IMG/VR virus record: IMGVR_UViG_3300050821_003948
Location: 3,253 to 67,252 of that record
Source: a virus
Reading direction: 5' to 3' (one strand)
DNA: 64,000 bases
Positions 1 to 64,000 of this stretch are shown in pieces (positions within the stretch are counted from its first letter, which is position 1; every line of letters begins with the position of its first letter). The notes under the pieces were generated by a model that saw nothing but the letters and a program-made list of their open reading frames with translations, was not told where the DNA came from and did not search any database. The translations under genes were made by a program, and so were the position numbers.

Positions 1-148
1 TGCGCTTCGCACGACCACCGCGCTTACGCTCATCGCCCCTGGCGTAATCTTCCTTGCCTTCGGCTTCCTTGATGACATCGGGATTCCCCGAAGCAACCAG
101 ACCCGTCCGGCCGCCTTTGGCTCTCTGCAAACGACGTGAACCGCTCAT
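1..148 (-). CDS. Partial small basic virion protein with xxGG repeats (runs off window start)
   Basis: Manual translation MSGSRRLQRAKGGRTG...ERKRGGRAKR; AAGGA SD upstream. Confidence 0.6.
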   Translation of the reverse strand, partial: MSGSRRLQRAKGGRTGLVASGNPDVIKEAEGKEDYARGDERKRGGRAKR

Positions 149-166
149 GACGACAGCCTTTCCTTA

Positions 167-1453
167 TCAGGTCGTGGATTGCGCAACGCCGAACATCGGC
201 GCGGTATTGTTAGGATTGGTGAATAGAACATTCCACACGCCAAGGTCTTGCAGGATAGCCAGCCGCGAGGTTCCATTCGCCGAAAGCGTTCCCGTGACCG
301 CCGTTCCCCTCCCAGCGGCACCGACTTGTACAGTCCCGCGAACGTCCCCCGTGGTATTCGTCGATGGAGTCGTCGTAACCGCAGTCGAGAATCCAACGGA
401 ATTCGCAGACGCCGTTCCGGCCCAATAAATTTCCGTCTGCTCCCATTCGTCGGCGCGCAAAGGCATCCCGAACGTATCACCAATCCCAACGCTATAGGAA
501 TTACCGCCCGTCGAAGCACTGGTGGGGGTCACCGACTGGAGAAACTTGTAAGCTTTCTGACCATAAGTGGTCGTTGCGGAGGTGGTCGCTGGCGACGTGA
601 TAAGTTCTGTCGTGAGCATATGCCACAAATCAAAGCCAACAACGAGAAAGTTCACCGCAGTCGCAACACCGCCTGTCTGTAATGTGACCGAAACATTCCG
701 CGTGACCTGCTCCGCAGGATTATGAATCCGCAGCACGCCCGCCTGAATGTCAGGCGTTACCTGTGTCGGAGAAGACACCCCAGGACCAAATTGCGTCGGC
801 GATGGTAGAAGTCCGGCACCCCAAAGATTGGCCTGCCCAATCGGCGCCGAAGAACCCGATGCCGGCGGCACCGGAAGAACCGTAATGCCGGTCGTATTTG
901 CGGTCGCAATCGTCTGAACCTGCGTCAAGAAGCTTGACGTGTTCGACAAAGCACCACCACCAATAACAATCCACTGTCCGACCGTGAACTTCGTATTATC
1001 GAACACACTCATCGTCGAGGAGTTTGCCGTCGCGGTCCCTGTGGAAAATCCGAAATCAAGAGCAAGAACGCTCGTAACAGTCGTCGTTCCAGCCGCAATA
1101 AACGGAACACCAACCGCGATGAAAGGAGACCCCGCATTCGGATTCGACGGCTGAGTCGTCGCAAGCGACATCGCCACATTGGCCGTCGCAACCTGCACCG
1201 TCGCAATTGCCGTGGCATTGGTCGCCTGCGGTTTGTTGTCCACGCACCAATACGTGCCGTTCGCCAGAAACGCGGCCGCGCGGCCAGGCATCAAACCTTC
1301 GGCCGGATAAGGCACACCACGTGGATCAAGCAGCGAATAGCCCTGATATGCGCCGCTCGGACCGTCGAACGTGCCGATGGTCGCCGCCGTTCCGGATTCG
1401 ACAAGCAAAGAACCCGCGCTGACGATTGGGCCTTTGAAGGTGGTGTCACCCAT
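167..1453 (-). CDS. Phage structural protein (Thr/Ala/Gly-rich, beta-rich)
   Basis: 428 aa ORF directly downstream of the major capsid gene; GGAGA SD. Confidence 0.65.
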   Translation of the reverse strand: MGDTTFKGPIVSAGSLLVESGTAATIGTFDGPSGAYQGYSLLDPRGVPYPAEGLMPGRAAAFLANGTYWCVDNKPQATNATAIATVQVATANVAMSLATTQPSNPNAGSPFIAVGVPFIAAGTTTVTSVLALDFGFSTGTATANSSTMSVFDNTKFTVGQWIVIGGGALSNTSSFLTQVQTIATANTTGITVLPVPPASGSSAPIGQANLWGAGLLPSPTQFGPGVSSPTQVTPDIQAGVLRIHNPAEQVTRNVSVTLQTGGVATAVNFLVVGFDLWHMLTTELITSPATTSATTTYGQKAYKFLQSVTPTSASTGGNSYSVGIGDTFGMPLRADEWEQTEIYWAGTASANSVGFSTAVTTTPSTNTTGDVRGTVQVGAAGRGTAVTGTLSANGTSRLAILQDLGVWNVLFTNPNNTAPMFGVAQSTT

Positions 1454-1488
1454 TTTTCATTCTCCGACTTTCGTATGGCGACACTTCG

Positions 1489-2403
1489 TTAAGAGGTGGG
1501 GAATTCGCCCCACGCTGCGCGGGGATCGTTATAGCCAAACGAATATCTCTCATAGCTTTTTACGAGGAGGTTGTCCGTGACGTTGTCCACCCACATATCA
1601 GACTCATACGGAATCCGCAGCATGTGAATCAGCCCCTCGATATTCGTCGTGAGGAACCAAGCGAAGTTGGACGTGAGGAAGTCCAACACGATGAATCCCT
1701 CTGGCAGACCGCCGGACAGCGTGAGGATGGCGTTCACGTCGTTATCGGCGGTGCCAGGGCGCAATTCCGTCTTGGTGAGGCGGATCGCGATGGGTTCGAG
1801 GTTCGGCGGAACAACAAGACGCCTTGCACGGGAGAGAATACGAAGGCCGCGCTCGTTGACGAACTGGGTTCTGACGTTCGTCATATCGGCAAGCAGCGTC
1901 GATTCGTTCAAACTCTTTGGCGTGGTTGAAGTGTTTGCCCACGTGCCTCCATCGTAAGGATGCACGGCAGAGAATAGCGCAACACCATCACCAATGATGG
2001 AATTCTGGTACGTGGTGCCGAGATTGAGGATGTTGGCACCCTGGATTTCCTTGAACTGCGCGAAGGCTTCTTGCAGTTTCAGGTTGGTCGGATTGAATTG
2101 CGCCTTATAGAGACTGTCGTCGATGGCTTTTCGGGTAATCGCATAGCCGAGCGCGACTTCCAGATGCACGAACGCCCAAGTGAATCTTTCACCGGCGTTG
2201 TTGTCGAATTGAGTCGCGGCACCTTCGTCTTTCAGATAAGGCAGTGCGACGAACGCCATCTGCGTCGAGCGCTCGACCGCCATGTTCGACTTGTGGGTCG
2301 TGAAGACCTTGTCCCACTGTCTGGGAATCATGTCGTATGATCCCCGAACGTCGAAGAGTCCGGGCAGGAGTTCGGAGCGGATATTAGCAAGTGCGACGGG
2401 CAT
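1489..2403 (-). CDS. Major capsid protein (HK97 fold, Mu gpT-like family)
   Basis: 304 aa; LLPGL N-terminus, GDGVALFSAVHP, LVVPPNL and ERYSFG..DPR motifs typical of this capsid family. Confidence 0.88.
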   Translation of the reverse strand: MPVALANIRSELLPGLFDVRGSYDMIPRQWDKVFTTHKSNMAVERSTQMAFVALPYLKDEGAATQFDNNAGERFTWAFVHLEVALGYAITRKAIDDSLYKAQFNPTNLKLQEAFAQFKEIQGANILNLGTTYQNSIIGDGVALFSAVHPYDGGTWANTSTTPKSLNESTLLADMTNVRTQFVNERGLRILSRARRLVVPPNLEPIAIRLTKTELRPGTADNDVNAILTLSGGLPEGFIVLDFLTSNFAWFLTTNIEGLIHMLRIPYESDMWVDNVTDNLLVKSYERYSFGYNDPRAAWGEFPTS

Positions 2404-2414
2404 TTATCTGCTCC

Positions 2415-2978
2415 TTATGAGATAACGGCCCAGAGGGCCTTGGACATTTTTCGGAATGAAACAGCTTTGGCTGAACCGACGCCGACGCTGCTCTTGCTCG
2501 GGTTCGACCCGTCGTTGACGGGGCTCAGGCCGATTGCTTCGTCCTTATTTGGATAGACCGCCACATCCATTCCCGTTGATTCGGGATTGCGATGGACTTC
2601 GACCACGTCGAGATCGGTTGCGTCCTTCGGTAGGAAGATGGCGTTCCAGTTGCTGCCATGCGCCGAACCTTTGGTGGTCACCATGACGACTGTGAGTTCA
2701 CCAGTTCGTTTGATCTGGTCGGATTCCTCATCTTCGATCTCTTCCGCAGTCGGTTCTTTAGCCGCGTCTTTCTTCGGAGGAACACCGGCACCGATCGGCG
2801 TTTCTTTTGGTTCGACCACCACAAAGGCGGTTTTCGGCTTTTCGGGTTCGGATGGCGCCTCGTCGGGCATCACAGGGGGTGCGATGGTTTCTGCCGCAGG
2901 AGGCTGCGGAGGCGTGAACGGATTGACCGCGGGAGAAGGCGAAGCCGCCGTAAGGTCGGGAGCGAGAGTTTCAGCCAT
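2415..2978 (-). CDS. Hypothetical head-module protein with Pro-rich N-terminus
   Basis: ORF between decoration and capsid genes; SD present. Confidence 0.55.
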   Translation of the reverse strand: MAETLAPDLTAASPSPAVNPFTPPQPPAAETIAPPVMPDEAPSEPEKPKTAFVVVEPKETPIGAGVPPKKDAAKEPTAEEIEDEESDQIKRTGELTVVMVTTKGSAHGSNWNAIFLPKDATDLDVVEVHRNPESTGMDVAVYPNKDEAIGLSPVNDGSNPSKSSVGVGSAKAVSFRKMSKALWAVIS

Positions 2979-2989
2979 TGTCGTTCCCC

Positions 2990-3595
2990 TTAGTTACCGA
3001 CGAACGAGCGGTTCAGTTGATAGTTGAAGGCGACGATGGCCCAGTTGTAATTGGTCGTCGGGTCAGAGCCATTTCCTACGCCGGGATAGAGACCAACGAT
3101 TCGGAACGGAAGCAGAGAGACCGTCGTGCCGGTCGTCGTCGCCGTCGATTGATCGATGGTTGCAATAGAAAAACCGCCACCTACCGTCGCACATTGGCCG
3201 GTCGTAAAATTGACCGCATTGCCGATGTTCGTTGAGAGAATTGCGGTTTGCAGCGCAGCCACCAGAAACTTGGCGTTCGGCGCGTCGATGACATAGGCCG
3301 TTGCGTTCTGCGCGACCGATCCGGGAAAGTATGGCGACCACTGCGGCGCACCACCGCCGGAAGGGATATACTCACAACCCTGAAAGATACCGATGATCGG
3401 AGAGGTCGTTGCCAGAGCCCCCGTGGCCTGGATGATGAAGGCCGATGTGGCGTTTGCGGCAATGACAGGATCGCCGAATCCAATTTGCGTCGCGTTGGTC
3501 GATTGGATCGCGTAGCTGGAAAGCTGGTAGTCGGGAGCACCGCCAGACAAATAGCCCTGGTGCTTAAAGCCAAACTGCGCTTGCGTGTTTGCCAC
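2990..3595 (-). CDS. Capsid decoration/minor head protein
   Basis: MANT..FGF start, GDPV and GIFQGCEY motifs; position upstream of the major capsid gene. Confidence 0.7.
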   Translation of the reverse strand: MANTQAQFGFKHQGYLSGGAPDYQLSSYAIQSTNATQIGFGDPVIAANATSAFIIQATGALATTSPIIGIFQGCEYIPSGGGAPQWSPYFPGSVAQNATAYVIDAPNAKFLVAALQTAILSTNIGNAVNFTTGQCATVGGGFSIATIDQSTATTTGTTVSLLPFRIVGLYPGVGNGSDPTTNYNWAIVAFNYQLNRSFVGN

Positions 3596-3625
3596 GGCAG
3601 GACTCCGAGCGGGGTTTTTGACCCG

Positions 3626-3721
3626 ACTCGGCAGGCGCTGCCTGAGTGTGGGAGGGTGGAACCAAACCGGCGCGGCTTGGTCAGATTGAGAGGATTAATC
3701 CCCCAGCGCGGGGGATGCCTC
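3626..3721 (-). promoter_or_regulatory. Three tandem hairpins with GCGC(C/U) loops in the capsid-operon leader
   Basis: Minus strand: gaggcatccccc-GCGCT-gggggattaatcctc; accaagcc-GCGCC-ggtttggt; actcaggca-GCGCC-tgccgagt. Confidence 0.6.
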
Positions 3722-3796
3722 TTTGAATGTCTGGTATGTTGAATCTATTTTTGGGAAGGCGTCAAGGGATTATTTTCGGGGAAGGTGTGGAAAAGT

Positions 3797-3830
3797 TTTT
3801 TGACTCATTAGAGCATAGCGCGAGCGGTCA
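3797..3830 (+). repeat. Bipartite site, subfamily E
   Basis: ttttgactcattagagcatagcgcgagcggtca; matches the reverse complement of 24862-24889 (ttttgggtcattagaatccgcgcgagcg). Confidence 0.6.
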
Positions 3831-3924
3831 AGCCCTCAGGGTTACAGCGGCACGTTAGCAATTTGCGCAGATGGATGGCGTCTTCATCCGGTCAGGCGGA
3901 ATCGGCGGAACGCGGCTTTCGCGT

Positions 3925-4143
3925 TTAGAGACGGGGAAAGTGCATCGAGCCGCCACCCCCTGCGAGCAGCGATAGCGCACCGATGATGCAGAGCAACAAG
4001 ACGATGAACCAAATGCCTTGTTCGAGGCGCGCGGGAATTGGCGTGACGAAGGTTTTGATGCCGTAGAGTACCAACCAAATGACACCAGCGAGACAAATAA
4101 TTCCGATAAGCAACCACAAAATAGAAATTGCGAGTTCAACCAT
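3925..4143 (-). CDS. Small two-TM membrane protein
   Basis: 72 aa, two hydrophobic segments, AGGAGG SD. Confidence 0.65.
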   Translation of the reverse strand: MVELAISILWLLIGIICLAGVIWLVLYGIKTFVTPIPARLEQGIWFIVLLLCIIGALSLLAGGGGSMHFPRL

Positions 4144-4276
4144 GACAGCCTCCTATGGGGCTATGACCAAACGCGCCAAATCCAATCTTGTTCCATCCAG
4201 AGACTGACGGCGGTTGCGCGGAAGAATTGAGCGCGGCGCCACGAAGCGCCGTTGCGGTATCTGGTGCGGCGGTCGT

Positions 4277-4936
4277 TCACGCCATCTGCCTTTGCTGCCG
4301 CGGCCAATGACGTTCGGCAGGATTACCAACAACAGTCTGACCCGCAGGAACATCTTTCGTCACGACTGCCCCGGCACCGACCGTGGCACCTTCGCCAACC
4401 TTCACAGCCATCACGGTCGCATTTGCTCCTATGGTCGCGTAGCGCCCCACGTGAACGCCGCCTAATACACAAGCGCCCGCCATAACGGTCACTCCATCTT
4501 CCAAAACACTTTCGTGCTCAACCATCGCAAGGGAGTGAATCATACACCAATCGCCTATAATGGTTTCGTCGCCGATCACAGAATTTCGAATGATTTGGAG
4601 ACCTCTGCCTATTTTTGATTCCTCGCAGATTGTTGCGCTTTGGTGGATGACAGGAACGGGTTCCATACCTAAGCGAAACAGTTGTTCGGAGAGTTCAGCC
4701 CGGCGCTTGCCGTTGCTGCCTATCGCCACTACAAAGTGAGTGCACGAATGTCGCGCTGCTCGCAGGGCAGACTCCATATCATGTAAGATTAAACAATCAC
4801 GCCAAGGCGGCGGCTTAGTTTCATCACTATCCCACACTACCGGAAATTCGTGCAGAGTTCCGACGTACGGTTCGTCTTGCAGAATCCGCCGACAGATGCG
4901 CGCGTGAGACTTAGCGCCGACGAAGAAGATTTTCAT
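4277..4936 (-). CDS. NeuD/PglD-family sugar acetyltransferase (hexapeptide repeats)
   Basis: VVAIG, VIHQSA, left-handed beta-helix repeats, VGAGAVVTKDVP..VVGNPA. Confidence 0.88.
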   Translation of the reverse strand: MKIFFVGAKSHARICRRILQDEPYVGTLHEFPVVWDSDETKPPPWRDCLILHDMESALRAARHSCTHFVVAIGSNGKRRAELSEQLFRLGMEPVPVIHQSATICEESKIGRGLQIIRNSVIGDETIIGDWCMIHSLAMVEHESVLEDGVTVMAGACVLGGVHVGRYATIGANATVMAVKVGEGATVGAGAVVTKDVPAGQTVVGNPAERHWPRQQRQMA

Positions 4937-5048
4937 TTAGAATTCCACTCTTCCTTTTTCGGCTGGGCAATATTTGCACTTATACGGGCGGTAGCAGTAA
5001 GCGCTTTTCCAAACCCACTTGTGCCAACCGAGATAACAGAGAATTTTT

Positions 5049-5567
5049 CTAAACACAGCGCAACCCATCCACCCACGCCGCAAGCTCACTCTCCTGCGGC
5101 GCCCACGGCGGAATCTCCATGTTTTTTCCCGCGACGAACGGCCCGTTCGTTGTTTCGTGAACTACCACAACATCATCGACCGGGATCACGGTGTGCCATA
5201 GAGGCGCGGCCATGCGGAAAACATGTGCGAGATCAAGCGGCGCTGAATCCCTTCCCCAATGGCGCGGTTGATCGAACGCGCGCAATTTCACACGCCGTGT
5301 TACATTTCCAACGTCATCGAAAATTATAACTTCAACACGTCCGCGAATGACGTGCATCGACTCGCTCTTGCCCACATGCCGGTGCGGCATATTCAGCGAG
5401 TCTTTGCGGAACGCGATAATCATTTCGTGCAGAAGATCGTCGTCGCTATTGTGCAGGTTGAGCCTGGCGCGGCGCTTGGGTTCGGTTCCAGATGCTTCGA
5501 TCAGCATATCGATTGTGGCGTCGTCCACTTCGATTACGGGACCGATGTTGCGGAATACGGCGGTCAT
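5049..5567 (-). CDS. WbuC-family cupin-fold metalloprotein
   Basis: RRARLNLH, PHRH..K.ES, WHT, HETTNGPF. Confidence 0.85.
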   Translation of the reverse strand: MTAVFRNIGPVIEVDDATIDMLIEASGTEPKRRARLNLHNSDDDLLHEMIIAFRKDSLNMPHRHVGKSESMHVIRGRVEVIIFDDVGNVTRRVKLRAFDQPRHWGRDSAPLDLAHVFRMAAPLWHTVIPVDDVVVVHETTNGPFVAGKNMEIPPWAPQESELAAWVDGLRCV

Positions 5568-6700
5568 CGATAAAAATCCGCAATGCTATTGACGATGTGC
5601 CACATCTGGCCATCCGTCAGTTTCTCGTGAATCGGAATGCACAGCACGCGGCTCATGAGATATTTCGCGTGCGACCACGTCCCGCGAGCGTGTTGCTTAT
5701 ACAGCGGCTGTTCCGGCATCAAGAACGGATGCTGAATCTTGGTTTCAATTCCTCTCTGAGAGAGAAAATTTTTCAGTTTGTCGCGCTGATCGCACTGGAT
5801 CGTATAGGTGTAATACGCCAGTTTTTCGTGGCCCCATTGCTTCGGCGTATCGACGATACCTTTGAGGCGCATATCGAAGAACAATGCGATCTTGCGGCGC
5901 GTATCCAGGAGTTTGTTAAAGCCTGCGAGGCGAACCAAAAGCATTGCCGCCTGGATCGTATCGAGGCGATGATTTCCTGAGAGGCTGTGGCAGACCTCCT
6001 TGTTCTTCACGCCTTGATAGCGCAGCGAATCCAGACGTTCGTAAACATCCTTGTCGTCCGTGACGATCATCCCCGCTTCGCCAAGTGCCGCGAGCGTCTT
6101 CATCGGGTTCATGCTGAAACACGCCACGTCGGCTCTAGCGCCCGGCTGCATATCGTTGAACGAGGCGCCGAAGGCTTGGGACGCGTCTTCGATGACTTTC
6201 AGTTTGTGGGTCTTCGCGATCATCGCGATATGATCGATGGCACACATGCGCCCGGCCCAATGCACCGGCATGAGGGCTTTGGTGTTGGGCGTGATGAGGT
6301 GTCTGATTTCTGTCGGATCGATATTCAGGTCGTCGCCGATGTCGCAAAAGACAGGCTCTGCGCCGACCATCTTGACCGCGTTGGCTGTTGCGACGAACGA
6401 CAGGGCCGGGACTATGACTTCGTCGCCTTTGCCAATGTTGAGCGCGCGGAGTGCCAATACGAGGGCATCTGTGCCGGAACTTACACCGACTGCGTATTTC
6501 CGTTCAAGCCTTGCGGCCATCGCCATTTCGAGGGCATGGACTTCGGGGCCGTTGACGAGGCGTCCGTGTTTGAGGACGATTTCGACGGCGTGAAGTAGTT
6601 CGGCGCGCTCGTCCTCTGGAACGCGCAAGTCGAGAAACGGCACGTCAAGGATTGTTGACGAGTTTGTGTCAGGTGAGGGGAGCGTGGCTGTGAGGGTCAT
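5564..6700 (-). CDS. DegT/DnrJ/EryC1/StrS PLP-dependent sugar aminotransferase
   Basis: SSGTDAL, SFVAT, IEDASQA, SMNPMK (PLP lysine), GEAG, N.RLDTIQAA. Confidence 0.93.
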   Translation of the reverse strand: MTLTATLPSPDTNSSTILDVPFLDLRVPEDERAELLHAVEIVLKHGRLVNGPEVHALEMAMAARLERKYAVGVSSGTDALVLALRALNIGKGDEVIVPALSFVATANAVKMVGAEPVFCDIGDDLNIDPTEIRHLITPNTKALMPVHWAGRMCAIDHIAMIAKTHKLKVIEDASQAFGASFNDMQPGARADVACFSMNPMKTLAALGEAGMIVTDDKDVYERLDSLRYQGVKNKEVCHSLSGNHRLDTIQAAMLLVRLAGFNKLLDTRRKIALFFDMRLKGIVDTPKQWGHEKLAYYTYTIQCDQRDKLKNFLSQRGIETKIQHPFLMPEQPLYKQHARGTWSHAKYLMSRVLCIPIHEKLTDGQMWHIVNSIADFYR

Positions 6701-6709
6701 CGGTCACCG

Positions 6710-7525
6710 TCACTCTGCGGCTACCAGTTTCAAGCCCTCAGGGTGCAGAGCTTTTGCTGCCTCTTCAACCGCCGCAATCTGCTGTGCCTCCACATGCCGC
6801 GCTAACGCCGCTTGCTGTTCCGCCTGCGCCTGCTGCTGCGTAACATGGTCCAGATAGCACGCACCGTAATCGTAAGGCCCAACGTGCGAGATTCGATACC
6901 CGACCGCCGCCCACACTTGACCGCCACACTGCCGCCAGCGAATGCAGAATGACAAATCTTCGCTGACACATCCACGTTCAGGAATCACCATCTTGTCGAA
7001 CACGCGGATGAGGCGATTCGCGCCAGCCGATTGCAGGATTTTTGCATACGGCTGCATTCCGATTTTAACGTCCACAAGCTCGGGGAATTTCTGCAACATG
7101 ATCGAGACAACATCTCGACGGATCAGCGTCACACCCATGCCGACGCCCTCAACCTCCATGAAGTTGCCGCGCCGTTGTGTCATGGATTCGCCGGTTCCTG
7201 AGCCGGCCCACGATGTCGGGAGGTTGCGCTGCGGATAGATCGCCCCGACGATTGGTTCGTCGAAGTGCATCATGTCGAGAACCATTTCCGGGGCAAATCC
7301 CATGTCAGAATCGATGAACAACAAATACTGCACGTCCGGCATGGTGTCATACCAGATCGTCGTTGCCATCGAGCGCAGTTCTGCAATGTCGGGAAAAGAG
7401 AGAGTCGAGACCGAGCCCATGATGGATTTCTGCGCGAACGCCTGTTGCAAGGCGTGCGTGGTCATAAAGGTTGCCGCGGAAATGATTTGGCCGAAGCCGG
7501 GGACGAACATGAAGACTTTGCGCAT
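6710..7525 (-). CDS. Phage GT-A-like glycosyltransferase
   Basis: LLFIDSD (DxD), VGMGVTLIRR, SEDLSFC.RW..GG..W. Confidence 0.75.
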   Translation of the reverse strand: MRKVFMFVPGFGQIISAATFMTTHALQQAFAQKSIMGSVSTLSFPDIAELRSMATTIWYDTMPDVQYLLFIDSDMGFAPEMVLDMMHFDEPIVGAIYPQRNLPTSWAGSGTGESMTQRRGNFMEVEGVGMGVTLIRRDVVSIMLQKFPELVDVKIGMQPYAKILQSAGANRLIRVFDKMVIPERGCVSEDLSFCIRWRQCGGQVWAAVGYRISHVGPYDYGACYLDHVTQQQAQAEQQAALARHVEAQQIAAVEEAAKALHPEGLKLVAAE

Positions 7526-7539
7526 GGGGTTCTCAGGTT

Positions 7540-7589
7540 AGATTTGTCTCACGATAGTTTGTTAGTTTATACTACCGGACTCGGTCAAC
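7540..7589 (+). repeat. Bipartite site, subfamily A (long)
   Basis: agatttgtcTCACGATAG-N17-CCGGACTCGGTCAAC. Confidence 0.85.
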
Positions 7590-7941
7590 TTACCGCCTCA
7601 AATCCAATCTGGTCATAAGATATTTCCAACCAGCCGTCAGGGGCGTCGGTGGATGGCCATTTCGGATTCTTTACTTCTTCTAAAAGAAAACCACAACCAC
7701 TCCCTATTAAACCTGGGTTGTGAGGACCGCGCATATTAAGAGCGCGAATTGTATAAATTTCACCTACTTTCAGTTTGTTGTGTATTTGGAATTTCTGAGC
7801 AGGATGGTCAGGCAACTCAATATTGAGATACCCGCTCTTAATACACCTAACCTTTTGTCCGACGTTCCAATTACGATGGTTGACCGAGTCCGGTCCATCC
7901 GCGCGCGCAAGACTATCGTGACCAAAATCTTCCGCCATCAC
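7585..7941 (-). CDS. Hypothetical accessory protein bracketed by an inverted pair of A sites
   Basis: 118 aa, AT-richer than neighbours; N-terminus and stop codon both lie inside the flanking repeats. Confidence 0.6.
   Translation of the reverse strand: MMAEDFGHDSLARADGPDSVNHRNWNVGQKVRCIKSGYLNIELPDHPAQKFQIHNKLKVGEIYTIRALNMRGPHNPGLIGSGCGFLLEEVKNPKWPSTDAPDGWLEISYDQIGFEAVS
7879..7930 (-). repeat. Bipartite site, subfamily A (long)
   Basis: GTTGACCGAGTCCGG-N19-CTATCGTGACCaaaatct. Confidence 0.9.
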
Positions 7942-8852
7942 CCAAACGCCCTCGGCAACGCCACAATCGTACTCGGTGGCGCAAGCGCATCCTGAAACAT
8001 CTTCGCTTCGGGCTGACTCATCCCCGCCAGCATTTTCGGAATCATCGCCACGGCCTTTTCCTTGACCCGCAGATACCGCTCGTCCTTGAGCGAATTACCC
8101 ATGGTGTTTTCAAGACCGCGAGCCTGTCCGCGCACATTATCGTTGATCCATTTGGAGCGATATTCGACGCGGATACATTGCGTGCGCAGCATCGCCTTGT
8201 GCTGAGCATCTTCGGAAAGGTGTTCGATGAAAGTCATGGCCTCATCACGCCGTATTCTGACTGCGGCGTCGAACCACGTTGCCCACCAGCCCGGCTCGCG
8301 AAGCTCCTGCGTCACACCGATCTTGCGTTGATCGCTCCGAACATCGGCGTAAACGATTCGCCCGGTCATATGCCCGATATCGTCGATCCAATGATCGCAG
8401 AACCAATACGGGAAATATTCCGGGAGGATGTAGCCGAGTTTTTCCACCCACTTTGCCGTGGGGCACATGATGGATGAGAATGAGGCGTTCGACATATGGC
8501 CGTAGACCATGCCGATGCCGTCCGGAAAGAGTTGTGCGGCTTCAAGAATCTTGGAGTCATAGGCCTGCGTCACCACTGGATCGTCGTCGCCGCCGATCAT
8601 GTAAACGTCGGCGGGTTCGGACATGGCCCGATTCCACTTCTCCGCGATGGTGTCTTCGCGTTTCTTGATGTTTATGCGCACGCGCGGATCAATCTTGGTT
8701 TCCGTGAGTAAGCCGAGCGTCGCATAGTCGTCGGCATCGACTTGGAGAACCATTTCCGTATTGGGATGGGTCCAATTCGCAATGCACTGTCGAACCGTGG
8801 CAAGCATCTTTTGCGGGCGATTGCGCGTCGCCAAAGAAACCAACAACTTCAT
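7938..8852 (-). CDS. GT2-like glycosyltransferase
   Basis: SLATRNRP, VDADD, KWN, GGDDD, WFCDHW motifs. Confidence 0.72.
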   Translation of the reverse strand: MKLLVSLATRNRPQKMLATVRQCIANWTHPNTEMVLQVDADDYATLGLLTETKIDPRVRINIKKREDTIAEKWNRAMSEPADVYMIGGDDDPVVTQAYDSKILEAAQLFPDGIGMVYGHMSNASFSSIMCPTAKWVEKLGYILPEYFPYWFCDHWIDDIGHMTGRIVYADVRSDQRKIGVTQELREPGWWATWFDAAVRIRRDEAMTFIEHLSEDAQHKAMLRTQCIRVEYRSKWINDNVRGQARGLENTMGNSLKDERYLRVKEKAVAMIPKMLAGMSQPEAKMFQDALAPPSTIVALPRAFG

Positions 8853-8857
8853 GGGGC

Positions 8858-9475
8858 TTACTCGTCTGCGGCAGCGAGTTTGTGGGATGGCATCGGCACA
8901 TCCAGAGCAGGATCGATCGACATGCGCAAGTTGCCGCCTGTGCCGCGATATTTGCCGCCCATTTCGATACCATCGCGCATCGCCGCTTTCAGATTGGCTT
9001 TACCGCCCATCAATGATTCGTCGCGGTCCCGCATTTGCTGGATGGCGTTGCGCTGATCTTCGTCGCGGGCATCTTGGCACATTTCGGTCGGGCGCTCCAT
9101 GAGCATCTGATCGCGCACAATCACAGGGCCATCTTCGCCTTTCGGCAGGAAGAAACCGTCGTGGCGTTTTGCTGGAACGGGGCGCCAGCCGTTCTGAAAA
9201 AATTCGATGTTTTGTGAGCGTACCACTTCCTTGTTGCCCACGGCGGCGGTTGCGCACCACTGATATTCCCAACCTTGGGGTGGGAAGTTCTTCGGAACAA
9301 AGAAAGGATCGAGGCCGCTTTTACGCGTGCGGCTCAGTTCCTCGCCGTCACGTCCTTGATAGGTGCGGGGGCCGCTGCGGACCGCGTCACGCGGCTGATT
9401 GCGACTGCCGCGCGGGCGCCCACGGCGTGCTGGCGTGCTGTCGTCCAGCATGTCGGCTTCGGGTTCTTCATTCAT
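8858..9475 (-). CDS. Conserved phage head-module protein (start reassigned to MNEEPE)
   Basis: PQGWEYQW..GWRPVP..LMERP; AGGAG SD before the ATG at 9475. Confidence 0.65.
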   Translation of the reverse strand: MNEEPEADMLDDSTPARRGRPRGSRNQPRDAVRSGPRTYQGRDGEELSRTRKSGLDPFFVPKNFPPQGWEYQWCATAAVGNKEVVRSQNIEFFQNGWRPVPAKRHDGFFLPKGEDGPVIVRDQMLMERPTEMCQDARDEDQRNAIQQMRDRDESLMGGKANLKAAMRDGIEMGGKYRGTGGNLRMSIDPALDVPMPSHKLAAADE

Positions 9476-9992
9476 CGGTATTCTCCTGAAAGAAAAAATC
9501 GTGAAAGGTTCGTGCCCAAGACTCTTTGACGACTGCCGATTGCGATTTAGGTGGCACCAACTCGCGCGCCGTCGGTGGCAATTCTGGCGCGGGAGGAGGC
9601 ATAATCTTCTCAGCCAACACGGGGTCGCCCATTGGAATAGTTCTACCTTCACTGACACCATCGGCAGTCTGTTGCTGAATCCTAACACCACCCGAGAAAC
9701 CACCAAATTTTTGCTGCCAGTTTTCGATATTCTTTTCCGCACCGGCAATGCGTTCGGCTTCCTCGTCGCGGGGGCGAGCATGGCAAAGCAGAATATTCCC
9801 CTGCACTTTGACCGGATATGGCGCGTGCCATTGTGCCGGGACTGCCATCCACCCCGCATCAAGTAGCGCGCGGTGAAACGTATTAGGCTCACCCACGACC
9901 TTTTCCGCCGACCATTGATAGGTTAATCCGAGCGGCACCATGTGCTTTGGAAAGTCGAACGGATCGGTTCGTTTGACGGGAGTAAGGGCCAT
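9468..9992 (-). CDS. Paralog of the adjacent head-module protein
   Basis: DPF.FPK..P.G..YQW....VG..GW..VPA..H shared with 8858-9475. Confidence 0.6.
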   Translation of the reverse strand: MALTPVKRTDPFDFPKHMVPLGLTYQWSAEKVVGEPNTFHRALLDAGWMAVPAQWHAPYPVKVQGNILLCHARPRDEEAERIAGAEKNIENWQQKFGGFSGGVRIQQQTADGVSEGRTIPMGDPVLAEKIMPPPAPELPPTARELVPPKSQSAVVKESWARTFHDFFFQENTDE

Positions 9993-9994
9993 GA

Positions 9995-11023
9995 TTACTG
10001 CTCAGTCAGTGATTTGTCGTATTGCCCGCTTTCTTTTAGCGCCAATTTCCGACGCGCCATTTCCTGCACGCCAATCGGATCGCCCTTCTTGAATCGTTTC
10101 TGTCCGGACGGATCGTCGTAGTTCCAAATCAACGTGCCATCCGTAGCCGACCGCGCCTCACCCGCTGACAATCTCACTTCCGTCCCTCCACTCACCCCGC
10201 CGGCAGAAGCCGCGACGGGAGCCACAGGCGCCGATGCAGCGCGGCGTTGAGTCTGTGTTGCGCCGTTTGTGCCCTTGCCATTCGGCTTTGTGATGCCCAA
10301 GAATTTCTCGACGTGGTCGAAATATTCCTTGGAATCCCGCGCAAACCCTTCCGCGACAGCATCGCTATCGGCCGCATTGAGTTTGGCGGCACGCCGTGGA
10401 TCAGTATTGAGCGCCAATGCACGTGCGTCTTCGGGATGAGCCCGCAGCCACGCTTGCGTCGGAGGGGAACGTGCCGAGATAAACGCTTCGACCGGATCGG
10501 TTTGGGTTTGCGGAGCTTCGGTTCTCTGCGGTTGTCGTTGCGGTTGAGTCTTCTGGACCTCAAGATCAGCTTTGGCTTCCTCAAGTCGCACCTTTGTTGC
10601 TTCGGCGCGGGATATTTTGCGCTGCGCTTCGCCGGCTTTCTTCCAATCGCCGGCCTCCATTGCGGCGGTGTATTCGGATTGCGCAGCGTCGGCTTCCGTG
10701 GTGGCTGCGGCAATGCCCTGCTCAACCGTGCCGAGGCGGGTTTCGGTGATTTCCGTACGCGTCGATTCGACTTCGGCCTGTGCAGCCTGGCGCCCCTGCG
10801 CCTCGTTGGTGGCGCGACGCTCCGCAGCAATGCGCGCGTCTTTCTCGCGCTGCTTTTCGGCCTGCAGTTCGGTCAACTGTGCCTTGAGCGCGTCGGCAAC
10901 GTCGGTTGTTTGCTCGCCGGGTTTCTTGTCCAGTTCTTCTTTTTCGATTTCCACTACGATTTCGTTGTCATCCATTGGTGCCATCCTTGTCCTTGTCAGG
11001 CGCCGCAGGAAATGCTCTTTCAA
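9995..11023 (-). CDS. Putative capsid scaffolding protein (true start probably near 10983)
   Basis: Coiled-coil; SKEYF..VE, APVA, VRLS..E motifs; position in head module. Confidence 0.7.
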   Translation of the reverse strand: MKEHFLRRLTRTRMAPMDDNEIVVEIEKEELDKKPGEQTTDVADALKAQLTELQAEKQREKDARIAAERRATNEAQGRQAAQAEVESTRTEITETRLGTVEQGIAAATTEADAAQSEYTAAMEAGDWKKAGEAQRKISRAEATKVRLEEAKADLEVQKTQPQRQPQRTEAPQTQTDPVEAFISARSPPTQAWLRAHPEDARALALNTDPRRAAKLNAADSDAVAEGFARDSKEYFDHVEKFLGITKPNGKGTNGATQTQRRAASAPVAPVAASAGGVSGGTEVRLSAGEARSATDGTLIWNYDDPSGQKRFKKGDPIGVQEMARRKLALKESGQYDKSLTEQ

Positions 11024-11152
11024 ATTCCGCGTCGCACTTTTTCATAAAGGCCGTTGAGTTTTTCCACCCAAATATGCCGAGTCTCTTTTCGCGCGCCTCA
11101 TTCAGCATTTCATTCCATAGTTGCACTACAGCTTGCGGCGACAATGTTGCCA

Positions 11153-11605
11153 TCAGAAAATACTCTCTGGATCAGCCACGCGCCCCATCACCAACGTATC
11201 CTCGATCAACCGGCACGAACTGCCATCCAGCGCGGATTTCTCATCAACAAAAAAGAACTCATGCGCGTCGGACGCCTTGTACATGATCCAGTCGCCGGCC
11301 TTGACGGTGACACCACCAAAACTCTCAGGCGTTTTGCCCTTGAATGCCGTGGGGCCGACCTTGAGCACCATCCCAATCTTGCCCTGAAATCTATCTTCAG
11401 CGCGCGTGCGGTCGCCGCCGATAATAATGCCGCCCTTTGTCATGTCGGAGCGCACATAGGTCGCGATCAGAATTAGATTGTGGAACGGCTCAAAACTCTC
11501 GATATTGTCCTTGCCGATCGCATCAACAAGAACGGTTCGGGCATCTTTGCCTTTACCGATGGCCTCGGCGATGTCGGAGAGTTTGCGGACTGACGTGACG
11601 CTCAT
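11153..11605 (-). CDS. GroES-like co-chaperonin
   Basis: TKGGIII, GMVLKVGPTAF, VKAGDWI, RLIED. Confidence 0.8.
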   Translation of the reverse strand: MSVTSVRKLSDIAEAIGKGKDARTVLVDAIGKDNIESFEPFHNLILIATYVRSDMTKGGIIIGGDRTRAEDRFQGKIGMVLKVGPTAFKGKTPESFGGVTVKAGDWIMYKASDAHEFFFVDEKSALDGSSCRLIEDTLVMGRVADPESIF

Positions 11606-11835
11606 TATTTGTTTCTTTCTGCTGATTCGTTCTCAACGTCGATGCAATGTTGCAGCGCGTCATCTATTCCTTGTAAACGTCCCGAACGAAATTTGAAGTC
11701 ACCCCAATCGACAGACGATTGAAATTCTTCCACGAGTTGCTTGCGATACTTCTCAAGTCGCGCACGAACCGTCCCCGCCACCGCAGGGTGATCGACCGCG
11801 AAAAAACGTACCGCAGAGGGTTGCTGGGTTGCCAT
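11605..11835 (-). CDS. Hypothetical protein
   Basis: DWGDFK..SG.LQG motif; lies upstream of the GroES-like gene. Confidence 0.6.
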   Translation of the reverse strand: MATQQPSAVRFFAVDHPAVAGTVRARLEKYRKQLVEEFQSSVDWGDFKFRSGRLQGIDDALQHCIDVENESAERNK

Positions 11836-11864
11836 CCTAAAACACGCGAAGTTGAACAGTTAAG

Positions 11865-11902
11865 TTTGGGTCACGAGATACAGGGACTACGGTGCGGTCA
11901 CC
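11865..11902 (+). repeat. Bipartite site, subfamily A (short)
   Basis: tttGGGTCACGAGat...tacggtgCGGTCACC; TCA-TCA distance 27. Confidence 0.75.
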
Positions 11903-11919
11903 AACCCACACCGACTCAA

Positions 11920-12759
11920 TTACGCGCGTTTGTATTCTCGCTCGGCGCGCTTCTCCTTGGCAAGCCGTGCTTCACCACCGCCAGCACCACCCGGCAGTTT
12001 ACTCGCGCTTTCCACACCCTTCGGCGCCTCAGCCCGACCACCCATCGCGCGTTTCACGTCGGGGACCAGAGGTTCCTTGGTGCGCTTGTACGTCGGCGTA
12101 TAGGAAACGCCGGGGCCTGCCGAGCCGGATGTTTGACCGACACCCCCACCACCGGCACGGAACGTCTTGATAACGCCGCCGCCGGTTTTGAATGTGACGA
12201 CCTTGCCGCGGCCGATGTCTTTACCGTCGCTCTTGCCGTCGCGGTGCTGCACCTGAGTTCCGTTTTTCAAGCCTTCATTCCAAGCAGCACCATCCTTGAT
12301 CCGTCCACCCCGCGCTCGCATCGGCATACCGGGTGGCGGCATCATGCCTGGACGTGGCGGCATACCACCACCAGAAGGCATTGCGCCGGGAGGCGGCATC
12401 GGAGGGGCACCAACTGGCGGCATCATGGGAGGCGACGCCATCGGCGGATGGGGCAGCCCTGCGGTCAACCCCGGCGGCGGCATGGGCGGCGCGCCGGGAT
12501 GCTGGCCGGGGCTGTTGATGATGTTGACGGTCGTTCCCTTGTGCTTGACCTTCCCACCCCGCGCCCGTTTGTCCGCTCGATGCTTTGGTTTGCCGCCGTC
12601 CATTTTGAGCGCGGTCTTCTTGACCTTGGCTTTGATGAGTTTCACGTCTGCGGCTTCGTCGGAATGGACACCGCCGCCTGAGGCGTAGCCCTTCGTCATC
12701 TTGGCGACGCGGGAGCGCTCGACTTTGTGCTGTTTGTGTTCCTGGAAGGGATGGGCCAT
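11920..12759 (-). CDS. Basic Pro/Gly-rich putative internal virion protein with xxGG repeats
   Basis: YASGG, RARGG twice, FKTGG, RAMGG; likely start MAHPF. Confidence 0.65.
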   Translation of the reverse strand: MAHPFQEHKQHKVERSRVAKMTKGYASGGGVHSDEAADVKLIKAKVKKTALKMDGGKPKHRADKRARGGKVKHKGTTVNIINSPGQHPGAPPMPPPGLTAGLPHPPMASPPMMPPVGAPPMPPPGAMPSGGGMPPRPGMMPPPGMPMRARGGRIKDGAAWNEGLKNGTQVQHRDGKSDGKDIGRGKVVTFKTGGGVIKTFRAGGGGVGQTSGSAGPGVSYTPTYKRTKEPLVPDVKRAMGGRAEAPKGVESASKLPGGAGGGEARLAKEKRAEREYKRA

Positions 12760-12770
12760 GGCAGACTCCG

Positions 12771-12809
12771 TTTGCGTCACGAGAGGGGAGTGATAATGGT
12801 TCGGTCACC
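12771..12809 (+). repeat. Bipartite site, subfamily A (short)
   Basis: tttgcGTCACGAGAG...TCGGTCACC; distance 28. Confidence 0.7.
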
Positions 12810-12842
12810 TGCGGATCGGGAAAGGAAGAAAACACGCCCGAA

Positions 12843-13058
12843 TCAAGTGACTTCCTGAAAGAGTGTTCGGAAGCGTCCATAATAAATGGGGGGGCCTTCC
12901 TCTATAATGAACCATTTTTCAGTTTGGAGAGGCACAAACCTCTCGCCATCAAACGTGCCGATGACTGGTATTGTCTTTGCAGGCGTTGACTTCCCTTTCA
13001 GGAGAGGCAGCATAGCCATACCAACCACTACAGAAAACAATGAACGGCGCGTTGTCAT
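12843..13058 (-). CDS. Small hypothetical protein with TRRSLF twin-arginine-like N-terminus
   Basis: ORF with AGGA SD, inside the bracketed module 12771-13367. Confidence 0.45.
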   Translation of the reverse strand: MTTRRSLFSVVVGMAMLPLLKGKSTPAKTIPVIGTFDGERFVPLQTEKWFIIEEGPPIYYGRFRTLFQEVT

Positions 13059-13070
13059 TGTGATGATTTC

Positions 13071-13367
13071 CTACGGGCCGCCAGTTAGATGAGGCGGCAG
13101 ATTTTTCAGAATTTCCTCAAGATGAGGCATGGGGCGCGCTTGTTCCTCAGCCGCCTGACGCTTACACCATTCATTGAATTCCTCAGCCGAGCGGATCGGA
13201 GGAACCCAGTCGCGGACTTTCTCCTGCAACCGCTCAATCTGATCCGCCGCTTTTAGCAAGAGCCTCATACCGTTCCAATGCACATCGGCTGCAAGCCTAA
13301 GTGTTTTCACCAAGTCGTCGTTGACCGAGTCCGGTCTTTCAGCAATCGAAGAACTCTCGTGACCCAT
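13071..13367 (-). CDS. Hypothetical protein; N-terminus encoded by repeat A (MGHES..RPDSVN)
   Basis: L..LR...AADQIERL motif common in small phage proteins. Confidence 0.6.
   Translation of the reverse strand: MGHESSSIAERPDSVNDDLVKTLRLAADVHWNGMRLLLKAADQIERLQEKVRDWVPPIRSAEEFNEWCKRQAAEEQARPMPHLEEILKNLPPHLTGGP
13320..13367 (-). repeat. Bipartite site, subfamily A (long)
   Basis: GTTGACCGAGTCCGG-N19-CTCTCGTGACCCAT. Confidence 0.92.
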
Positions 13368-13368
13368 C

Positions 13369-15612
13369 TTACGAATTTCCCGAACCTGTAGGCGCCGGCG
13401 GATTCAACACTTGATGCACATCCAAGGCATGTTGCGCAACGTCCATATTCGCGTCATGCACAGCCTGTTGAGAAGCCAACCCATGTTGTGCGACCCCTAA
13501 TCCATGGTGCTGAGCCGCTACCTTGGCGTCATGCGCCGCGTCATCCTTGTGGATCACCATTTCCTTGGCCAGATCGACGGTCGCGATATTCTGTTCCGCC
13601 GCAAGCTGTTGGCGCTTGATATCGAGTTCTGCGGCGTCGTTCTGCGCCCCCGACACAGCCTTGGCCTGCGAAGCCTGTGCACTGATCATCTTGGCATTCG
13701 CCGCAATCATATTCGGATCGGGAGCCGGCGGCGCAGGAGCCTGCTGCGGCAGAACAATATTCGTCGGGTCCTGGCGAATCACCCCGAGAATCGTATTCAA
13801 CGTCCCCCGCGCGTCCATGATCGGCGTGAAGGCTGGAACAGCAATCAATTGAGAAAGCGCGACACCCTTCGCCACTCGATGAATATGCGATGGCGTGTTC
13901 GGATCAGACGCCGGTTCGAGATTGCAATTATTCAAAGCCTGCAAAAACTTTTGTTCGTCCCAATATCCTTTCGGGCAAACTTTATTGGACTTCCAAAAGT
14001 CTTCCGGCTTCTCGCGGAAGAGATCAACGATCAATTCGATTTCTTCGGCTTGAGCTTGGTGCATTCCCTTGTGCGCTGCGGATTCGACCTTGGTTGCTTG
14101 TTCGATTTGGGCGAGCATCGTGCCAACCGGAACGTTCGCGACACCCTCTGCGGTCGGAATATCGCCGGCCGCCGACAGTGCCTGCGTCTGTTGCTGCACC
14201 TTGTCGATCAGCGCGAGCATTCCCGGACCTACGTCTTTGTAAGGCATCGGCGAAATGATATTCCCGATGGCTTGTCCGTTTGTATCAATCGGAACGCCAG
14301 TGCCAGGTCCCACGCGAAAGTCCGATGTATTTTGCCGACCACCGAGTTTCGCGATGAGGAACGACGGGAACGTAGCAAACATGGCCGAATCGAGTGCCAG
14401 ACGCCACGCTGCGGTCAAAGCACTCGACGCATTGCCGAGGATATTCAGCAATCCCGTTCCGTAAAATCCAGGCCCTGGCACATATGGATATTTGACATAC
14501 ATCCGCTTGCGCTGGCAGTCGTCGTCGTCCTCTTTCCAGTCGCGACGAATAGCTTTTATCTCGCGCGAGTCCTTGTCGATCGTCACGAGATACGGCAGCG
14601 GAATTCCTTCACCCTTGAATTTTCCCGGAGCATATTCGGGAAGATCAAGCTCGCATTGCGATTCCCAAATCGTGTAAGGCTCATCCTCGGGACGCGCTTT
14701 CTGCGGCGTCGGATCGGTGCCCTGGATGCCGGCAATCTTCGCGTCAACAGCATTTGGTGATGGAGGTGAAGGAGTCGTGACAGGACCACGCCGATATGCC
14801 CCCATCAACTCCATGCGCTTCATCACCGATGGGCGCATGGGAATCTGGTGGGTGATTCGCGCGCACGAGCGCAGGTCTTTTGTCGTGTCGGAAACGATCA
14901 AATCTTTTTCATCGACACTTTCAGAAACCGGCCTGCGTTTCATCGGGCAGCGATAGATTTTCTTGAATCCAGAGCCGCCGAAATATGTACCCCATAACAG
15001 CATGTGCGACGTATCAGGATAATATTCGGTGGCGGTTTTGGTCAGGTAATGATTCAGATCGCGCTCAAAAGCGTCGGCGAGATTGTCTTCGGATTGGACT
15101 GAGGCATCGTCCTTGTTCGCGACCTTCACCGGACCATCGGACGGCAATAATTCCGCCTGTGCGTTGGCCCAGCCTTTGAGGCAGGCTTCCAGCAAGAGCG
15201 GATTGGTGACGGTGGACATACCTTCGACGGCGGACGAGGTGTCACCGACCGTCGCACGCGGCTCTTTCAGTTCAAGGCCCAACAAGCCTAAGCCTCTGGC
15301 GCGGATTTCAAGGTGATTGCCGCGCGATCGATCATCGGCGGCGATTTGGTCGTGAAGGTCGTTGGCGATCAGAGAGAGATCGTTTGGGGCAATATCGTCG
15401 GCGAGATTACGGTAGAATTTGTCTTCGTCATCGTCGCCGGCTTTCTTCGGCCTGTGCGCGTCCAGTTGGACGACTACGCCGCCATCCGGCTGGGGCGTGG
15501 CAACAGTTCCAGTTATGGGATCGGTCGTGACCTTGCCGTCTTCGTCTTCAATAACGACTTGGATGCCTTCGAAGGGTTGCGCGGCGGGGTCAGCCATTGG
15601 CTGCGCTTTCAT
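13369..15612 (-). CDS. Portal protein
   Basis: 747 aa; PLLLEA..AELLP..GPVK, GSGFKK, PGPGFYG.GL, VGT.LA.IEQ; position near terminase. Confidence 0.88.
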   Translation of the reverse strand: MKAQPMADPAAQPFEGIQVVIEDEDGKVTTDPITGTVATPQPDGGVVVQLDAHRPKKAGDDDEDKFYRNLADDIAPNDLSLIANDLHDQIAADDRSRGNHLEIRARGLGLLGLELKEPRATVGDTSSAVEGMSTVTNPLLLEACLKGWANAQAELLPSDGPVKVANKDDASVQSEDNLADAFERDLNHYLTKTATEYYPDTSHMLLWGTYFGGSGFKKIYRCPMKRRPVSESVDEKDLIVSDTTKDLRSCARITHQIPMRPSVMKRMELMGAYRRGPVTTPSPPSPNAVDAKIAGIQGTDPTPQKARPEDEPYTIWESQCELDLPEYAPGKFKGEGIPLPYLVTIDKDSREIKAIRRDWKEDDDDCQRKRMYVKYPYVPGPGFYGTGLLNILGNASSALTAAWRLALDSAMFATFPSFLIAKLGGRQNTSDFRVGPGTGVPIDTNGQAIGNIISPMPYKDVGPGMLALIDKVQQQTQALSAAGDIPTAEGVANVPVGTMLAQIEQATKVESAAHKGMHQAQAEEIELIVDLFREKPEDFWKSNKVCPKGYWDEQKFLQALNNCNLEPASDPNTPSHIHRVAKGVALSQLIAVPAFTPIMDARGTLNTILGVIRQDPTNIVLPQQAPAPPAPDPNMIAANAKMISAQASQAKAVSGAQNDAAELDIKRQQLAAEQNIATVDLAKEMVIHKDDAAHDAKVAAQHHGLGVAQHGLASQQAVHDANMDVAQHALDVHQVLNPPAPTGSGNS

Positions 15613-15754
15613 AAGTCGCGCGCAGTTTCACATACTCCCAATGGCGTGCTATCCACACCTTCGCTTCGGTCTCCGACATGCCGGCGGCAGTGCATGTATC
15701 TATCCACCCAAAAAACCAAATGCGCAATTGTCGTATTGAATTATCCATGCGAGG

Positions 15755-16102
15755 TCACTTCGCTTTATTCAGACAATCGGCGGCATCAGCAAATTCATTT
15801 AGTCTGCGCGCCAAAGTCCTAGCCGTATCGGCATTAATGTCACATCTTATTTTCTGATATTCGACTTGATTTCCGGCCGCAATCATAACCACAATGTGAG
15901 GCCGAACCTTCAATCCTTGAATATTATGCGAAAATTCCTGCAATCCAATTGACAGAGTTGGATAGTGTGATGTGTCAACACCCCCAGAACCCATCCATAC
16001 AATTCGTTCTGGCATCGGGTCTTTTAAAAAGTCCCTCATGGGTCGCTGATCGCCGGTGACCGAGTCCGGTCTATCGGTTTGCGGCAGACTCTCGTGACCC
16101 AT
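15755..16102 (-). CDS. Hypothetical protein; N-terminus encoded by repeat A (MGHES..RPDSVT)
   Basis: 115 aa, AT-richer than neighbours. Confidence 0.55.
   Translation of the reverse strand: MGHESLPQTDRPDSVTGDQRPMRDFLKDPMPERIVWMGSGGVDTSHYPTLSIGLQEFSHNIQGLKVRPHIVVMIAAGNQVEYQKIRCDINADTARTLARRLNEFADAADCLNKAK
16055..16102 (-). repeat. Bipartite site, subfamily A (long)
   Basis: GGTGACCGAGTCCGG-N19-CTCTCGTGACCCAT. Confidence 0.92.
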
Positions 16103-16331
16103 CTGACTTGTCCTTTTTGAGAGTCCGCAAATGTTCCTTGATGTCCGCTACGGATTGACCGGAATTCACTGCACCCAGATTACCCTTCGCGTATTCTCGC
16201 AAAGCGGCGATAATCATCTGGGCATTTTGAACGAAAGGCCGCGTTTCAAGATGGCCAGTTTCTTTCCCGGCTTTCAATTCGCGTTCACACCAATCGGCCA
16301 CTTCCGTCGCATAACGCCTATCTTCACTCAT
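16071..16331 (-). CDS. Hypothetical protein
   Basis: ATGA-coupled to the upstream ORF. Confidence 0.5.
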   Translation of the reverse strand: MSEDRRYATEVADWCERELKAGKETGHLETRPFVQNAQMIIAALREYAKGNLGAVNSGQSVADIKEHLRTLKKDKSDGSRESAANR

Positions 16332-16624
16332 TGCCTACCCCTGATAATCGAAACCTGTCCCGGCTTCACCCGGCCCTCATCCACAACATTCTCCAAAATG
16401 CGTTGCTTCAAGGCATCACACCCCAGATTCAACGACCCCGCATCCGTCCCGCCAATCGTCGTCGCAAACCCCATCTTCATGCACACGACGATTCCGACCG
16501 TATAAACATTGCCTTTCTTGGCTTCCTCTAAGCACTGCGCCAACTTATCGATGCAATCCAATTGCTGATCGGACAGCGGCGTGGGGGACAGGAGGATGGG
16601 TTTGTGGGGCGGGATGTGTTCCAT
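16328..16624 (-). CDS. Hypothetical protein
   Basis: 98 aa ORF with AAGGA SD. Confidence 0.55.
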   Translation of the reverse strand: MEHIPPHKPILLSPTPLSDQQLDCIDKLAQCLEEAKKGNVYTVGIVVCMKMGFATTIGGTDAGSLNLGCDALKQRILENVVDEGRVKPGQVSIIRGRQ

Positions 16625-16645
16625 AAATTCGTCCTTACACCATTT

Positions 16646-18481
16646 TTAGACGGGATACAAAGCTTTACGCTGCGGCTTGTGCATCCCGCGCTCATATTCC
16701 TCGTGGGCAAGTTCCTCGTCGGTCATGGCTAAACCGGCGTCGCGGAAATACTTCATGACTTGCGTCGCCGTGTCGGTCAGGTCATCGCGCGCACCCTTAG
16801 GAAAAACCTCCATTTCAGCGATCACAAGCTCCGACCATTCCCGTTCAGGAGCATAAATCAACCCCTGCGCAAATGTCGGCTGCACCGATAACGCGCGAGC
16901 GACCTTGTCACCTTTCGGCTCGCACATCTGAATTCCGAACCGCTGCAACCCATATCGATTCGCGATTTCCTGTGCAGCAGGCCGCCCTGTCGCTTTATTT
17001 TCGATCAAGAGCAGGTCCGCCTTGTAGGTCTGACACGTATCTTGAACCCATTCCACCAAGCCCCATTTTGACTGTGTTCGCCGCTTAAACCGAGCATTAC
17101 GCCGCTTAACTTCGGTTTCATCCATGCCTGGCACGATGTTCTCAGGAAGCCACCGCGCGCCATCAATCACAGCCTCAGTCTGCAATCGCTCAAACCGCGA
17201 AGCCGAAAATGCCAAATGCTTGCGCCATGCATGAATGAGCATAATGCAATTCTTTTTGGTTTCCGGGTGTACAAAAGTCCCCCAAACCGTGAGTGCAGAG
17301 GGATCATTCTCTTCGTCTTCGGTAAAAGCACCGTCAAGTGATGCAACAACAAGGTCGAAGATCGGAAACTTTCCGTCGTCCGGTTCCCACAGTTGCCACC
17401 ACTCGCGTTTGAAAAGACCGCCGCCGCGGGGCTGCGGCGACTGAGCATATTGGCTGGCCCAACCATAAGGACCGATTTCCCGTTTGGTTCGCTCCATCGC
17501 GCCTTCGGCAAATCGAGCATCCCACGCCACTTCGCCATCTTCTTCGCGAGGATCAGTCCATCCGATTGTCGTTGGAATCGGCTCGCCCTGTTCATCCGTC
17601 TGCCGCGCCGAATCAAATTCCCACGGAATCATCAAATGGCAATAATCGAACTCAACACCGAGCGCGATGCCGGACACATCTGCTTCGTGAACGCGTTGCA
17701 TGATGATAACCATGGCGCCGGTCGAAAGATCATTAAACCGCGAAGAAATAGACTCACGAAACCACCGCACGGTCTCTTCCCGCACGCGTTCCGATTCCGC
17801 TTCCTGAACCGAATGCGGATCGTCAATAATGATCCGATCACCGCGCTCGCCAGTCGCCACACCACCGACAGACGACGCAAGCTTCCACCCCGTATGCGTA
17901 TTAATCACCTTGATCGTCGTTTTATTGCGCAGCGTGACTTGACCGGCTTCATCGCGTTCCTCAAACACCATCGTTTCGGTTTTCACTTTCGTCTTCATCG
18001 GGCCGTAAAGCCGCTGGTAGGATTCATTCGTGATTAAGGTTCGGAATCTGTCGTTATCGCGCTCAGTGAGCGAAGCTGAATACGAAAAAGCGATGTAGCG
18101 GTAGTGGGTTTTCTTCATCGGCCCCCACTCCCACGCCGGCCAGAACACATCGACCAGCATCGACTTCATGAAGCCAGGCGGAACGTTCATGAGAAGGCGG
18201 GTGATTTCTCCGAAGGTCACGGCCTCCAAGTGCTCACACATGGCCCAGAGTGGCCAGCCGTCAACAAACGGCGTTTCAGGCTCCAACACCGCCCAAAAGT
18301 ACCGAACGAGCGCGATTAATCCGCCTTGACGAACACCATTTTCGTCATACCACCCGCGTTGCGATTGTTCAGCCTTGGCTCTGCGACGTTGATATTCGGT
18401 CAGCAACTTGCCGAATTGTTCGAGCTTGGTGCGGGCGAACGGAGCGTTCATTTTTGCCGCGTTGTTTGTTGTCTCATTCAC
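16646..18481 (-). CDS. terL: Terminase large subunit
   Basis: NVPPGFMKS (Walker A), TGERGD.IIIDDPH (Walker B), IIMQRVH, YAQSP, IENKATG, DK.ARA, DDLTD nuclease motif. Confidence 0.95.
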   Translation of the reverse strand: MNETTNNAAKMNAPFARTKLEQFGKLLTEYQRRRAKAEQSQRGWYDENGVRQGGLIALVRYFWAVLEPETPFVDGWPLWAMCEHLEAVTFGEITRLLMNVPPGFMKSMLVDVFWPAWEWGPMKKTHYRYIAFSYSASLTERDNDRFRTLITNESYQRLYGPMKTKVKTETMVFEERDEAGQVTLRNKTTIKVINTHTGWKLASSVGGVATGERGDRIIIDDPHSVQEAESERVREETVRWFRESISSRFNDLSTGAMVIIMQRVHEADVSGIALGVEFDYCHLMIPWEFDSARQTDEQGEPIPTTIGWTDPREEDGEVAWDARFAEGAMERTKREIGPYGWASQYAQSPQPRGGGLFKREWWQLWEPDDGKFPIFDLVVASLDGAFTEDEENDPSALTVWGTFVHPETKKNCIMLIHAWRKHLAFSASRFERLQTEAVIDGARWLPENIVPGMDETEVKRRNARFKRRTQSKWGLVEWVQDTCQTYKADLLLIENKATGRPAAQEIANRYGLQRFGIQMCEPKGDKVARALSVQPTFAQGLIYAPEREWSELVIAEMEVFPKGARDDLTDTATQVMKYFRDAGLAMTDEELAHEEYERGMHKPQRKALYPV

Positions 18482-18515
18482 GGCCTGCGCGTTCTAAATC
18501 TCAGCGCGGTCACCC
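18469..18515 (+). repeat. Bipartite site, subfamily D
   Basis: TTGTCTCATTC-N20-CTCAGCGCGGTCACCC; distance 36. Confidence 0.8.
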
Positions 18516-18681
18516 TCTCGCAGTGCCAATTCCAGAGCAGAACGAGACACAGCAATTTGAAGTGCTACATTCACGCAAGGGTATTGCATGTAAACAGCGC
18601 AATCATCCACATCAGATTCGTAATCCAAATCCGGCGCAGTGGAATGTCCCCACGCCCGAATATGGAATCTCTTTGAACACA

Positions 18682-19446
18682 TCACTGCCCACCGAGCCGA
18701 TACGTCAAATCAACCTCAATTCCCAGTTCCCGCGCCTGATTCGCAAGCTGCGCCACAAGCTCCTGATCGCTCAATCGCGACAATTCGCCATCGTCACGCG
18801 TCGCTGCACCAAACCCGTAAAATTTACGCAATTCAGTGTTGGCTTGCATTTTCGAGTAGGGCTTGGGAATAACCATCCCAGCCTCGTTAATCGAAAAACT
18901 CTCAATGGCCCGCTGCACATCTTCGGGCATTTCATTTAGCGGCTTCGGCCGCTGAACCATTTTGGTGGCCGGTTCTCCAGTTTCATTGTCGATTATTGCA
19001 TTGCCCTTGCGGTCGTAGATAGGCATTTCCACCATCGTCCACATATCGGCAGCATTGGTTTCGTGGGCGAGCCAAAGAAATTCCTCGATTCGCTCGCGTT
19101 TGATTCGGAGAATTTCGTCTTCCTGCCGCGACAGAAAAGCTATCCGCTCCATCACGTCATGGCGCCGTTCCAAACGCGAGGCATTGCCGGCGGCAGCGTG
19201 ATCGGATTCGGTACTGTAGCCCGCCTGCCGATAGGCGTCGGCTTTGGGTCTCAGAACAGCGCGAAGGCGGCAAAACCGCTCTTTTTTGTTATCTCGCAGT
19301 GGCTTAGAGCCTGGAACATCAAAGGACTGCGCTGGAACGAGCGAAGTTCCGAGACCAGATTGCTGCTGCGAATCGTTGACCGAATCCGGTGATTCAGTCG
19401 GAAGACCCTCTCGTGATCCAGTATGTTGCACTGCACTATCCGTCAC
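18682..19446 (-). CDS. terS: Terminase small subunit
   Basis: KERFC..AYRQAGYS...ASRL HTH; upstream of terL. Confidence 0.8.
   Translation of the reverse strand: MTDSAVQHTGSREGLPTESPDSVNDSQQQSGLGTSLVPAQSFDVPGSKPLRDNKKERFCRLRAVLRPKADAYRQAGYSTESDHAAAGNASRLERRHDVMERIAFLSRQEDEILRIKRERIEEFLWLAHETNAADMWTMVEMPIYDRKGNAIIDNETGEPATKMVQRPKPLNEMPEDVQRAIESFSINEAGMVIPKPYSKMQANTELRKFYGFGAATRDDGELSRLSDQELVAQLANQARELGIEVDLTYRLGGQ
19375..19420 (-). repeat. Bipartite site, subfamily A (long), in the terS 5' end
   Basis: GTTGACCGAaTCCGG-N18-CTCTCGTGAtCCA. Confidence 0.88.
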
Positions 19447-19817
19447 GAATCACCTGGAATCAGTCTCGCCACAATGCGAAAACGGCCCCATGAGTTGCCC
19501 CATAAGGCCGTTCCCTTGCAGGGGGGGGCTGCAACAACACTACGAACAAACGGCCCGAGAGCCACTAAGGCCGAACCTCATCATCGCGATTCCCTGCCAT
19601 TCCGTCAAGAGCCCCCGTGATCAATCCTCAAGCCACCACGGTTGGGCTTTGAATGACCGGCGTTTCTTGGTCTTTTTTGCGTTGCCGGACTGTAGCGCAG
19701 CCTTACGGCTGGGGCGAAGCAATCTGCGCAGGCTCCATCGGCCGTAGGACATGCGCTTCAACGCGTCATCGCGTTCGCGTTCCTCTTCGGTGTAGGGTTG
19801 GGCTGAGAAGTATTCGG

Positions 19818-20573
19818 TCATTTCCCGCTGTTTATCACAAGATTCGGTGGAAATGGAAGGGGAGGACCTTGCTTTCGTTCGGCCTTGCGGTTCCCGACAC
19901 GCTGATCGATGACGGCTATGAGTCGGGCACCTTGGAGATTTTCGGCGCCGGCAGCATCCATAATCGTTTGCAGGTCCGATTCGTTCCCGTCGAGTGCCGC
20001 GAGCCATTTAGCGATTTGGGATCGGGCTGCAAGGCCGCGCACTCCGACACGCTTGATGAGAAATCCCGTACTCTGCTCGTAAAACTCATCTGCTCGCCCA
20101 CCTGTAGCGGATCGGTTTGTATTAAGAGTCTTAGAATCTAGATTCTTGTTTTGATTTTGATTGGAAGCTCCAAGCATATGCTCGGTTGATGCTACGGTAA
20201 TGTTCGACTCCAACGAGTCCAATGGCTTACGCGAAGTCAGAGAGGGGTCAGCTTTGCCAAACCTGTGCGCGGCAGCTTTCGCGGCCTTGGTTCGGCGTTG
20301 TTCTACGAGAAAGATCGTCATGAGAATCGTCGGACATGAGACTTTGCCGCCGATGGCGTTGAGCTTGCCCATTACCGCAGGCGCGATAATCCCCCATCTG
20401 CTGCCCGCGCGGGCATATCTGGCGAGTTTTTTCTGATCGTCCGGCAGGTAGCCGCCTGCCCGCCATAACGCCCGCTGTAGCCGCACGAATGCCCCGAGTT
20501 CCTCGTTCGTCAACTCTTCGGTGGTTGCGCTGGCGTCGTTGACGTGTTCGGGGCGATAGGGAAGGTGGCTCAT
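19818..20573 (-). CDS. YdaU/DUF1376-family putative replication initiator (start reassigned to MSHLPY)
   Basis: LTNEELGAFVRL...W..GG.LPDD..KLAR; ASNQNQN linker. Confidence 0.7.
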   Translation of the reverse strand: MSHLPYRPEHVNDASATTEELTNEELGAFVRLQRALWRAGGYLPDDQKKLARYARAGSRWGIIAPAVMGKLNAIGGKVSCPTILMTIFLVEQRRTKAAKAAAHRFGKADPSLTSRKPLDSLESNITVASTEHMLGASNQNQNKNLDSKTLNTNRSATGGRADEFYEQSTGFLIKRVGVRGLAARSQIAKWLAALDGNESDLQTIMDAAGAENLQGARLIAVIDQRVGNRKAERKQGPPLPFPPNLVINSGK

Positions 20574-20658
20574 CGCGTTTTCCAGTCGGGGACGGCTGCG
20601 TCGCCTTCCGCAATCCATTCTTCCCAAAAGTCTTTGGGGCAGGTGCCCACTAGGTCTG

Positions 20659-20964
20659 TCATCTGAACCCATTCTTCCTCGGAACCGCCGTCATCGCATC
20701 CGGCGTCTGCCACCCCAACGCCGCATTAACGCACGTTGCTGCACTCGATGACATGAAGGATTGTGTTGGTTGTGGAGGGAAATAGGCGCCGACGAGTGGG
20801 GTATCGTCGATCTTAGGGCCGAGCGTGAAGCTCTCCTGGCCGCGTTCTCTTGCCGCTAACATGGCGTGGGCGAAAGCGAGATTCATTTCGATGCATTCTC
20901 GGCGCTCGAAGAAACCGAGTGTTGAGTCTGTTGATGCTGGGTCGGTCAATGGGTAGCGTGTCAT
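20659..20964 (-). CDS. Hypothetical protein
   Basis: 101 aa ORF in the replication operon. Confidence 0.5.
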   Translation of the reverse strand: MTRYPLTDPASTDSTLGFFERRECIEMNLAFAHAMLAARERGQESFTLGPKIDDTPLVGAYFPPQPTQSFMSSSAATCVNAALGWQTPDAMTAVPRKNGFR

Positions 20965-20978
20965 GATTCCCCCGATGC

Positions 20979-21044
20979 TGTTTGTTTGTTAGACTGGCTA
21001 CCTTGGCTGTCGATTTGCTTGTTAGGATTTTACGGCCATAGAGG
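20979..21044 (+). repeat. Bipartite site, family B (left-type)
   Basis: tgtttgtttGTTAGACTGGCTACCTTGG-N23-TTACGGCCATAGAG. Confidence 0.92.
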
Positions 21045-21047
21045 TTG

Positions 21048-21902
21048 TTAGTGTCCTCTTCCGGCGACGTAGAGCGCTCGCGGCTTTCCTTCACCGTTCT
21101 TCACGCGGAGATATTTATCGGTCTCACAGAGGATGTTCGGTACGTCGCTGAAATCCATCCGCACGCCGGTCTCGGCTTCCACTATCTTGTAAATGGCCCG
21201 CATTTCGGACAGCGCTTGCCCCTGCGTGAGCGGCCGATCGACGGGGCGCCCCTGCACGCGGTTCAGACCGCGGATAGTGCCGGGGCCAGCGGCGGCCCAA
21301 AGGGCCGCGTCGGGAGCGTCTTTCAGCAAATCGGTGAAACGCATATCGACCACGGCCTGGTAGGCCATGAAAGGCCCCCAGCCGTTCGACCGCGTGATCC
21401 ATTCGTGGGTGCCCTGCAGCGTTGATGCTTTGAAACCGCCGCGCCGTTTCCACAGGTCGCCGATGACCGTCTCTGCAATATATTTTTGTTTATCGGCTCC
21501 CTTCTGTGCGGGCGCGGAAATCATGTAAGCGCCAGTGTATACCTTCTCCCCCCGTTCCTTGCGCGCGTTCAAAACAGCGGTCATCTTCTCGCAAAAATCA
21601 AACCGCGTAGTGTCGGGCCATGCGCAGTGGTCTATTAGTTCGGTAAGCGTGTCAGGCCAGTTTATCTGCCGCGCGATGCAAAGCATGAGCCAGAGGAAAG
21701 GCGAGACAGCGAAAGCGGGACGATTGCGGATGTTGTCCCGAATCCATACCGTGACCCGGTCATCCTCACGTCGGACGTTGCAAAAGCGGTAGGTCGCTAG
21801 GATAGCGTCGCTGGTCCAAGGCTGCGGCTTGCCTTTCTCCTTGATCACGCGGATGCGCTCGCGCTCACGGACCCAATAGAACAGCGGTTCGTAACAAGGC
21901 AT
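21048..21902 (-). CDS. 5-hmdU DNA kinase-like (aGPT-Pplase1) helical-domain protein
   Basis: YWVRERERIR..PWT.D.IL..YRFCNVRREDDRVT, YTGAY, GPFMAYQ..D, GPG..RGL, LCETDKY. Confidence 0.8.
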   Translation of the reverse strand: MPCYEPLFYWVRERERIRVIKEKGKPQPWTSDAILATYRFCNVRREDDRVTVWIRDNIRNRPAFAVSPFLWLMLCIARQINWPDTLTELIDHCAWPDTTRFDFCEKMTAVLNARKERGEKVYTGAYMISAPAQKGADKQKYIAETVIGDLWKRRGGFKASTLQGTHEWITRSNGWGPFMAYQAVVDMRFTDLLKDAPDAALWAAAGPGTIRGLNRVQGRPVDRPLTQGQALSEMRAIYKIVEAETGVRMDFSDVPNILCETDKYLRVKNGEGKPRALYVAGRGH

Positions 21903-21924
21903 CCCAGAAACTCCCCTTTCCCAC

Positions 21925-21991
21925 CCTCTATGGCCGTAAGAATCTCACAGAACAATCGCACGCCAAGGTAGCCAGTCTAACCAAACAAACA
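21925..21991 (-). repeat. Bipartite site, family B (right-type)
   Basis: cctctatggccgtaagaatctcacagaac...ccaaggtagccagtctaaccaaacaaaca; inverted copy of 20979-21044. Confidence 0.92.
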
Positions 21992-21992
21992 A

Positions 21993-23357
21993 CTAAGACG
22001 CTCTCCCATGCAGCGGGTTTGTTAGATCGGTAAACGCAGCATACTCAGCAAACGTCGGCGCAAGTCCCGGCAAAACTAATTCCGGCAACGAAGAAGGTGA
22101 ACCCGCGTCCGCCACGGGCACATGAGGGGCTTTCGGTTGATGGTCGGACGCGGGTTCGGACACTGACGCTTTGGATTGGGCGGCGTCAGTGCCATACGAA
22201 TCGGGAACGGTTTTGGAGTCGTGATTCGTTCTTGAGTCGTCAGTGATTCGTTCTGCGGTATTACGAGACTGATTGCCCCATGTGTAAAAGTTATTGGGCA
22301 GAATGTGTTCGTCGTCCTCGCGCGCAAACAATTCGAGCACAGGAAGATTGCCCGTCATCGCGTTAATCATGTCACGGTAATACGTAGGCTTTGCCGAATG
22401 GTCGGTTGCGCGCTCGCGGTGATTCGATCCCACCTTGACATCGGTATTCGGCTTGGGAAGGCCGCGGCCTCGTTTAAAGAGGCACAGAACCTCATCCTGA
22501 TCCCACACGATAAGCCCGAGGCCATGATCTTCGGGGCATTCCTCATCGGTTTTTGTCCAGATGAAGCACGTCGAATAGGCGTCGAAGCCCCATGCTTGAG
22601 CTACGGCGTAGGCGAGTGGGAGTTTGACCTTGCAGCGGCCTAGCGGCGTTTCGATTTCCGTGGGGTGAAGGGCAAGAAGATGGGCGCGGGGTATCCAGAG
22701 GAATAGCCAAGCATCAGGAAGGGTGCGATTCGCCACCGGCATGGCGAGAATTTCGTCCCACGTTTCGGTCGTGTAGTGATTCTCGTAGGCTCGGTTGCCT
22801 ATTCCGGCTTTGCGGCGCCATGCGGGGTCCGCATAGATCACGGGGAATTTGCGGCCGGTCGGTTGAAGGGCTGTAGCATCGGAGAGTTCTTGAGCAAGTT
22901 GCCGCCGGCTTTGCGCGTTCCGCGACGCCAGTTCCCCATTGATTACGTCCAAGGCGAGTTTCTTGCGCTTTTTGCTTTCCGTTCCGAAGCGTTGGAGCAT
23001 ATCGTCCACACCGTCTTGCCCAAGGTCTGCGATTTTGCGCGAGACTGCCGACAGGTGCCGATCGATACCGACATCTTCTAGGGTTGAGCAAGATTCACTC
23101 CCCGAATCTTGACCTTTGCGCCGGCCCCCATGAGTCGCGATGATGCCGCTTTCCTCGCCTTGACGGATCATCACACCCAATCGGGCTTCCGCTCGTATTC
23201 GCAGCGTGCGAGCGTCTATTTCCAAGTCTATATTTTTCGCCACACGCCCCACAGCTTCAATAGCCCGCGCCTCGACATGCACCTTCATTACTTCATCCGC
23301 GCTCACAGCGTCGGCGAGCGCGCGACAAGCGGCGTCGTATTTGGCGAGCGCGTTCAT
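21993..23357 (-). CDS. MT-A70-family adenine methyltransferase with N-terminal extension
   Basis: KFPVIYADPAW (DPPW variant), LFLW, AWGF, FIW.K, HSAKP, LELFAR. Confidence 0.85.
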   Translation of the reverse strand: MNALAKYDAACRALADAVSADEVMKVHVEARAIEAVGRVAKNIDLEIDARTLRIRAEARLGVMIRQGEESGIIATHGGRRKGQDSGSESCSTLEDVGIDRHLSAVSRKIADLGQDGVDDMLQRFGTESKKRKKLALDVINGELASRNAQSRRQLAQELSDATALQPTGRKFPVIYADPAWRRKAGIGNRAYENHYTTETWDEILAMPVANRTLPDAWLFLWIPRAHLLALHPTEIETPLGRCKVKLPLAYAVAQAWGFDAYSTCFIWTKTDEECPEDHGLGLIVWDQDEVLCLFKRGRGLPKPNTDVKVGSNHRERATDHSAKPTYYRDMINAMTGNLPVLELFAREDDEHILPNNFYTWGNQSRNTAERITDDSRTNHDSKTVPDSYGTDAAQSKASVSEPASDHQPKAPHVPVADAGSPSSLPELVLPGLAPTFAEYAAFTDLTNPLHGRAS

Positions 23358-23662
23358 ATCAGTCCCTTATCCTTCGCCAGCCATTGCGGCAGCGTGAGCA
23401 CGATCAATCCTGGCTCGGCCTTGACGTATTCAACTTGCGACCGCGGGAGCCAAATCCAAGTTTTGGTGGGCTTTGCCGGGTCGGCAATAGCAATCGCCTT
23501 CTTGTTCGGATCGTCCATCATGATCCAGACGGTCAGATCGACAAGATCAGAGGCGCCGTTGACGCGTTGCGGTCTTACTCTTTTGTCCGCTGATTCGTTG
23601 TCGCCGAATCGTCCGCGCTCGCGTGGGGTGAACATATCGTCGGTTCCGATTTCTCGCGGCAT
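23354..23662 (-). CDS. Hypothetical phage protein
   Basis: WLPRSQ..LPQWLA.DKGL motif. Confidence 0.65.
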   Translation of the reverse strand: MPREIGTDDMFTPRERGRFGDNESADKRVRPQRVNGASDLVDLTVWIMMDDPNKKAIAIADPAKPTKTWIWLPRSQVEYVKAEPGLIVLTLPQWLAKDKGLI

Positions 23663-23663
23663 T

Positions 23664-24188
23664 TCATTGGCCTTTCGGATTCGGCATCGCCAGCGGCTTC
23701 AACTCACCGCGATAGCTCGGCATATCCTTGATGCCTAGCTGCATCCGTTCGTCGAAATGCTTGTGAGGATCACGCTGCACCAAAACCAAACTCTCGCAAT
23801 CAAGGTCGAAGATCGGTTTCTTGCTCCGCTCAAAATACGAAACTTCATGTGCGATTCCAACGCTCGATTCCCATCCTTGCATGTGAGCGACGATGAGTGA
23901 ATCGCAGGCGTCCATCAAGCGCTCTTGAACTGGCTTCCAAGCTGGATAATCGAGAGGGTCAAGATTCCCATATTTGACGTAAGGAAAAGCATGAGAGATT
24001 GGCGAGAATGTCGGGATGCCGATAGCAAACAAACGACCGGCTAGAATCGCCACGTCGATGAAAGCTTGCTCCATGCCGGCGGGGTAGTGAGTGTAAGGAC
24101 TTGCGAGATAGCGCAGTGTTTCAGCCACTTTCTTCCCCCTGTGAAAAATCCAGATTATCAAACAGCGTTTCCGCTTCGTGATTCGCAA
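23664..24188 (-). CDS. DUF1937-family protein (nucleoside deoxyribosyltransferase-like fold)
   Basis: YLASPYT, FSPISH, GWESSVGI..E. Confidence 0.75.
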   Translation of the reverse strand: MRITKRKRCLIIWIFHRGKKVAETLRYLASPYTHYPAGMEQAFIDVAILAGRLFAIGIPTFSPISHAFPYVKYGNLDPLDYPAWKPVQERLMDACDSLIVAHMQGWESSVGIAHEVSYFERSKKPIFDLDCESLVLVQRDPHKHFDERMQLGIKDMPSYRGELKPLAMPNPKGQ

Positions 24189-24354
24189 AGATATAAGGCC
24201 GTCGCGCCGTCAGACTCTCATCAACAAAACGCCTTCGGTGTGCATCGCGCAAGTCTCTTCGTTCTGCGGGAGAGAGTGAACTGAAAGTTTGCATTGTTTC
24301 CATTACAAAGGCTGTGATTTGTTGGTCGGTTTTGTTGAGCGAGCGTTGAGTCAT
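24121..24354 (-). CDS. Hypothetical protein
   Basis: 77 aa ORF in operon. Confidence 0.45.
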   Translation of the reverse strand: MTQRSLNKTDQQITAFVMETMQTFSSLSPAERRDLRDAHRRRFVDESLTARRPYIFANHEAETLFDNLDFSQGEESG

Positions 24355-24362
24355 TGTTTGAG

Positions 24363-24427
24363 GTTTGTTTGGGCAGCTTGGCTACCTTGTCTCTCAACTA
24401 TCCTGAGCGGATTTTACCGCCATAGAG
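24363..24427 (+). repeat. Bipartite site, family B (left-type)
   Basis: gtttgtttgggcagcTTGGCTACCTTG-...-TTACcGCCATAGAG. Confidence 0.85.
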
Positions 24428-24858
24428 TCTTGAGACTTATAACCGTTTAAATCGGTCGCATAAGTTGTCTCAGCCAACACGCGACGCGGATCGTCTTTCG
24501 TCCGCTTGAGCACAAAGGCGTCATATTCATTGTAGATATCCTTCAAAGAAGACAGAAATGTTTTGCTTACCATGCGAGGATCAAAAACTTCCCAATCTTT
24601 TCTCAGATGTTGAATTTTTCCAGCCGCCGCAATCGCATCATCCAAGGAATGAAAGTCTGCGGAAAATCCAAATCCGCTTGGAAGGTGTGTGATATTGAAA
24701 ATGAAATCGCTCACACCGCCATTTGTTAATCGACCGTGGGCCGCGAGTGCGCCGACGATTACCGCCGGCACTTTTCTCGTTCCGTGGACCGTTCGTATTT
24801 CGATCTTTTGTTTTCTTTGCTTCCCCATATCTCCACCAATGATTGAACGTGAGATCAC
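24394..24858 (-). CDS. Hypothetical accessory protein bracketed by B and E sites
   Basis: AT-richer ORF; likely start MGKQ after a GGAG SD. Confidence 0.55.
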   Translation of the reverse strand: MISRSIIGGDMGKQRKQKIEIRTVHGTRKVPAVIVGALAAHGRLTNGGVSDFIFNITHLPSGFGFSADFHSLDDAIAAAGKIQHLRKDWEVFDPRMVSKTFLSSLKDIYNEYDAFVLKRTKDDPRRVLAETTYATDLNGYKSQDSMAVKSAQDS

Positions 24859-24889
24859 AGTCGCTCGCGCGGATTCTAATGACCCAAAA
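24843..24889 (-). repeat. Bipartite site, subfamily E
   Basis: ttgaacg...cgctcgcgcggattctaaTGACCCAAAA; TGA-TGA distance 36. Confidence 0.6.
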
Positions 24890-25583
24890 CCTTCACTTCC
24901 CGACTTCCCGCAAGCCTAACCGCCTCAATTGCCAGCGTTTGTTCGGCCAGCGCCGCCAAATACCGCTGATGCCGCTCAAAAGCGTCCGCATAGTCCTTCT
25001 TGCCCTCTAGCCGTTCCAGCGCTTTGCCGAGCATATCCACCCGTTTCAGCGTTTTTGCGCGTGTTTTCAGTAGGACATTGAGCGGAGAGGGTTCTATGGG
25101 CAATGTTTCACGTGAAACATGCGGACGCACGGGGCGCCCGGCAGGTTTTGAAATCGACAGCGTGTCGGTCACGGAAAGATACGAAAAACAATGGATATTC
25201 ATATATTTACATGCACGAACAATAATACCGATTGCCAGCGCATCACCCCGTTCTATGCGACTTATTGTCACAGGGGAAAGACCGGCAACGACGCCGGCCA
25301 GCGCCTGATCGTGCCCGTTTAGGCCCCGTTTGAGGCAAAGCGCCATGGAAAGGAAGCCAAAATCGAAGTCAGAAGGTCTTTCCGGCATGGAATAGGGGAT
25401 TTCCGGCATGGTATCATGCCGAATCGCCACGCAAATCCGCAGGAATGGAATGGTGGGACAGGGGCGCCCCGACTGCGCATTGAGGAAGTCCCGCGGTGTC
25501 ACCCCGGCCTTATAAGCGAGTTGGGCGTAATCCCCGATGGTGTCGAGGGCTTGGGCCAGGCGTTCGCGGGGGCTTGAAGTCAT
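24876..25583 (-). CDS. Tandem XRE-HTH domain protein
   Basis: QLAYKAGVT..F and AGLSPVTISRIERG helix-turn-helix segments. Confidence 0.65.
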   Translation of the reverse strand: MTSSPRERLAQALDTIGDYAQLAYKAGVTPRDFLNAQSGRPCPTIPFLRICVAIRHDTMPEIPYSMPERPSDFDFGFLSMALCLKRGLNGHDQALAGVVAGLSPVTISRIERGDALAIGIIVRACKYMNIHCFSYLSVTDTLSISKPAGRPVRPHVSRETLPIEPSPLNVLLKTRAKTLKRVDMLGKALERLEGKKDYADAFERHQRYLAALAEQTLAIEAVRLAGSREVKVLGH

Positions 25584-25975
25584 TGAAGTTGTTGTCTCAT
25601 TCTTGGCCGAGTGGGCGATGGCTCATCGGGGTCACACGACTGTCGGATCGGACTCGTTGGAGAAAGGCCAAACGACCTCCCGGAAGTCAGGATTCTCTTT
25701 TGCCAGCATAAACATGCCCAGCCCATGCACAGCATCCCCTCCCGCGCCGGCTCGTGGCAGTAGAATTCCCGACCCTCCATGACGCATTTCAGGGCATCCA
25801 TCTGAGTCTCGGGGGAGCCGTTGGCCACGTGGTCACCTTGGCGAAAAGCGCAGGAATTGCAGCGGGGCGGCAATTCCGGGAAGCGAAGCCGAGCTTTCGG
25901 CTCCTCGTCGTCGCAGAACTTGGCCATGCGGGCGCCAATCTCACGGCCTTCGGGGGTGGCGCGGTTGCGAATCAT
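25580..25975 (-). CDS. Cys-rich hypothetical protein, possibly frameshifted
   Basis: C.SCAFR, FYCH, C.GW motifs. Confidence 0.5.
   Translation of the reverse strand: MIRNRATPEGREIGARMAKFCDDEEPKARLRFPELPPRCNSCAFRQGDHVANGSPETQMDALKCVMEGREFYCHEPAREGMLCMGWACLCWQKRILTSGRSFGLSPTSPIRQSCDPDEPSPTRPRMRQQLQ
25592..25635 (+). repeat. Bipartite site, subfamily D
   Basis: TTGTCTCATTC-N19-CTCAtcggGGTCAC; distance 35. Confidence 0.65.
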
Positions 25976-26175
25976 GCTGCACCTGGAGGTGGGTAAAAGT
26001 CCGGCCGCTGCTCATGCCTGGGGATTTGGAGGGCCTTTTCGATCTTTAGCACCTGAGCCACAGGGATTTGTTCCCATTGGTCCACAGCCTGGGGCGTGAT
26101 CTTCAAAATCCGAGCTAGGGCGCTAGGGCCGCCTGCCCGTCCGATGGCCTCTTTGAGTGCCTGCTTTGTCGTCAT
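25972..26175 (-). CDS. Cro/YdaS-like transcriptional regulator
   Basis: AI..AGG..ALAR.L.ITPQAV.QW..IP.....IE......RHE.RPDFY. Confidence 0.85.
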   Translation of the reverse strand: MTTKQALKEAIGRAGGPSALARILKITPQAVDQWEQIPVAQVLKIEKALQIPRHEQRPDFYPPPGAA

Positions 26176-26206
26176 GGACGTAGGTAATCACAGTTCCAAA
26201 ATAATT

Positions 26207-26246
26207 TCAAGTAGTGCTTGACAACATTCAAGGGCGGCTTTAATCT
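26207..26246 (+). promoter_or_regulatory. Rightward sigma70-like promoter overlapped by two operator-like palindromes
   Basis: TTGACA(26218)-N17-TAATCT; TCAAG-N5-CTTGA (26207-26221) and TCAAG-N5-CTTTA (26228-26242). Confidence 0.7.
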
Positions 26247-26273
26247 CCAATTATCGAACACAGGGGACTAGCC

Positions 26274-26459
26274 ATGACTACCAAGGAAAAAGAGCACTTC
26301 AAGTTTGCGCCCGGCGACCAAATCCAAGACCTGACTTTCGACCCGCCAATGAACGGCGTCGTTGTTGCCAAACACGATAAGCCGAATGCCTACTATGTCC
26401 GGCTCGCGAACGCCAGCAACGACGTAGTGATCCACGCGCGCAACCTTCGGTTTGCGTAG
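26274..26459 (+). CDS. Small hypothetical protein (first rightward gene)
   Basis: 61 aa with GGGGA SD. Confidence 0.55.
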   Translation: MTTKEKEHFKFAPGDQIQDLTFDPPMNGVVVAKHDKPNAYYVRLANASNDVVIHARNLRFA

Positions 26460-26465
26460 TGATAA

Positions 26466-26513
26466 GGTGACCGAGTCCGGCGGCAAAGAACACTCCAACC
26501 TCTCGTGAGCCAA
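26466..26513 (-). repeat. Bipartite site, subfamily A (long)
   Basis: GGTGACCGAGTCCGG-N19-CTCTCGTGAgCCAA. Confidence 0.9.
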
Positions 26514-26515
26514 CC

Positions 26516-26746
26516 ATGTCTAAACTTCTTACCTTCTCTCCCCGCAACAACACTTCCGCCATCAACGCGGTAGCCGTAGCACAACATTCCGACCCGATGA
26601 AGAACCACGCCATGGTCTTAGGACGGGAATTGTTGTTGGAGCAACTGAGAGAGAAGTACGAAGTGTTGGTCTTGGGATTTGCGTTGAGTGTGTGTGTCAA
26701 TATCGGCGGAATTATCTACTTTCTGATCGAGATAGCGAAGCAGTAG
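26516..26746 (+). CDS. Small membrane protein
   Basis: C-terminal hydrophobic helix. Confidence 0.5.
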   Translation: MSKLLTFSPRNNTSAINAVAVAQHSDPMKNHAMVLGRELLLEQLREKYEVLVLGFALSVCVNIGGIIYFLIEIAKQ

Positions 26747-26752
26747 TAGGTG

Positions 26753-26803
26753 TTGGGTCATTCCAGATCACGGGCTACGAATACGACACGGAAATTCATA
26801 CGG
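26753..26803 (+). repeat. Bipartite site, subfamily C
   Basis: TTGGGTCATTCcaGATCACGGG...CGACACGGAAATTCAtACGG; direct repeat of 27546-27596. Confidence 0.88.
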
Positions 26804-26819
26804 GCTTTAGGAGAGTGGA

Positions 26820-27029
26820 ATGACTATTGTAACGCGCATTGTCTGCGCCGCCTGCGAAGGAGAAGGTAGAACTTGGTTTCCTTTTGCTCCTAGGACAATC
26901 GGCTACTTTTTTAAGCGCGCAGTGCCATGCTTAGTCTGCGAAGGCGAAAAATACGTTTACCATGAAGTTGACGACACTGCGGACCGGATGAAACGCATGG
27001 CTAAAATAAGAAGCGCCATCATCAGGTGA
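26820..27029 (+). CDS. Small zinc-finger-like protein (CxxCxGxG and CxxCxG)
   Basis: CAACEGEG, CLVCEG; stop TGA lies inside the repeat at 27025. Confidence 0.6.
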   Translation: MTIVTRIVCAACEGEGRTWFPFAPRTIGYFFKRAVPCLVCEGEKYVYHEVDDTADRMKRMAKIRSAIIR

Positions 27030-27064
27030 CCGCACCGTAACCACCGCCATACCCGTGACCCAAA
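27025..27064 (-). repeat. Bipartite site, subfamily A (short)
   Basis: GGTGACCGCACCGTA...cccGTGACCCAAA; matches the reverse complement of 11865-11902; distance 29. Confidence 0.8.
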
Positions 27065-27543
27065 TCGACCTAACACCGCAACAGGGGCTTCCAATGACCG
27101 ACAAGATCACAGGCGACTTCGACGTTTCCACCGAGCCGGTCATGAAGGACCGCCAGACCTTGATCGACGTTCTCAGCCGAGCAAATAACGGGCGCCATAA
27201 CGCGATTGCGACCGTGCATCGCGAGGCCGTTCAAACTCTGGCGCGGTTGTATGTGCCGCATATCTCCCCTTCACCGTCGCCGGATCAGTTCCGGGACATG
27301 GCGGACTTTGTGCTCCATTGGGCGCGGATTGCGGATCGGGTTTTGAAGATCGTTGGGGAGGAAGCCAATTCCAACACGTCGGAAGTTCTTGGCATGTCGG
27401 ATTTCGACGGGGCTTTTGTTGGTGCTGTCGAAGGGAATGCAACCTTTCAGTTGGAGCGTTGCGCCCAGGCGGTCGAAGCCGAAGAAGAGTATGGCGACTA
27501 CTATGCCGATGATGAGTATGAGGAACGGGAAGCGACAAGGTAG
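27055..27543 (+). CDS. Hypothetical protein with acidic C-terminus
   Basis: 162 aa ORF. Confidence 0.55.
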   Translation: MTQIDLTPQQGLPMTDKITGDFDVSTEPVMKDRQTLIDVLSRANNGRHNAIATVHREAVQTLARLYVPHISPSPSPDQFRDMADFVLHWARIADRVLKIVGEEANSNTSEVLGMSDFDGAFVGAVEGNATFQLERCAQAVEAEEEYGDYYADDEYEEREATR

Positions 27544-27545
27544 GC

Positions 27546-27596
27546 TTGGGTCATTCTGGATCACGGGTGGCTTTGGCGACACGGAAATTCACACGG
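27546..27596 (+). repeat. Bipartite site, subfamily C
   Basis: TTGGGTCATTCtgGATCACGGG...CGACACGGAAATTCAcACGG. Confidence 0.88.
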
Positions 27597-27612
27597 ACGT
27601 TGGAGTTGAAAA

Positions 27613-28395
27613 ATGCTTGACCGCACCGACCACAACAAACTCGCCGAGCAAACGAACAGCCGGCTTGCCATCGGCGGAAACTCGCCTCCAGGTCCGATTG
27701 ACAGCGCCAAGGAGGCGATGGCCGAGCTTTCGACATTCACCGAGAATAATCCGGTCATCGAAAACTTCGACGGCGCCAAGCAATACGCGGCATGGATCGA
27801 ACGCACCCGCGTTGCCTTGCAGACGATGGAGGATGAGCGCAAGCCGCAGGTCGATCCGCTCAACGCCGAACTGGAACGGATCAACAAGCCCTACCGCCTC
27901 GTGCGCCAGCCCCTCGAAAAGCTCTACGAACTCGCCAAGGCGCGATTGTCCAAATACAACAACGCCGTCGAAGCCGCGCGCCTGCGTGAAGCACAGCGGT
28001 TGCGCGAGGAAGCCGAACGAGCCGAGCGCGAAGCCCGCGAAGCCGAGGCGCGCGAGCAAGAGGCCATCCTGAATGCCGAGGAAGGCGAATGCACTGACGT
28101 TGGTGGCGCCATTGCCGACGCGGACCAAGCGTTCAAAGCCTTCCAGAAAACCGACCGCGCCGCCGCCACAGCCGAACGCAACGTCCCAGTTCGCATCGCC
28201 TCCGTGATGGGAAACAAAGCCCTGAGCATGAGGACGACCGAGGTTTTTACTGTGGGGGATGCCTGTTCAGCCATTACCATCATGGGATGCAGCGACAATC
28301 TCAAAAAACAGATTATTAAGGACGCAAAGCGATTCCGCGAAGCTACTGGCGAACTGCCGGATGGCATCAAATCAACCTACGAACGGAGCTTGTGA
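27613..28395 (+). CDS. Coiled-coil recombination-module protein (Gam/gp157-like, tentative)
   Basis: IGGNSPP N-terminus, long coiled coil, C-terminal LPDGIK; typical early recombination position. Confidence 0.5.
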   Translation: MLDRTDHNKLAEQTNSRLAIGGNSPPGPIDSAKEAMAELSTFTENNPVIENFDGAKQYAAWIERTRVALQTMEDERKPQVDPLNAELERINKPYRLVRQPLEKLYELAKARLSKYNNAVEAARLREAQRLREEAERAEREAREAEAREQEAILNAEEGECTDVGGAIADADQAFKAFQKTDRAAATAERNVPVRIASVMGNKALSMRTTEVFTVGDACSAITIMGCSDNLKKQIIKDAKRFREATGELPDGIKSTYERSL

Positions 28396-28399
28396 GACA

Positions 28400-28879
28400 A
28401 TGCAGACCGCAACCGTTGACGTGACTTTCGTGAAGCCCCCGGCCGAAGGCAAGCAATACGGCAGCATCAAAGGCGCCAACAACGAATGGTGGCCAGTGAA
28501 GCAGGATCGTATCCGGGAATTCGAACCGGGAAACAAGTACGAGCTTGCGTATACCGAAAGCGACAAGGGGTTTAAGAATATCATCGGTGTCAAGAAGATT
28601 GCCGTCGAGCCGCAGCAGCGCGCGGAGCCTCGTGGGGATTTTCAGCAGTTCACGGAGCCGCAACGCAACGGCGCCGCGCCAGCAAAGCCGAACGGCCAGC
28701 AATACTATCAGCCGCGCCCCACGGCGCCGCGTGACGCAGAGAGAATGTTTGTTTGCTCGCTGCTCAACGCCTTCATCGAAACCGGGCGTTGCGAGTGCGA
28801 GACCAACGAACTGAAAGCGCGCGTTGAGGTTTTGCGCAAGGTGTGGCAGGAAACTTTCGGGCAAGACGACCTCAGGTGA
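28400..28879 (+). CDS. Putative ssDNA-binding/recombination accessory protein
   Basis: Start MQTATV; beta-rich N-domain, Gln/Pro linker; stop lies inside the repeat at 28875. Confidence 0.5.
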   Translation: MQTATVDVTFVKPPAEGKQYGSIKGANNEWWPVKQDRIREFEPGNKYELAYTESDKGFKNIIGVKKIAVEPQQRAEPRGDFQQFTEPQRNGAAPAKPNGQQYYQPRPTAPRDAERMFVCSLLNAFIETGRCECETNELKARVEVLRKVWQETFGQDDLR

Positions 28880-28922
28880 CCGAGTCCGGCGGAACGGAAC
28901 AAACAAACTCTCGTGACCCAAA
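28875..28922 (-). repeat. Bipartite site, subfamily A (long)
   Basis: GGTGACCGAGTCCGG-N18-CTCTCGTGACCCAAA. Confidence 0.92.
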
Positions 28923-29350
28923 TGAAACTGCAACACCCCCAACGCCTAACACCACCAGACGCGCCTGGCGCCCTACTCAAACGCGCATTCGGCATAGCGC
29001 CGCGCATCAAACTAAAAGTCGTCGGCGATTCCGATCCGGTCTACCTGGCAATGATTAGGACTCTCCCGTGCCTAGGCTGCAACGACGAACCGAGCCAAGC
29101 CGCTCATGTGCGAATGCAATCAGGCACCCACAACAAACACGGCGGCATAGGCAAGAAACCAGCAGACAAATGGGCCGTTCCTTTGTGTGACGACTGCCAC
29201 AGAGAACAGCATCGCATCGGCGAGCGCGGCTTCTGGTCCATCGTCGGAATTAATCCGGTGTTGCTCGCGGAAAGACTCTATGCAGCGCGCGGGGATTTGG
29301 TTAAGATGAGAAGCATCGTGTTTGCGGCGCGGGCTGGGATGCTTTCGTAG
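28913..29350 (+). CDS. DUF968-like HNH-type nuclease
   Basis: YL..IR.LPC..C...AAHVR...G.G.KP.D.WAVPLC..CH.EQH..GE..FW. Confidence 0.75.
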   Translation: MTQMKLQHPQRLTPPDAPGALLKRAFGIAPRIKLKVVGDSDPVYLAMIRTLPCLGCNDEPSQAAHVRMQSGTHNKHGGIGKKPADKWAVPLCDDCHREQHRIGERGFWSIVGINPVLLAERLYAARGDLVKMRSIVFAARAGMLS

Positions 29351-29566
29351 GATCACAAATGAAAAAAGGCAAATCCGTTAAACCTAATCTTGGCGATGAA
29401 TGGCTCAATCTCATCACCGGCACGCTGTACAAATGGGACGGCAAAGTCTGGCGCAGCACCGGCAAAACACCATACGGTCCGGACCCGATGGGTCTGATTC
29501 AAGATGGAACGATAAGATACGACGGCAATTCAGAGTAACGACAAACGACAGGTTAACCGGGAAAAT

Positions 29567-29776
29567 ATGACCAAGCACCAAAAAGAAATCATCGCCCTCA
29601 TGCTGAACGGCACCGGCCGCGTGAGCGCGGGTACGTTCAACGACCTTTGCGGTAGCGCGAGGACTGTCCGCGCCATGTTTCGCGACGGCTATGTGAGCGG
29701 AGACGATCTGCCTGCCGTTTATGTGACGGTGACGGACGAGGGCCGCAAGGCACTTCGCGTTTGGAATGAAAAGTAA
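29567..29776 (+). CDS. Small winged-helix-like hypothetical protein
   Basis: VTDEGRKAL C-terminus. Confidence 0.5.
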   Translation: MTKHQKEIIALMLNGTGRVSAGTFNDLCGSARTVRAMFRDGYVSGDDLPAVYVTVTDEGRKALRVWNEK

Positions 29777-29788
29777 CAACAAGTTAAC
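29773..29788 (+). promoter_or_regulatory. TTAA-N7-TTAAC-like junction motif (CtrA-box-like); representative of about 13 full or half copies at 29542-38550
   Basis: GTAA-caacaag-TTAAC overlapping a stop codon. Confidence 0.6.
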
Positions 29789-29800
29789 ACGGAGAATCCA

Positions 29801-30142
29801 ATGAAACGGATTGCAATTCTGATGACCGCTCTGGCGCTCGCCGGCTGCGGAAATACTCAAACCGATGTGGAAGCTATCGGCCAAGCAAAAAAGCTCTCCA
29901 ACGTCACGCCGCTGGTCTGCATGGACTACCCGGCGTTCGATCTGAGCCTTGGGGTCATGCGCAACGGCACCGGCTCGCTGTCCAAAGAGGACATGTGGTT
30001 CACCATCGTCAACCCCGCCGTCCTCGACACGCTGCGGCGCGCGGTAGATACCGGCGCCATTGTCAAGGTCCACTACAACTCGCGCCGCTTCTCTCCATGC
30101 AGCGATGGCTATTGGCTCACCGCCGTCGAGATCGTGCAGTAG
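29801..30142 (+). CDS. Lipoprotein
   Basis: MKRIAIL..LALAGC lipobox. Confidence 0.7.
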   Translation: MKRIAILMTALALAGCGNTQTDVEAIGQAKKLSNVTPLVCMDYPAFDLSLGVMRNGTGSLSKEDMWFTIVNPAVLDTLRRAVDTGAIVKVHYNSRRFSPCSDGYWLTAVEIVQ

Positions 30143-30172
30143 CCGGTTGTTACGGAATTACTCGGGAAAAAC

Positions 30173-30430
30173 ATGAGTCTCACAGCCAAAGACCTGATGG
30201 CCGGTATTCTGTCCTCAAAGGAGGGTCGCATTCTCAAGGCCGCGATGAAGGTCTATGGCGATGACGTTTCGGCGATCCTGAATGGCCTTCACGCCTTAGC
30301 GGTTAGGCTCGCCATCGCAGCCGACGTTTCCCCGGACGACTTCGCGGCGGGCATGAAGCACCATTGGGATTTTGTGGCCAAGGCCATCAATGACTACGCG
30401 GAGAAGCGCAATGACGCCCACCGAAATTGA
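30173..30430 (+). CDS. Hypothetical protein
   Basis: ORF in the early array. Confidence 0.5.
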   Translation: MSLTAKDLMAGILSSKEGRILKAAMKVYGDDVSAILNGLHALAVRLAIAADVSPDDFAAGMKHHWDFVAKAINDYAEKRNDAHRN

Positions 30431-30573
30431 GAAAAAGGCCGAAGATGTTGCGGTGGATTGTCTGACCGCCATTCGCAAGTGCCGCACGTCAGGAGAATGC
30501 ACCGACCGCGACATTCGACAAATCATACAGCTTCGCGTCGAAAATACCCTGTCTCGGGCGATCCTCGGCGCGG

Positions 30574-31404
30574 ATGCCGACAGATGACAGATATGTACCC
30601 GTTTTTTCACTATACTATGCGACGGAACCCATGACGCCCCTCGCCCACCGCATTGTCAAGCGCCTCACGCTTCCGTTGAAGAAGCGGGAATATATTCACG
30701 GCTATGACATTGCGCCGCTTCTCGCAGACGCACACTGCTTCGATGTAACCGACGTTCTGGAAATGTTGAACGATCTTCGCGACAAACTCATGGCGGAACA
30801 CCTGAGTGGGGAGGGCTTCGACGGCACCCTGGCCTTTCTTCCTGCGCCTAAGACGTGGATTGAGTATCGCGACCCCGAAAAACGGGAGGGGTTTTTACTT
30901 CAAGCCCCTGACGTTCGGTCAGGCATCGCGACTATGCACTCGTCCTTTGGAAATCGCGAGTTGCTGACGGGCACACCGGGTGGCAAATTAGCCTTACTGT
31001 CCAACGACCCTCCTTGTCTCATAACGCCAGCCCCGGCGCACGACAAAACTGGACGCCTGCACATTAAAGCGCAGTATTTTCTTTATGCAGCCCTCGCTGC
31101 GATCAATTCTCCAAAGATTCTCGGCCGCAGGCAGTCTATGCCCCACCGTGGCCTCGAAAGGGATTTGCTGAGAGCCGGTGTTGGCAAGTTTCCCTTGCAC
31201 GCTTGGACCGAAATCCAACTGAGCGTGCACCCACCGAAAGAGGATGACGGAGAACACGAAGCTCATTTGACGGGGAAAAAGGCGCTTCATTTCTGCCGGG
31301 CACATCTGCGAATCAAGATGGGTAAATTGGAATATGTGCGAGCGCACTGGCGCGGCGATCCGGCTCTCGGAATGAAACGCTCGCGTTATAAAGTTGGCGG
31401 TTAA
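30574..31404 (+). CDS. Phage hypothetical protein
   Basis: C-terminal HFCRAHLR...VRAHWRGDP.LG motif. Confidence 0.6.
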   Translation: MPTDDRYVPVFSLYYATEPMTPLAHRIVKRLTLPLKKREYIHGYDIAPLLADAHCFDVTDVLEMLNDLRDKLMAEHLSGEGFDGTLAFLPAPKTWIEYRDPEKREGFLLQAPDVRSGIATMHSSFGNRELLTGTPGGKLALLSNDPPCLITPAPAHDKTGRLHIKAQYFLYAALAAINSPKILGRRQSMPHRGLERDLLRAGVGKFPLHAWTEIQLSVHPPKEDDGEHEAHLTGKKALHFCRAHLRIKMGKLEYVRAHWRGDPALGMKRSRYKVGG

Positions 31405-31429
31405 CTTCTGCTTAGCATGGGATTTTTTA

Positions 31430-31993
31430 ATGGACGCGGTTACGGACCTTCCGCCCTACACGGTTCTGGAAAACGGCTACATTCACGGGACATGGTTCTG
31501 TGGGCGGCCGACCGCAAAATATTATGGCGCCTTCCCGCAATCGTTCTGGCCGCGCGCCAAGCAAGTCCTGCGGCCCTGGGGCTCGATGCTTCATTGGTTC
31601 AGTGGAACGATAGCGCCCGAGGATGGCATTACCACCGTTGACGGCAACCCCGCTGGCAAGCCTTCTGTGGTGTCCCTTGGATCCACGCTCCCATTCGCCG
31701 ACGCCACCTTTGATGCCTCGTTCGCGGACCCTCCCTATTCGCCAAAGGATTCCGAGCGGTATGGCCTGCCCTATATCTCAGCGACCAAAATAATCGCCGA
31801 GCTGGCGCGGGTGACGAAGATCGGCGGCAAGATAGGGCTACTCCACGAGTTCATTCCGCCGACTGGCGGCAAGCGAAAACTGCCTGTGAAGCTGCTCGGC
31901 ATCATCGGCGTGATGAACGGCCCACAAAAACGGATTCGCCTCTTTGCAATCTACCGTAAGACCGAACACCAACTACGGATGCCGAGTAACTGA
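31430..31993 (+). CDS. SAM-dependent methyltransferase (DPPY; probable N6-adenine/N4-cytosine DNA MTase)
   Basis: YYGAFP, LHWFSG, LPFADATFD..FADPPY, ELARVTK.GG. Confidence 0.72.
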   Translation: MDAVTDLPPYTVLENGYIHGTWFCGRPTAKYYGAFPQSFWPRAKQVLRPWGSMLHWFSGTIAPEDGITTVDGNPAGKPSVVSLGSTLPFADATFDASFADPPYSPKDSERYGLPYISATKIIAELARVTKIGGKIGLLHEFIPPTGGKRKLPVKLLGIIGVMNGPQKRIRLFAIYRKTEHQLRMPSN

Positions 31994-32180
31994 GGTTTAG
32001 CGGGCATGACCCTCGAAGAATTGCAACGCGAGACCCTGACCGAAAAGAACCGACGCCTGCGGCAGCTTCGGTGCCCGCACGAGGAGGTCTATTCCTCAAG
32101 CGTCCTTGGCCCTGACGGCACTAGCTCGACGCGCTTTTGTTTCGACTGCGGAAAAACCTGGAATGATTGATCCACCCCTA

Positions 32181-32209
32181 TTGACATTCGCTTATCGGCT
32201 GATTTATAT
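32181..32209 (+). promoter_or_regulatory. Sigma70-like promoter for the HTH-integrase unit
   Basis: TTGACA-N17-TTATAT, followed 7 nt later by the ATG at 32217 (probably leaderless). Confidence 0.65.
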
Positions 32210-32216
32210 ATTCCTT

Positions 32217-32510
32217 ATGAAAACCCCGGAACCAACCTTTGAGTGCGATTACGGTCACGATTACCGTGAACATCGGCATCGTTGCCGATGCTGCTCAAAA
32301 ATCATTGAAACCGGCGAGCGCGTCCTGATGGTTCGGTTACAGCGCAAGACTTGGGCACTGCATATTTCCTGTGCAGACAAGGTGAACAGCGATGCAGGCT
32401 GGACATGGCGCGATAGTTTCGAGGCATGGGGCACCGAACACCTACGCCGTTGCGGCTGGAAACTTCCCGAACACCCAATGTGCCGGGCTGGCGCTGTAAA
32501 GGCAGCATAG
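32217..32510 (+). CDS. Small zinc-binding hypothetical protein
   Basis: C..C..KI..GE....H..C. Confidence 0.5.
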   Translation: MKTPEPTFECDYGHDYREHRHRCRCCSKIIETGERVLMVRLQRKTWALHISCADKVNSDAGWTWRDSFEAWGTEHLRRCGWKLPEHPMCRAGAVKAA

Positions 32511-32720
32511 ATGGCAACCTATCGAAACGATCGCGAACTTGCTCAATTGGTTAAGGCCGCAATCGGCCACAATGGCTCACAGAAGCAGTGGGCGGACGAC
32601 GTGGGAATATCAGCGGCTTACCTTTCGGACTTCCTGCGGGGCAACCGCGGGGCAGGGCCGGCCATCCTAAAGGCGCTCGGGTTTGAGACCTCACCCTACT
32701 ACCGGAAAGCCGAATCATGA
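32511..32720 (+). CDS. HTH transcriptional regulator (possibly excisionase-like)
   Basis: GSQKQWADDVGISAAYLSDFLRGNR. Confidence 0.75.
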   Translation: MATYRNDRELAQLVKAAIGHNGSQKQWADDVGISAAYLSDFLRGNRGAGPAILKALGFETSPYYRKAES

Positions 32721-33772
32721 ACCTCCGCACCCTAATGCAAACCTACCGCAGCGACCCAATATCGGGTTTCTACAAGCTCGAATATTGCACGCGGCGCTAT
32801 TACAACCGGCTGATGGATCAGCTTGCGCGAACGTGGTGGATCGCTGAGGATAGTTACGATTGCCATTGCGCAGCCTTTACGGATATCAGCACCATCAACG
32901 GTCGTCGCGTCTTTTCATGGCATCGCCAGTGGACAGGCGGCGACCAGAAAATCTCCATGGGCCACGCGCTGGTCGGGATGCTGCGCACTCTGGTCAACTT
33001 CGGCGACTACGCGCTGGACGACAAGGATTGCGAGCGCGTCGCCAACATCCTGCACAAGATGCGCTTTGCCAACGGCAAGCCGCGCACCGTCCAAATTACT
33101 CGCGAGCAGGCGACCGCGGTTTGCAATCGCGCTCGCACGACTCTGCCGATGGTTGGGCTCGCTCAGGCTCTCCAATTTGAGTGTAGCTGGCGACAAAAGG
33201 ATGTGATCGGAGAGTGGCTGCCAGTGGACGAGCCGGGGCTGTCGGATGTTTGCTCCATGCACCCCAAAAAAGGGCCGATGAAATGGCTAAAAGGTTTGCG
33301 CTGGGAAGAAATCGACGCGGAGTTCATCGTCCACCACGTCACCAGCAAGCGTAAGAAGCTTAGCGAGCCAGACCTAAAACTTGCACCCCTAGTTATGGCC
33401 GAACTGGAATATCAATGGCCGGGCTGCGTTGAACGTCGCGACGATAAGATCATTGTTCACCGCGATCTGTTGCCCGCCAAAGGCTCCGTGATAGTCGATG
33501 AATACACCGGCTTTCCATACAAGGCGGATGATTTTCGGGAGGAATGGCGCGTGATCGCCACCGAATGCGATGTGCCTTTGAACGTCCAAAACCGCGACAA
33601 TCGAGCCGGTGGCATTAGCGAGGCCATTGCGATGGGTGCCAAGGCCGAACACGTGCGCGACATGGCAACGCATTCCGACGTTTCACAGACGATGGACTAC
33701 AGCCGCGCCAGCCGGGAGAACACCCATACTGTACAGCGGATGCGGATGGAAAAGAGTGGGAGCGCAGCATGA
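32717..33772 (+). CDS. int: Tyrosine recombinase/integrase
   Basis: Catalytic pattern WRQKD (R), TSK (K), RDNR (HxxR variant), THS (H), DYSR (Y). Confidence 0.82.
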   Translation: MNLRTLMQTYRSDPISGFYKLEYCTRRYYNRLMDQLARTWWIAEDSYDCHCAAFTDISTINGRRVFSWHRQWTGGDQKISMGHALVGMLRTLVNFGDYALDDKDCERVANILHKMRFANGKPRTVQITREQATAVCNRARTTLPMVGLAQALQFECSWRQKDVIGEWLPVDEPGLSDVCSMHPKKGPMKWLKGLRWEEIDAEFIVHHVTSKRKKLSEPDLKLAPLVMAELEYQWPGCVERRDDKIIVHRDLLPAKGSVIVDEYTGFPYKADDFREEWRVIATECDVPLNVQNRDNRAGGISEAIAMGAKAEHVRDMATHSDVSQTMDYSRASRENTHTVQRMRMEKSGSAA

Positions 33773-33993
33773 CCAAAACACCGGCCTATAGCCCCGCATT
33801 AATCCAGGAATATTTGGAAGCCTTCAAGGCAGCCAATACCATGGCAGAGGTTCCCCAGATCACCTATTCGGATGGCCACTACATCTTCAAAACATCCCGT
33901 GGGTATCCGCAAAAGTATCGACGTGCGGCAGTCGAATCCATGCGCGATGTTTTGAGAAAGCGGATGGAAAAGAGCAGCGAGAAGGTGGCGTGA
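33769..33993 (+). CDS. Hypothetical protein
   Basis: ATGA-coupled to the integrase gene. Confidence 0.5.
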   Translation: MTKTPAYSPALIQEYLEAFKAANTMAEVPQITYSDGHYIFKTSRGYPQKYRRAAVESMRDVLRKRMEKSSEKVA

Positions 33994-34283
33994 TGGTTAC
34001 GGACAAAGAAATTGCAGATGCCGAGGCCGTTCGTAACGCGGCGCGCACTGTCTACAAAGAAGCCGAATACAAGGTGGAGCGCCTGAAAGAAACGCAAGCG
34101 TGCGAGAAATACAAGGTTGGCATCGGCATGATTGTTGTGGACAAAAACGGCCGTAAGGGCGTCGTCGTCCGCATCAATCCCTCGTATGGCGGGAAACCAT
34201 GGGTCTACGCGAAGCAGATTAAAAAAGATGGTTCGCGCGGTGAGCGCGAGCTTTCAATGTACTCTGATTGGATGGTTGTCTAA
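33990..34283 (+). CDS. Hypothetical protein
   Basis: KKDGS motif; coupled to the upstream ORF. Confidence 0.5.
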   Translation: MMVTDKEIADAEAVRNAARTVYKEAEYKVERLKETQACEKYKVGIGMIVVDKNGRKGVVVRINPSYGGKPWVYAKQIKKDGSRGERELSMYSDWMVV

Positions 34284-34316
34284 TCGACTTATGCGTCGAC
34301 AACAGGGAATTGCACG

Positions 34317-34607
34317 ATGACCGACATTGTCGAGCGCCTACGGGCCAGCCTTAGCTATGACACCCCAGCGCGGTATCCCGAAATGGTCACCGAGGCGGCT
34401 GACGAGATTGAGCGGCTGCGAGAGCAGTGTAGAGGCATGGCCAATGCGGCGCTCAATAATGGTCAAGGGCTTCTGATTTACGAACGCGCCCTTGAGCAGA
34501 TCAAAGCGCTCTCCTATAGCGAAGATGGCGAGCCGCTAGATGACGCAATACAGATTGCGGAAACGGCGCTTGCCTTCAAGGCACCTGAACTAAAATTCGG
34601 GCGATAA
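34317..34607 (+). CDS. Hypothetical phage protein (DIVERLR..EAADEIERLR family)
   Basis: Motif common in small phage proteins. Confidence 0.6.
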   Translation: MTDIVERLRASLSYDTPARYPEMVTEAADEIERLREQCRGMANAALNNGQGLLIYERALEQIKALSYSEDGEPLDDAIQIAETALAFKAPELKFGR

Positions 34608-34619
34608 CACGGGGTTAAC

Positions 34620-35258
34620 TTGAAAAAGATCGCCGCTCTTTTTGTCGAAGCCGATGGCATCTACGCAGGATTGCCGAACGTGGACCTGTGGCCGATTGAG
34701 CGCGACGCCCGCATGTATGCTGGCCCGTGGCCGGTGGTAGCTCATCCCCCTTGCCAGCGGTGGGGACGCTTCTGGCATGGCTCCACGCGCAAGCCGCACC
34801 AATTCAAGCTGGGGGATGACGACGGCTGCTTTGTCTCTGCGCTGCGCTCCGTCTGCGAATGGGGAGGCGTTCTGGAACACCCTGCCGACAGCCAGGCATG
34901 GGACGCTCACGGGATCATTAAACCGCCCCGCAGCGGCGGGTGGGTTTGGTCCGGCGAACGGTGGGGCGGTTGGACCTGCTATGTCGAGCAGGCTCACTAC
35001 GGCCACATGAGCCGCAAGGGGACTTGGCTGTTCGCCAGAGGCGTCGATTGCCGGGCGCTTCACTGGGGCCGCAGCGAACAGCGCCTACACCCCGTCGCGC
35101 TGGCGAAGCACGGCTACGCAAAGGCCAGGCGCATTGGAATGATGGCGATGGTCGGCGGCAAGGACAAGACGAAGATCAGGAATGCGACGCCGCTAGAGTT
35201 TCGCGACTTGTTGCTCGATTTGGCGGACTCGACGCGACCGCTCGCAAACGCAAGTTAA
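34620..35258 (+). CDS. C5-cytosine DNA methyltransferase-like protein (minimal)
   Basis: IAALFV, DAR.Y.GP.PVVAHPPCQ (PC motif), VLEHP, K.TWL, TP.EFRD. Confidence 0.6.
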   Translation: MKKIAALFVEADGIYAGLPNVDLWPIERDARMYAGPWPVVAHPPCQRWGRFWHGSTRKPHQFKLGDDDGCFVSALRSVCEWGGVLEHPADSQAWDAHGIIKPPRSGGWVWSGERWGGWTCYVEQAHYGHMSRKGTWLFARGVDCRALHWGRSEQRLHPVALAKHGYAKARRIGMMAMVGGKDKTKIRNATPLEFRDLLLDLADSTRPLANAS

Positions 35259-35273
35259 CAGGACGTTAGCGCC

Positions 35274-38200
35274 ATGAAGACGATTGGAAAAGGACTAGGG
35301 CCTAATCGGCAGATTGAACTGCAAGACGCGCGTCGCGGCGTCAAGGATGCCGAGCGGCATGTGCGAGACTTGAACGATCAGCTATCCGATGCCGCCAGCG
35401 TCCTAAAGACAGCCAGGATGCGACTGGCGCGAGCACAAACGGCCGCCGAGAGAAACCCGCGTTAACCGCCGAACAGCATGGAGACGACAGTGACGATCAG
35501 ATGGATACAGCTTTGGTTAATATGCGGACTGATCGTCACGTCAGCTTGGGATCGCAACGTCGAAAACTACTGTGGACAAAAATACGATGCCCAAAAATTT
35601 ATATTGGTGTCAGCGATATTTTGGCCGCTGGCTTTGTTTGGTAACATAACCAACGCCAAGCCAAGTGGCTGTCGCGGTCCCGGTTAACCCGTCCAATACA
35701 GGGAAAATGACATGCGCGATGATGGCAGCTACGAGATAGGGAGGGAGCCGATCGTACCCAGAGCATCGCGGCAGCCTCACAAAGTCATGACGCCAGACGA
35801 ATACCGCTGCATGGTAATTGTCGGATGGCATGAGGTCTGCCGAAATGTCGATGGCTGCGGCGGCGTTGGCGTGCGGTTTTTAGGTACTGATCAGTAGGAT
35901 GTCACCATGAACTTCATCGGCCACTTGCTTTTTATTGCTCCCATCCCGTGGGCATGGAAGCGAAGGGTTGCGGAGCGGATCGGCACGCGGTGCAAACATG
36001 GCTGGATGGTCGGACTAAAGGTTCTTATCTGTTCCGACGATTGGCAATAGACACATACATCACAACAGCAGGGAACTCAAATGTCTCGGACCATCGAAGA
36101 AGTGAAACACGAGAACGAAATGATGCGGAAGGCTCGCATGGCTGAGAAAGATCGCTGCTTGAAGGAAATTGCGAAGTGGAGTTCGAGCGGCCATATTCTG
36201 CTTCACGCCGGCGAAATGACCGCGGGTGAGCTTCGATCGGTCAAAGCCGTCATTGGTGCAATCTATACCGCCGTGCAAGATTGTTAGCGGTTAAACCCCC
36301 ACAAGCAGGCAGCCCATATGTGCGATCGAGATAAATTCGACAAGGCGGCTAGTTTTCTCGTTGAAGAACACATTCGCATCCACGACCAGATGGTTCCTCA
36401 CCCAGACAAGATCAAAGATGCCATTGCCAAAGAATTGAGAGATACTTGGAACGAGGCTATCCATGCCGCGATCGCGCGTGCAAATTCAATTCTGATCTAT
36501 GCGAATAGGCGCTGACGATGACTATGTCGGCAGAAGATTGGCGGACGGACATTGAGAACGCGCCGAAGGACGGCAGCGATGTTCTATTCCCCATCGAGTT
36601 CGTTGGTCGCGCCTATTGGTGCGGCGACTTGAAGCGATGGGTGCTATCCTACCCGCTGCACATGGAATACATCAGCCACCCAACGCGGTTTCGATTGCCG
36701 CGCACTGACGCCGAGACAGCAGGAGAAACCAAATGAGCTACCACGACTTCACACCGGAAACTCACGAAGGTCGCATAGGTCAGACGATCTATCTTAAAGC
36801 TTTAGATGATCGCAGGGGATTCCGCTACGATCAGGTTGGCATTGATGATGACGAAATCTGGAAAGAGATTTTTGAGGACATCGGAAAAGTGGCGATACAG
36901 GCGGTTAACGGGCGCTAATCCCTGACAAGTAGGAGAAAACCATGAACCGCTGCACTTGCGGATTGGATCGAGAAGGATGCTGCTACCCTCGTTGCCCGCA
37001 GGGCGAATATGATGAGGCTCTTTGCTCCGCTATAGAGCGCGACAAAGATGAGAAGCGCGGCATTAATGTGCAGACAGCAGGGAAATGAAATGTTTGAAAT
37101 TGGCGGGAGTGCCCTGGACGCGGCAAAGCCGGCCTCCGAAAGGCTTGCTGACGCGCAGCGTCAAGTCTGGAAAGCAGAGAAACAGATCAAGGCGTGGCAA
37201 GACGAATTGGACAAGGCGAGAAACGAACTTGTCAAACTGGACGTTTGGCCGCGTCCCGAAGGTTGGTATTGATAAGCGATTAACATGGAGAACCACAATG
37301 TCTTTGACCGCAACCCAAATGAGCATGATGCCGGATCGCCGCCGCCTTCGAGCAGAGACCGTGGCCCACCAAATCCTCTTTGCTCTTGAGGTCTGGATTG
37401 ACCGCTACGAGCGCCTTGAAAGGCATATCGAGACCGAAGCCAAGGACAACAAGGAGGATTATAGAGGCAATCCTCACGTCCGGCGCGACTTGTACCGAGA
37501 GATATTTGCCGCGCTCTATGCAGTCGGCGTCGAAGTCATCACTGACGCCGACCGAGCCGCCGCCGGCTTGGAATGGCGCAACGAAAAGGGCATGACCGAA
37601 ACCGAACTGCGCGCTATGGATGCTAGGCTGACTGAGACACTCTACAGCACCAAGCCCCTGAATATCAGGATCGAAGATACGCCGCTCGCGTAGCAACCGA
37701 CATATGGCCAACGAGCAGGGGAATGACGATGGGTTGTCCAGTTCCGGTTTTTTGCAAGCATTGCGGTGATGCTCTTGACGTGTACGAGCCGCCTGAGCGC
37801 CGGTTCTGTTCTGAGGACTGTGCGATGGAATACATCCTCTACGCGCCTGAGGCGCAGCTACGGGCCGATGTAGCGGCAGAGGGAAAGGATTGGGATACCG
37901 AAGTTGCAACGGCAATGACGTGTTTTGAAATAGCCCTAGCCGACGCCCTGTTTGATGAGGCGACAAAAGAAAAGTAACAAGAGATATTTCGGGAGAACAA
38001 CATGGGCATGTGTTTGGATTCGACGCCCGAAATGGGCGAGTACAGCGTAGAGGTCCGCCGCGAGTCGTTCTACTTGCGCGGAGAGGATTCCTACTTCGAA
38101 GAGAGACGCCACGCCATCCAGGTCTACCCAAGCTCGGAAGGGCGGCACAGCCAAGGCACCGTAGAAATTCTGATTGAGGATATTCCGAAGATCAGAGCGG

Positions 38201-38988
38201 CACTCGATGCCGTCGAAAACTACCTGTTAAACAAGAGCTAACAGGGACCGCAGATGCCGTGGCATGAATGGCTCTTAGTAGGACTGATTGTGCTGGGCGT
38301 GGCCCGATTTATCTACTGGCAATGGACATGGGGAAAATGATGGGCGATCCGAAAGACGAACCGCAGCGCCTAACAATCGATGAGATTGAGGCGCTTTTGA
38401 ATTCCGATACTGACATCGAACTCGACATTTTGCCGAATGGCGAAATACGCGCGAACAAATCAAAGGAGAAGGTGGGGCCGTTCAAGGTCCTGACCATGCG
38501 CGAAAAGCTCGGCGGGGAATACGGGTTCTCCCGACAGTAGACAAGTTAACACGAAGGAGCTGGGAATGAGCGTCAAAGAAATCACAGCAGAAGAAACCGG
38601 CAAGATCGCCGGCATTCTCGAAACCAAATGGTCCGAAATGTCATCGGACAATACGCGGCTAACTGCTGAAAATGAGTCGCTGAATGTCTCGCTCGATTTA
38701 ATGACGCAAGACCGTAATTACTGGCGGGAGCGTGCCGAAACGCGCGAAAGGGAACGGGACCGCGCGCGCACTGAGCGAGAATATATGTTGCAGCAGTGGC
38801 TCGGAGTAATCGCCATTGCCGAGGAAACCAAGAACGAAGTATTGAGCGGACGAATCTCGCGGACGGGAGCGGAACAAAAATCGGCCACGTTAACAGATGC
38901 CGCTGAAAGTGAATTGAAACGGCTGGGAGCGAAGTATGGCGGGAACAACAATCCTACCGCCGCCTTGGTTGCCACTATTCCTTTGTAG
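35274..38988 (+). other. Run of short co-oriented hypothetical early genes (35274-35465, 35478-35687, 36081-36287, 36318-36515, 36518-36736, 36733-36918, 37048-37272, ~37298-37693, 37723-37977, 38002-38241, ~38338-38540, 38566-38988)
   Basis: Tightly packed 60-140 aa ORFs, many with SD-like sequences; 36518 carries the DUF551-like W..IE.APKDG motif. Confidence 0.55.
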
Positions 38989-39148
38989 GCTTCAACGAAT
39001 AGGTCACCGACTTAACCACACGCTCGCACTTCGGACACCAGAAATTCTGAATCGCAAGATCAGCGCGGCTCGGGTGAAGATCGATATCCGATTCGACAAT
39101 CTTGCCGTGGCACACCGGACAGGTGCCGTTGGGGAGGCGCATAGCGGT

Positions 39149-39586
39149 TCACGGCGGCAGCGCCGGCGAGTTTCTTCTTGGTGTAGCGTTATTGTTATCG
39201 ATGATGATCAGCGCCGCCGCTATTTGCCGGTTGATGTCAGTGATCTGCGCCTGGATCAGATCGATCCGTTTGTCGGTGGCTGTATTGATGGCGTCGATTG
39301 TTTTTTGCTCGACCGGTTCGTGAGCAAGCCGCGGAGCGATGATCCTCAATTGCGATTCAAGGCCATTTAATCTGTCTTTTAATTCCGTCGAACTGCGGAT
39401 CAAATCATCGCGGTTCGTATTGTAATAGAGAAGGGATTGATTGCGATCCGCTGTCGCCACGTCCTTAACGCTGGAAAATTCGTTCTGAAAAATAGTCCAG
39501 CCAGCGCCCGCTAAAGATATGCAGATAGCAGCGCCGCCAACAACCGTTGCCCAAGACAGTTGAAGATCACCCCTCCCGTCAGCCAC
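39149..39586 (-). CDS. Membrane-anchored coiled-coil protein
   Basis: N-terminal TM segment, coiled coil; end of the lysis region. Confidence 0.5.
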   Translation of the reverse strand: MADGRGDLQLSWATVVGGAAICISLAGAGWTIFQNEFSSVKDVATADRNQSLLYYNTNRDDLIRSSTELKDRLNGLESQLRIIAPRLAHEPVEQKTIDAINTATDKRIDLIQAQITDINRQIAAALIIIDNNNATPRRNSPALPP

Positions 39587-39587
39587 A

Positions 39588-40055
39588 TCACGGCCCGACT
39601 ATTTCAAACGGCACTGGCGGCTGGGTGAACACTTTGGTTTTGATCGGATTGATCTGATAAACGCCCTGGAACACATAGTTGTACTTTCCCGGCGCAAGGT
39701 CGCGCGGCAACTCGACGGGACGATCATGTTTGGTGCAATTGATTCCGGGATCAATATAGTTGCCGTTCAAAAAGTGCATGAAGCCGCCCGTTCTATCTCC
39801 GCTCGGAACGATAGGGCCAGCAATCATGCGAATGCCTGTCCCTGGAACGCCGGGACGTATCTGGCAGACATCGACGTGCAAGGTGATAATGTCGCCCGAA
39901 CGATGAGGCACATCCGGAAGAAGCATGATGCTGTGAACGACGACGGGATCGGGATCGTCAAAGAATTCCCAATAGACCGTCACGCAAACAACAATGATCC
40001 AGCTTGCCGTTGCTGCCGGCGTGAGGCGATGAAGCCATTTCAGCAAGCAGGTCAT
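39588..40055 (-). CDS. Membrane-anchored hypothetical protein
   Basis: TM segment, then LP.DL.PGKY.Y..NP motif; likely start MTCLL. Confidence 0.5.
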   Translation of the reverse strand: MTCLLKWLHRLTPAATASWIIVVCVTVYWEFFDDPDPVVVHSIMLLPDVPHRSGDIITLHVDVCQIRPGVPGTGIRMIAGPIVPSGDRTGGFMHFLNGNYIDPGINCTKHDRPVELPRDLAPGKYNYVFQGVYQINPIKTKVFTQPPVPFEIVGP

Positions 40056-40285
40056 TTCCCAATGTTGCTCGTGATCCATGCCCAGGATTTGAGTATACCA
40101 CCGATGCCTACGAAGACCGCGCCGAGAACCCAAACGAGCCTCCAAATCAATTGGCCGGCTTTGTAAGCATCCATGATCGGTTTGGCCTCTTTCTGAAACG
40201 CCTCTAACTCATCGAGACGTTCGTCGATAGACTTTTGGTGAGGCATCCAGCTTCCCAGCGCAGCAACCGCAGTGTTCACGTTCAC
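40052..40285 (-). CDS. Small TM protein
   Basis: C-terminal hydrophobic helix. Confidence 0.45.
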   Translation of the reverse strand: MNVNTAVAALGSWMPHQKSIDERLDELEAFQKEAKPIMDAYKAGQLIWRLVWVLGAVFVGIGGILKSWAWITSNIGK

Positions 40286-40380
40286 ACCTGATTCCTACAA
40301 TCGTACCATGACGAAAGGACTCCCCACTCTCATCCTTAAGTACCATTACACAGGTTTGGTTCAGTACGAAAGTATGGGCC

Positions 40381-41061
40381 TCACTTATCCGTAAGCATAT
40401 ATCCCGCCAGTACGTCCGCACGAGAGGCGCCAAGCGAATGTCCTGTGATGACAATTTCTTCGGTATCCTTCAAAAGAGGTTTTATCACTGCCCAGGTCTC
40501 ATCCATGCCGAGCAGAAAACCACCCCACATTGGACCAAAGGTCGGATGACTGACGGCAGGCGCAAATCCGACCAGGTCGCGGAGCCAATCGAGCATGGTG
40601 TAGGAGCCGCGAAAAACCACATAGGCGATTGTTCGGGTGTTGCCGACAGGACCACCAAAGCTGATGCCCCAGGCGACGCCGGTCGTGTCCTGTCGCTCAT
40701 CCCATACGAAAGGAGGGTCGCCGGGATAGGCATAGATCGCCCTGCAAAGGGCGGCAGCGTGACCATGCTGTGCGGGTAGCCCTGCCGCGCCTTCATCGTA
40801 AAGACGCATATGGTGCCATGCGAAGAGGCCAAGCGGGTCGTTATCGTCGGGTTTAGCACTGACAAACGAAAGCACCGTGGGATGGACAAAGTTCAATTTC
40901 AACGCCGGAATAGTGATCGGCAAATCCGTTACGCGGTCGTGTTCAAGCGGCCCGGTGCGATTGCAGTAGCTCACGCTTTCCGTAAGCGAGCCGAGAAGCC
41001 CGGCGAATCTTGCTTCGCCGGGCTTCGGTTCGCCGAACACGATGCGGCGGATGAGGGGCAT
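40381..41061 (-). pseudogene. Class 3 lipase, apparently C-terminally truncated
   Basis: VVFRGS...DW, GGF, ITGHSLG; stop only 16 aa after the nucleophile elbow. Confidence 0.55.
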
Positions 41062-41873
41062 TATAGACCGAAGTCGTAGCTCAGCCGCGTCCAATACTGC
41101 GTGCCGAGATTGGCGCCGGCACCGAACGTGAGCGGAGCGCCGTTGGTGGCAAACACGTTGCCCATGCTAAAACCCTTGACGGGGAACGCGATGCCGGCAG
41201 AGGCGTCGATAGCGCCGCCGTTGGGCTTGCCGTTGGTACCGAGCGTTGGCCAGATGAAGCCGCCCGTGACCATCGGATAGACGCCGACTGTGGTGCCATT
41301 GGCCATGCCGAACGAGCCGCTGACCCCGGCTTCCTTGAGGCCCACACCGATGTATTGCTTGGGTGTCCCCACCGGGACAGTCGGGGTGATCGGCGTGATG
41401 GTCGGAAACAAGTTGACGTTACCGAGCGTAGGAAGGGCCGCGAGGACGCGCTGCAGCCACTCGACGCCGATATCGAATTCCTGCGTCGAGGACCACCGGC
41501 TTGCGATTGACGCGCTGGCGGCGCTTGTGGTGGCCGTGGCGCCTACCGTGTTGGTGCCCGTGATGTTCTGCCAGGCGCCCGTGAACTTACCCCTGCACCA
41601 GCCGATGGCGCAGTTGCCGATGTAGCCGAATTCACCGCCCACAGCGCCGCCGGTTGCCGTGAGATTGCCGGATGCGAAGCTCGTGGCGAAAACGTTGGTG
41701 CCACTCACATTGGCTTGGGCAACGTCGGCTTCGGTCAGGATGCCGACGTACCAGCCGGAACCGGCCGTAGCCGCCGCAGGAGCTTTGAGAAATGGCACAG
41801 GCATATCCGCCGCCATCGCAGCGGTCGAAGTCAGGAGCGCGAGGCCCCCGAGGATTCCAAACAGTTTGCGCAT
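41061..41873 (-). CDS. Outer-membrane beta-barrel protein (Rhizobiales Omp/RopB-like)
   Basis: Signal peptide then AADMP..KAP, SGWYVG, C-terminal LSYDF. Confidence 0.65.
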   Translation of the reverse strand: MRKLFGILGGLALLTSTAAMAADMPVPFLKAPAAATAGSGWYVGILTEADVAQANVSGTNVFATSFASGNLTATGGAVGGEFGYIGNCAIGWCRGKFTGAWQNITGTNTVGATATTSAASASIASRWSSTQEFDIGVEWLQRVLAALPTLGNVNLFPTITPITPTVPVGTPKQYIGVGLKEAGVSGSFGMANGTTVGVYPMVTGGFIWPTLGTNGKPNGGAIDASAGIAFPVKGFSMGNVFATNGAPLTFGAGANLGTQYWTRLSYDFGL

Positions 41874-41953
41874 GATCTTCTCCGATGAGTTGAACTTTAC
41901 GCAGACTGCTCTAGCAGATTCAGTTGTGGCTTTGCTGCAACATACCGGATTAG

Positions 41954-42017
41954 TTTTGTTTGGTTAGCTTGGCTACCTTGGCTCTCACACCACCGAGAGG
42001 GTTTTACGGCCATAGAG
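41954..42017 (+). repeat. Bipartite site, family B (left-type)
   Basis: ttttgtttGGTTAGCTTGGCTACCTTGG-N22-TTACGGCCATAGAG. Confidence 0.92.
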
Positions 42018-42025
42018 TCTTGCAA

Positions 42026-42142
42026 TCACCCGAGATATATCTTCGCGCCAATGAGAACCACCCACATTCCAACGCCGACAATTGCGATGGCGCGTATTGT
42101 TTGTTCAATTGGTCCACACTCCTTCCACGGCGTCATCTTCAT
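42026..42142 (-). CDS. 38-aa single-TM microprotein between two B sites
   Basis: Manual translation MKMTPWKECGPIEQTIRAIAIVGVGMWVVLIGAKIYLG. Confidence 0.5.
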   Translation of the reverse strand: MKMTPWKECGPIEQTIRAIAIVGVGMWVVLIGAKIYLG

Positions 42143-42152
42143 TTTCTCGAAC

Positions 42153-42215
42153 CCCAATGGCCGTAAGAATCTCACAGAACTTTTGAGAGACTAGGTAGCC
42201 AAGCTAACAAACAAA
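42153..42215 (-). repeat. Bipartite site, family B (right-type)
   Basis: atggccgtaagaatctcacagaac...aggtagccaagctaacaaacaaa. Confidence 0.9.
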
Positions 42216-42216
42216 T

Positions 42217-42534
42217 TCAGTACTGATCCGCCGCCGATATCGCCGGACCTTTGCCCAAAATGCCGATGATGATCTGAACGTCCGAATCGAGTGTCGGCAA
42301 TTCAGCGAGCGCTTGCGCGATCAGTGGCTTTGACTTTTCATAAAGCGCTTGGCTCTGAGCAAGCAACGGCTTCGCATTTTCGTAGAGCACATCCCACTGT
42401 TGAAATAGCGGCGCGTTCTCCCGCAGTGTATGCACCAACGCGGCGATGCCCGGCGCGTCGGCTTCGAGCTTGGCGATTTGCGCGTCGCTCAAACCTTCCG
42501 CGTGGCCTGCCATTTCCAGGAGGAAGTTGCTCAT
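42217..42534 (-). CDS. Hypothetical protein (lysis region)
   Basis: TAATG-coupled to the upstream gene. Confidence 0.5.
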   Translation of the reverse strand: MSNFLLEMAGHAEGLSDAQIAKLEADAPGIAALVHTLRENAPLFQQWDVLYENAKPLLAQSQALYEKSKPLIAQALAELPTLDSDVQIIIGILGKGPAISAADQY

Positions 42535-42869
42535 TACGCGGCCTTTTGCGCGACAGCTTGCGCCGCTGCAATCGTACCCACCACCTTCTCGCTCGGCGTA
42601 GCCGCTGCAATGGGCGGCTCAGTCAAAATGGCCTTGACCTGCGGCAACGATGCCGCCGCGTCGATACGCGCTTGGCTACCCATACCCATGCCACTGATGG
42701 TGGTATTAACAGCAGAGCCGATAAACGCGATGATGCCGCACCACGCAGCAACTATCGGAATCCAAGCGGGCGGAATGGCGTTCGTAAGAACGAGTGTTCC
42801 CTGACTTATACCGATTGCGATGGTGACGATAATGCTGATCGTGAATCGCCATTTCGGGTCGATGCTCAT
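42534..42869 (-). CDS. Putative holin
   Basis: Two TM helices; follows the endolysin gene. Confidence 0.6.
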   Translation of the reverse strand: MSIDPKWRFTISIIVTIAIGISQGTLVLTNAIPPAWIPIVAAWCGIIAFIGSAVNTTISGMGMGSQARIDAAASLPQVKAILTEPPIAAATPSEKVVGTIAAAQAVAQKAA

Positions 42870-43465
42870 GTTATTCCTCCTGCCGGAATCATCTTGACCG
42901 CGTCGTTACCAATTTCAACCGAACGTCGAATCCAGTCTTTGCCGAAATACTGAAAGCCGCGCAGCGCCTTGTAGTAAGCCTCACGCTGCGCAGTGAATGC
43001 GCTGATAACCGCGTAGGAGTTTGTGACACCCTTCACCGCCGCCTCAGTCTGTGGCCCCCATACACGATCCGCCGTGATGCCGAGCGCACGTTGCAAGATC
43101 AGAGTGGCCGCACCGGGCCCGGCATTCACCGCCTCATCGAAAAACTGCAAGTCCAACCCTGGCGGCAGTTTCGGGCATTCCGGAAGCCAATAGGAATTGT
43201 AATAGATGTCCGCGCCCTCATCGCGGCTGATCTTGCTCACATCTTGCAGCGGCAGACCTTTGCCTTTGCGATAGGCGTCATACTCGCGCTGGATAATGCC
43301 GCACATCGTCTCGCCGCCCGGATCGTGAGCATCGTTTGAGAAGTTACGGCGATTGCTCCAATCGTTTGGGAGAGGACATTCCTGAATCAAAGTGAAAGGC
43401 CAGCACGCGGCGAAGCGCGGATCGGCAAGTGCTGTTGCTGCGTCGGTCATGGCTTCAAAAACCAC
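42866..43465 (-). CDS. Endolysin, glycosyl hydrolase family 108 with peptidoglycan-binding domain
   Basis: DPGGET.CGI, IY...YW, FD.AVN.G, LQRALG..AD..WGP.T, FGKDW.RR. Confidence 0.88.
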   Translation of the reverse strand: MVFEAMTDAATALADPRFAACWPFTLIQECPLPNDWSNRRNFSNDAHDPGGETMCGIIQREYDAYRKGKGLPLQDVSKISRDEGADIYYNSYWLPECPKLPPGLDLQFFDEAVNAGPGAATLILQRALGITADRVWGPQTEAAVKGVTNSYAVISAFTAQREAYYKALRGFQYFGKDWIRRSVEIGNDAVKMIPAGGIT

Positions 43466-43629
43466 ACATAATAACCGTGAGCCACCATCACGCTCAAAAC
43501 CCCACTTGCGACAACTCCGAGCCCGAGAATGACGCGCTGAAACCCCGTCAACCTTTCCTCAAGCGGATCGTTGACCGAGTCCGGTCTTTCAACCTGCACA
43601 ACGGGAGCGTGACCAAAATGCCTGCTCAC
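43447..43629 (-). CDS. Small TM protein; N-terminus encoded by repeat A
   Basis: FGHAP..RPDSVND followed by a TM helix. Confidence 0.5.
   Translation of the reverse strand: MSRHFGHAPVVQVERPDSVNDPLEERLTGFQRVILGLGVVASGVLSVMVAHGYYVWFLKP
43570..43618 (-). repeat. Bipartite site, subfamily A (long)
   Basis: GTTGACCGAGTCCGG-N19-ggagCGTGACCAAAA. Confidence 0.85.
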
Positions 43630-44148
43630 GAATTCAATCCCTTTATCTGCTCAGGAGTCGCCTGGGGAATCCCACCATGCGCATCGGAAATCAGAATAGC
43701 ACCGCGTTTCGTCAAGTGCATCCCCGCATTGAGCGCCGTCCACATGCCGATGGAGAGAATCTGTTGCGTCGGCTTCCCCTTATTCACGATCACGCAAACA
43801 CCTTCGACGCCTTCCATGAAGCCAACCCAGACATCTTCGACGGAAAGGACCATTGCGTAATTCCTGATTCTATCACGCTTGACCCTGACTCCGCGCACTA
43901 CATCACGTCAAGACTTCGGCCCTTGTTTGCGCAGATTATTGACGATTCCCACAAGTTGATCGCCAGCCATCGGAGCACCGTGACGCCCACGACCAAAGAA
44001 CTGATCCGCGTCGATTTCAGTTGAACGCCTGCGGCCTTTGCGCGGATTGTCTTTCGGTCCCCAGTAGCAGACAATTTCGATGAGCGATGGCCATGTCTCA
44101 TCGGCTTCGATGGATTTGACGCGCGCGAGGTCGCCTGAGAGCTCTGGT

Positions 44149-46878
44149 CTAGGCATGATGGTCCTTTGCGGTTTTGTTTGACTCATTCTCTCGCAGCGCA
44201 GCCTTCGACTCAGCGCGGTCACCCAATCGCTTCAACAAAACAGCTTCATTGTGCGGATAAGGTTTCTTGTACAAGTCCGGCGGCGGACGCTTGGGATGTT
44301 CGTGTTCGATATGAGAAAGCAACCCGTCCATCACTTCCTCGTAGTTGTCCCAATTCAATCCGCGAGCCTTTACCATCGCACGCTCTGCCGCCGTACCGTC
44401 TTCGGCGTGCGCTTTCTCGTAGGACTTTCCCGCGCGCATCGCCTTGTGTTCTTCACGCTCGTGTTCGGCAAGAAACTCCGATGGGTCGATTGACTCGTAG
44501 CCTTTTCCATTCGCGCGCTTCACTGCGATTCGCGTGGGCACGCGGCGATCAATGTAAACGGTTTTATCGTCGTCGGACGATCCAGCGAGGTAGGGCACGT
44601 CGTATTTGCGATTGACGCTTGATTTATCGGCGGATTTGGATTCTACTTGTCCTTTATGCCCCGATTCACCCCCCACCTTGCCGCCCGTGGCGCGCTGTTG
44701 CTGTACGCGACCGCCTGTTTTCTGTGCCTCTACTGGCCCTGGAACGGGCTGCTGCTGGTTCTGGGCGCCCGCGCCGCCTGTAAGCTGCAAAACCGAGGGA
44801 GGCAACGTGGTGGCCTCCCTAGCCCCAGCCATGGCAGCGGCCCGCGACCCAGTTTCCCGCAAAGCCTGACCAATCCGAGGATTTGAGGAAGCCGCCGACA
44901 ACCCACGCGCGATATCCGCCGGGTTGCTGGTCGTAAGTAGTTCCGCCACTCGTTTTGCTGTATTACGATCCACATAGCCCAAGGCCGAACGGAACCCAGC
45001 CGTAATCGCTTCCGGCGCGATGCGCCGCGCTCCCATGCCCCCTAGGAACCCCTCACCAGCACCACGCCAATCGCCCGTGAGATAGCCCCCAGCGGCACCT
45101 CCAGCCAAACCGGCCTCGATCATCTGTCGCGCCGTCGTGGAATTGCCAAGAGCTTTGCGGACCGCGTCGAACACCCGTTCACGGTCCACAAAGGCCCCTA
45201 GGCGGTCTGCCGCAGGCTGTCCCAATACCGCCGCTATCCGTTGTCTTTCCTGCGGTGAATTGTAAATTCGATTTGTCACGTCCTGATTGTCGGAAACACC
45301 TTCCGCCTTGCGTGCCATGGCGTCGGCATAGGACTCCTGAAAAATCTCCCGCTCCGCAGGCTTCATCTGAGCCATCGTGCGTTGCAAATCACGCACGTCA
45401 CCCTTGAAATTCAACGCCTGCTGTCCAGCTTCGATAGCGTTGTTGCCACCAAAATACCGCGCGGCAATACCACGAGCATCGGCAAATTCCGGAACCTGCT
45501 TGTCAAGCTCCGCTTTGAGTTGTTGTTCCAAACCACCGTAAAGAGCAGCATCCGTGTTATTCCCGGCACGGCGCGCTTGTGCTGCCATGCCAGACAGATT
45601 ACGTGATGCATAATCCCAAAATTGTAAATTCGGATAAGGCAACATTCCCTTACCCGGCAAGAACTTTAACTGTCCATCGGGTGTCACATTGACGGGCGGA
45701 TTCATCGCACCGAATCCATCCTTCACCTGAAAATCCTGCCAGCGATTCACAGCGCCGCGTATCGCACCCGCGACGCTTGGCGCCGACGACAGCCTTTCTA
45801 ATTCTGGCGACCAAATAGGGCGGTCGCCAGCTTGATAGGCCGCACCGTAAGCACCACCGCGTTCAAGATCATATTCCGCTTCAAGTTGAGCTTTGGTCTT
45901 AGCAGTATCGGCACCGCCGGAAACCAAGCCACGGATCGTCGAACCAGCCCGATCATTCTGTTCGGCAAACCGATCGGCAACCGTACTCTGAATTAGGGCG
46001 CGACCTTCCGGCGATGTATTCGCCGCGGAGCGCAGTAAAGCACGCGTCGTTTCGCCGCCCAAGTCCGCAGCCATCACAGGCTGGCCCGCAGCGTGCGCAG
46101 CCACATATTCTCCAGGCGTCAAGCCCAAGGTTTGACCGGCCGCCACCTGCGGAGCGTCGGTCGTCAAGGCACCGTAAACCCGGCGGGCCGCTTCCTTCGC
46201 CGGGTCGATCATCCCGCGAACTGCGGAAGCGATAGGACGCCCATAAAGGTCGTAACCGAACTGGAGTCCCTTTCCAATCGCGCTGCCGCCTAACTCACCC
46301 CCGGCACCACCTAAGCCACCCTCGATACCACCAGTCACCGCGCCAATAGCCGCTCCCGGCAATCCACCCTCTCGCGTACCTTCCGCAGCGCCCGTGACGG
46401 CACCATAGCCGGCACCAATTTTAGCACCCTGGACAAGACGCGCCGGCAACCCAGCCACCTGCCCTATAGGCAAAGCTGCCATGGTCGCACCAGCGCCGCC
46501 TAGTTCACCCGCGCCGTAATAGTAAGGGTGTTGCACCTGCGCCGCGTCGCGCTGCCTTTTTGCGTCGTCGCGAGCCGAATGATAAATGCCAGTCAAGCCG
46601 CCAGACTTGTTGATTTGGTCTTCGTAATCTTGCACCTGATCCGGCGGCACATAGCCGCGCGCTTCCGCAGCGCCAACAGCCGCCATAAGGCCGGTTATCT
46701 CGTCAGACCATCCTGCACTGGCGCCAGACTTTAAGCCCTCCCAAGCCGCGCGAGCACCTCCGACCTGCGGAGTAGTAGGAGTTGCATTTGCAGGATCAAA
46801 AGGCGGCGGCGACTCTGCACCAACAGGTGTCGCCGCTGTCGGATCAAAGGGAGGTGGTGCATCGTCTGCCATCGTCAA
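44149..46878 (-). CDS. Large internal virion (DNA ejection) protein
   Basis: 909 aa, Gly/Ala-rich; GASAGWSDE, GNSTTARQ motifs. Confidence 0.7.
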   Translation of the reverse strand: MTMADDAPPPFDPTAATPVGAESPPPFDPANATPTTPQVGGARAAWEGLKSGASAGWSDEITGLMAAVGAAEARGYVPPDQVQDYEDQINKSGGLTGIYHSARDDAKRQRDAAQVQHPYYYGAGELGGAGATMAALPIGQVAGLPARLVQGAKIGAGYGAVTGAAEGTREGGLPGAAIGAVTGGIEGGLGGAGGELGGSAIGKGLQFGYDLYGRPIASAVRGMIDPAKEAARRVYGALTTDAPQVAAGQTLGLTPGEYVAAHAAGQPVMAADLGGETTRALLRSAANTSPEGRALIQSTVADRFAEQNDRAGSTIRGLVSGGADTAKTKAQLEAEYDLERGGAYGAAYQAGDRPIWSPELERLSSAPSVAGAIRGAVNRWQDFQVKDGFGAMNPPVNVTPDGQLKFLPGKGMLPYPNLQFWDYASRNLSGMAAQARRAGNNTDAALYGGLEQQLKAELDKQVPEFADARGIAARYFGGNNAIEAGQQALNFKGDVRDLQRTMAQMKPAEREIFQESYADAMARKAEGVSDNQDVTNRIYNSPQERQRIAAVLGQPAADRLGAFVDRERVFDAVRKALGNSTTARQMIEAGLAGGAAGGYLTGDWRGAGEGFLGGMGARRIAPEAITAGFRSALGYVDRNTAKRVAELLTTSNPADIARGLSAASSNPRIGQALRETGSRAAAMAGAREATTLPPSVLQLTGGAGAQNQQQPVPGPVEAQKTGGRVQQQRATGGKVGGESGHKGQVESKSADKSSVNRKYDVPYLAGSSDDDKTVYIDRRVPTRIAVKRANGKGYESIDPSEFLAEHEREEHKAMRAGKSYEKAHAEDGTAAERAMVKARGLNWDNYEEVMDGLLSHIEHEHPKRPPPDLYKKPYPHNEAVLLKRLGDRAESKAALRENESNKTAKDHHA
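44177..44224 (+). repeat. Bipartite site, subfamily D
   Basis: TTTGACTCATTCTC-N18-CTCAGCGCGGTCACCC; distance 36. Confidence 0.85.
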
Positions 46879-49800
46879 CCCTTTTGTGGGCTCGGGTCAT
46901 TGTACGAACCGTCAGGTTGCAACTTGTAAATCCATCCGTTAGATCGCATAGCCGGCGGCTTCGTGGTGGCTTGCGGCACGCCCGCATTTTGACCACCGGG
47001 AGCACCCGCAGTCGGCATCGTAGTCGCCGCAGGCGCGCCCTTACCACTGATTCGCGATAAAATAGCTTGCCTTACAATCTCTGGCGCAATCTTGGCCGCT
47101 TCCATTTCCTGCCCCATTTGCTCCAAAGCGGCCTGAATACCTTCATGCCCGGTCGCTTTTGCAAGAAGATCATGAGCGGACTGTTGAGCAAACACCGAGT
47201 TGGTTCCCGTTCGCGACATCGCTTGAGAGTAAGCCGTCATCGCACCTTGGAGCGCGGTATTATAACGAATATAACGCGGGTCGCTCGTGCCGGACTGAAC
47301 CATCTGTTCAAGTTTATTGATCGGGACCCAGTCACTACGCGGCAACGCCGCGGAAGCCTGTAGCGCAAGCGGGAATGTTTGTTTTGCTTCTTCAACCGCA
47401 GCATCAACGTTAGCCGAACGTTTCGCCGCCGTCGAAGCTGCCGCTGATTGACTCGTAAAGTTTGCTTTTGCCGCCGCCAAGTCCGCCCCGCTCCATCCCT
47501 CAGTTGCAGCGCGTTCCGCCAGACGGTTTTGAATACGCGTTAGATTCTGACCGGTCTGCGCCCCGCGACCGAGATTTTGCAATGCGGACGGATCACCCGC
47601 GTGGATACGATCAACCGCCAGATTCACCGCGGCGTCAGTCATAAGGCCACTGTCGTTTGTAGCTATGGTCTCGCCAGTTTTTGGATTAACCAACTCTTGA
47701 CCAGGAGTCATCACTTTCGGAGCATTCAATTGACGCTCCAATTCGTCTTGTTGATGTTGTAGTGTCGCCTTCTGATACGGCGTCATTTGCGTTTGAGTGA
47801 ATTTCTGTGCGCTCTCTTCCAACTGATTGCGTTTCGTTTCTTGCGCAATCCGATCCTGCTCAGCCTTCGCCGCCTGATTCAACTGCTTCACTTTCAGGTC
47901 AACATCCTGATCTTGTTTCTTCAACCCGCTATAGGTCTGCAAGCCTTGCAAGCCGCCCTCTCCGATAGCCGTTCCCAGGAAAGGCGACCGCGAAGCCATC
48001 ATGCCCAAGCCCGCCGCCATGAGCGACTGATAAAAATTAGGAGACAGCCCGAGCAATCCTTTCTCCTGCGAACGAGATTCCGCAGGCGCACTGGTGACCG
48101 AGTCCGGTGGCACAACAGGCGCAGCGTTGCGTGACCCATCATCCGAAAAAGCAAGTGCAGACGATCCGAGCCCAGCCTGCGGCGCAGACGTTCCTTGCGT
48201 AATTTCGGGAGGCAACGCATCGGCCAAACCGGGCCGTGATCGCGGCAGCGGAACATCGTCACCTTGCGGCGCAGGAGCATAAGGAGAACTTTGCCCGTAA
48301 GTCTGAAACTTCAAAATATTCTCAAGAGGATTCGCTTCACCTGCACTGTTATTATACAACCCCGCAGGAACAGACGGCTGGACAAATCGATCAGACGGAA
48401 AATTAACGACATCGCCATCATCGTCGGGAGACCCACCAGATGCAAACCGTCGCCGCGGCATGAACGACGCCATTCCAAGCCCGGCGCGCACGGGCGCACC
48501 ACCACGTTTCAACTGAATCCTGTTCGTCTTCGGAAAAACCAATCCACCATGGGCATAAAGTGCGGTATCGCTTGACGTAGGCGGCATCACAGCCGAATCC
48601 ATACTCCCGAAAGCATCCAGCGGCAGACTATTATTGCCAACACCAGAAACCTGCGGAGCAATATTCATCGGCGCTCCAGGCTGCGCAGGCTTATTCGGAA
48701 ACGCTTTCTTCATCGCATCAGAAAATCCAGCAGCGTTCTGCGCCATCTGTTGCGGCGTTTGGACTTGCTGTTCTGGAATCTTTGGAGGAGACGGTAAATC
48801 CTTACCATGCGGCATCTGTCCGGGCGTCAACCATGGATTGCCCGGAAGGCCGGGAGAAAACCCGAACCCCGACGGCACACCACCATCGGCTAAACCTTGA
48901 ACGCGCCCGCCAAAATAACGACGTGCAGCGCTCTTGGTCGCCTCATCGTAATCGACGTGTTTGAATCCGTTCACTTCATGCACGGCATCGGGATTAACCT
49001 TCTCGACATCCTGCGCCAACAAACCGATACGAGTCTCAGGATCGCCTTTGTAGTTGAATCTATAAATATGCTGACCATCATTGAGCGAACCGATCTTTCT
49101 GATATTCTCTTTCGCGCGCTTGTCGGATAGTGCTGCTAATCCGGCAATGCCTTGCGAACCGCCCGCTTGTCCTGCGGCACCGAGCCCAGCAATACCGAGT
49201 CCCAAATACTGCGCCAACGGATTCGGCGCTGGCCCCGTCGTGCTTGACGTTCCACCTTCCTGCGATCCCACACCCGTCAACAGCGGCAGTTCCCAACTCA
49301 ACATGCTTTCCGGCATGAACTGCTGCTGCATGAACTGCTGATAAGCCGCCGTGTCTTGCGCCTGCTGTGTTTGTTGTTCAAGCGTGCCGGCTCCAACTTG
49401 CGCGTTGGCGCCAGTGAGCGCGGCATTCTCCAGTCCCTGACCCGTACTGGCGATACCGTAAGCGGCCTGTTCGGGATTCTGTTGGAACTGCTGACCGGCC
49501 GTTTGCAGAGCTTGCGTGTAACCCTGATTTTCCAGCCCAGCAATGACCGGCGCTTCTTGCGCCGATTGTTGTCCGGCAAGAACGGATTGTGCAACGGCAG
49601 TCCGATCGCCACCCAATGCACCTTGCGCGGCAGCATTCCCTAAAACTTGCTGCTGTTGAATCGCGTTCTGATTGTTCATTTGTTGTTCGGTCGCCTGAAC
49701 AACATCCTGCGTATAGGGCGATTGGTATTGTTGAATCTGTTGCTGCGTCAACGGCTGCGCAGCGTTCTCCTGCAAGCCAGCGGCCTCCTGCATATAAGGA

Positions 49801-49994
49801 ACACCAGCCAGCGCGTACTGGTCGATGTTACCAATGCCGCTCTGCTGTTGTTGATTTACACCCGCAGTCAACTCGCCGCCGTATGGCGTGTAAGGCGTCG
49901 CGGCGACGTTTTGTAACTGCCCAATCGCCTGCTGATACTGCGGGAGTGCAGTCGGCGATTGCGAAGTTGTCGTCGTGTTCGAGCCCTTGGACAT
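46875..49994 (-). CDS. Internal virion protein with peptidase S74-like intramolecular chaperone domain
   Basis: YQSPY..DVV and ALGGDR motifs; SDKRAKENI..IG....IYRFNYK....IGLLAQDVE...P.AV....K.VDY. Confidence 0.75.
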   Translation of the reverse strand: MSKGSNTTTTSQSPTALPQYQQAIGQLQNVAATPYTPYGGELTAGVNQQQQSGIGNIDQYALAGVPYMQEAAGLQENAAQPLTQQQIQQYQSPYTQDVVQATEQQMNNQNAIQQQQVLGNAAAQGALGGDRTAVAQSVLAGQQSAQEAPVIAGLENQGYTQALQTAGQQFQQNPEQAAYGIASTGQGLENAALTGANAQVGAGTLEQQTQQAQDTAAYQQFMQQQFMPESMLSWELPLLTGVGSQEGGTSSTTGPAPNPLAQYLGLGIAGLGAAGQAGGSQGIAGLAALSDKRAKENIRKIGSLNDGQHIYRFNYKGDPETRIGLLAQDVEKVNPDAVHEVNGFKHVDYDEATKSAARRYFGGRVQGLADGGVPSGFGFSPGLPGNPWLTPGQMPHGKDLPSPPKIPEQQVQTPQQMAQNAAGFSDAMKKAFPNKPAQPGAPMNIAPQVSGVGNNSLPLDAFGSMDSAVMPPTSSDTALYAHGGLVFPKTNRIQLKRGGAPVRAGLGMASFMPRRRFASGGSPDDDGDVVNFPSDRFVQPSVPAGLYNNSAGEANPLENILKFQTYGQSSPYAPAPQGDDVPLPRSRPGLADALPPEITQGTSAPQAGLGSSALAFSDDGSRNAAPVVPPDSVTSAPAESRSQEKGLLGLSPNFYQSLMAAGLGMMASRSPFLGTAIGEGGLQGLQTYSGLKKQDQDVDLKVKQLNQAAKAEQDRIAQETKRNQLEESAQKFTQTQMTPYQKATLQHQQDELERQLNAPKVMTPGQELVNPKTGETIATNDSGLMTDAAVNLAVDRIHAGDPSALQNLGRGAQTGQNLTRIQNRLAERAATEGWSGADLAAAKANFTSQSAAASTAAKRSANVDAAVEEAKQTFPLALQASAALPRSDWVPINKLEQMVQSGTSDPRYIRYNTALQGAMTAYSQAMSRTGTNSVFAQQSAHDLLAKATGHEGIQAALEQMGQEMEAAKIAPEIVRQAILSRISGKGAPAATTMPTAGAPGGQNAGVPQATTKPPAMRSNGWIYKLQPDGSYNDPSPQKG
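48093..48139 (-). repeat. Bipartite site, subfamily A (long), intragenic
   Basis: GGTGACCGAGTCCGG-N18-gttgCGTGACCCAT, in frame (DGSRN...PPDSVT). Confidence 0.82.
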
Positions 49995-49995
49995 T

Positions 49996-50604
49996 TTAAG
50001 CCCTACCCGCCATCTGCAACGGCATCATCAAGGTCGTGGCAACCGCTGTTGCCAAGTGAGCCGCTAGGCCGTTCTCTTTTTTCGAGTCACGTCCACGCGT
50101 GTGGACCTTCCACAGATCGAAATTCTGCGCGCGCTCGAAATATTCCGGGGGCGCTCCGCTGACAAAAAATGCGCCGGACGGCATCCCAAAATGGCGGCGG
50201 TACTTTCTCACCTTTGCTTCCATTCGGCTTGAAGTGCACACGCCAATCACCAAAGGAATGCCCAAGGACTTTTGACAATGATCAGCGTACTTCAATAATA
50301 TGTCAGCGTAATTCGTCCTGCGGAATTCTGGCGACACAAAATTCCACAACTCTTCCAAGTGAAGTTGCCAAGTATAGTAATAGCGGGTGATCAATAGCCC
50401 CAACATCGCGCGAATGTCCCCTGCCGGCCCTTTTATAAGACCAATCACACCTTCCTTCTTTTGAACTGCGCGATTGAAAGTATCGACAACGCATCCTTCA
50501 TCAAGTTCAAAGAGTCCGTTTTCTTGGTGCATGATTTTGAACAGCCGCATGAATTCCGGAAGATCAGAGAGAGTCGCACCGATGACTATGGGATTCTCAC
50601 TCAT
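49996..50604 (-). CDS. GNAT-like acetyltransferase of the virion module
   Basis: LEELWNFVSPEFRR..A..LL; likely start MSENP. Confidence 0.6.
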   Translation of the reverse strand: MSENPIVIGATLSDLPEFMRLFKIMHQENGLFELDEGCVVDTFNRAVQKKEGVIGLIKGPAGDIRAMLGLLITRYYYTWQLHLEELWNFVSPEFRRTNYADILLKYADHCQKSLGIPLVIGVCTSSRMEAKVRKYRRHFGMPSGAFFVSGAPPEYFERAQNFDLWKVHTRGRDSKKENGLAAHLATAVATTLMMPLQMAGRA

Positions 50605-51632
50605 GATTTTACCGGCGGCTTTAGACCCTTGAGCGTGCGGATATGGTCCTTTCGGAGTGACATTACCCATTGGTCCAGAATCTTGTGGCCTCTCTTGATA
50701 TCACCATCGCCGATTCGCGCTACCACGGAAGGGTCTATTATAAATTCGCCGCCTGCGGTCACAACATCAACCGGAGTCCCACTTCCTTCGCCCCGAGCCC
50801 CACCTTTGTCGCCGGGGATTCCCATCATCCGCGGCGGCTTCGGAGCGCCAGTACCGTGGCCCATTGGTCCGGCACCAAACATATTCGTTGCGATCTTCAT
50901 CCCCGCCATCGTGTTCGATTGACCGAGGTGTGAAATCGTCTCTGCGGGCAAAACATAAGAGCCCGATGGCACTGCCATGTTATGCCGATCGGTGCGTCCA
51001 GGCACTGCCGACATGATAGGACCAGTGTGAGTCAAGCCGCGCGCCTCTTGCTTTGCGAACCACGGCATCTGCCCCAACCCCGCCATCCCACCGGACGCCA
51101 TCCCCGCAGGATTTGCCTGCATCATCCCATTGACCATCTGCATATTATTCTGCGGCGCGATTCCCGCAGTAGGTTGCGCACCAACAAAAGAATTTCCCGA
51201 CGCAACTTGATTCACTGCGGGGTTAGCGCTGCCGAGTCCCGTGTTTGCTGGCGCTGAATTGAACCCTGCGGGATTCTGCGTTGGCGTCGGAGTGGGCGCT
51301 GTTGCGCCGGCTGGCGTAGCGACGGGCGCGGCAGCGAACGAGGCTGGCGTTGGTGACGCTGAATTCATGCCGGCATTGCTTGCGGGGCCTGCAACTTGGT
51401 TCGATCCGCTTTGCAATGCGGAAATTACGGCCGTCACAGGATCAGTCGCGCCGCCTGCGTCGTAGCCTTTGACTTTGCCGCCGCGCTCGCGCTTGGCTCT
51501 ATTTTTGATGCTGTACGCAATCGCGAGGGCTTGGCTTTTGTCCTTCACATGCGGTGATACGCCGCGTTCTTTCATCAACGTCGAAATGTTTGCTTTGAAA
51601 GCCGAAGGCGATGACGAATGTTGCAGCGGCAT
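50601..51632 (-). CDS. Internal virion protein with xxGG motifs
   Basis: NISTL..QALAIAYS, PGRTD, GSYVLPA, AGGEF..P..V..IG.GD...G...LD. Confidence 0.65.
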   Translation of the reverse strand: MPLQHSSSPSAFKANISTLMKERGVSPHVKDKSQALAIAYSIKNRAKRERGGKVKGYDAGGATDPVTAVISALQSGSNQVAGPASNAGMNSASPTPASFAAAPVATPAGATAPTPTPTQNPAGFNSAPANTGLGSANPAVNQVASGNSFVGAQPTAGIAPQNNMQMVNGMMQANPAGMASGGMAGLGQMPWFAKQEARGLTHTGPIMSAVPGRTDRHNMAVPSGSYVLPAETISHLGQSNTMAGMKIATNMFGAGPMGHGTGAPKPPRMMGIPGDKGGARGEGSGTPVDVVTAGGEFIIDPSVVARIGDGDIKRGHKILDQWVMSLRKDHIRTLKGLKPPVKS

Positions 51633-51641
51633 TGTTTGTTC

Positions 51642-51995
51642 CTAAGAGGAAGCCGGCAGCGAAGTCCACGCCGACGCGCCATTGGTATTGACATAAACCC
51701 GCGTCGTCGCCGATGAAGCATCAAGTCGCAGATAGAGCGAACTGGTAGCCGCCGCGAGCGTCGGCGTTCCGGTCCCGCCGAACACCCCGAAATTCGGCGT
51801 CGAGAAAAACACAAATCCCGCGCCCGCTGTCCCTCCCGATGGCGGCGCTGTCGTCCCGAGTGCCCGGATCGAACCGCTATAACTTACTAGCGTCCCAAAC
51901 ACCTGCGGCAGCGCGTTGCTCAAAGTCTGTGCGATGTTGCCGAGGTTGGTCACCCCGTTTTTTAGATTTGAGACTAGATCGTCGATTGAGGCCAT
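51642..51995 (-). CDS. Small virion protein sharing a C-terminal domain with 59040-60662
   Basis: GTGTPTLAAATSSLYLR..TTRVYVNTNG. Confidence 0.65.
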   Translation of the reverse strand: MASIDDLVSNLKNGVTNLGNIAQTLSNALPQVFGTLVSYSGSIRALGTTAPPSGGTAGAGFVFFSTPNFGVFGGTGTPTLAAATSSLYLRLDASSATTRVYVNTNGASAWTSLPASS

Positions 51996-52011
51996 GGGTT
52001 AGGCTTTAAGA

Positions 52012-52060
52012 TTTTGGGTCACGAGAGGGCGTACCGTTTGCATCGCCGGACTCGGTCAAC
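52012..52060 (+). repeat. Bipartite site, subfamily A (long)
   Basis: TTTTGGGTCACGAGAG-N18-CCGGACTCGGTCAAC. Confidence 0.92.
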
Positions 52061-52079
52061 TTACCATCGTTTTTAGCGT

Positions 52080-52107
52080 CTTCGGGACCTATATCTCTGA
52101 CTAACCC
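52080..52107 (+). repeat. 28-bp inverted repeat (left copy)
   Basis: cttcgggacctatatctctgactaaccc; 26/28 identical to the reverse complement of 52996-53023. Confidence 0.9.
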
Positions 52108-52304
52108 TCCAACCCCAATCTCCCCGCCAGCCATTTCGACAGAATCAGTGACCGGCACCCCCGCAGTTTCGGCAGTCCACCCTTTTTTGGGAGCGTCCCC
52201 AGGGAACCGCTGAATCCTGTGATCAGCGGGGATGGCCGGGTTAAGTTTAGGCGCTTGTGGCACGGGACCGTTAGGGTCGTATTCGTTCGATAACGGAGAT
52301 TGAA

Positions 52305-52547
52305 ATGGGAATTTCCTTTGATGATTCTCCAAATGAACCACTATTCGCCAGATTACCGAAGTCAGAACCATCGCTAGACGGCGTAGTGGCGACTGTGAGC
52401 GTAGACGTTGACGGGCTTCCTCGTTCCACTGTGCTCGTTCGGCTTGTGTTGGAACCCGAGGACGCCCGCGAACTGGCGCAAACCCTCCAGATAAACGCGA
52501 ATGTCGTGGATTTGTGGCGGAAAAATCGAGTTGAGAATCAAGCATGA
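52305..52547 (+). CDS. Hypothetical passenger protein
   Basis: GGAG SD; lies between the 28-bp IRs. Confidence 0.5.
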   Translation: MGISFDDSPNEPLFARLPKSEPSLDGVVATVSVDVDGLPRSTVLVRLVLEPEDARELAQTLQINANVVDLWRKNRVENQA

Positions 52548-52798
52548 CCATCACACCCAAACTCACCACGCTGCCCCAAATCTCGGAAGCCAACTACGAA
52601 GCCGTCAGGCGTGTCCTCAAACGCAGTCTCCCGGCCACCCACCGGGAATGGCTCGATCTCCGCGCGCAGTGGACTGCGGACTATCCCAACCACGTCTTCG
52701 TGGATGTAGACCCGCAACAGTTCGCCAGGTTTTTTGGGACGAGCAGGCGCGGAGACGACATCCAAACCCTCTTCGACTTTGTGTGGGTAAAGCCCTAG
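52544..52798 (+). CDS. Hypothetical passenger protein
   Basis: ATGA-coupled; lies between the 28-bp IRs. Confidence 0.5.
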   Translation: MTITPKLTTLPQISEANYEAVRRVLKRSLPATHREWLDLRAQWTADYPNHVFVDVDPQQFARFFGTSRRGDDIQTLFDFVWVKP

Positions 52799-52995
52799 GG
52801 CGCAGCACCATTCCGGTTGAACCTTCGCCCCAAGCCGGATGCCTATGCGAACGTTTTCCGCCAGAGCGGCAATTTCCCCATCGGGCAAAACAAAATCGGC
52901 GACTTGACTGCCGGCTAAATGTTTTTGGGCCAGAAGCCCGTTTTCACAGACTAACCCCCCCAAGCGACTCTGCGGACTCACCTTTTGGCGCTTTT

Positions 52996-53023
52996 GGGTT
53001 AGATAGAGATATAGGTCCCGAAG
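52996..53023 (-). repeat. 28-bp inverted repeat (right copy)
   Basis: gggttagatagagatataggtcccgaag. Confidence 0.9.
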
Positions 53024-53026
53024 GGC

Positions 53027-53055
53027 TTGACAGACGCCAATTCTAGGCCCATTAT
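53027..53055 (+). promoter_or_regulatory. Sigma70-like promoter of the transposase
   Basis: TTGACA-N17-CATTAT. Confidence 0.65.
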
Positions 53056-53080
53056 GAACCCACAATTCAGGGAGCCGAAG

Positions 53081-53968
53081 ATGCAACATTTTGAAAGCCT
53101 CATTGACCTTTTCCGGGCATTTCCGAACGAGGATGCCTGCGTTAAACACCTTCGGGCAACCCGCTGGCACAACGGCGAATATTGCCCGCACTGCGGCCAC
53201 GATAAGGTTTACCCACTTTCCAAGCGCCGTCTTTTCAAGTGCGCCCAGTGCCGCATTAACTTCTCTATCAGAGTCGGAACGATTTTTGAAGACTCCAAAT
53301 TGCCCTTGCAAAAGTGGTTCGCTGCGATTTGGCTTATCACCAATCACCCCAAGGGCATCGCCTCTACCACGCTCGCCAAGGATTTGAAGGTCACGCAAAA
53401 AACCGCATGGTTTATCCTGCACCGGCTGCGCCACGCTTCGCGGATCAAGACTTTCGACAAGCCGCTGTCCGGCATTGTCGAGATTGACCAGACTTTCGTG
53501 AAGGGTGGCAAGCCCAACAAGGCGCGGAAGGACGGCCACGTCGGCGTTATCGGCGCAGCCGAGCGCAAAGGCCACGTGGTTGCTCGCGTGGTTCCGACCG
53601 GGCTTGGCTGGTCTGAGGCCCAAAAGTTTATCCGCGACGTTGTGGCGCCGGATGCACAGGGTTTGATGACGGATGGCGCCCACGTATTTCACGGCATCAG
53701 CGATTATCCGCAGCACGAAATGATTAACCACCGCAAGGAAGGTCACAAGCGGGGCGCTGTCCACACCCAAACGATTGAAAGCGTATGGGCGCAGTTGAAG
53801 CGCCAAATCGTCGGCATTCATCACTGGGTCTCGCCGAAACATTTGCAAAACTACGTCAACGAAATGGCGTGGCGCATGTCGCGCCGTGATCTGACCGCGA
53901 CGGATCGGATGAACTCGTTGTTTGTTCACGTCGAAGGCAAACTCACATACAAGGCGCTGATCGCATGA
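53081..53968 (+). CDS. IS1595-family (ISXO2-like) DDE transposase
   Basis: CPHC..C..C zinc ribbon, FS.RVGTIFEDSKLPL.KW, HTH, VEID/TD/IES catalytic triad, KHLQ.Y..E; GGAG SD before MQHF. Confidence 0.92.
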   Translation: MQHFESLIDLFRAFPNEDACVKHLRATRWHNGEYCPHCGHDKVYPLSKRRLFKCAQCRINFSIRVGTIFEDSKLPLQKWFAAIWLITNHPKGIASTTLAKDLKVTQKTAWFILHRLRHASRIKTFDKPLSGIVEIDQTFVKGGKPNKARKDGHVGVIGAAERKGHVVARVVPTGLGWSEAQKFIRDVVAPDAQGLMTDGAHVFHGISDYPQHEMINHRKEGHKRGAVHTQTIESVWAQLKRQIVGIHHWVSPKHLQNYVNEMAWRMSRRDLTATDRMNSLFVHVEGKLTYKALIA

Positions 53969-54132
53969 ACCCGAAAGGTGCAAAGCTAGAACCCAAACTG
54001 ACAATCGCGTTGCCGTTTGTCGAAGCCCTGCAACGCTTTTGCGAATTGAAAACCGTTCCCTCCGAGCTTCCACATCGGATTCGCAAGGCCGCAAAACGAA
54101 AGCGTCGAAAGTCGCTGCGTAAGCCATTATGA
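53965..54132 (+). CDS. Small basic protein coupled to the transposase
   Basis: Manual translation MNPKGAKLEPKLTIALPFVEALQRF...; ATGA overlaps at both ends. Confidence 0.5.
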   Translation: MNPKGAKLEPKLTIALPFVEALQRFCELKTVPSELPHRIRKAAKRKRRKSLRKPL

Positions 54133-54368
54133 CCAGCAAACTCCACAGTTACGAGTTCACATCTATACCGGAATCAGAACAACTTGGATTCCGCTTCCAA
54201 CTACGCGACGAACAGCAATCGGTCGAGTTCTTAGTGCCCGCTCATGCGATGAAAGCCTTGATCGAGGATTTGACGGAGGCTCAACGTCGGTACAAACGCG
54301 CCAGGGACCAACATATTCGGAATCGGAAGAAACAGATTCGCGTCGTTGTGAAGGACGATGACGTTTAG
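54129..54368 (+). CDS. Hypothetical protein
   Basis: Coupled ORF. Confidence 0.45.
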   Translation: MTSKLHSYEFTSIPESEQLGFRFQLRDEQQSVEFLVPAHAMKALIEDLTEAQRRYKRARDQHIRNRKKQIRVVVKDDDV

Positions 54369-54387
54369 ATTTTTTCATTTTCTCGAA

Positions 54388-54449
54388 CCTCTATGGCCGT
54401 AAGAATCTCACAGAACTGTTGAGGGCCAAGGTAGCCAAGCTAACCAAAC
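54388..54449 (-). repeat. Bipartite site, family B (right-type)
   Basis: cctctatggccgtaagaatctcacagaac...ccaaggtagccaagctaaccaaac. Confidence 0.92.
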
Positions 54450-54452
54450 CCT

Positions 54453-56708
54453 TCACCTTCTCCCCGAAGGCGCATACCTAAACCTGATTCTCCCAAGCCG
54501 CCAAAAACTCCCCTGATCCAACGACTGAATCTGTATAGCCATCTGCCGCCCCCTCATTCTCTGGTCGATTCTCTCTGTACCTTGAACCACAGTAAAAGGC
54601 CCAAACACCCGAGGCGTATCCCCAGGATAATCGACAAGGAAGAACGTAAACAACAGACTAGCACTCCCCGTCCCCGGATATAAGCCCCATTTCATGTCGG
54701 GTATAACTTGGTCCACAACCGCGAAATCCTCGCCCTCCGCGATCATGAAGTATCCCGTGTTGAACGAGGCATTCAAAGCCGAACCATTGGCGTCGGGCGT
54801 GGTTTCCTGCAAATAGATGAAGCCCCCGGCATCCGCTCCGATCGGCATCCCAAGTGCCGTCTGGTCCATCCAAGCCGTTCGATTGATCGACCCATAGTCC
54901 CACGGCGCATTGGGCTCCGTGATATTCATCTTGACGTAGGAATCGCATTCTCCCGTAGTCGAAGCTTTCGACGGAAACAACCATCCCGCCTCATTGAACG
55001 GCGTGTTCGGCATGGAGCGGACATTCTGCACAAAACTCGTATTCAAATTCTGGAACACAAAATCCCACACCGGACAGGGAAGAACATTCACCCCGCTCCC
55101 CGTGAAGGCGTAGAAGTTGTTGTTGCCCATCCAATAGACGTTGCCGCGCAACTTCTGCACCGAATGCGAAGAGATAGCCCCAGCCCCTGCGCCAATCGTA
55201 TTGAAGCCGAACACAAAAGGAGGACCCTGATAGTTCATCGCCCAGCAATCGAGGTCGGTCCAGATCAAATCCTGCTGCGCAACCGCCATGCCAGCCATGA
55301 TCTTGGAGCCGATAGGAATTCTGAAACTGCCAGCTTGATTGGTCGCCAACACCTGAAACTGCGTATAATCCCCAACCGTGGACCACTTCACCAGCATCGG
55401 GTCTTGCTCAATCCCGATGTTCTGGCTTTCCGTCGATCCCCAACAAATCAAAATCTGCTGCGAGTTTGAGACAAAGATTCCGCCGTTGAGCGGCGGCGCT
55501 GTTGGTACGAGTCCCGCATTGGAAAAACCTCCTGTAGGATCGAACTGATAAACCCCACCTCCCATCGGACACGCCAAAAGAATCTCGCCCCAATTGTCCT
55601 GTGTCCAATCCGTCGCCGTGATCGGCGTTCCAACTTGAGACGTACCGCCCGACGTTCCAAATCCATAAAGCCCGGCACCATAATTACCAAGTCCATAGCC
55701 TTGTCCCGCGAGCGTCGGACCCAAGTTGATGTAATAGAGAATCTGCGCAAGCCCGCCATTCATCAAAAACGAGCCAGTCGCCGTCGCTTGTGTGCTGACA
55801 ATGATCTGAAAGTTATTCGCATCGACCACGTCAACGACCGTATGATTAGACGAAATCGTTACGCCATTCGCCGTCGTAGAGACTGGAAACACAACCGTCG
55901 ATCCGACCGACAGCCCATGCCCCACCAGAAGAACATTCACTACGGCCGAATTGAGCGTCGTCGTAAAATAAGGAATGCTGCAAAACACGATGCTGTCGCC
56001 CGAACCTACACCGGACGCCGTGGCGTTGTTGGTCATCAACACCGTAGAAGCCGTGGAAGATGTGGCAATCGTATTGGGCGGAATAGCCGTCGTAGACGTA
56101 ATATCGAAGACCGCCATGCCGCTGACCAGCCACGAGGGCGTTGCGGCAAAGTGTAGAGTGGGGTTTCCTGCGGCCGTCGTTGCATTGGTCGTGGTTGGAT
56201 TCGCAGCCGTCACATTCGCGTTATTTGGTGCCGTGATCGTGTAAGACGTTGCATTTACAATAGTCTGAATCGGAAAGATTCCCGACAGCACCAAACCGCC
56301 GATGGACAAAGGGGTTTGGATATAGATCGAATCGAACGTGGTCACATTTGAGATATTAGGATCGACAATCGTGACAGTCGGAGAATTTCCGACCGTTGAA
56401 AGATTGGGCACCGTGTCGGACACCAATTGCTGCGGCGTGACGACATTCAACGCGCCGTTGGTGATGATGGACAGTCCATTTGTTGCTCCAATCGACAGAT
56501 GGTCGTTGTTTTGCAGATCGACCCATCCGTGCAGGTCTCTCGGTATGGTCGTTGTCGCGAAGGGATAATAAAGTTGCCATCCGCCGTATTTCTGGATCAG
56601 GGAATCCTTATAGCGAATCAATTGCGACTGACTGACACCCGCCTCATTAAGAGTCGGAGTCCGCTCAGTATTGACACCGGGGATGAGTTTGACTTCGCCG
56701 AACGGCAT
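54453..56708 (-). CDS. Tail/DNA-stabilization protein (P22 gp10-like)
   Basis: PGVN.E.T, QKYGGW, DNWGE.L, DPMLVKWS, NQAGS.R, WRLG..RF...P.GRR. Confidence 0.78.
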   Translation of the reverse strand: MPFGEVKLIPGVNTERTPTLNEAGVSQSQLIRYKDSLIQKYGGWQLYYPFATTTIPRDLHGWVDLQNNDHLSIGATNGLSIITNGALNVVTPQQLVSDTVPNLSTVGNSPTVTIVDPNISNVTTFDSIYIQTPLSIGGLVLSGIFPIQTIVNATSYTITAPNNANVTAANPTTTNATTAAGNPTLHFAATPSWLVSGMAVFDITSTTAIPPNTIATSSTASTVLMTNNATASGVGSGDSIVFCSIPYFTTTLNSAVVNVLLVGHGLSVGSTVVFPVSTTANGVTISSNHTVVDVVDANNFQIIVSTQATATGSFLMNGGLAQILYYINLGPTLAGQGYGLGNYGAGLYGFGTSGGTSQVGTPITATDWTQDNWGEILLACPMGGGVYQFDPTGGFSNAGLVPTAPPLNGGIFVSNSQQILICWGSTESQNIGIEQDPMLVKWSTVGDYTQFQVLATNQAGSFRIPIGSKIMAGMAVAQQDLIWTDLDCWAMNYQGPPFVFGFNTIGAGAGAISSHSVQKLRGNVYWMGNNNFYAFTGSGVNVLPCPVWDFVFQNLNTSFVQNVRSMPNTPFNEAGWLFPSKASTTGECDSYVKMNITEPNAPWDYGSINRTAWMDQTALGMPIGADAGGFIYLQETTPDANGSALNASFNTGYFMIAEGEDFAVVDQVIPDMKWGLYPGTGSASLLFTFFLVDYPGDTPRVFGPFTVVQGTERIDQRMRGRQMAIQIQSLDQGSFWRLGRIRFRYAPSGRR

Positions 56709-56714
56709 GGGACA

Positions 56715-58268
56715 TCAGCACATGAGTTCGATTAATTCGACAGTGCTATTCACAGTCGTTGAAAATACCGTGCCGCTTCCAACGATGATCGTGCCACTCG
56801 AACATTTGGCAAATATATAGTAGGATTGTGCAGAGACAACTCCAGGCTGATCGTAAGCAACAACAGGAGCGCTGCTTACAATACCGCTGCTAGAGACACC
56901 ACCGCCGCCGCTTGTCGTAGGACTTCCGACCAACGTCGGCGACGTTCCTCTGGACCACTGCAAAATCGCATTCGTTGATCCCTGTTGGACGTAAACAATA
57001 CCGCGAGCGACGATAAGATTCGCTCGGCTCGATGGTGTGATGCTTGCTGTAACGGCAGTCTGCGTATTCGATTGGCCCACCGTCGTCGGCGTTGAAATCG
57101 TTGCGGTGATATTTTGCAAAGCGTCGCCAGGCTTCTTTACGCCCGGACCAAAGAGACGAACAAATGTCGGCGCGTTATTATAGGTTCCGGCCGTGACGAG
57201 TCCGGTTTCGTAGGTCAGATAACCCAGAATCCTGATCACGCTTGAGGCAACCGATGTTCCATTTGCGCAATAGAACACGCCAGCAGACGTTGCGCCCGCA
57301 CTCATCTGTGTTGGTGTGACCGCAGAACCCGCTTCATCGAGCGAAGTGATTCCCCCACTGAGCGTCGAACAATTGATCAGTCCCAGAGCCGGCGTTCCAC
57401 CATTGGAATACAGCACCACCCAAAACCGAAACGGCGTGCCATTTTGCGATCCGAGGGTGGCGCCTACGATTGTTGAAATCGACAATGCGCTGGTAATATT
57501 AGAGGTGGTCGGAGTCCCAATAGCGCCTGTCCCATTCTGGAAAATCACCGTGACCGGATTGCCCACCGTGGGACTCGCCACTGTATTGGCCGCGAGCAAA
57601 GACACCGTGAGAATATTCGATCCAACCGTCGCCGATAGCGCGAGATTTTGCGCGGTATTGAACCCAGGCTGTCCCGCAACATTGACCCACTGCGCCGTGC
57701 TCGCAGTTCCTGTCGTCGTGCACAGATAGAGTTGCCCGGCGTTGAAATCGGCCGCGAGCGAAGCATTGACGTTCGCCGCGCCAGCCGTTCCCGCAAGCTG
57801 CGTGTTCGGGCTTCCAGACACCGCAGGCACCGACGCTGGGAGGCCTGTGTTATCGTAGCCAACGTTAAGTGTATCCGAATAGAGCGCACACGCCTGCCCC
57901 TGTGGTACTGTCACAACGCCCGACGTGGCATTAGCTGCGGCCGTCTTCACGCTGAGCTTATGCGCGTTGCTGGTGTTGTTGATGACGATGAATTTTCCGC
58001 CGACTGCAACTGTCGTTGAATTGGTAGAAAACGGCAGGATCAAACTGTGATCCCCGGTCAATGCACCATTGACGATGAAGATTGCGTTCTGAAATTGCGT
58101 GGTGGTCAGGGTCACATCGACAGAGGTAATCGACGTGGAAAAGTTGGAGCCGAGGATGTTGTCGAGCGCCCCAATAACCCCGTTATTAAGGATTGTCCCC
58201 CACGTTCCACTGTCCCCGCCTTGCTGCGGCTGAATCAGCGCCAGATTATTCGTTAACGCGTCGGCCAT
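56715..58268 (-). CDS. Tail fibre/spike-like protein
   Basis: G..SGTWGT..N N-terminal anchor; Thr/Ser/Gly-rich. Confidence 0.68.
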   Translation of the reverse strand: MADALTNNLALIQPQQGGDSGTWGTILNNGVIGALDNILGSNFSTSITSVDVTLTTTQFQNAIFIVNGALTGDHSLILPFSTNSTTVAVGGKFIVINNTSNAHKLSVKTAAANATSGVVTVPQGQACALYSDTLNVGYDNTGLPASVPAVSGSPNTQLAGTAGAANVNASLAADFNAGQLYLCTTTGTASTAQWVNVAGQPGFNTAQNLALSATVGSNILTVSLLAANTVASPTVGNPVTVIFQNGTGAIGTPTTSNITSALSISTIVGATLGSQNGTPFRFWVVLYSNGGTPALGLINCSTLSGGITSLDEAGSAVTPTQMSAGATSAGVFYCANGTSVASSVIRILGYLTYETGLVTAGTYNNAPTFVRLFGPGVKKPGDALQNITATISTPTTVGQSNTQTAVTASITPSSRANLIVARGIVYVQQGSTNAILQWSRGTSPTLVGSPTTSGGGGVSSSGIVSSAPVVAYDQPGVVSAQSYYIFAKCSSGTIIVGSGTVFSTTVNSTVELIELMC

Positions 58269-58269
58269 C

Positions 58270-58989
58270 TTACGTCCTCGGCGGCGTTGCCAGCGGCGCA
58301 GGTGCCTTTGACGACCAACCCTGCGACGTGAATTTCTTCATAGCCTCTTCGGTCTCTGCGGATTTCAAGAGGGTTTGTAGATGACTTTCCCAGTTGGTTG
58401 CCATCGCGGGATTGTCTATCGCGCCAGAGGCACCAAAGTTTTGTTGCCATCCCGCCGCATAGACCATGCTGGCAGCAATCAAGCAGTCCGGAAAATAAGT
58501 CGATAGGAGCGTTGTCGGGTTTGTGGACGAAATCGGTATCGGGCGGATAGTGCCCACCACTTCCGCTTGGTATGCTTGATCCGGCCACGGTCCTACGATG
58601 TAGGAATTCTGCGTGGTTGGTGCAAAGTACGCCGGCACGCCGGAACCTGCCGAACTCGGAAATAGCGCATCGATGAAAGACCGCGACGCAGGCGTGAGAT
58701 AGTTGTGAGTCCCTTGATCGGGATTCACCGTGCCAGCAGGCGTAATCGCATAGATCGAATCGACCACATAGAACGTGCCTTGTGCGGATGGCAGATTGAA
58801 GGTGCGGGTGTTCGTCGTGAACGCAATCGAGGAATCCCGGACCACGGTATTGAGAAGCTGCAACTCGCGATAAAGTCTCTGCTCCGCGTCGTCGATGATG
58901 TTGAGCAATGCGCCCTGGAAATCTGCATTGGTGGAGGACACCACGAGATTGTTGGCGAGACTCTGAACGTATGTGGTGTAGTTGAGCAT
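58270..58989 (-). CDS. Head-tail adaptor protein
   Basis: II..AEQRLYREL, GVPAYFA, VGPWPD..Y. Confidence 0.72.
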   Translation of the reverse strand: MLNYTTYVQSLANNLVVSSTNADFQGALLNIIDDAEQRLYRELQLLNTVVRDSSIAFTTNTRTFNLPSAQGTFYVVDSIYAITPAGTVNPDQGTHNYLTPASRSFIDALFPSSAGSGVPAYFAPTTQNSYIVGPWPDQAYQAEVVGTIRPIPISSTNPTTLLSTYFPDCLIAASMVYAAGWQQNFGASGAIDNPAMATNWESHLQTLLKSAETEEAMKKFTSQGWSSKAPAPLATPPRT

Positions 58990-58997
58990 GGTTTAGG

Positions 58998-59045
58998 TTT
59001 GACTCATTCTCGCGTCTTCGCTTGCGTATCTCAGTGCGGTCACCC
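58998..59045 (+). repeat. Bipartite site, subfamily D
   Basis: TTTGACTCATTCTC-N18-CTCAGTGCGGTCACCC; contains the stop of 59040-60662. Confidence 0.85.
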
Positions 59046-60662
59046 GGTCGCTGTTAGCCCGACCCATGTGCTGCCGCCGTTGGTATTGATATAGAGCCGC
59101 GTTGTTGAACTCACCGCGTCGTTGCGGAGATAGAGGGCGCTTGTGGCGGCCGTGAGAGTCGGAACGCCTGTGCCCGCGAACATTCCTAGGTCTGTGACTG
59201 AGAAGAACGTGTAGCCTGCGCCGGTCGTACCACCTGACACTAGCGGCGTTGCTGCGAGCACTGTCGCGGAACCATTGTAGTTTGCAGCGCCCGCGTCCGA
59301 AAGACCGCCATTTGATACACTGCCAGCAGTCATGCCAGAAGGCCACGTTACTGTCGTATCTCCCGTAATAATTCCACCATTGGCAGCAAAAAACCGCGGG
59401 CCACTGATCGATGCGGTATTGCCCGTAAAAGATAGGCCGTTAATACTGATGGTGCCTCCCCTTGTCGCCTGCGCGAAAAACGAAGAGATAACCGTCGTGC
59501 CGGCGACATTAAGCGCGCTTCCCGCACTTATACTTGCCTCATCCGATACTTGAAAAAATACACCAGTGCTTCCGTTTATGGAATTTCCAGATTGCAAGTT
59601 CATTCGTGAGTTTTGAGAAGCACCAATATTAACTCCACCATTTCCGTTATTTCCGAAATTACAATTTGCCACATCAACAATAGCAAACTGACCGCCCGAT
59701 ATGAATGTGCCCCCTGATGTTCCGCTACAACTGAATCCAATTCCCTGAAACACTACTCCATTATAATCAAAAATATTGGCTGCTATTTGCCCATTACCTA
59801 TTTGCCATTGGCAGTTTGTTGCGGTGGAGGTATTGCCTATCACCGACACAATAGTTACCCCAGGAGGCATGGCGCCAGAGACAGACAATTGTTCCGTGAT
59901 TGCTGTTGTCGTCGTCGTTGGCAACTGAATAACTACGCCGGCACCCACCTGAAATACTTGCTTTTGTATAACGCTGTAAGCGTTTTGAATCGTCGCAAAC
60001 GCCCCAGCGCCACCACCGTTGCTTAGCCCATCGTTTGCCGAACTGTCGCTACCATTGACATTATCGACATTGAATTGTGTCCCAGCCGGAACGACCCACG
60101 GCTGCACAGCAGGCCATAGTTTCCAAACATTACTGTCATTAAAAATTTGGACTGTCTGGAGCGGCCACAAGATGAAGGTAGCAACGCCGTTCGGCGCTAT
60201 TGCCCAACCGCGCGACACACCTTCATTATAGACGGTCACAATGAAGTTACTGGTATAATTGCTGGTCGTCGCAAGCGACAGCGTAAATGGGGCTGCGGTG
60301 CCCGGACTTCCTCTTAGATCAAGCAGCAGATTCATATCTGTCGTCGCGACGGTATAAGACGTTAAAATTCCGCTTCTTTTGAGTCCAGGAAGATCAAGCG
60401 GCACCAGCGCGCGAAATGTCGGCGTCGCTGTTGCATTACCGAACGCCGGCCCCGCCAAAACTGTATTTGGACTCTGCGGAGAACTCGTAACCAGTGCTGC
60501 AAACTGCGTCGCAGCCTGTTGCGCCGTCACATTGTAATTGATCCCCGCTGTCGCGTTTCCAGGAGCAACAAGCGGAAACAACTCACCACCCGTGAAGGCA
60601 GCGGTATAGTTTTGCAGGCTAGTGATCCTGCCGTCGCTCGGATATGTGTTCGGGTTAGCCAT
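59040..60662 (-). CDS. Tail fibre/spike protein with beta-helix-like region
   Basis: TVLAGP..G..ATPTFRALV..DLP; V...GSDS..DGL....FATIQ.A. Confidence 0.72.
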   Translation of the reverse strand: MANPNTYPSDGRITSLQNYTAAFTGGELFPLVAPGNATAGINYNVTAQQAATQFAALVTSSPQSPNTVLAGPAFGNATATPTFRALVPLDLPGLKRSGILTSYTVATTDMNLLLDLRGSPGTAAPFTLSLATTSNYTSNFIVTVYNEGVSRGWAIAPNGVATFILWPLQTVQIFNDSNVWKLWPAVQPWVVPAGTQFNVDNVNGSDSSANDGLSNGGGAGAFATIQNAYSVIQKQVFQVGAGVVIQLPTTTTTAITEQLSVSGAMPPGVTIVSVIGNTSTATNCQWQIGNGQIAANIFDYNGVVFQGIGFSCSGTSGGTFISGGQFAIVDVANCNFGNNGNGGVNIGASQNSRMNLQSGNSINGSTGVFFQVSDEASISAGSALNVAGTTVISSFFAQATRGGTISINGLSFTGNTASISGPRFFAANGGIITGDTTVTWPSGMTAGSVSNGGLSDAGAANYNGSATVLAATPLVSGGTTGAGYTFFSVTDLGMFAGTGVPTLTAATSALYLRNDAVSSTTRLYINTNGGSTWVGLTATG

Positions 60663-61099
60663 TACGACGTTGCCGCATTGCCCATCTGGATCGTGGAAAG
60701 TTCAAGCGAGAAAGATTTCGTCGGCTGTGCCGTGTTCGCCACCGGCTGCGCCGCCGCCATCGTCGAGGCTTCCAGATAAAGCGGCAGCGCGTTATTGCCC
60801 CCAGAATTTGTCGCCAATTCACACATGATTTCCCATAGCTCGTCGATCGGATACACTTCCGGCCGCGCGTTCGGAATAGACACCGGATCAGGCGGCAGAA
60901 TGATCGTGCCAAGCTGGCGCTGATACTGATCAAGCTCGTCTCTTGAGACGAGAATTCTCTTATTTATCAATTGGGTTCCGGCCCAGTCAAATTGCCAGAC
61001 CAAATCCCTTTGATTGGAAATCATGCCGTTGCGGTCACTCGTTCCCCAAGCGGACGGATCAGTTGCGTTCGTTCGGGCACGTCGCGGGTGAGGGCGCAT
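60662..61099 (-). CDS. Virion-module protein
   Basis: D..Q.QLG.I..P.DP....NARP motif. Confidence 0.6.
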   Translation of the reverse strand: MRPHPRRARTNATDPSAWGTSDRNGMISNQRDLVWQFDWAGTQLINKRILVSRDELDQYQRQLGTIILPPDPVSIPNARPEVYPIDELWEIMCELATNSGGNNALPLYLEASTMAAAQPVANTAQPTKSFSLELSTIQMGNAATS

Positions 61100-61102
61100 G
61101 GT

Positions 61103-61819
61103 TTAATTCCGGTAATAACTGCTGAGTGCTGGAGCGAGAGTCATCGGCACAGGTTCGGTATCCTGCGTCGCGGCTATCTTCCAAGAATCCTCGGCATCGT
61201 CCTTGCACAATTTTCGGAAAGCTAAGGCATCGTATCCGGGAGGCGTCGGATAGATTCGGGAGAACCGCGAGACCAAACCACTGACCAGCGCATCGAGCCA
61301 GCGGTAAGGCACATTCGGCGTTTCCCCACCGGGAAGATTCGCATCCTGAATCTGCGTACAGGAAAAGTAATCGAATGTGTACGGACCATTTGAATCCGGC
61401 ACCGGATAGAACGTGAGCGTCGGAGCAATCAAACGATCCATCCACCAGACAGTCGGGGCACCAGGAGTCTGCTGATTCGCGTAACTCAGATATTCCGTGC
61501 GCGAGATCGGGGTGATGTAACGCCGCGATTCGTTCGAGGTGCCGAAGTTCAAGACAATTGAAGCGTCAAGCACAAGCACCGTCTGCGGCGGCAACGCAAT
61601 CGTCGCCACGCCAGGCGTAAGGGCTACTTGATTGCGAACAACGAGCCAGAGATTGGGTTGGCGATTCGACCATTCGACGAAAAGAAGATTCAACTCGCGC
61701 CGCGCCGTGAGCATGTGCTCCTGACGCAATTCCGGCGCACGGATATAGACGCGCTCAAATGCAGCGAGCACGCATTCGCCATTCGACGGTCCGAAGTTAT
61801 AAGTGCCGCTCGAAGTGAT
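61103..61819 (-). CDS. Head-tail adaptor/connector protein; probable non-canonical ATC start at 61819
   Basis: ARRELNLLF.EWSNR..NLW, ISR.EY; upstream in-frame (I)TSSGTYNF after AGGAG. Confidence 0.72.
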   Translation of the reverse strand: MTSSGTYNFGPSNGECVLAAFERVYIRAPELRQEHMLTARRELNLLFVEWSNRQPNLWLVVRNQVALTPGVATIALPPQTVLVLDASIVLNFGTSNESRRYITPISRTEYLSYANQQTPGAPTVWWMDRLIAPTLTFYPVPDSNGPYTFDYFSCTQIQDANLPGGETPNVPYRWLDALVSGLVSRFSRIYPTPPGYDALAFRKLCKDDAEDSWKIAATQDTEPVPMTLAPALSSYYRN

Positions 61820-61961
61820 CTTACTCTCCTACGCCGCTGTGACCGCACGGACTCTCAACGACAAAACGCGACGATGATCCCCACAATAACAACCCAACCC
61901 GCAAGAGACACCGCGAACTTCGTCCAATGCAGCGACGGCGTCCCGCCCAACGGAAAGACTC

Positions 61962-62618
61962 TCATCTTCGCCTCCGCGCCTGCATCACACCATAAACCGA
62001 AGCCGTCGAAGTTGCAAAAGCAAACGACCCATTGAGGAACGCTGTCCCCGCTGCCGCGAGGCTCACCCTTGCAGGTCCGACATTCACCGCCGTATCCACT
62101 ATTCCGGTCAACCCTGCGCCTAATCCTATTTGTGTCTGCGCTCCCGACGTAAGCCCAGGCAATGCCGTGTTCGACGCCACACTGATTCCGACCGTCAGCG
62201 ACGTAAAGACCGTAATCGCCGCCCCAGCATGAACGATTCCTTGACCCCACACGTCCCAATCGCCAGCAGAAAGAGGCAGCGAAACAATTCCCGTGGCCGC
62301 ACCAGTCGAGATTGCAAACGCAGAACCGGACACCAGTGAGGTACTGAGGTATTCACCGATGTTTCCGGCGGACGCTGAATCATTCGTCGCTGATCCTGGA
62401 ATCTGTCCCGCGACCGCAGTCCCCGCGGGACCGATAGCAACGCCACCGCTCTTTGACACGGTAGGATTCGGGAACATTCCCGAAAGATCGCCGCCTGCGG
62501 TAGCACCACCTACGATTGGAAGGCCGCTATTGGTCCCTGTAGGATCAGCTGCCTGCGCAGACTCGATAAACCACGGCAGGAACGGAAGCCCAAACAGAAA
62601 CCCACGTCTTTGATTCAT
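61962..62618 (-). CDS. Virion fibre-like protein
   Basis: AGGDLSG.FPNPTV, G..TND.A.AG.IGE, LSAGDWDV, ARRRR C-terminus. Confidence 0.6.
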   Translation of the reverse strand: MNQRRGFLFGLPFLPWFIESAQAADPTGTNSGLPIVGGATAGGDLSGMFPNPTVSKSGGVAIGPAGTAVAGQIPGSATNDSASAGNIGEYLSTSLVSGSAFAISTGAATGIVSLPLSAGDWDVWGQGIVHAGAAITVFTSLTVGISVASNTALPGLTSGAQTQIGLGAGLTGIVDTAVNVGPARVSLAAAGTAFLNGSFAFATSTASVYGVMQARRRR

Positions 62619-62625
62619 CTGATTC

Positions 62626-62886
62626 TCACAAGAGCTTAAACAAGAACGATTTCTGCGTGGGAGAACCACTGTTGAACGTGAAGAGCAGTTGGTTCACCGC
62701 ACTTTCGGCGTTCGTTACATCCTGCGCCACAATGTCGGTTCGCGCGCCTCCCGACGTAAAATAACTTGGAATCAGCGTGGCATCCTGCACGATTCTATCG
62801 TTCAACTCTTGCAGGGTTTCCAAGTCATTCACCAGATTCTGCACAGTCTGAAAGTACAGATTTCCGAAGGATGCTGCGTTTGTCAT
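62626..62886 (-). CDS. Hypothetical virion-module protein
   Basis: 86 aa with AAGGA SD. Confidence 0.55.
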   Translation of the reverse strand: MTNAASFGNLYFQTVQNLVNDLETLQELNDRIVQDATLIPSYFTSGGARTDIVAQDVTNAESAVNQLLFTFNSGSPTQKSFLFKLL

Positions 62887-62896
62887 AGGGTTTCCT

Positions 62897-63916
62897 TTAT
62901 GGTGCTCCCGTTGAGTCTCGCCAAGATATTACCCAGATTTCACCGCGACCACCTGCTCCACCAGCACCGGAAGTCTGCGTGCTAATCGCTGCGCCACCAC
63001 CACCGCCACCACCACCGGGAATGCCGCCAGAGCCCCCAGCGCCGCCTATGGCGGTTATGCTGGACGCTCCACCACCACCACCTGATCCTGCCCAGCCGGC
63101 ACAGCCAGAGTTTACGCCGTTGCTTCCTGCAATCGTGCCTCCTGCGGTGCCGCCGTTACCGCCTGTGAATTGAGAGGATATGCCGCCGGCACCGCCGTTT
63201 TCTGCGGTGACAGTAGAAATAGAGCCGCCGCCACCGCCGCCCGCACCGCCCCTAATGGCGTTGCCACCCGCAGGGCCAGCAATTGTGTTCGCGTTACCTG
63301 CGCCACCACCGCCACCGCAGATATTAGTGTTTGCCGTTCCCGCACCGTTTCCGGTATTTCCCGCAACGCCGCCGTTTGCGCCCGCCGTTCCCGCAGTATT
63401 TGTTGAAGTCGAACCTCCCGCACCGGCCAAACCCGCACCGCCGCCACCCGCCGAAGCTCCATCCGTTGCTAGACCGCCGGCTCCACTTCCACCAGCGTAA
63501 GCTGTCTGGGTCTGCGAACCACCGCCGCTGTTCGATGAGGCCGACCCGGTGGCACCGTAATTAGTTATTGTAAATGTTGAATTTGTTGACGGCGTAATCG
63601 CACCGCCTGCCGTACCAGCAGTGTTCGCACCTGACACACCAGCGCCACCATTGGCGCCGACCCCGACTGTGTAAGTCTCAGTTGAACCAAACCACCAAGA
63701 TGGAAAGGTTTGGTCGATTAAAGCGGCGCCGCCGCCGCCAGAACCCGAAGATGCCGACGATGCTGCTGTCCGTGATGCTCCAGCCCCACCACCTCCACCA
63801 CCCCCAGCCATAATCAGCCGAATATGCGTGGCCCACGGCTGTTTGATCCAGGTCGCTGCCGTGCCTGTGGTGAACTTCTCGACTAGGACGTTCGGATATA
63901 CGGCTGTGAGGCTCAT
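62897..63916 (-). CDS. Glycine-rich tail-associated protein
   Basis: GGGGGGG repeats, G.GG.GG.G.I.V.SW. Confidence 0.7.
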   Translation of the reverse strand: MSLTAVYPNVLVEKFTTGTAATWIKQPWATHIRLIMAGGGGGGGAGASRTAASSASSGSGGGGAALIDQTFPSWWFGSTETYTVGVGANGGAGVSGANTAGTAGGAITPSTNSTFTITNYGATGSASSNSGGGSQTQTAYAGGSGAGGLATDGASAGGGGAGLAGAGGSTSTNTAGTAGANGGVAGNTGNGAGTANTNICGGGGGAGNANTIAGPAGGNAIRGGAGGGGGGSISTVTAENGGAGGISSQFTGGNGGTAGGTIAGSNGVNSGCAGWAGSGGGGGASSITAIGGAGGSGGIPGGGGGGGGAAISTQTSGAGGAGGRGEIWVISWRDSTGAP

Positions 63917-64000
63917 TCGGATATCACGACAACGATGCCGCCCCCTCCGTTGCCGCCTGCGCCGCTGCCGGCTGCGTTATGGGAGGCGCCACCACCGCCG
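63913..64000 (-). CDS. Partial second glycine-rich protein (C-terminus)
   Basis: ...AGSGAGGNGGGGIVVVISE* overlapping the next start codon. Confidence 0.6.
   Translation of the reverse strand, partial: GGGGASHNAAGSGAGGNGGGGIVVVISE

Follow-up and report, generated by a model that had tools for sequence, protein, structure and literature searches.

Conserved two-box repeats occur by the dozen in G000, an uncultured soil phage, and in related phages, which raises the question of what these sites delimit. The preliminary description, made on the 64,000 nucleotides analyzed here (the window, most of the 67-kb genome), read ~27 of them as oriented parentheses that bracket gene modules and organize mosaicism genome-wide. 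After comparison with related soil-phage contigs (G001 to G004 and L-numbered loci such as L015, L017, L021, and L059), our best reading is that the sites mark swappable accessory-gene cassettes and not a whole-genome organizer. Specifically, we propose, with a probability of roughly 40%, that small accessory-gene cassettes lying in gaps between core genes have these sites as their two ends and that cargo is exchanged there.

The described sequences are present at all 27 listed places. Three families are robust, with 20 HMM-defined sites in the window (10 of family A, 6 of family B, and 4 of family C); family A sites reach E-values of 1e-7 to 1e-14. Each bracket consists of two invariant boxes of ~15 nt separated by a variable spacer, and GGTCAC is common to both boxes, as in a direct repeat. 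Family A has the layout TTTGGGTCACGAGAG-N17-19-CCGGACTCGGTCAMC, and family B sites are ~66 nt long; brackets thus fall into two unrelated families, A (with variants C and E) and B. The 13-mer CCGGACTCGGTCA of family A, exact or with one mismatch, occurs 10 times versus 0.13 expected (none of 100 shuffles reached 10), and a loose two-box regular expression gave 11 genome matches versus 0 to 1 in 30 Markov shuffles. The remaining groups are weaker: group E (11865, 12771, and 27025) shares Box 1 with a shorter spacing, and the family A HMM matches only its Box 1 (E 0.1 to 8); group D (26753 and 27546) is a direct repeat in two copies; group F (3797 and 24843) comprises two loose copies. Elsewhere, sites were found in 38 viral-contig loci and in 77 metagenome loci, although some of the latter may represent atpD-like matches due to chance. 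The 13-mer is present in 1 to 18 copies per genome in six phage records. Large bacterial contigs showed no sites, and a scan of 185,579 species genomes, in which atpD-like chance matches were met, gave nine matches, one of them plausible as a site.

Two sites in convergent, inverted arrangement form the basic unit. The claimed orientation order was reproduced for the 27 listed sites (23 runs; permutation p = 0.0005), but alternation is weaker for the 20 HMM-defined sites (15 runs; p = 0.044). Among unique neighbor pairs no more than 1.5 kb apart, 49/64 are convergent (p = 7e-18), as are 11/16 in previously unseen sequence from a second data set (p = 3e-4). By type, the convergent share is 24/24 for B-B, 15/20 for A-A, 10/13 for A-C, and 0/5 for A-B; the free pairing of subfamilies proposed earlier was not confirmed, with B pairing only with B in these wider data. 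The 59 unique convergent pairs have inner lengths of 3 to 2317 nt, and five are empty. The others mostly enclose one small gene co-oriented with the operon: of 29 callable cargoes, 25 run in the same direction as both flanks. Spacers form orientation-specific classes, and left brackets have other spacers and inner flanks than right brackets, in a manner that follows the direction of the cargo. As described, most sites (24/27 by our gene calls) fall within intergenic gaps or on their borders; those at 19375, 44177, and 48093 are within or overlap predicted ORFs. The looseness of groups D, E, and F, the curation of the 27-site list by eye, and the modest p value for HMM-defined alternation in this one genome would suit chance and hand-picking of loosely similar motifs. 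Both the enrichment over shuffles and the excess of convergent pairs contradict this; it is refuted for families A, B, and C and practically negligible overall.

Several pairs in the window enclose recognizable cargo. The cassette at 7540-7930 has A sites at its left (7541..7590, +; class II relative to leftward transcription) and right (7876..7930, -; class I) and carries a 117-aa ORF (7585..7938, -) with low GC3 that reads through the right site, has no Pfam match, and is absent from G001, G002, and G003. A cassette at 12771-13369 is bounded by an E-type site (12771..12813, +) and an A site (13318..13369, -) directly after the portal gene stop; its two ORFs (71 and 98 aa; 12843..13367, -) are not in relatives. 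In the HMUDK cassette, B sites (20981..21047, +, and 21922..21990, -, the latter directly after the MT-A70 gene stop) flank a 5-hmdU DNA kinase family gene (21048..21902, -; PF18723, 1.6e-45) that is absent from G001, G002, and G003. The ORF at 24394-24828 has a B site on its left (24363..24435, +) and a loose F-type site on its right (24843..24890, -), and a mini cassette consists of two B sites (41954..42022, +, and 42145..42215, -) around a 38-aa ORF (42026..42142, -). A 2.3-kb G000-specific segment has an A site at its left edge (52011..52062, +) and a B site at its right edge (54381..54449, -), which gene 54453-56708 precedes with its stop 3 nt away. One-bracket cassettes exist as well, as in G003 at 31.7 to 32.0 kb and at 16055 in G000, where an A site (16053..16104, -) at the start of cargo ORF 15755-16102 has no left partner; G003 carries a pair at this locus.

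Other sites adjoin conserved genes. An E-type site (11865..11907, +), with Box 1 as in A and Box 2 ACGGTGCGGTCACC, is solitary with conserved genes on either side. C sites lie just upstream of the large terminase gene (18464..18520, +) and of the HTH gene 24876-25583 (25586..25640, +), upstream of gene 43908-44156 (44171..44230, +, overlapping the 3' end of gene 44149-46872), and upstream of gene 58270-58989 (58993..59050, +). An A site of the CCGGATTCGGTCA variant (19372..19423, -) is located within the 5' portion of the small terminase ORF (terS, predicted N-terminal region) and keeps this place in G001, G003, and L017. Another A site (26464..26514, -), just upstream of the early rightward gene 26516-26746, has a spacer class conserved in G001, G004, and L021. 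The A site at 28874..28923 (-) lies between gene 28400-28879, whose TGA stop is inside Box 2, and the HNH gene. Two A sites have a degenerate Box 1 (43567..43620, -, and 48091..48141, -); the latter is in frame in a variable linker of a 1039-aa virion protein, is present in G001, and corresponds to an equal-length stretch without a site in G002. The weaker groups account for the F-type site at 3797..3845 (+, loose), the D repeats at 26753..26815 (+) and 27546..27608 (+), and the E-type site at 27025..27066 (-).

Between relatives, the cargo gene varies and the brackets remain. The cargo of all six short pairs in the window lacks a tblastn match in G001, G002, and G003, and at four loci the bracketed cargo differs between phages or is missing. 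At 7540/7879, homology between G000 and G003 stops on either side precisely where Box 2 has its inner edge; two A sites enclose the ORF in G000 and a gene that we read as MazG-like in G003, and G001 has another ORF without sites. The tail locus reads A(2.3 kb)B in G000, C(14 bp)A in G001, and B(about 330 bp)B in G002, and the scaffold locus A..E in G001 and A..A in G003, with no sites in G000 and nothing in G002. After the MT-A70 gene, B-B cassettes of 316 to 948 nt are found in G000, G001, L015, L021, and L059. At a 5-nt junction of G000, G002 and G003 carry insertions exactly between stop and start that bring a new ribosome-binding site. Even G004, which shares no more than the early module, keeps in place the C site next to the HTH gene and the A sites upstream of early genes. 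Some variable genes are bracket-free, and by our own count sites are missing from 6 of about 16 variable segments in the late regions. Cargo found at one locus did not recur at another, and the only cross-family cargo likeness among the 59 cassettes is 40% over 57 aa. Outside the boxes, same-locus brackets have diverged about as much as their flanks; thus, no recent event can be seen, and some direct function would have to account for the conserved boxes. The proposal of module-swapping sites stands insofar as convergent pairs delimit units with swapped content; no recombination event was observed, and the assembled contigs of one sequencing run contained no alternative joints.

The larger claim, that the sites organize core-module mosaicism, was not borne out. 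Amino-acid identity jumps between neighboring core genes were not larger at site junctions than at site-free ones (16.6 versus 17.4 percentage points for G001, 14.2 versus 21.3 for G003, and 13.1 versus 16.3 for G002), and gene-presence boundaries gave an odds ratio of only about 3 against G001 (p = 0.03 to 0.04) and nothing against G003. Because core-gene similarity breaks are not concentrated at sites, genome-wide parentheses around core modules are an overextension. Breakpoints do coincide with sites at the exact 7540/7879 edges, and content is swapped at four loci, but core-gene breaks do not follow. Where core genes (terS, portal, and ejection protein) had been described as enclosed, the sites are only neighbors from different cassettes or are solitary.

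In the cassette-exchange reading, a cassette comprises a left bracket, cargo, and a mirror-image right bracket. Upstream of the cargo, the bracket runs from Box 1 to Box 2 along transcription, is open in all three frames, and carries, or precedes, a start codon and ribosome-binding site for the cargo. In the downstream bracket, both boxes contain TGA and the spacer is A-rich in the mRNA sense, and the next core gene starts close behind it; therefore, insertion should do the operon little harm. Relatives infecting the same cell would replace cargo at the brackets, which would act as portable and conserved joints. Exchange would most likely proceed by homologous recombination through the brackets, aided by the phage's own recombination genes including an exonuclease (early operon; phrog_10477, 1.6e-10), or alternatively through a protein recognizing the boxes, and the mirror-image ends would protect cargo from deletion via recombination between them. 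At 47 nt with about 30 conserved positions, however, the brackets are short for host RecA-type recombination.

Neither enzyme initially put forward is supported. The IS1595-family transposase gene (53027..53968, +; PF12762, 2.1e-30; PF12760, 5.4e-14) inside the 2.3-kb segment is real, and such genes occur in G000 and G004, but it is absent from site-rich G001, G002, and G003, and the inverted repeats of the IS copy have no relation to the sites; we regard the gene as a passenger or secondary insertion. Most relatives carry an integrase-like gene, but that of G000 does not reach PF00589, and no IntI-type integrase was detected. No resolvase or invertase was found in the six genomes, nor a Y1 transposase, and no transposase or invertase matching the sites turned up.

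If the boxes instead bound a phage or host regulator, as operator, roadblock, insulator, or terminator-promoter punctuation (stoperator- or PeSL-like), transcription of added genes would be controlled or insulated, and cassette turnover would be a by-product. We consider this unlikely, if worth taking seriously. Invariant boxes, partner arms without covariation (p = 0.27 and 0.23), and single sites without a conserved fold fit protein recognition of each box, and the orientation-specific spacer classes, the places kept in G004, and an A-A pair at a convergent operon junction in G003 are also consistent with it, as is the early small-gene array, which lacks these sites and was previously described as having another junction motif. 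Yet between 7001 and 27000 neither sigma-70-like promoters (10 found versus 10.8 expected, with a consensus that may not be the host's) nor intrinsic terminators (18 versus 23.1) are enriched, and a single match, promoter-like (7544-7573), overlaps a site. Sites also occur in either orientation relative to transcription, several are translated or within long ORFs, and the mirror-image, same-family 5' and 3' flanks of cargo would be left unexplained. Another reading takes the pairs as invertible segments (invertons or shufflon-like), in which a site-specific recombinase flips cargo on or off. Single small genes between inverted repeats, the integrase-like gene of most relatives, and the 4/29 cargoes opposite to their flanks agree with such switching; the 25 co-oriented cargoes, the brackets that differ in step with cargo direction, and the recombinase search results make it very improbable. 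The assembled contigs also contain no inversion joint, a weak negative because contigs drop minor forms.

Non-autonomous transposable elements offer a further account, which we hold to be doubtful: the pairs would be terminal inverted repeats, of MITEs when empty and of mobile insertion cassettes when loaded, moved by a transposase from the host, another element, or the phage. Terminal inverted repeats that are long and contain two direct-repeat-like boxes, the variable copy number, the in-frame sites within ORFs, and the IS1595 transposases of G000 and G004 are all compatible with it, and empty units of ~116 to 147 nt fold into long hairpins (z = -5.8 to -8.0). According to one survey, some soil-phage groups carry many MITEs (PMC11602168). 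However, as the preliminary description had found for three pairs, target-site duplications are absent, here at any offset or length among candidate pairs (31 B and 24 A); the only 4-mer enriched belongs to the repeat itself and is self-complementary. Heterotypic A-C ends are frequent, site-rich G001, G002, and G003 lack the IS1595 transposase, the species genomes gave one plausible site, no contig with any of the 77 metagenome matches exceeds about 60 kb, and insertions fall precisely at stop-start junctions, with coupling signals present.

Among known systems, the boundary repeats most resemble the promoter-early stem-loops (PeSLs) of T4-type phages and MITE or mobile insertion cassette elements, and in our best reading they fit neither. 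As described by Arbiol et al. (2010, PMC2839356) and Comeau et al. (2014, PMC4122927), PeSLs are likewise short conserved repeats at gene junctions that flank nonessential, highly variable ORFs; insertions, deletions, and replacements in relatives fall at them, and they are proposed joints of modular shuffling. These accounts also give PeSLs a sigma-70-like promoter and a terminator stem-loop in the same direction, and mini-circles from recombination between direct copies. The sites here have no promoter or terminator signal, are unfolded singly, form mirror-image ends, belong to two unrelated families, and can be read as protein.

Mobile insertion cassettes have terminal inverted repeats and passenger genes and are moved in trans. 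MITEs are defined in the survey by terminal inverted repeats and movement in trans (PMC11602168). The units here share with both the terminal inverted repeats, the lack of an internal transposase, many copies that vary in number between relatives, and empty and cargo-carrying forms; they differ in having no target-site duplication, mixed A-C ends, no matching autonomous element, and no occurrence seen in bacterial genomes. Integron attC sites form a complete palindrome after each ORF, in one-direction arrays next to intI. Empty homotypic pairs resemble them as imperfect palindromes in which outer and inner boxes pair and spacers stay unpaired, and the units are similarly tied to single promoterless genes of very diverse function; here, however, the ORF is inside the palindrome and the units are scattered. 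ERIC/IRU elements of enterobacteria are, by description, likewise ~120-nt imperfect palindromes in transcribed gaps that can contain internal insertions and are not known to have a transposase; ERICs, however, carry no genes. The stoperators of cluster A mycobacteriophages, single 13- to 14-bp sites in one orientation relative to transcription, similarly repeat one conserved site many times in the short intergenic gaps of long operons. Again by description, the sites here differ from stoperators in occurring in both orientations and from ERICs in bracketing cargo genes.

The preliminary description placed a two-box repeat, with an outer Box 1 and an inner Box 2, at 27 positions, and the sequences that it described are present at all 27. 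In family A, wTTTGGGTCACGAGAG is followed by 17 to 19 variable bases and then by CCGGACTCGGTCAMC; among 79 unique A sites, the spacer measured 19 nt in 43, 18 nt in 28, 17 nt in 5, 20 nt in 2, and 21 nt in 1. The A 13-mer occurs in 10 copies when at most one mismatch is allowed, against 0.13 expected, and a loose two-box pattern retrieved 11 sites, compared with 0 or 1 in shuffled sequence. HMM searches (E ≤ 1e-3) recovered 10 A, 6 B, and 4 C sites. The remaining families are looser: E sites share Box 1 with family A and carry a Box 2 of the GCGGTCACC type at a shorter spacing, D is a direct repeat present in two copies, and F is a loose pair. Families A, B, and C are a real and statistically strong observation. 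Gaps between predicted genes are filled or edged by 24 of the 27 sites. The reported alternation of site orientation held for the full set (27 sites, 23 runs, p = 0.0005) but was only marginal for the HMM-defined sites (20 sites, 15 runs, p = 0.044).

The basic unit is a mirror-image pair. Neighboring HMM-defined sites within 1.5 kb of each other were paired across all collected sequence, with each unique pair counted once. Convergent pairs, with Box 1 outside and Box 2 inside, accounted for 49 of these 64, while 10 were divergent and 5 co-oriented; one quarter would be expected to converge (p = 7e-18). In the metagenome loci, after 17 already-seen pairs were dropped, 11 of 16 pairs were convergent (p = 3e-4). 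The convergent share depended on type, reaching 24/24 for B-B, 15/20 for A-A, and 10/13 for A-C pairs and 0/5 for A-B pairs. The proposal that any family pairs with any other therefore fails, as B pairs only with B, and A with either A or C, which is a variant of A; the exception is an A...B pair around the segment that contains an IS1595 transposase. Unique convergent pairs numbered 59, with inner spans of 3 to 2317 nt, and 5 of them were empty.

The window, bases 3253 to 67252 of the 67,252-bp virus record, has a G+C content of 55.6%. Our own crude gene caller placed leftward transcription at 1 to 25.8 kb and 39 to 64 kb and rightward transcription at 26.3 to 39 kb. Pfam/PHROG matches in the window comprised the portal, the large and small terminases, a Mu-gpT-like head protein (weak), a DegT aminotransferase, a 5-hmdU DNA kinase family protein, an MT-A70 methylase, an HTH protein, an HNH/DUF968 protein (28913-29350), an exonuclease, an integrase (weak; 32717-33772), a Cro-like protein, an IS1595 transposase, and a GH108 lysin; no tRNAs were found in the sequence searched. 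No close cultured relative emerged: megablast returned no match, and the best identity for the terminase was 39%. The sequence occurs in one DNA sequencing run, from a soil metagenome that is probably the source sample, and in no RNA run. The DegT/DnrJ-type aminotransferase gene (5564-6700) sits amid conserved genes, between those of the head module (region 4277-8852). A Cro/YdaS-like gene (25972-26175) and an HTH_3 gene (24876-25583), separated by a C site, are both encoded on the minus strand, and no A to F sites occur in the rightward array of small early ORFs (29500-38600).

The highest-ranked of the readings considered is that the sites are repeats marking the boundaries of accessory-gene cassettes that can be exchanged. 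The earlier interpretation of the sites as cassette boundaries was right in kind, as the same slots hold different cargo in related phages. The comparison took in the full length of five related records (G001 to G005). Two of them, G001 (66.5 kb) and the 41-kb fragment G003, share synteny with the window, with ~70 to 85% nucleotide identity; G002 is more distant, G004 has only the early and replication module in common with the window, and G005 has almost nothing in common with it; the A 13-mer occurs 12, 7, 18, 2, and 1 times in G001 to G005, respectively. The window contains six short pairs (7540/7879, 12771/13320, 20979/21925, 24363/24843, 41954/42153, and 52012/54388). No cargo gene of these pairs had a tblastn match in G001, G002, or G003, and several have a low third-position G+C content.

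Individual slots illustrate this variation. At 7540/7879, A...A brackets enclose unrelated cargo in this phage and G003; on either side, BLAST homology between the two ends where the inner edge of Box 2 is reached, and G001 has a third ORF there without brackets. The tail slot between genes 51642-51995 and 54453-56708 holds a 2.3-kb segment with an IS1595 copy between an A and a B site in this phage, an empty pair of C and A sites 14 bp apart in G001, and ~330 bp between two B sites in G002. In the scaffold region, the corresponding slot contains a 61-amino-acid ORF without brackets in this phage, an A...E cassette in G001, 18 bp and nothing more in G002, and an A...A cassette in G003 whose ORF reads through both brackets. 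The slot after the MT-A70 gene carries B...B cassettes of 316 to 948 nt in five phages, and only two of these cassettes are alike. At the junction after the exonuclease gene, this phage has 5 nt, G002 an ORF between A and C sites, and G003 an ORF with one A bracket; the G002 and G003 insertions fall exactly between stop and start codons and bring a new ribosome-binding site along. When 16 cargo proteins were compared by tblastn with all collected loci, only site-encoded peptides matched, and when inner sequences of cassettes with a length of 90 nt or more were compared with one another by tblastx, most matches were syntenic.

The 5-hmdU DNA kinase family gene is the lone cargo of a B cassette adjoining the MT-A70 methylase gene (21048-23357). 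It is absent from G001, G002, and G003; thus, thymidine hypermodification in this phage may be incomplete or may have been acquired recently.

The brackets also differ according to their position relative to transcription. We refer to sites that run from Box 1 to Box 2 along the direction of transcription as class I and to those that run against it as class II. In every short pair, the site upstream of the cargo is class I and the downstream site is class II. Class I sites are open in all three frames and often begin, at a fixed place, with ATG or TTG; alternatively, a purine-rich stretch and a start codon follow after ~20 nt. Class II sites have a TGA in each of the two boxes, and in family A their spacer is A-rich in the mRNA sense and itself recurs between loci and phages; the next gene starts within 3 to 25 nt. 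Family B sites end in ...CCATAGAGGGTGGAGAAA-ATG in the upstream type and in ...CCATAGAGnCTTGCA in the downstream type. The open frames and starts of class I, together with the stop codons and closely following starts of class II, indicate that the brackets are adapted to the interior of operons. A conserved protein motif (a "GHES...PDSV" peptide) does not account for the conservation: the spacers do not keep to multiples of three, and the boxes are thus not in a fixed frame. Some sites are translated nonetheless.

The broader claim that the sites organize the exchange of modules across the whole genome was over-extended. Jumps in amino acid identity to each relative between neighboring core genes are no larger at junctions with sites than at those without. 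Comparison of conserved and nonconserved gene boundaries gave an odds ratio of ~3 against G001 (p = 0.03 to 0.04) and nothing against G003. Several variable genes lack a bracket, several solitary brackets occur at conserved junctions, and both the A site associated with terS and the C site preceding the HTH gene are conserved in position among relatives. The intragenic A site of a 1039-amino-acid protein falls within a variable linker, where G002 has a stretch of equal length instead, and the nearby mosaic break lies ~70 residues further on.

We infer both the exchange at the brackets and the machinery behind it. Conserved, portable ends would let cargo be replaced at the brackets, and the mirror-image layout would prevent its loss through recombination between the two ends. 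The phage has an early module with an exonuclease; no annealing protein was identified. Neither enzyme nominated in the preliminary description fits the part. The IS1595-family transposase gene (53027-53968, plus strand) is contained in the 2.3-kb segment specific to this phage (52012-54449), within the leftward tail operon. It is missing from G001, G002, G003, and G005, and the 39-nt inverted repeat pair of the IS1595 copy (52080-52118 and 52985-53023) is unlike A or B and does not enclose the transposase gene; G004 has two more-distant transposases of this type. For the integrase, PF00589 had no match at E ≤ 0.001 in this phage. Elements mobilized in trans, resembling MITEs or MICs, are a serious alternative, and cassette ends do carry terminal inverted repeats; the scars and the enzyme expected of such elements are nevertheless missing. 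As the preliminary description had found at a few pairs, there is no target-site duplication: with 31 B and 24 A candidate pairs, offsets of 0 to 31, and lengths of 3 to 9, none was enriched, except for a self-complementary 4-mer inside the repeat. No autonomous element combining A or B ends with a transposase was found in the collected sequence, and one may be borne by a host. A MITE or MIC would recur as the same element at unrelated places, including the host chromosome. The repeats described here occupy many loci within a phage clade, with a single plausible match in the species genomes scanned. Invertons or shufflons, in which the cargo would flip between the brackets, are unlikely, since cargo is co-oriented with both flanks in 25 of the 29 cases for which all three strands could be called, and no resolvase was detected in six genomes; Y1 transposases were likewise absent from the genomes searched. 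Assembled contigs aligned to 7201-27200 contain no alternative or inversion joints, a weak result that is no evidence either way, and the loose contig ends over this interval are other repeat copies in the same genome.

Punctuation of operons by a DNA-binding regulator is an equally serious contender in that the boxes themselves appear to be what is recognized: aligned single A sites (43 plus 28) have no consensus fold on either strand, and the partner arms of a cassette show no covariation, which argues that each box is recognized as sequence. Regulatory signals are lacking, however. Sigma-70-like promoters gave 10 matches against 10.8 expected in 20 kb, for a consensus that may not be that of the host, and intrinsic terminators are not enriched either. 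The only promoter or terminator match that coincides with a site (7544-7573) overlaps an A site and has its second hexamer in the variable spacer. A regulator would also leave the mirror symmetry unexplained, and stoperators, which are bound by a repressor, keep one orientation relative to transcription, whereas both orientations occur here within one operon. Empty homotypic pairs do fold as long hairpins (z of -5.8 to -8.0), and an empty A-C pair does not (z of -0.2 and -2.0). Long hairpin folding is expected of any inverted repeat. Known RNA families had no match at the gathering threshold, and two weak matches (E ≤ 1) are unrelated to the sites. An empty A-A pair in G003 (40070-40190; positions 70 to 185 of locus L054), with 19 bp from Box 2 to Box 2, lies exactly at the point of convergence between the rightward and leftward operons. 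This pair, with a folding energy of -49 to -59 kcal/mol, could end transcripts from both directions.

The PeSL cassettes of T4-type phages (PMC2839356 and PMC4122927) are the closest described system. They play the same role at variable genes, and here, too, variable ORFs have the repeats on their flanks, at the points where relatives differ by indels. Architecture and orientation differ, as the PeSL repeat contains a strong early sigma-70-like promoter and a stem-loop terminator, neither of which shows up as a signal here, and its direct orientation gives rise to minicircles, whereas only 5 of our 64 pairs are co-oriented. In integrons, an IntI-type tyrosine recombinase lies next to an attI and a one-way array; the present sites are scattered and mirror paired, in a phage with no PF00589 match. 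The attC sites of integrons are imperfect palindromes with paired R and L boxes that fold when single stranded; here, empty homotypic pairs fold, the empty A-C pair does not, and partner arms do not covary. MITEs are known in viral genomes, and one survey of the same public collection (PMC11602168) mentions 99 of them in phages of Acidobacteriae UBA7540. A limited literature search returned no account of accessory genes in phages being flanked by two-box brackets in mirror image.

A more specific and rather improbable form of the cassette reading is a dedicated, protein-guided exchange system in a soil-phage clade, in which an enzyme would bind both boxes and swap the DNA between a mirror pair, with A/C/E and B as two orthogonal specificities. 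Such a system would be a natural counterpart of recombinase-mediated cassette exchange, and accessory genes could pass from locus to locus and from phage to phage, leaving no scars and keeping operons intact. Small accessory genes ("morons" and ORFans) are gained and lost at a high rate in phages, and the mechanism is understood in only a handful of groups. The present clade is a clear case that can be counted, with mirror brackets, individual loci whose slots are empty in some phages and loaded in others, and two independent families. True exchange joints would explain how such genes, for example, a DNA-modification kinase, move without breaking long operons, and they could mark accessory genes in metagenomes or be engineering landing pads. 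If the sites instead bind a regulator, they would delineate a large regulon of a DNA-binding protein in an uncultured phage group.

Public viral contigs contain 38 loci with the A pattern and 41 with the B pattern. Bacterial and archaeal species, each represented by a single genome (185,579 genomes), gave nine matches, of which one is plausible, an A-like site on a Tepidisphaeraceae MAG contig (L040) that has no clear genes in common with these phages. A metagenome scan yielded 77 loci, none of them on a contig larger than ~60 kb. Given the single plausible species-genome match and this limit on contig size, the repeats appear to be restricted to one clade of uncultured phages. In G004, all HMM-detected sites but one (a C site near 57 kb) are located in the module shared with the window. 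This replication, immunity, and early module (L093 to L095; window 19600-29350) has 35 to 86% amino acid identity, with most genes above 60%, and the structural genes are entirely different; no bracket sites mark this large-scale module swap. The other eight species-genome matches are probably chance hits in a conserved, apparently atpD-like ATPase gene. The strict A pattern matched in this gene at L039, L041 to L044, L046, and L047 (several Actinomycetota and other bacteria), and the stretch is a false positive to expect whenever genomes are scanned for the A motif.
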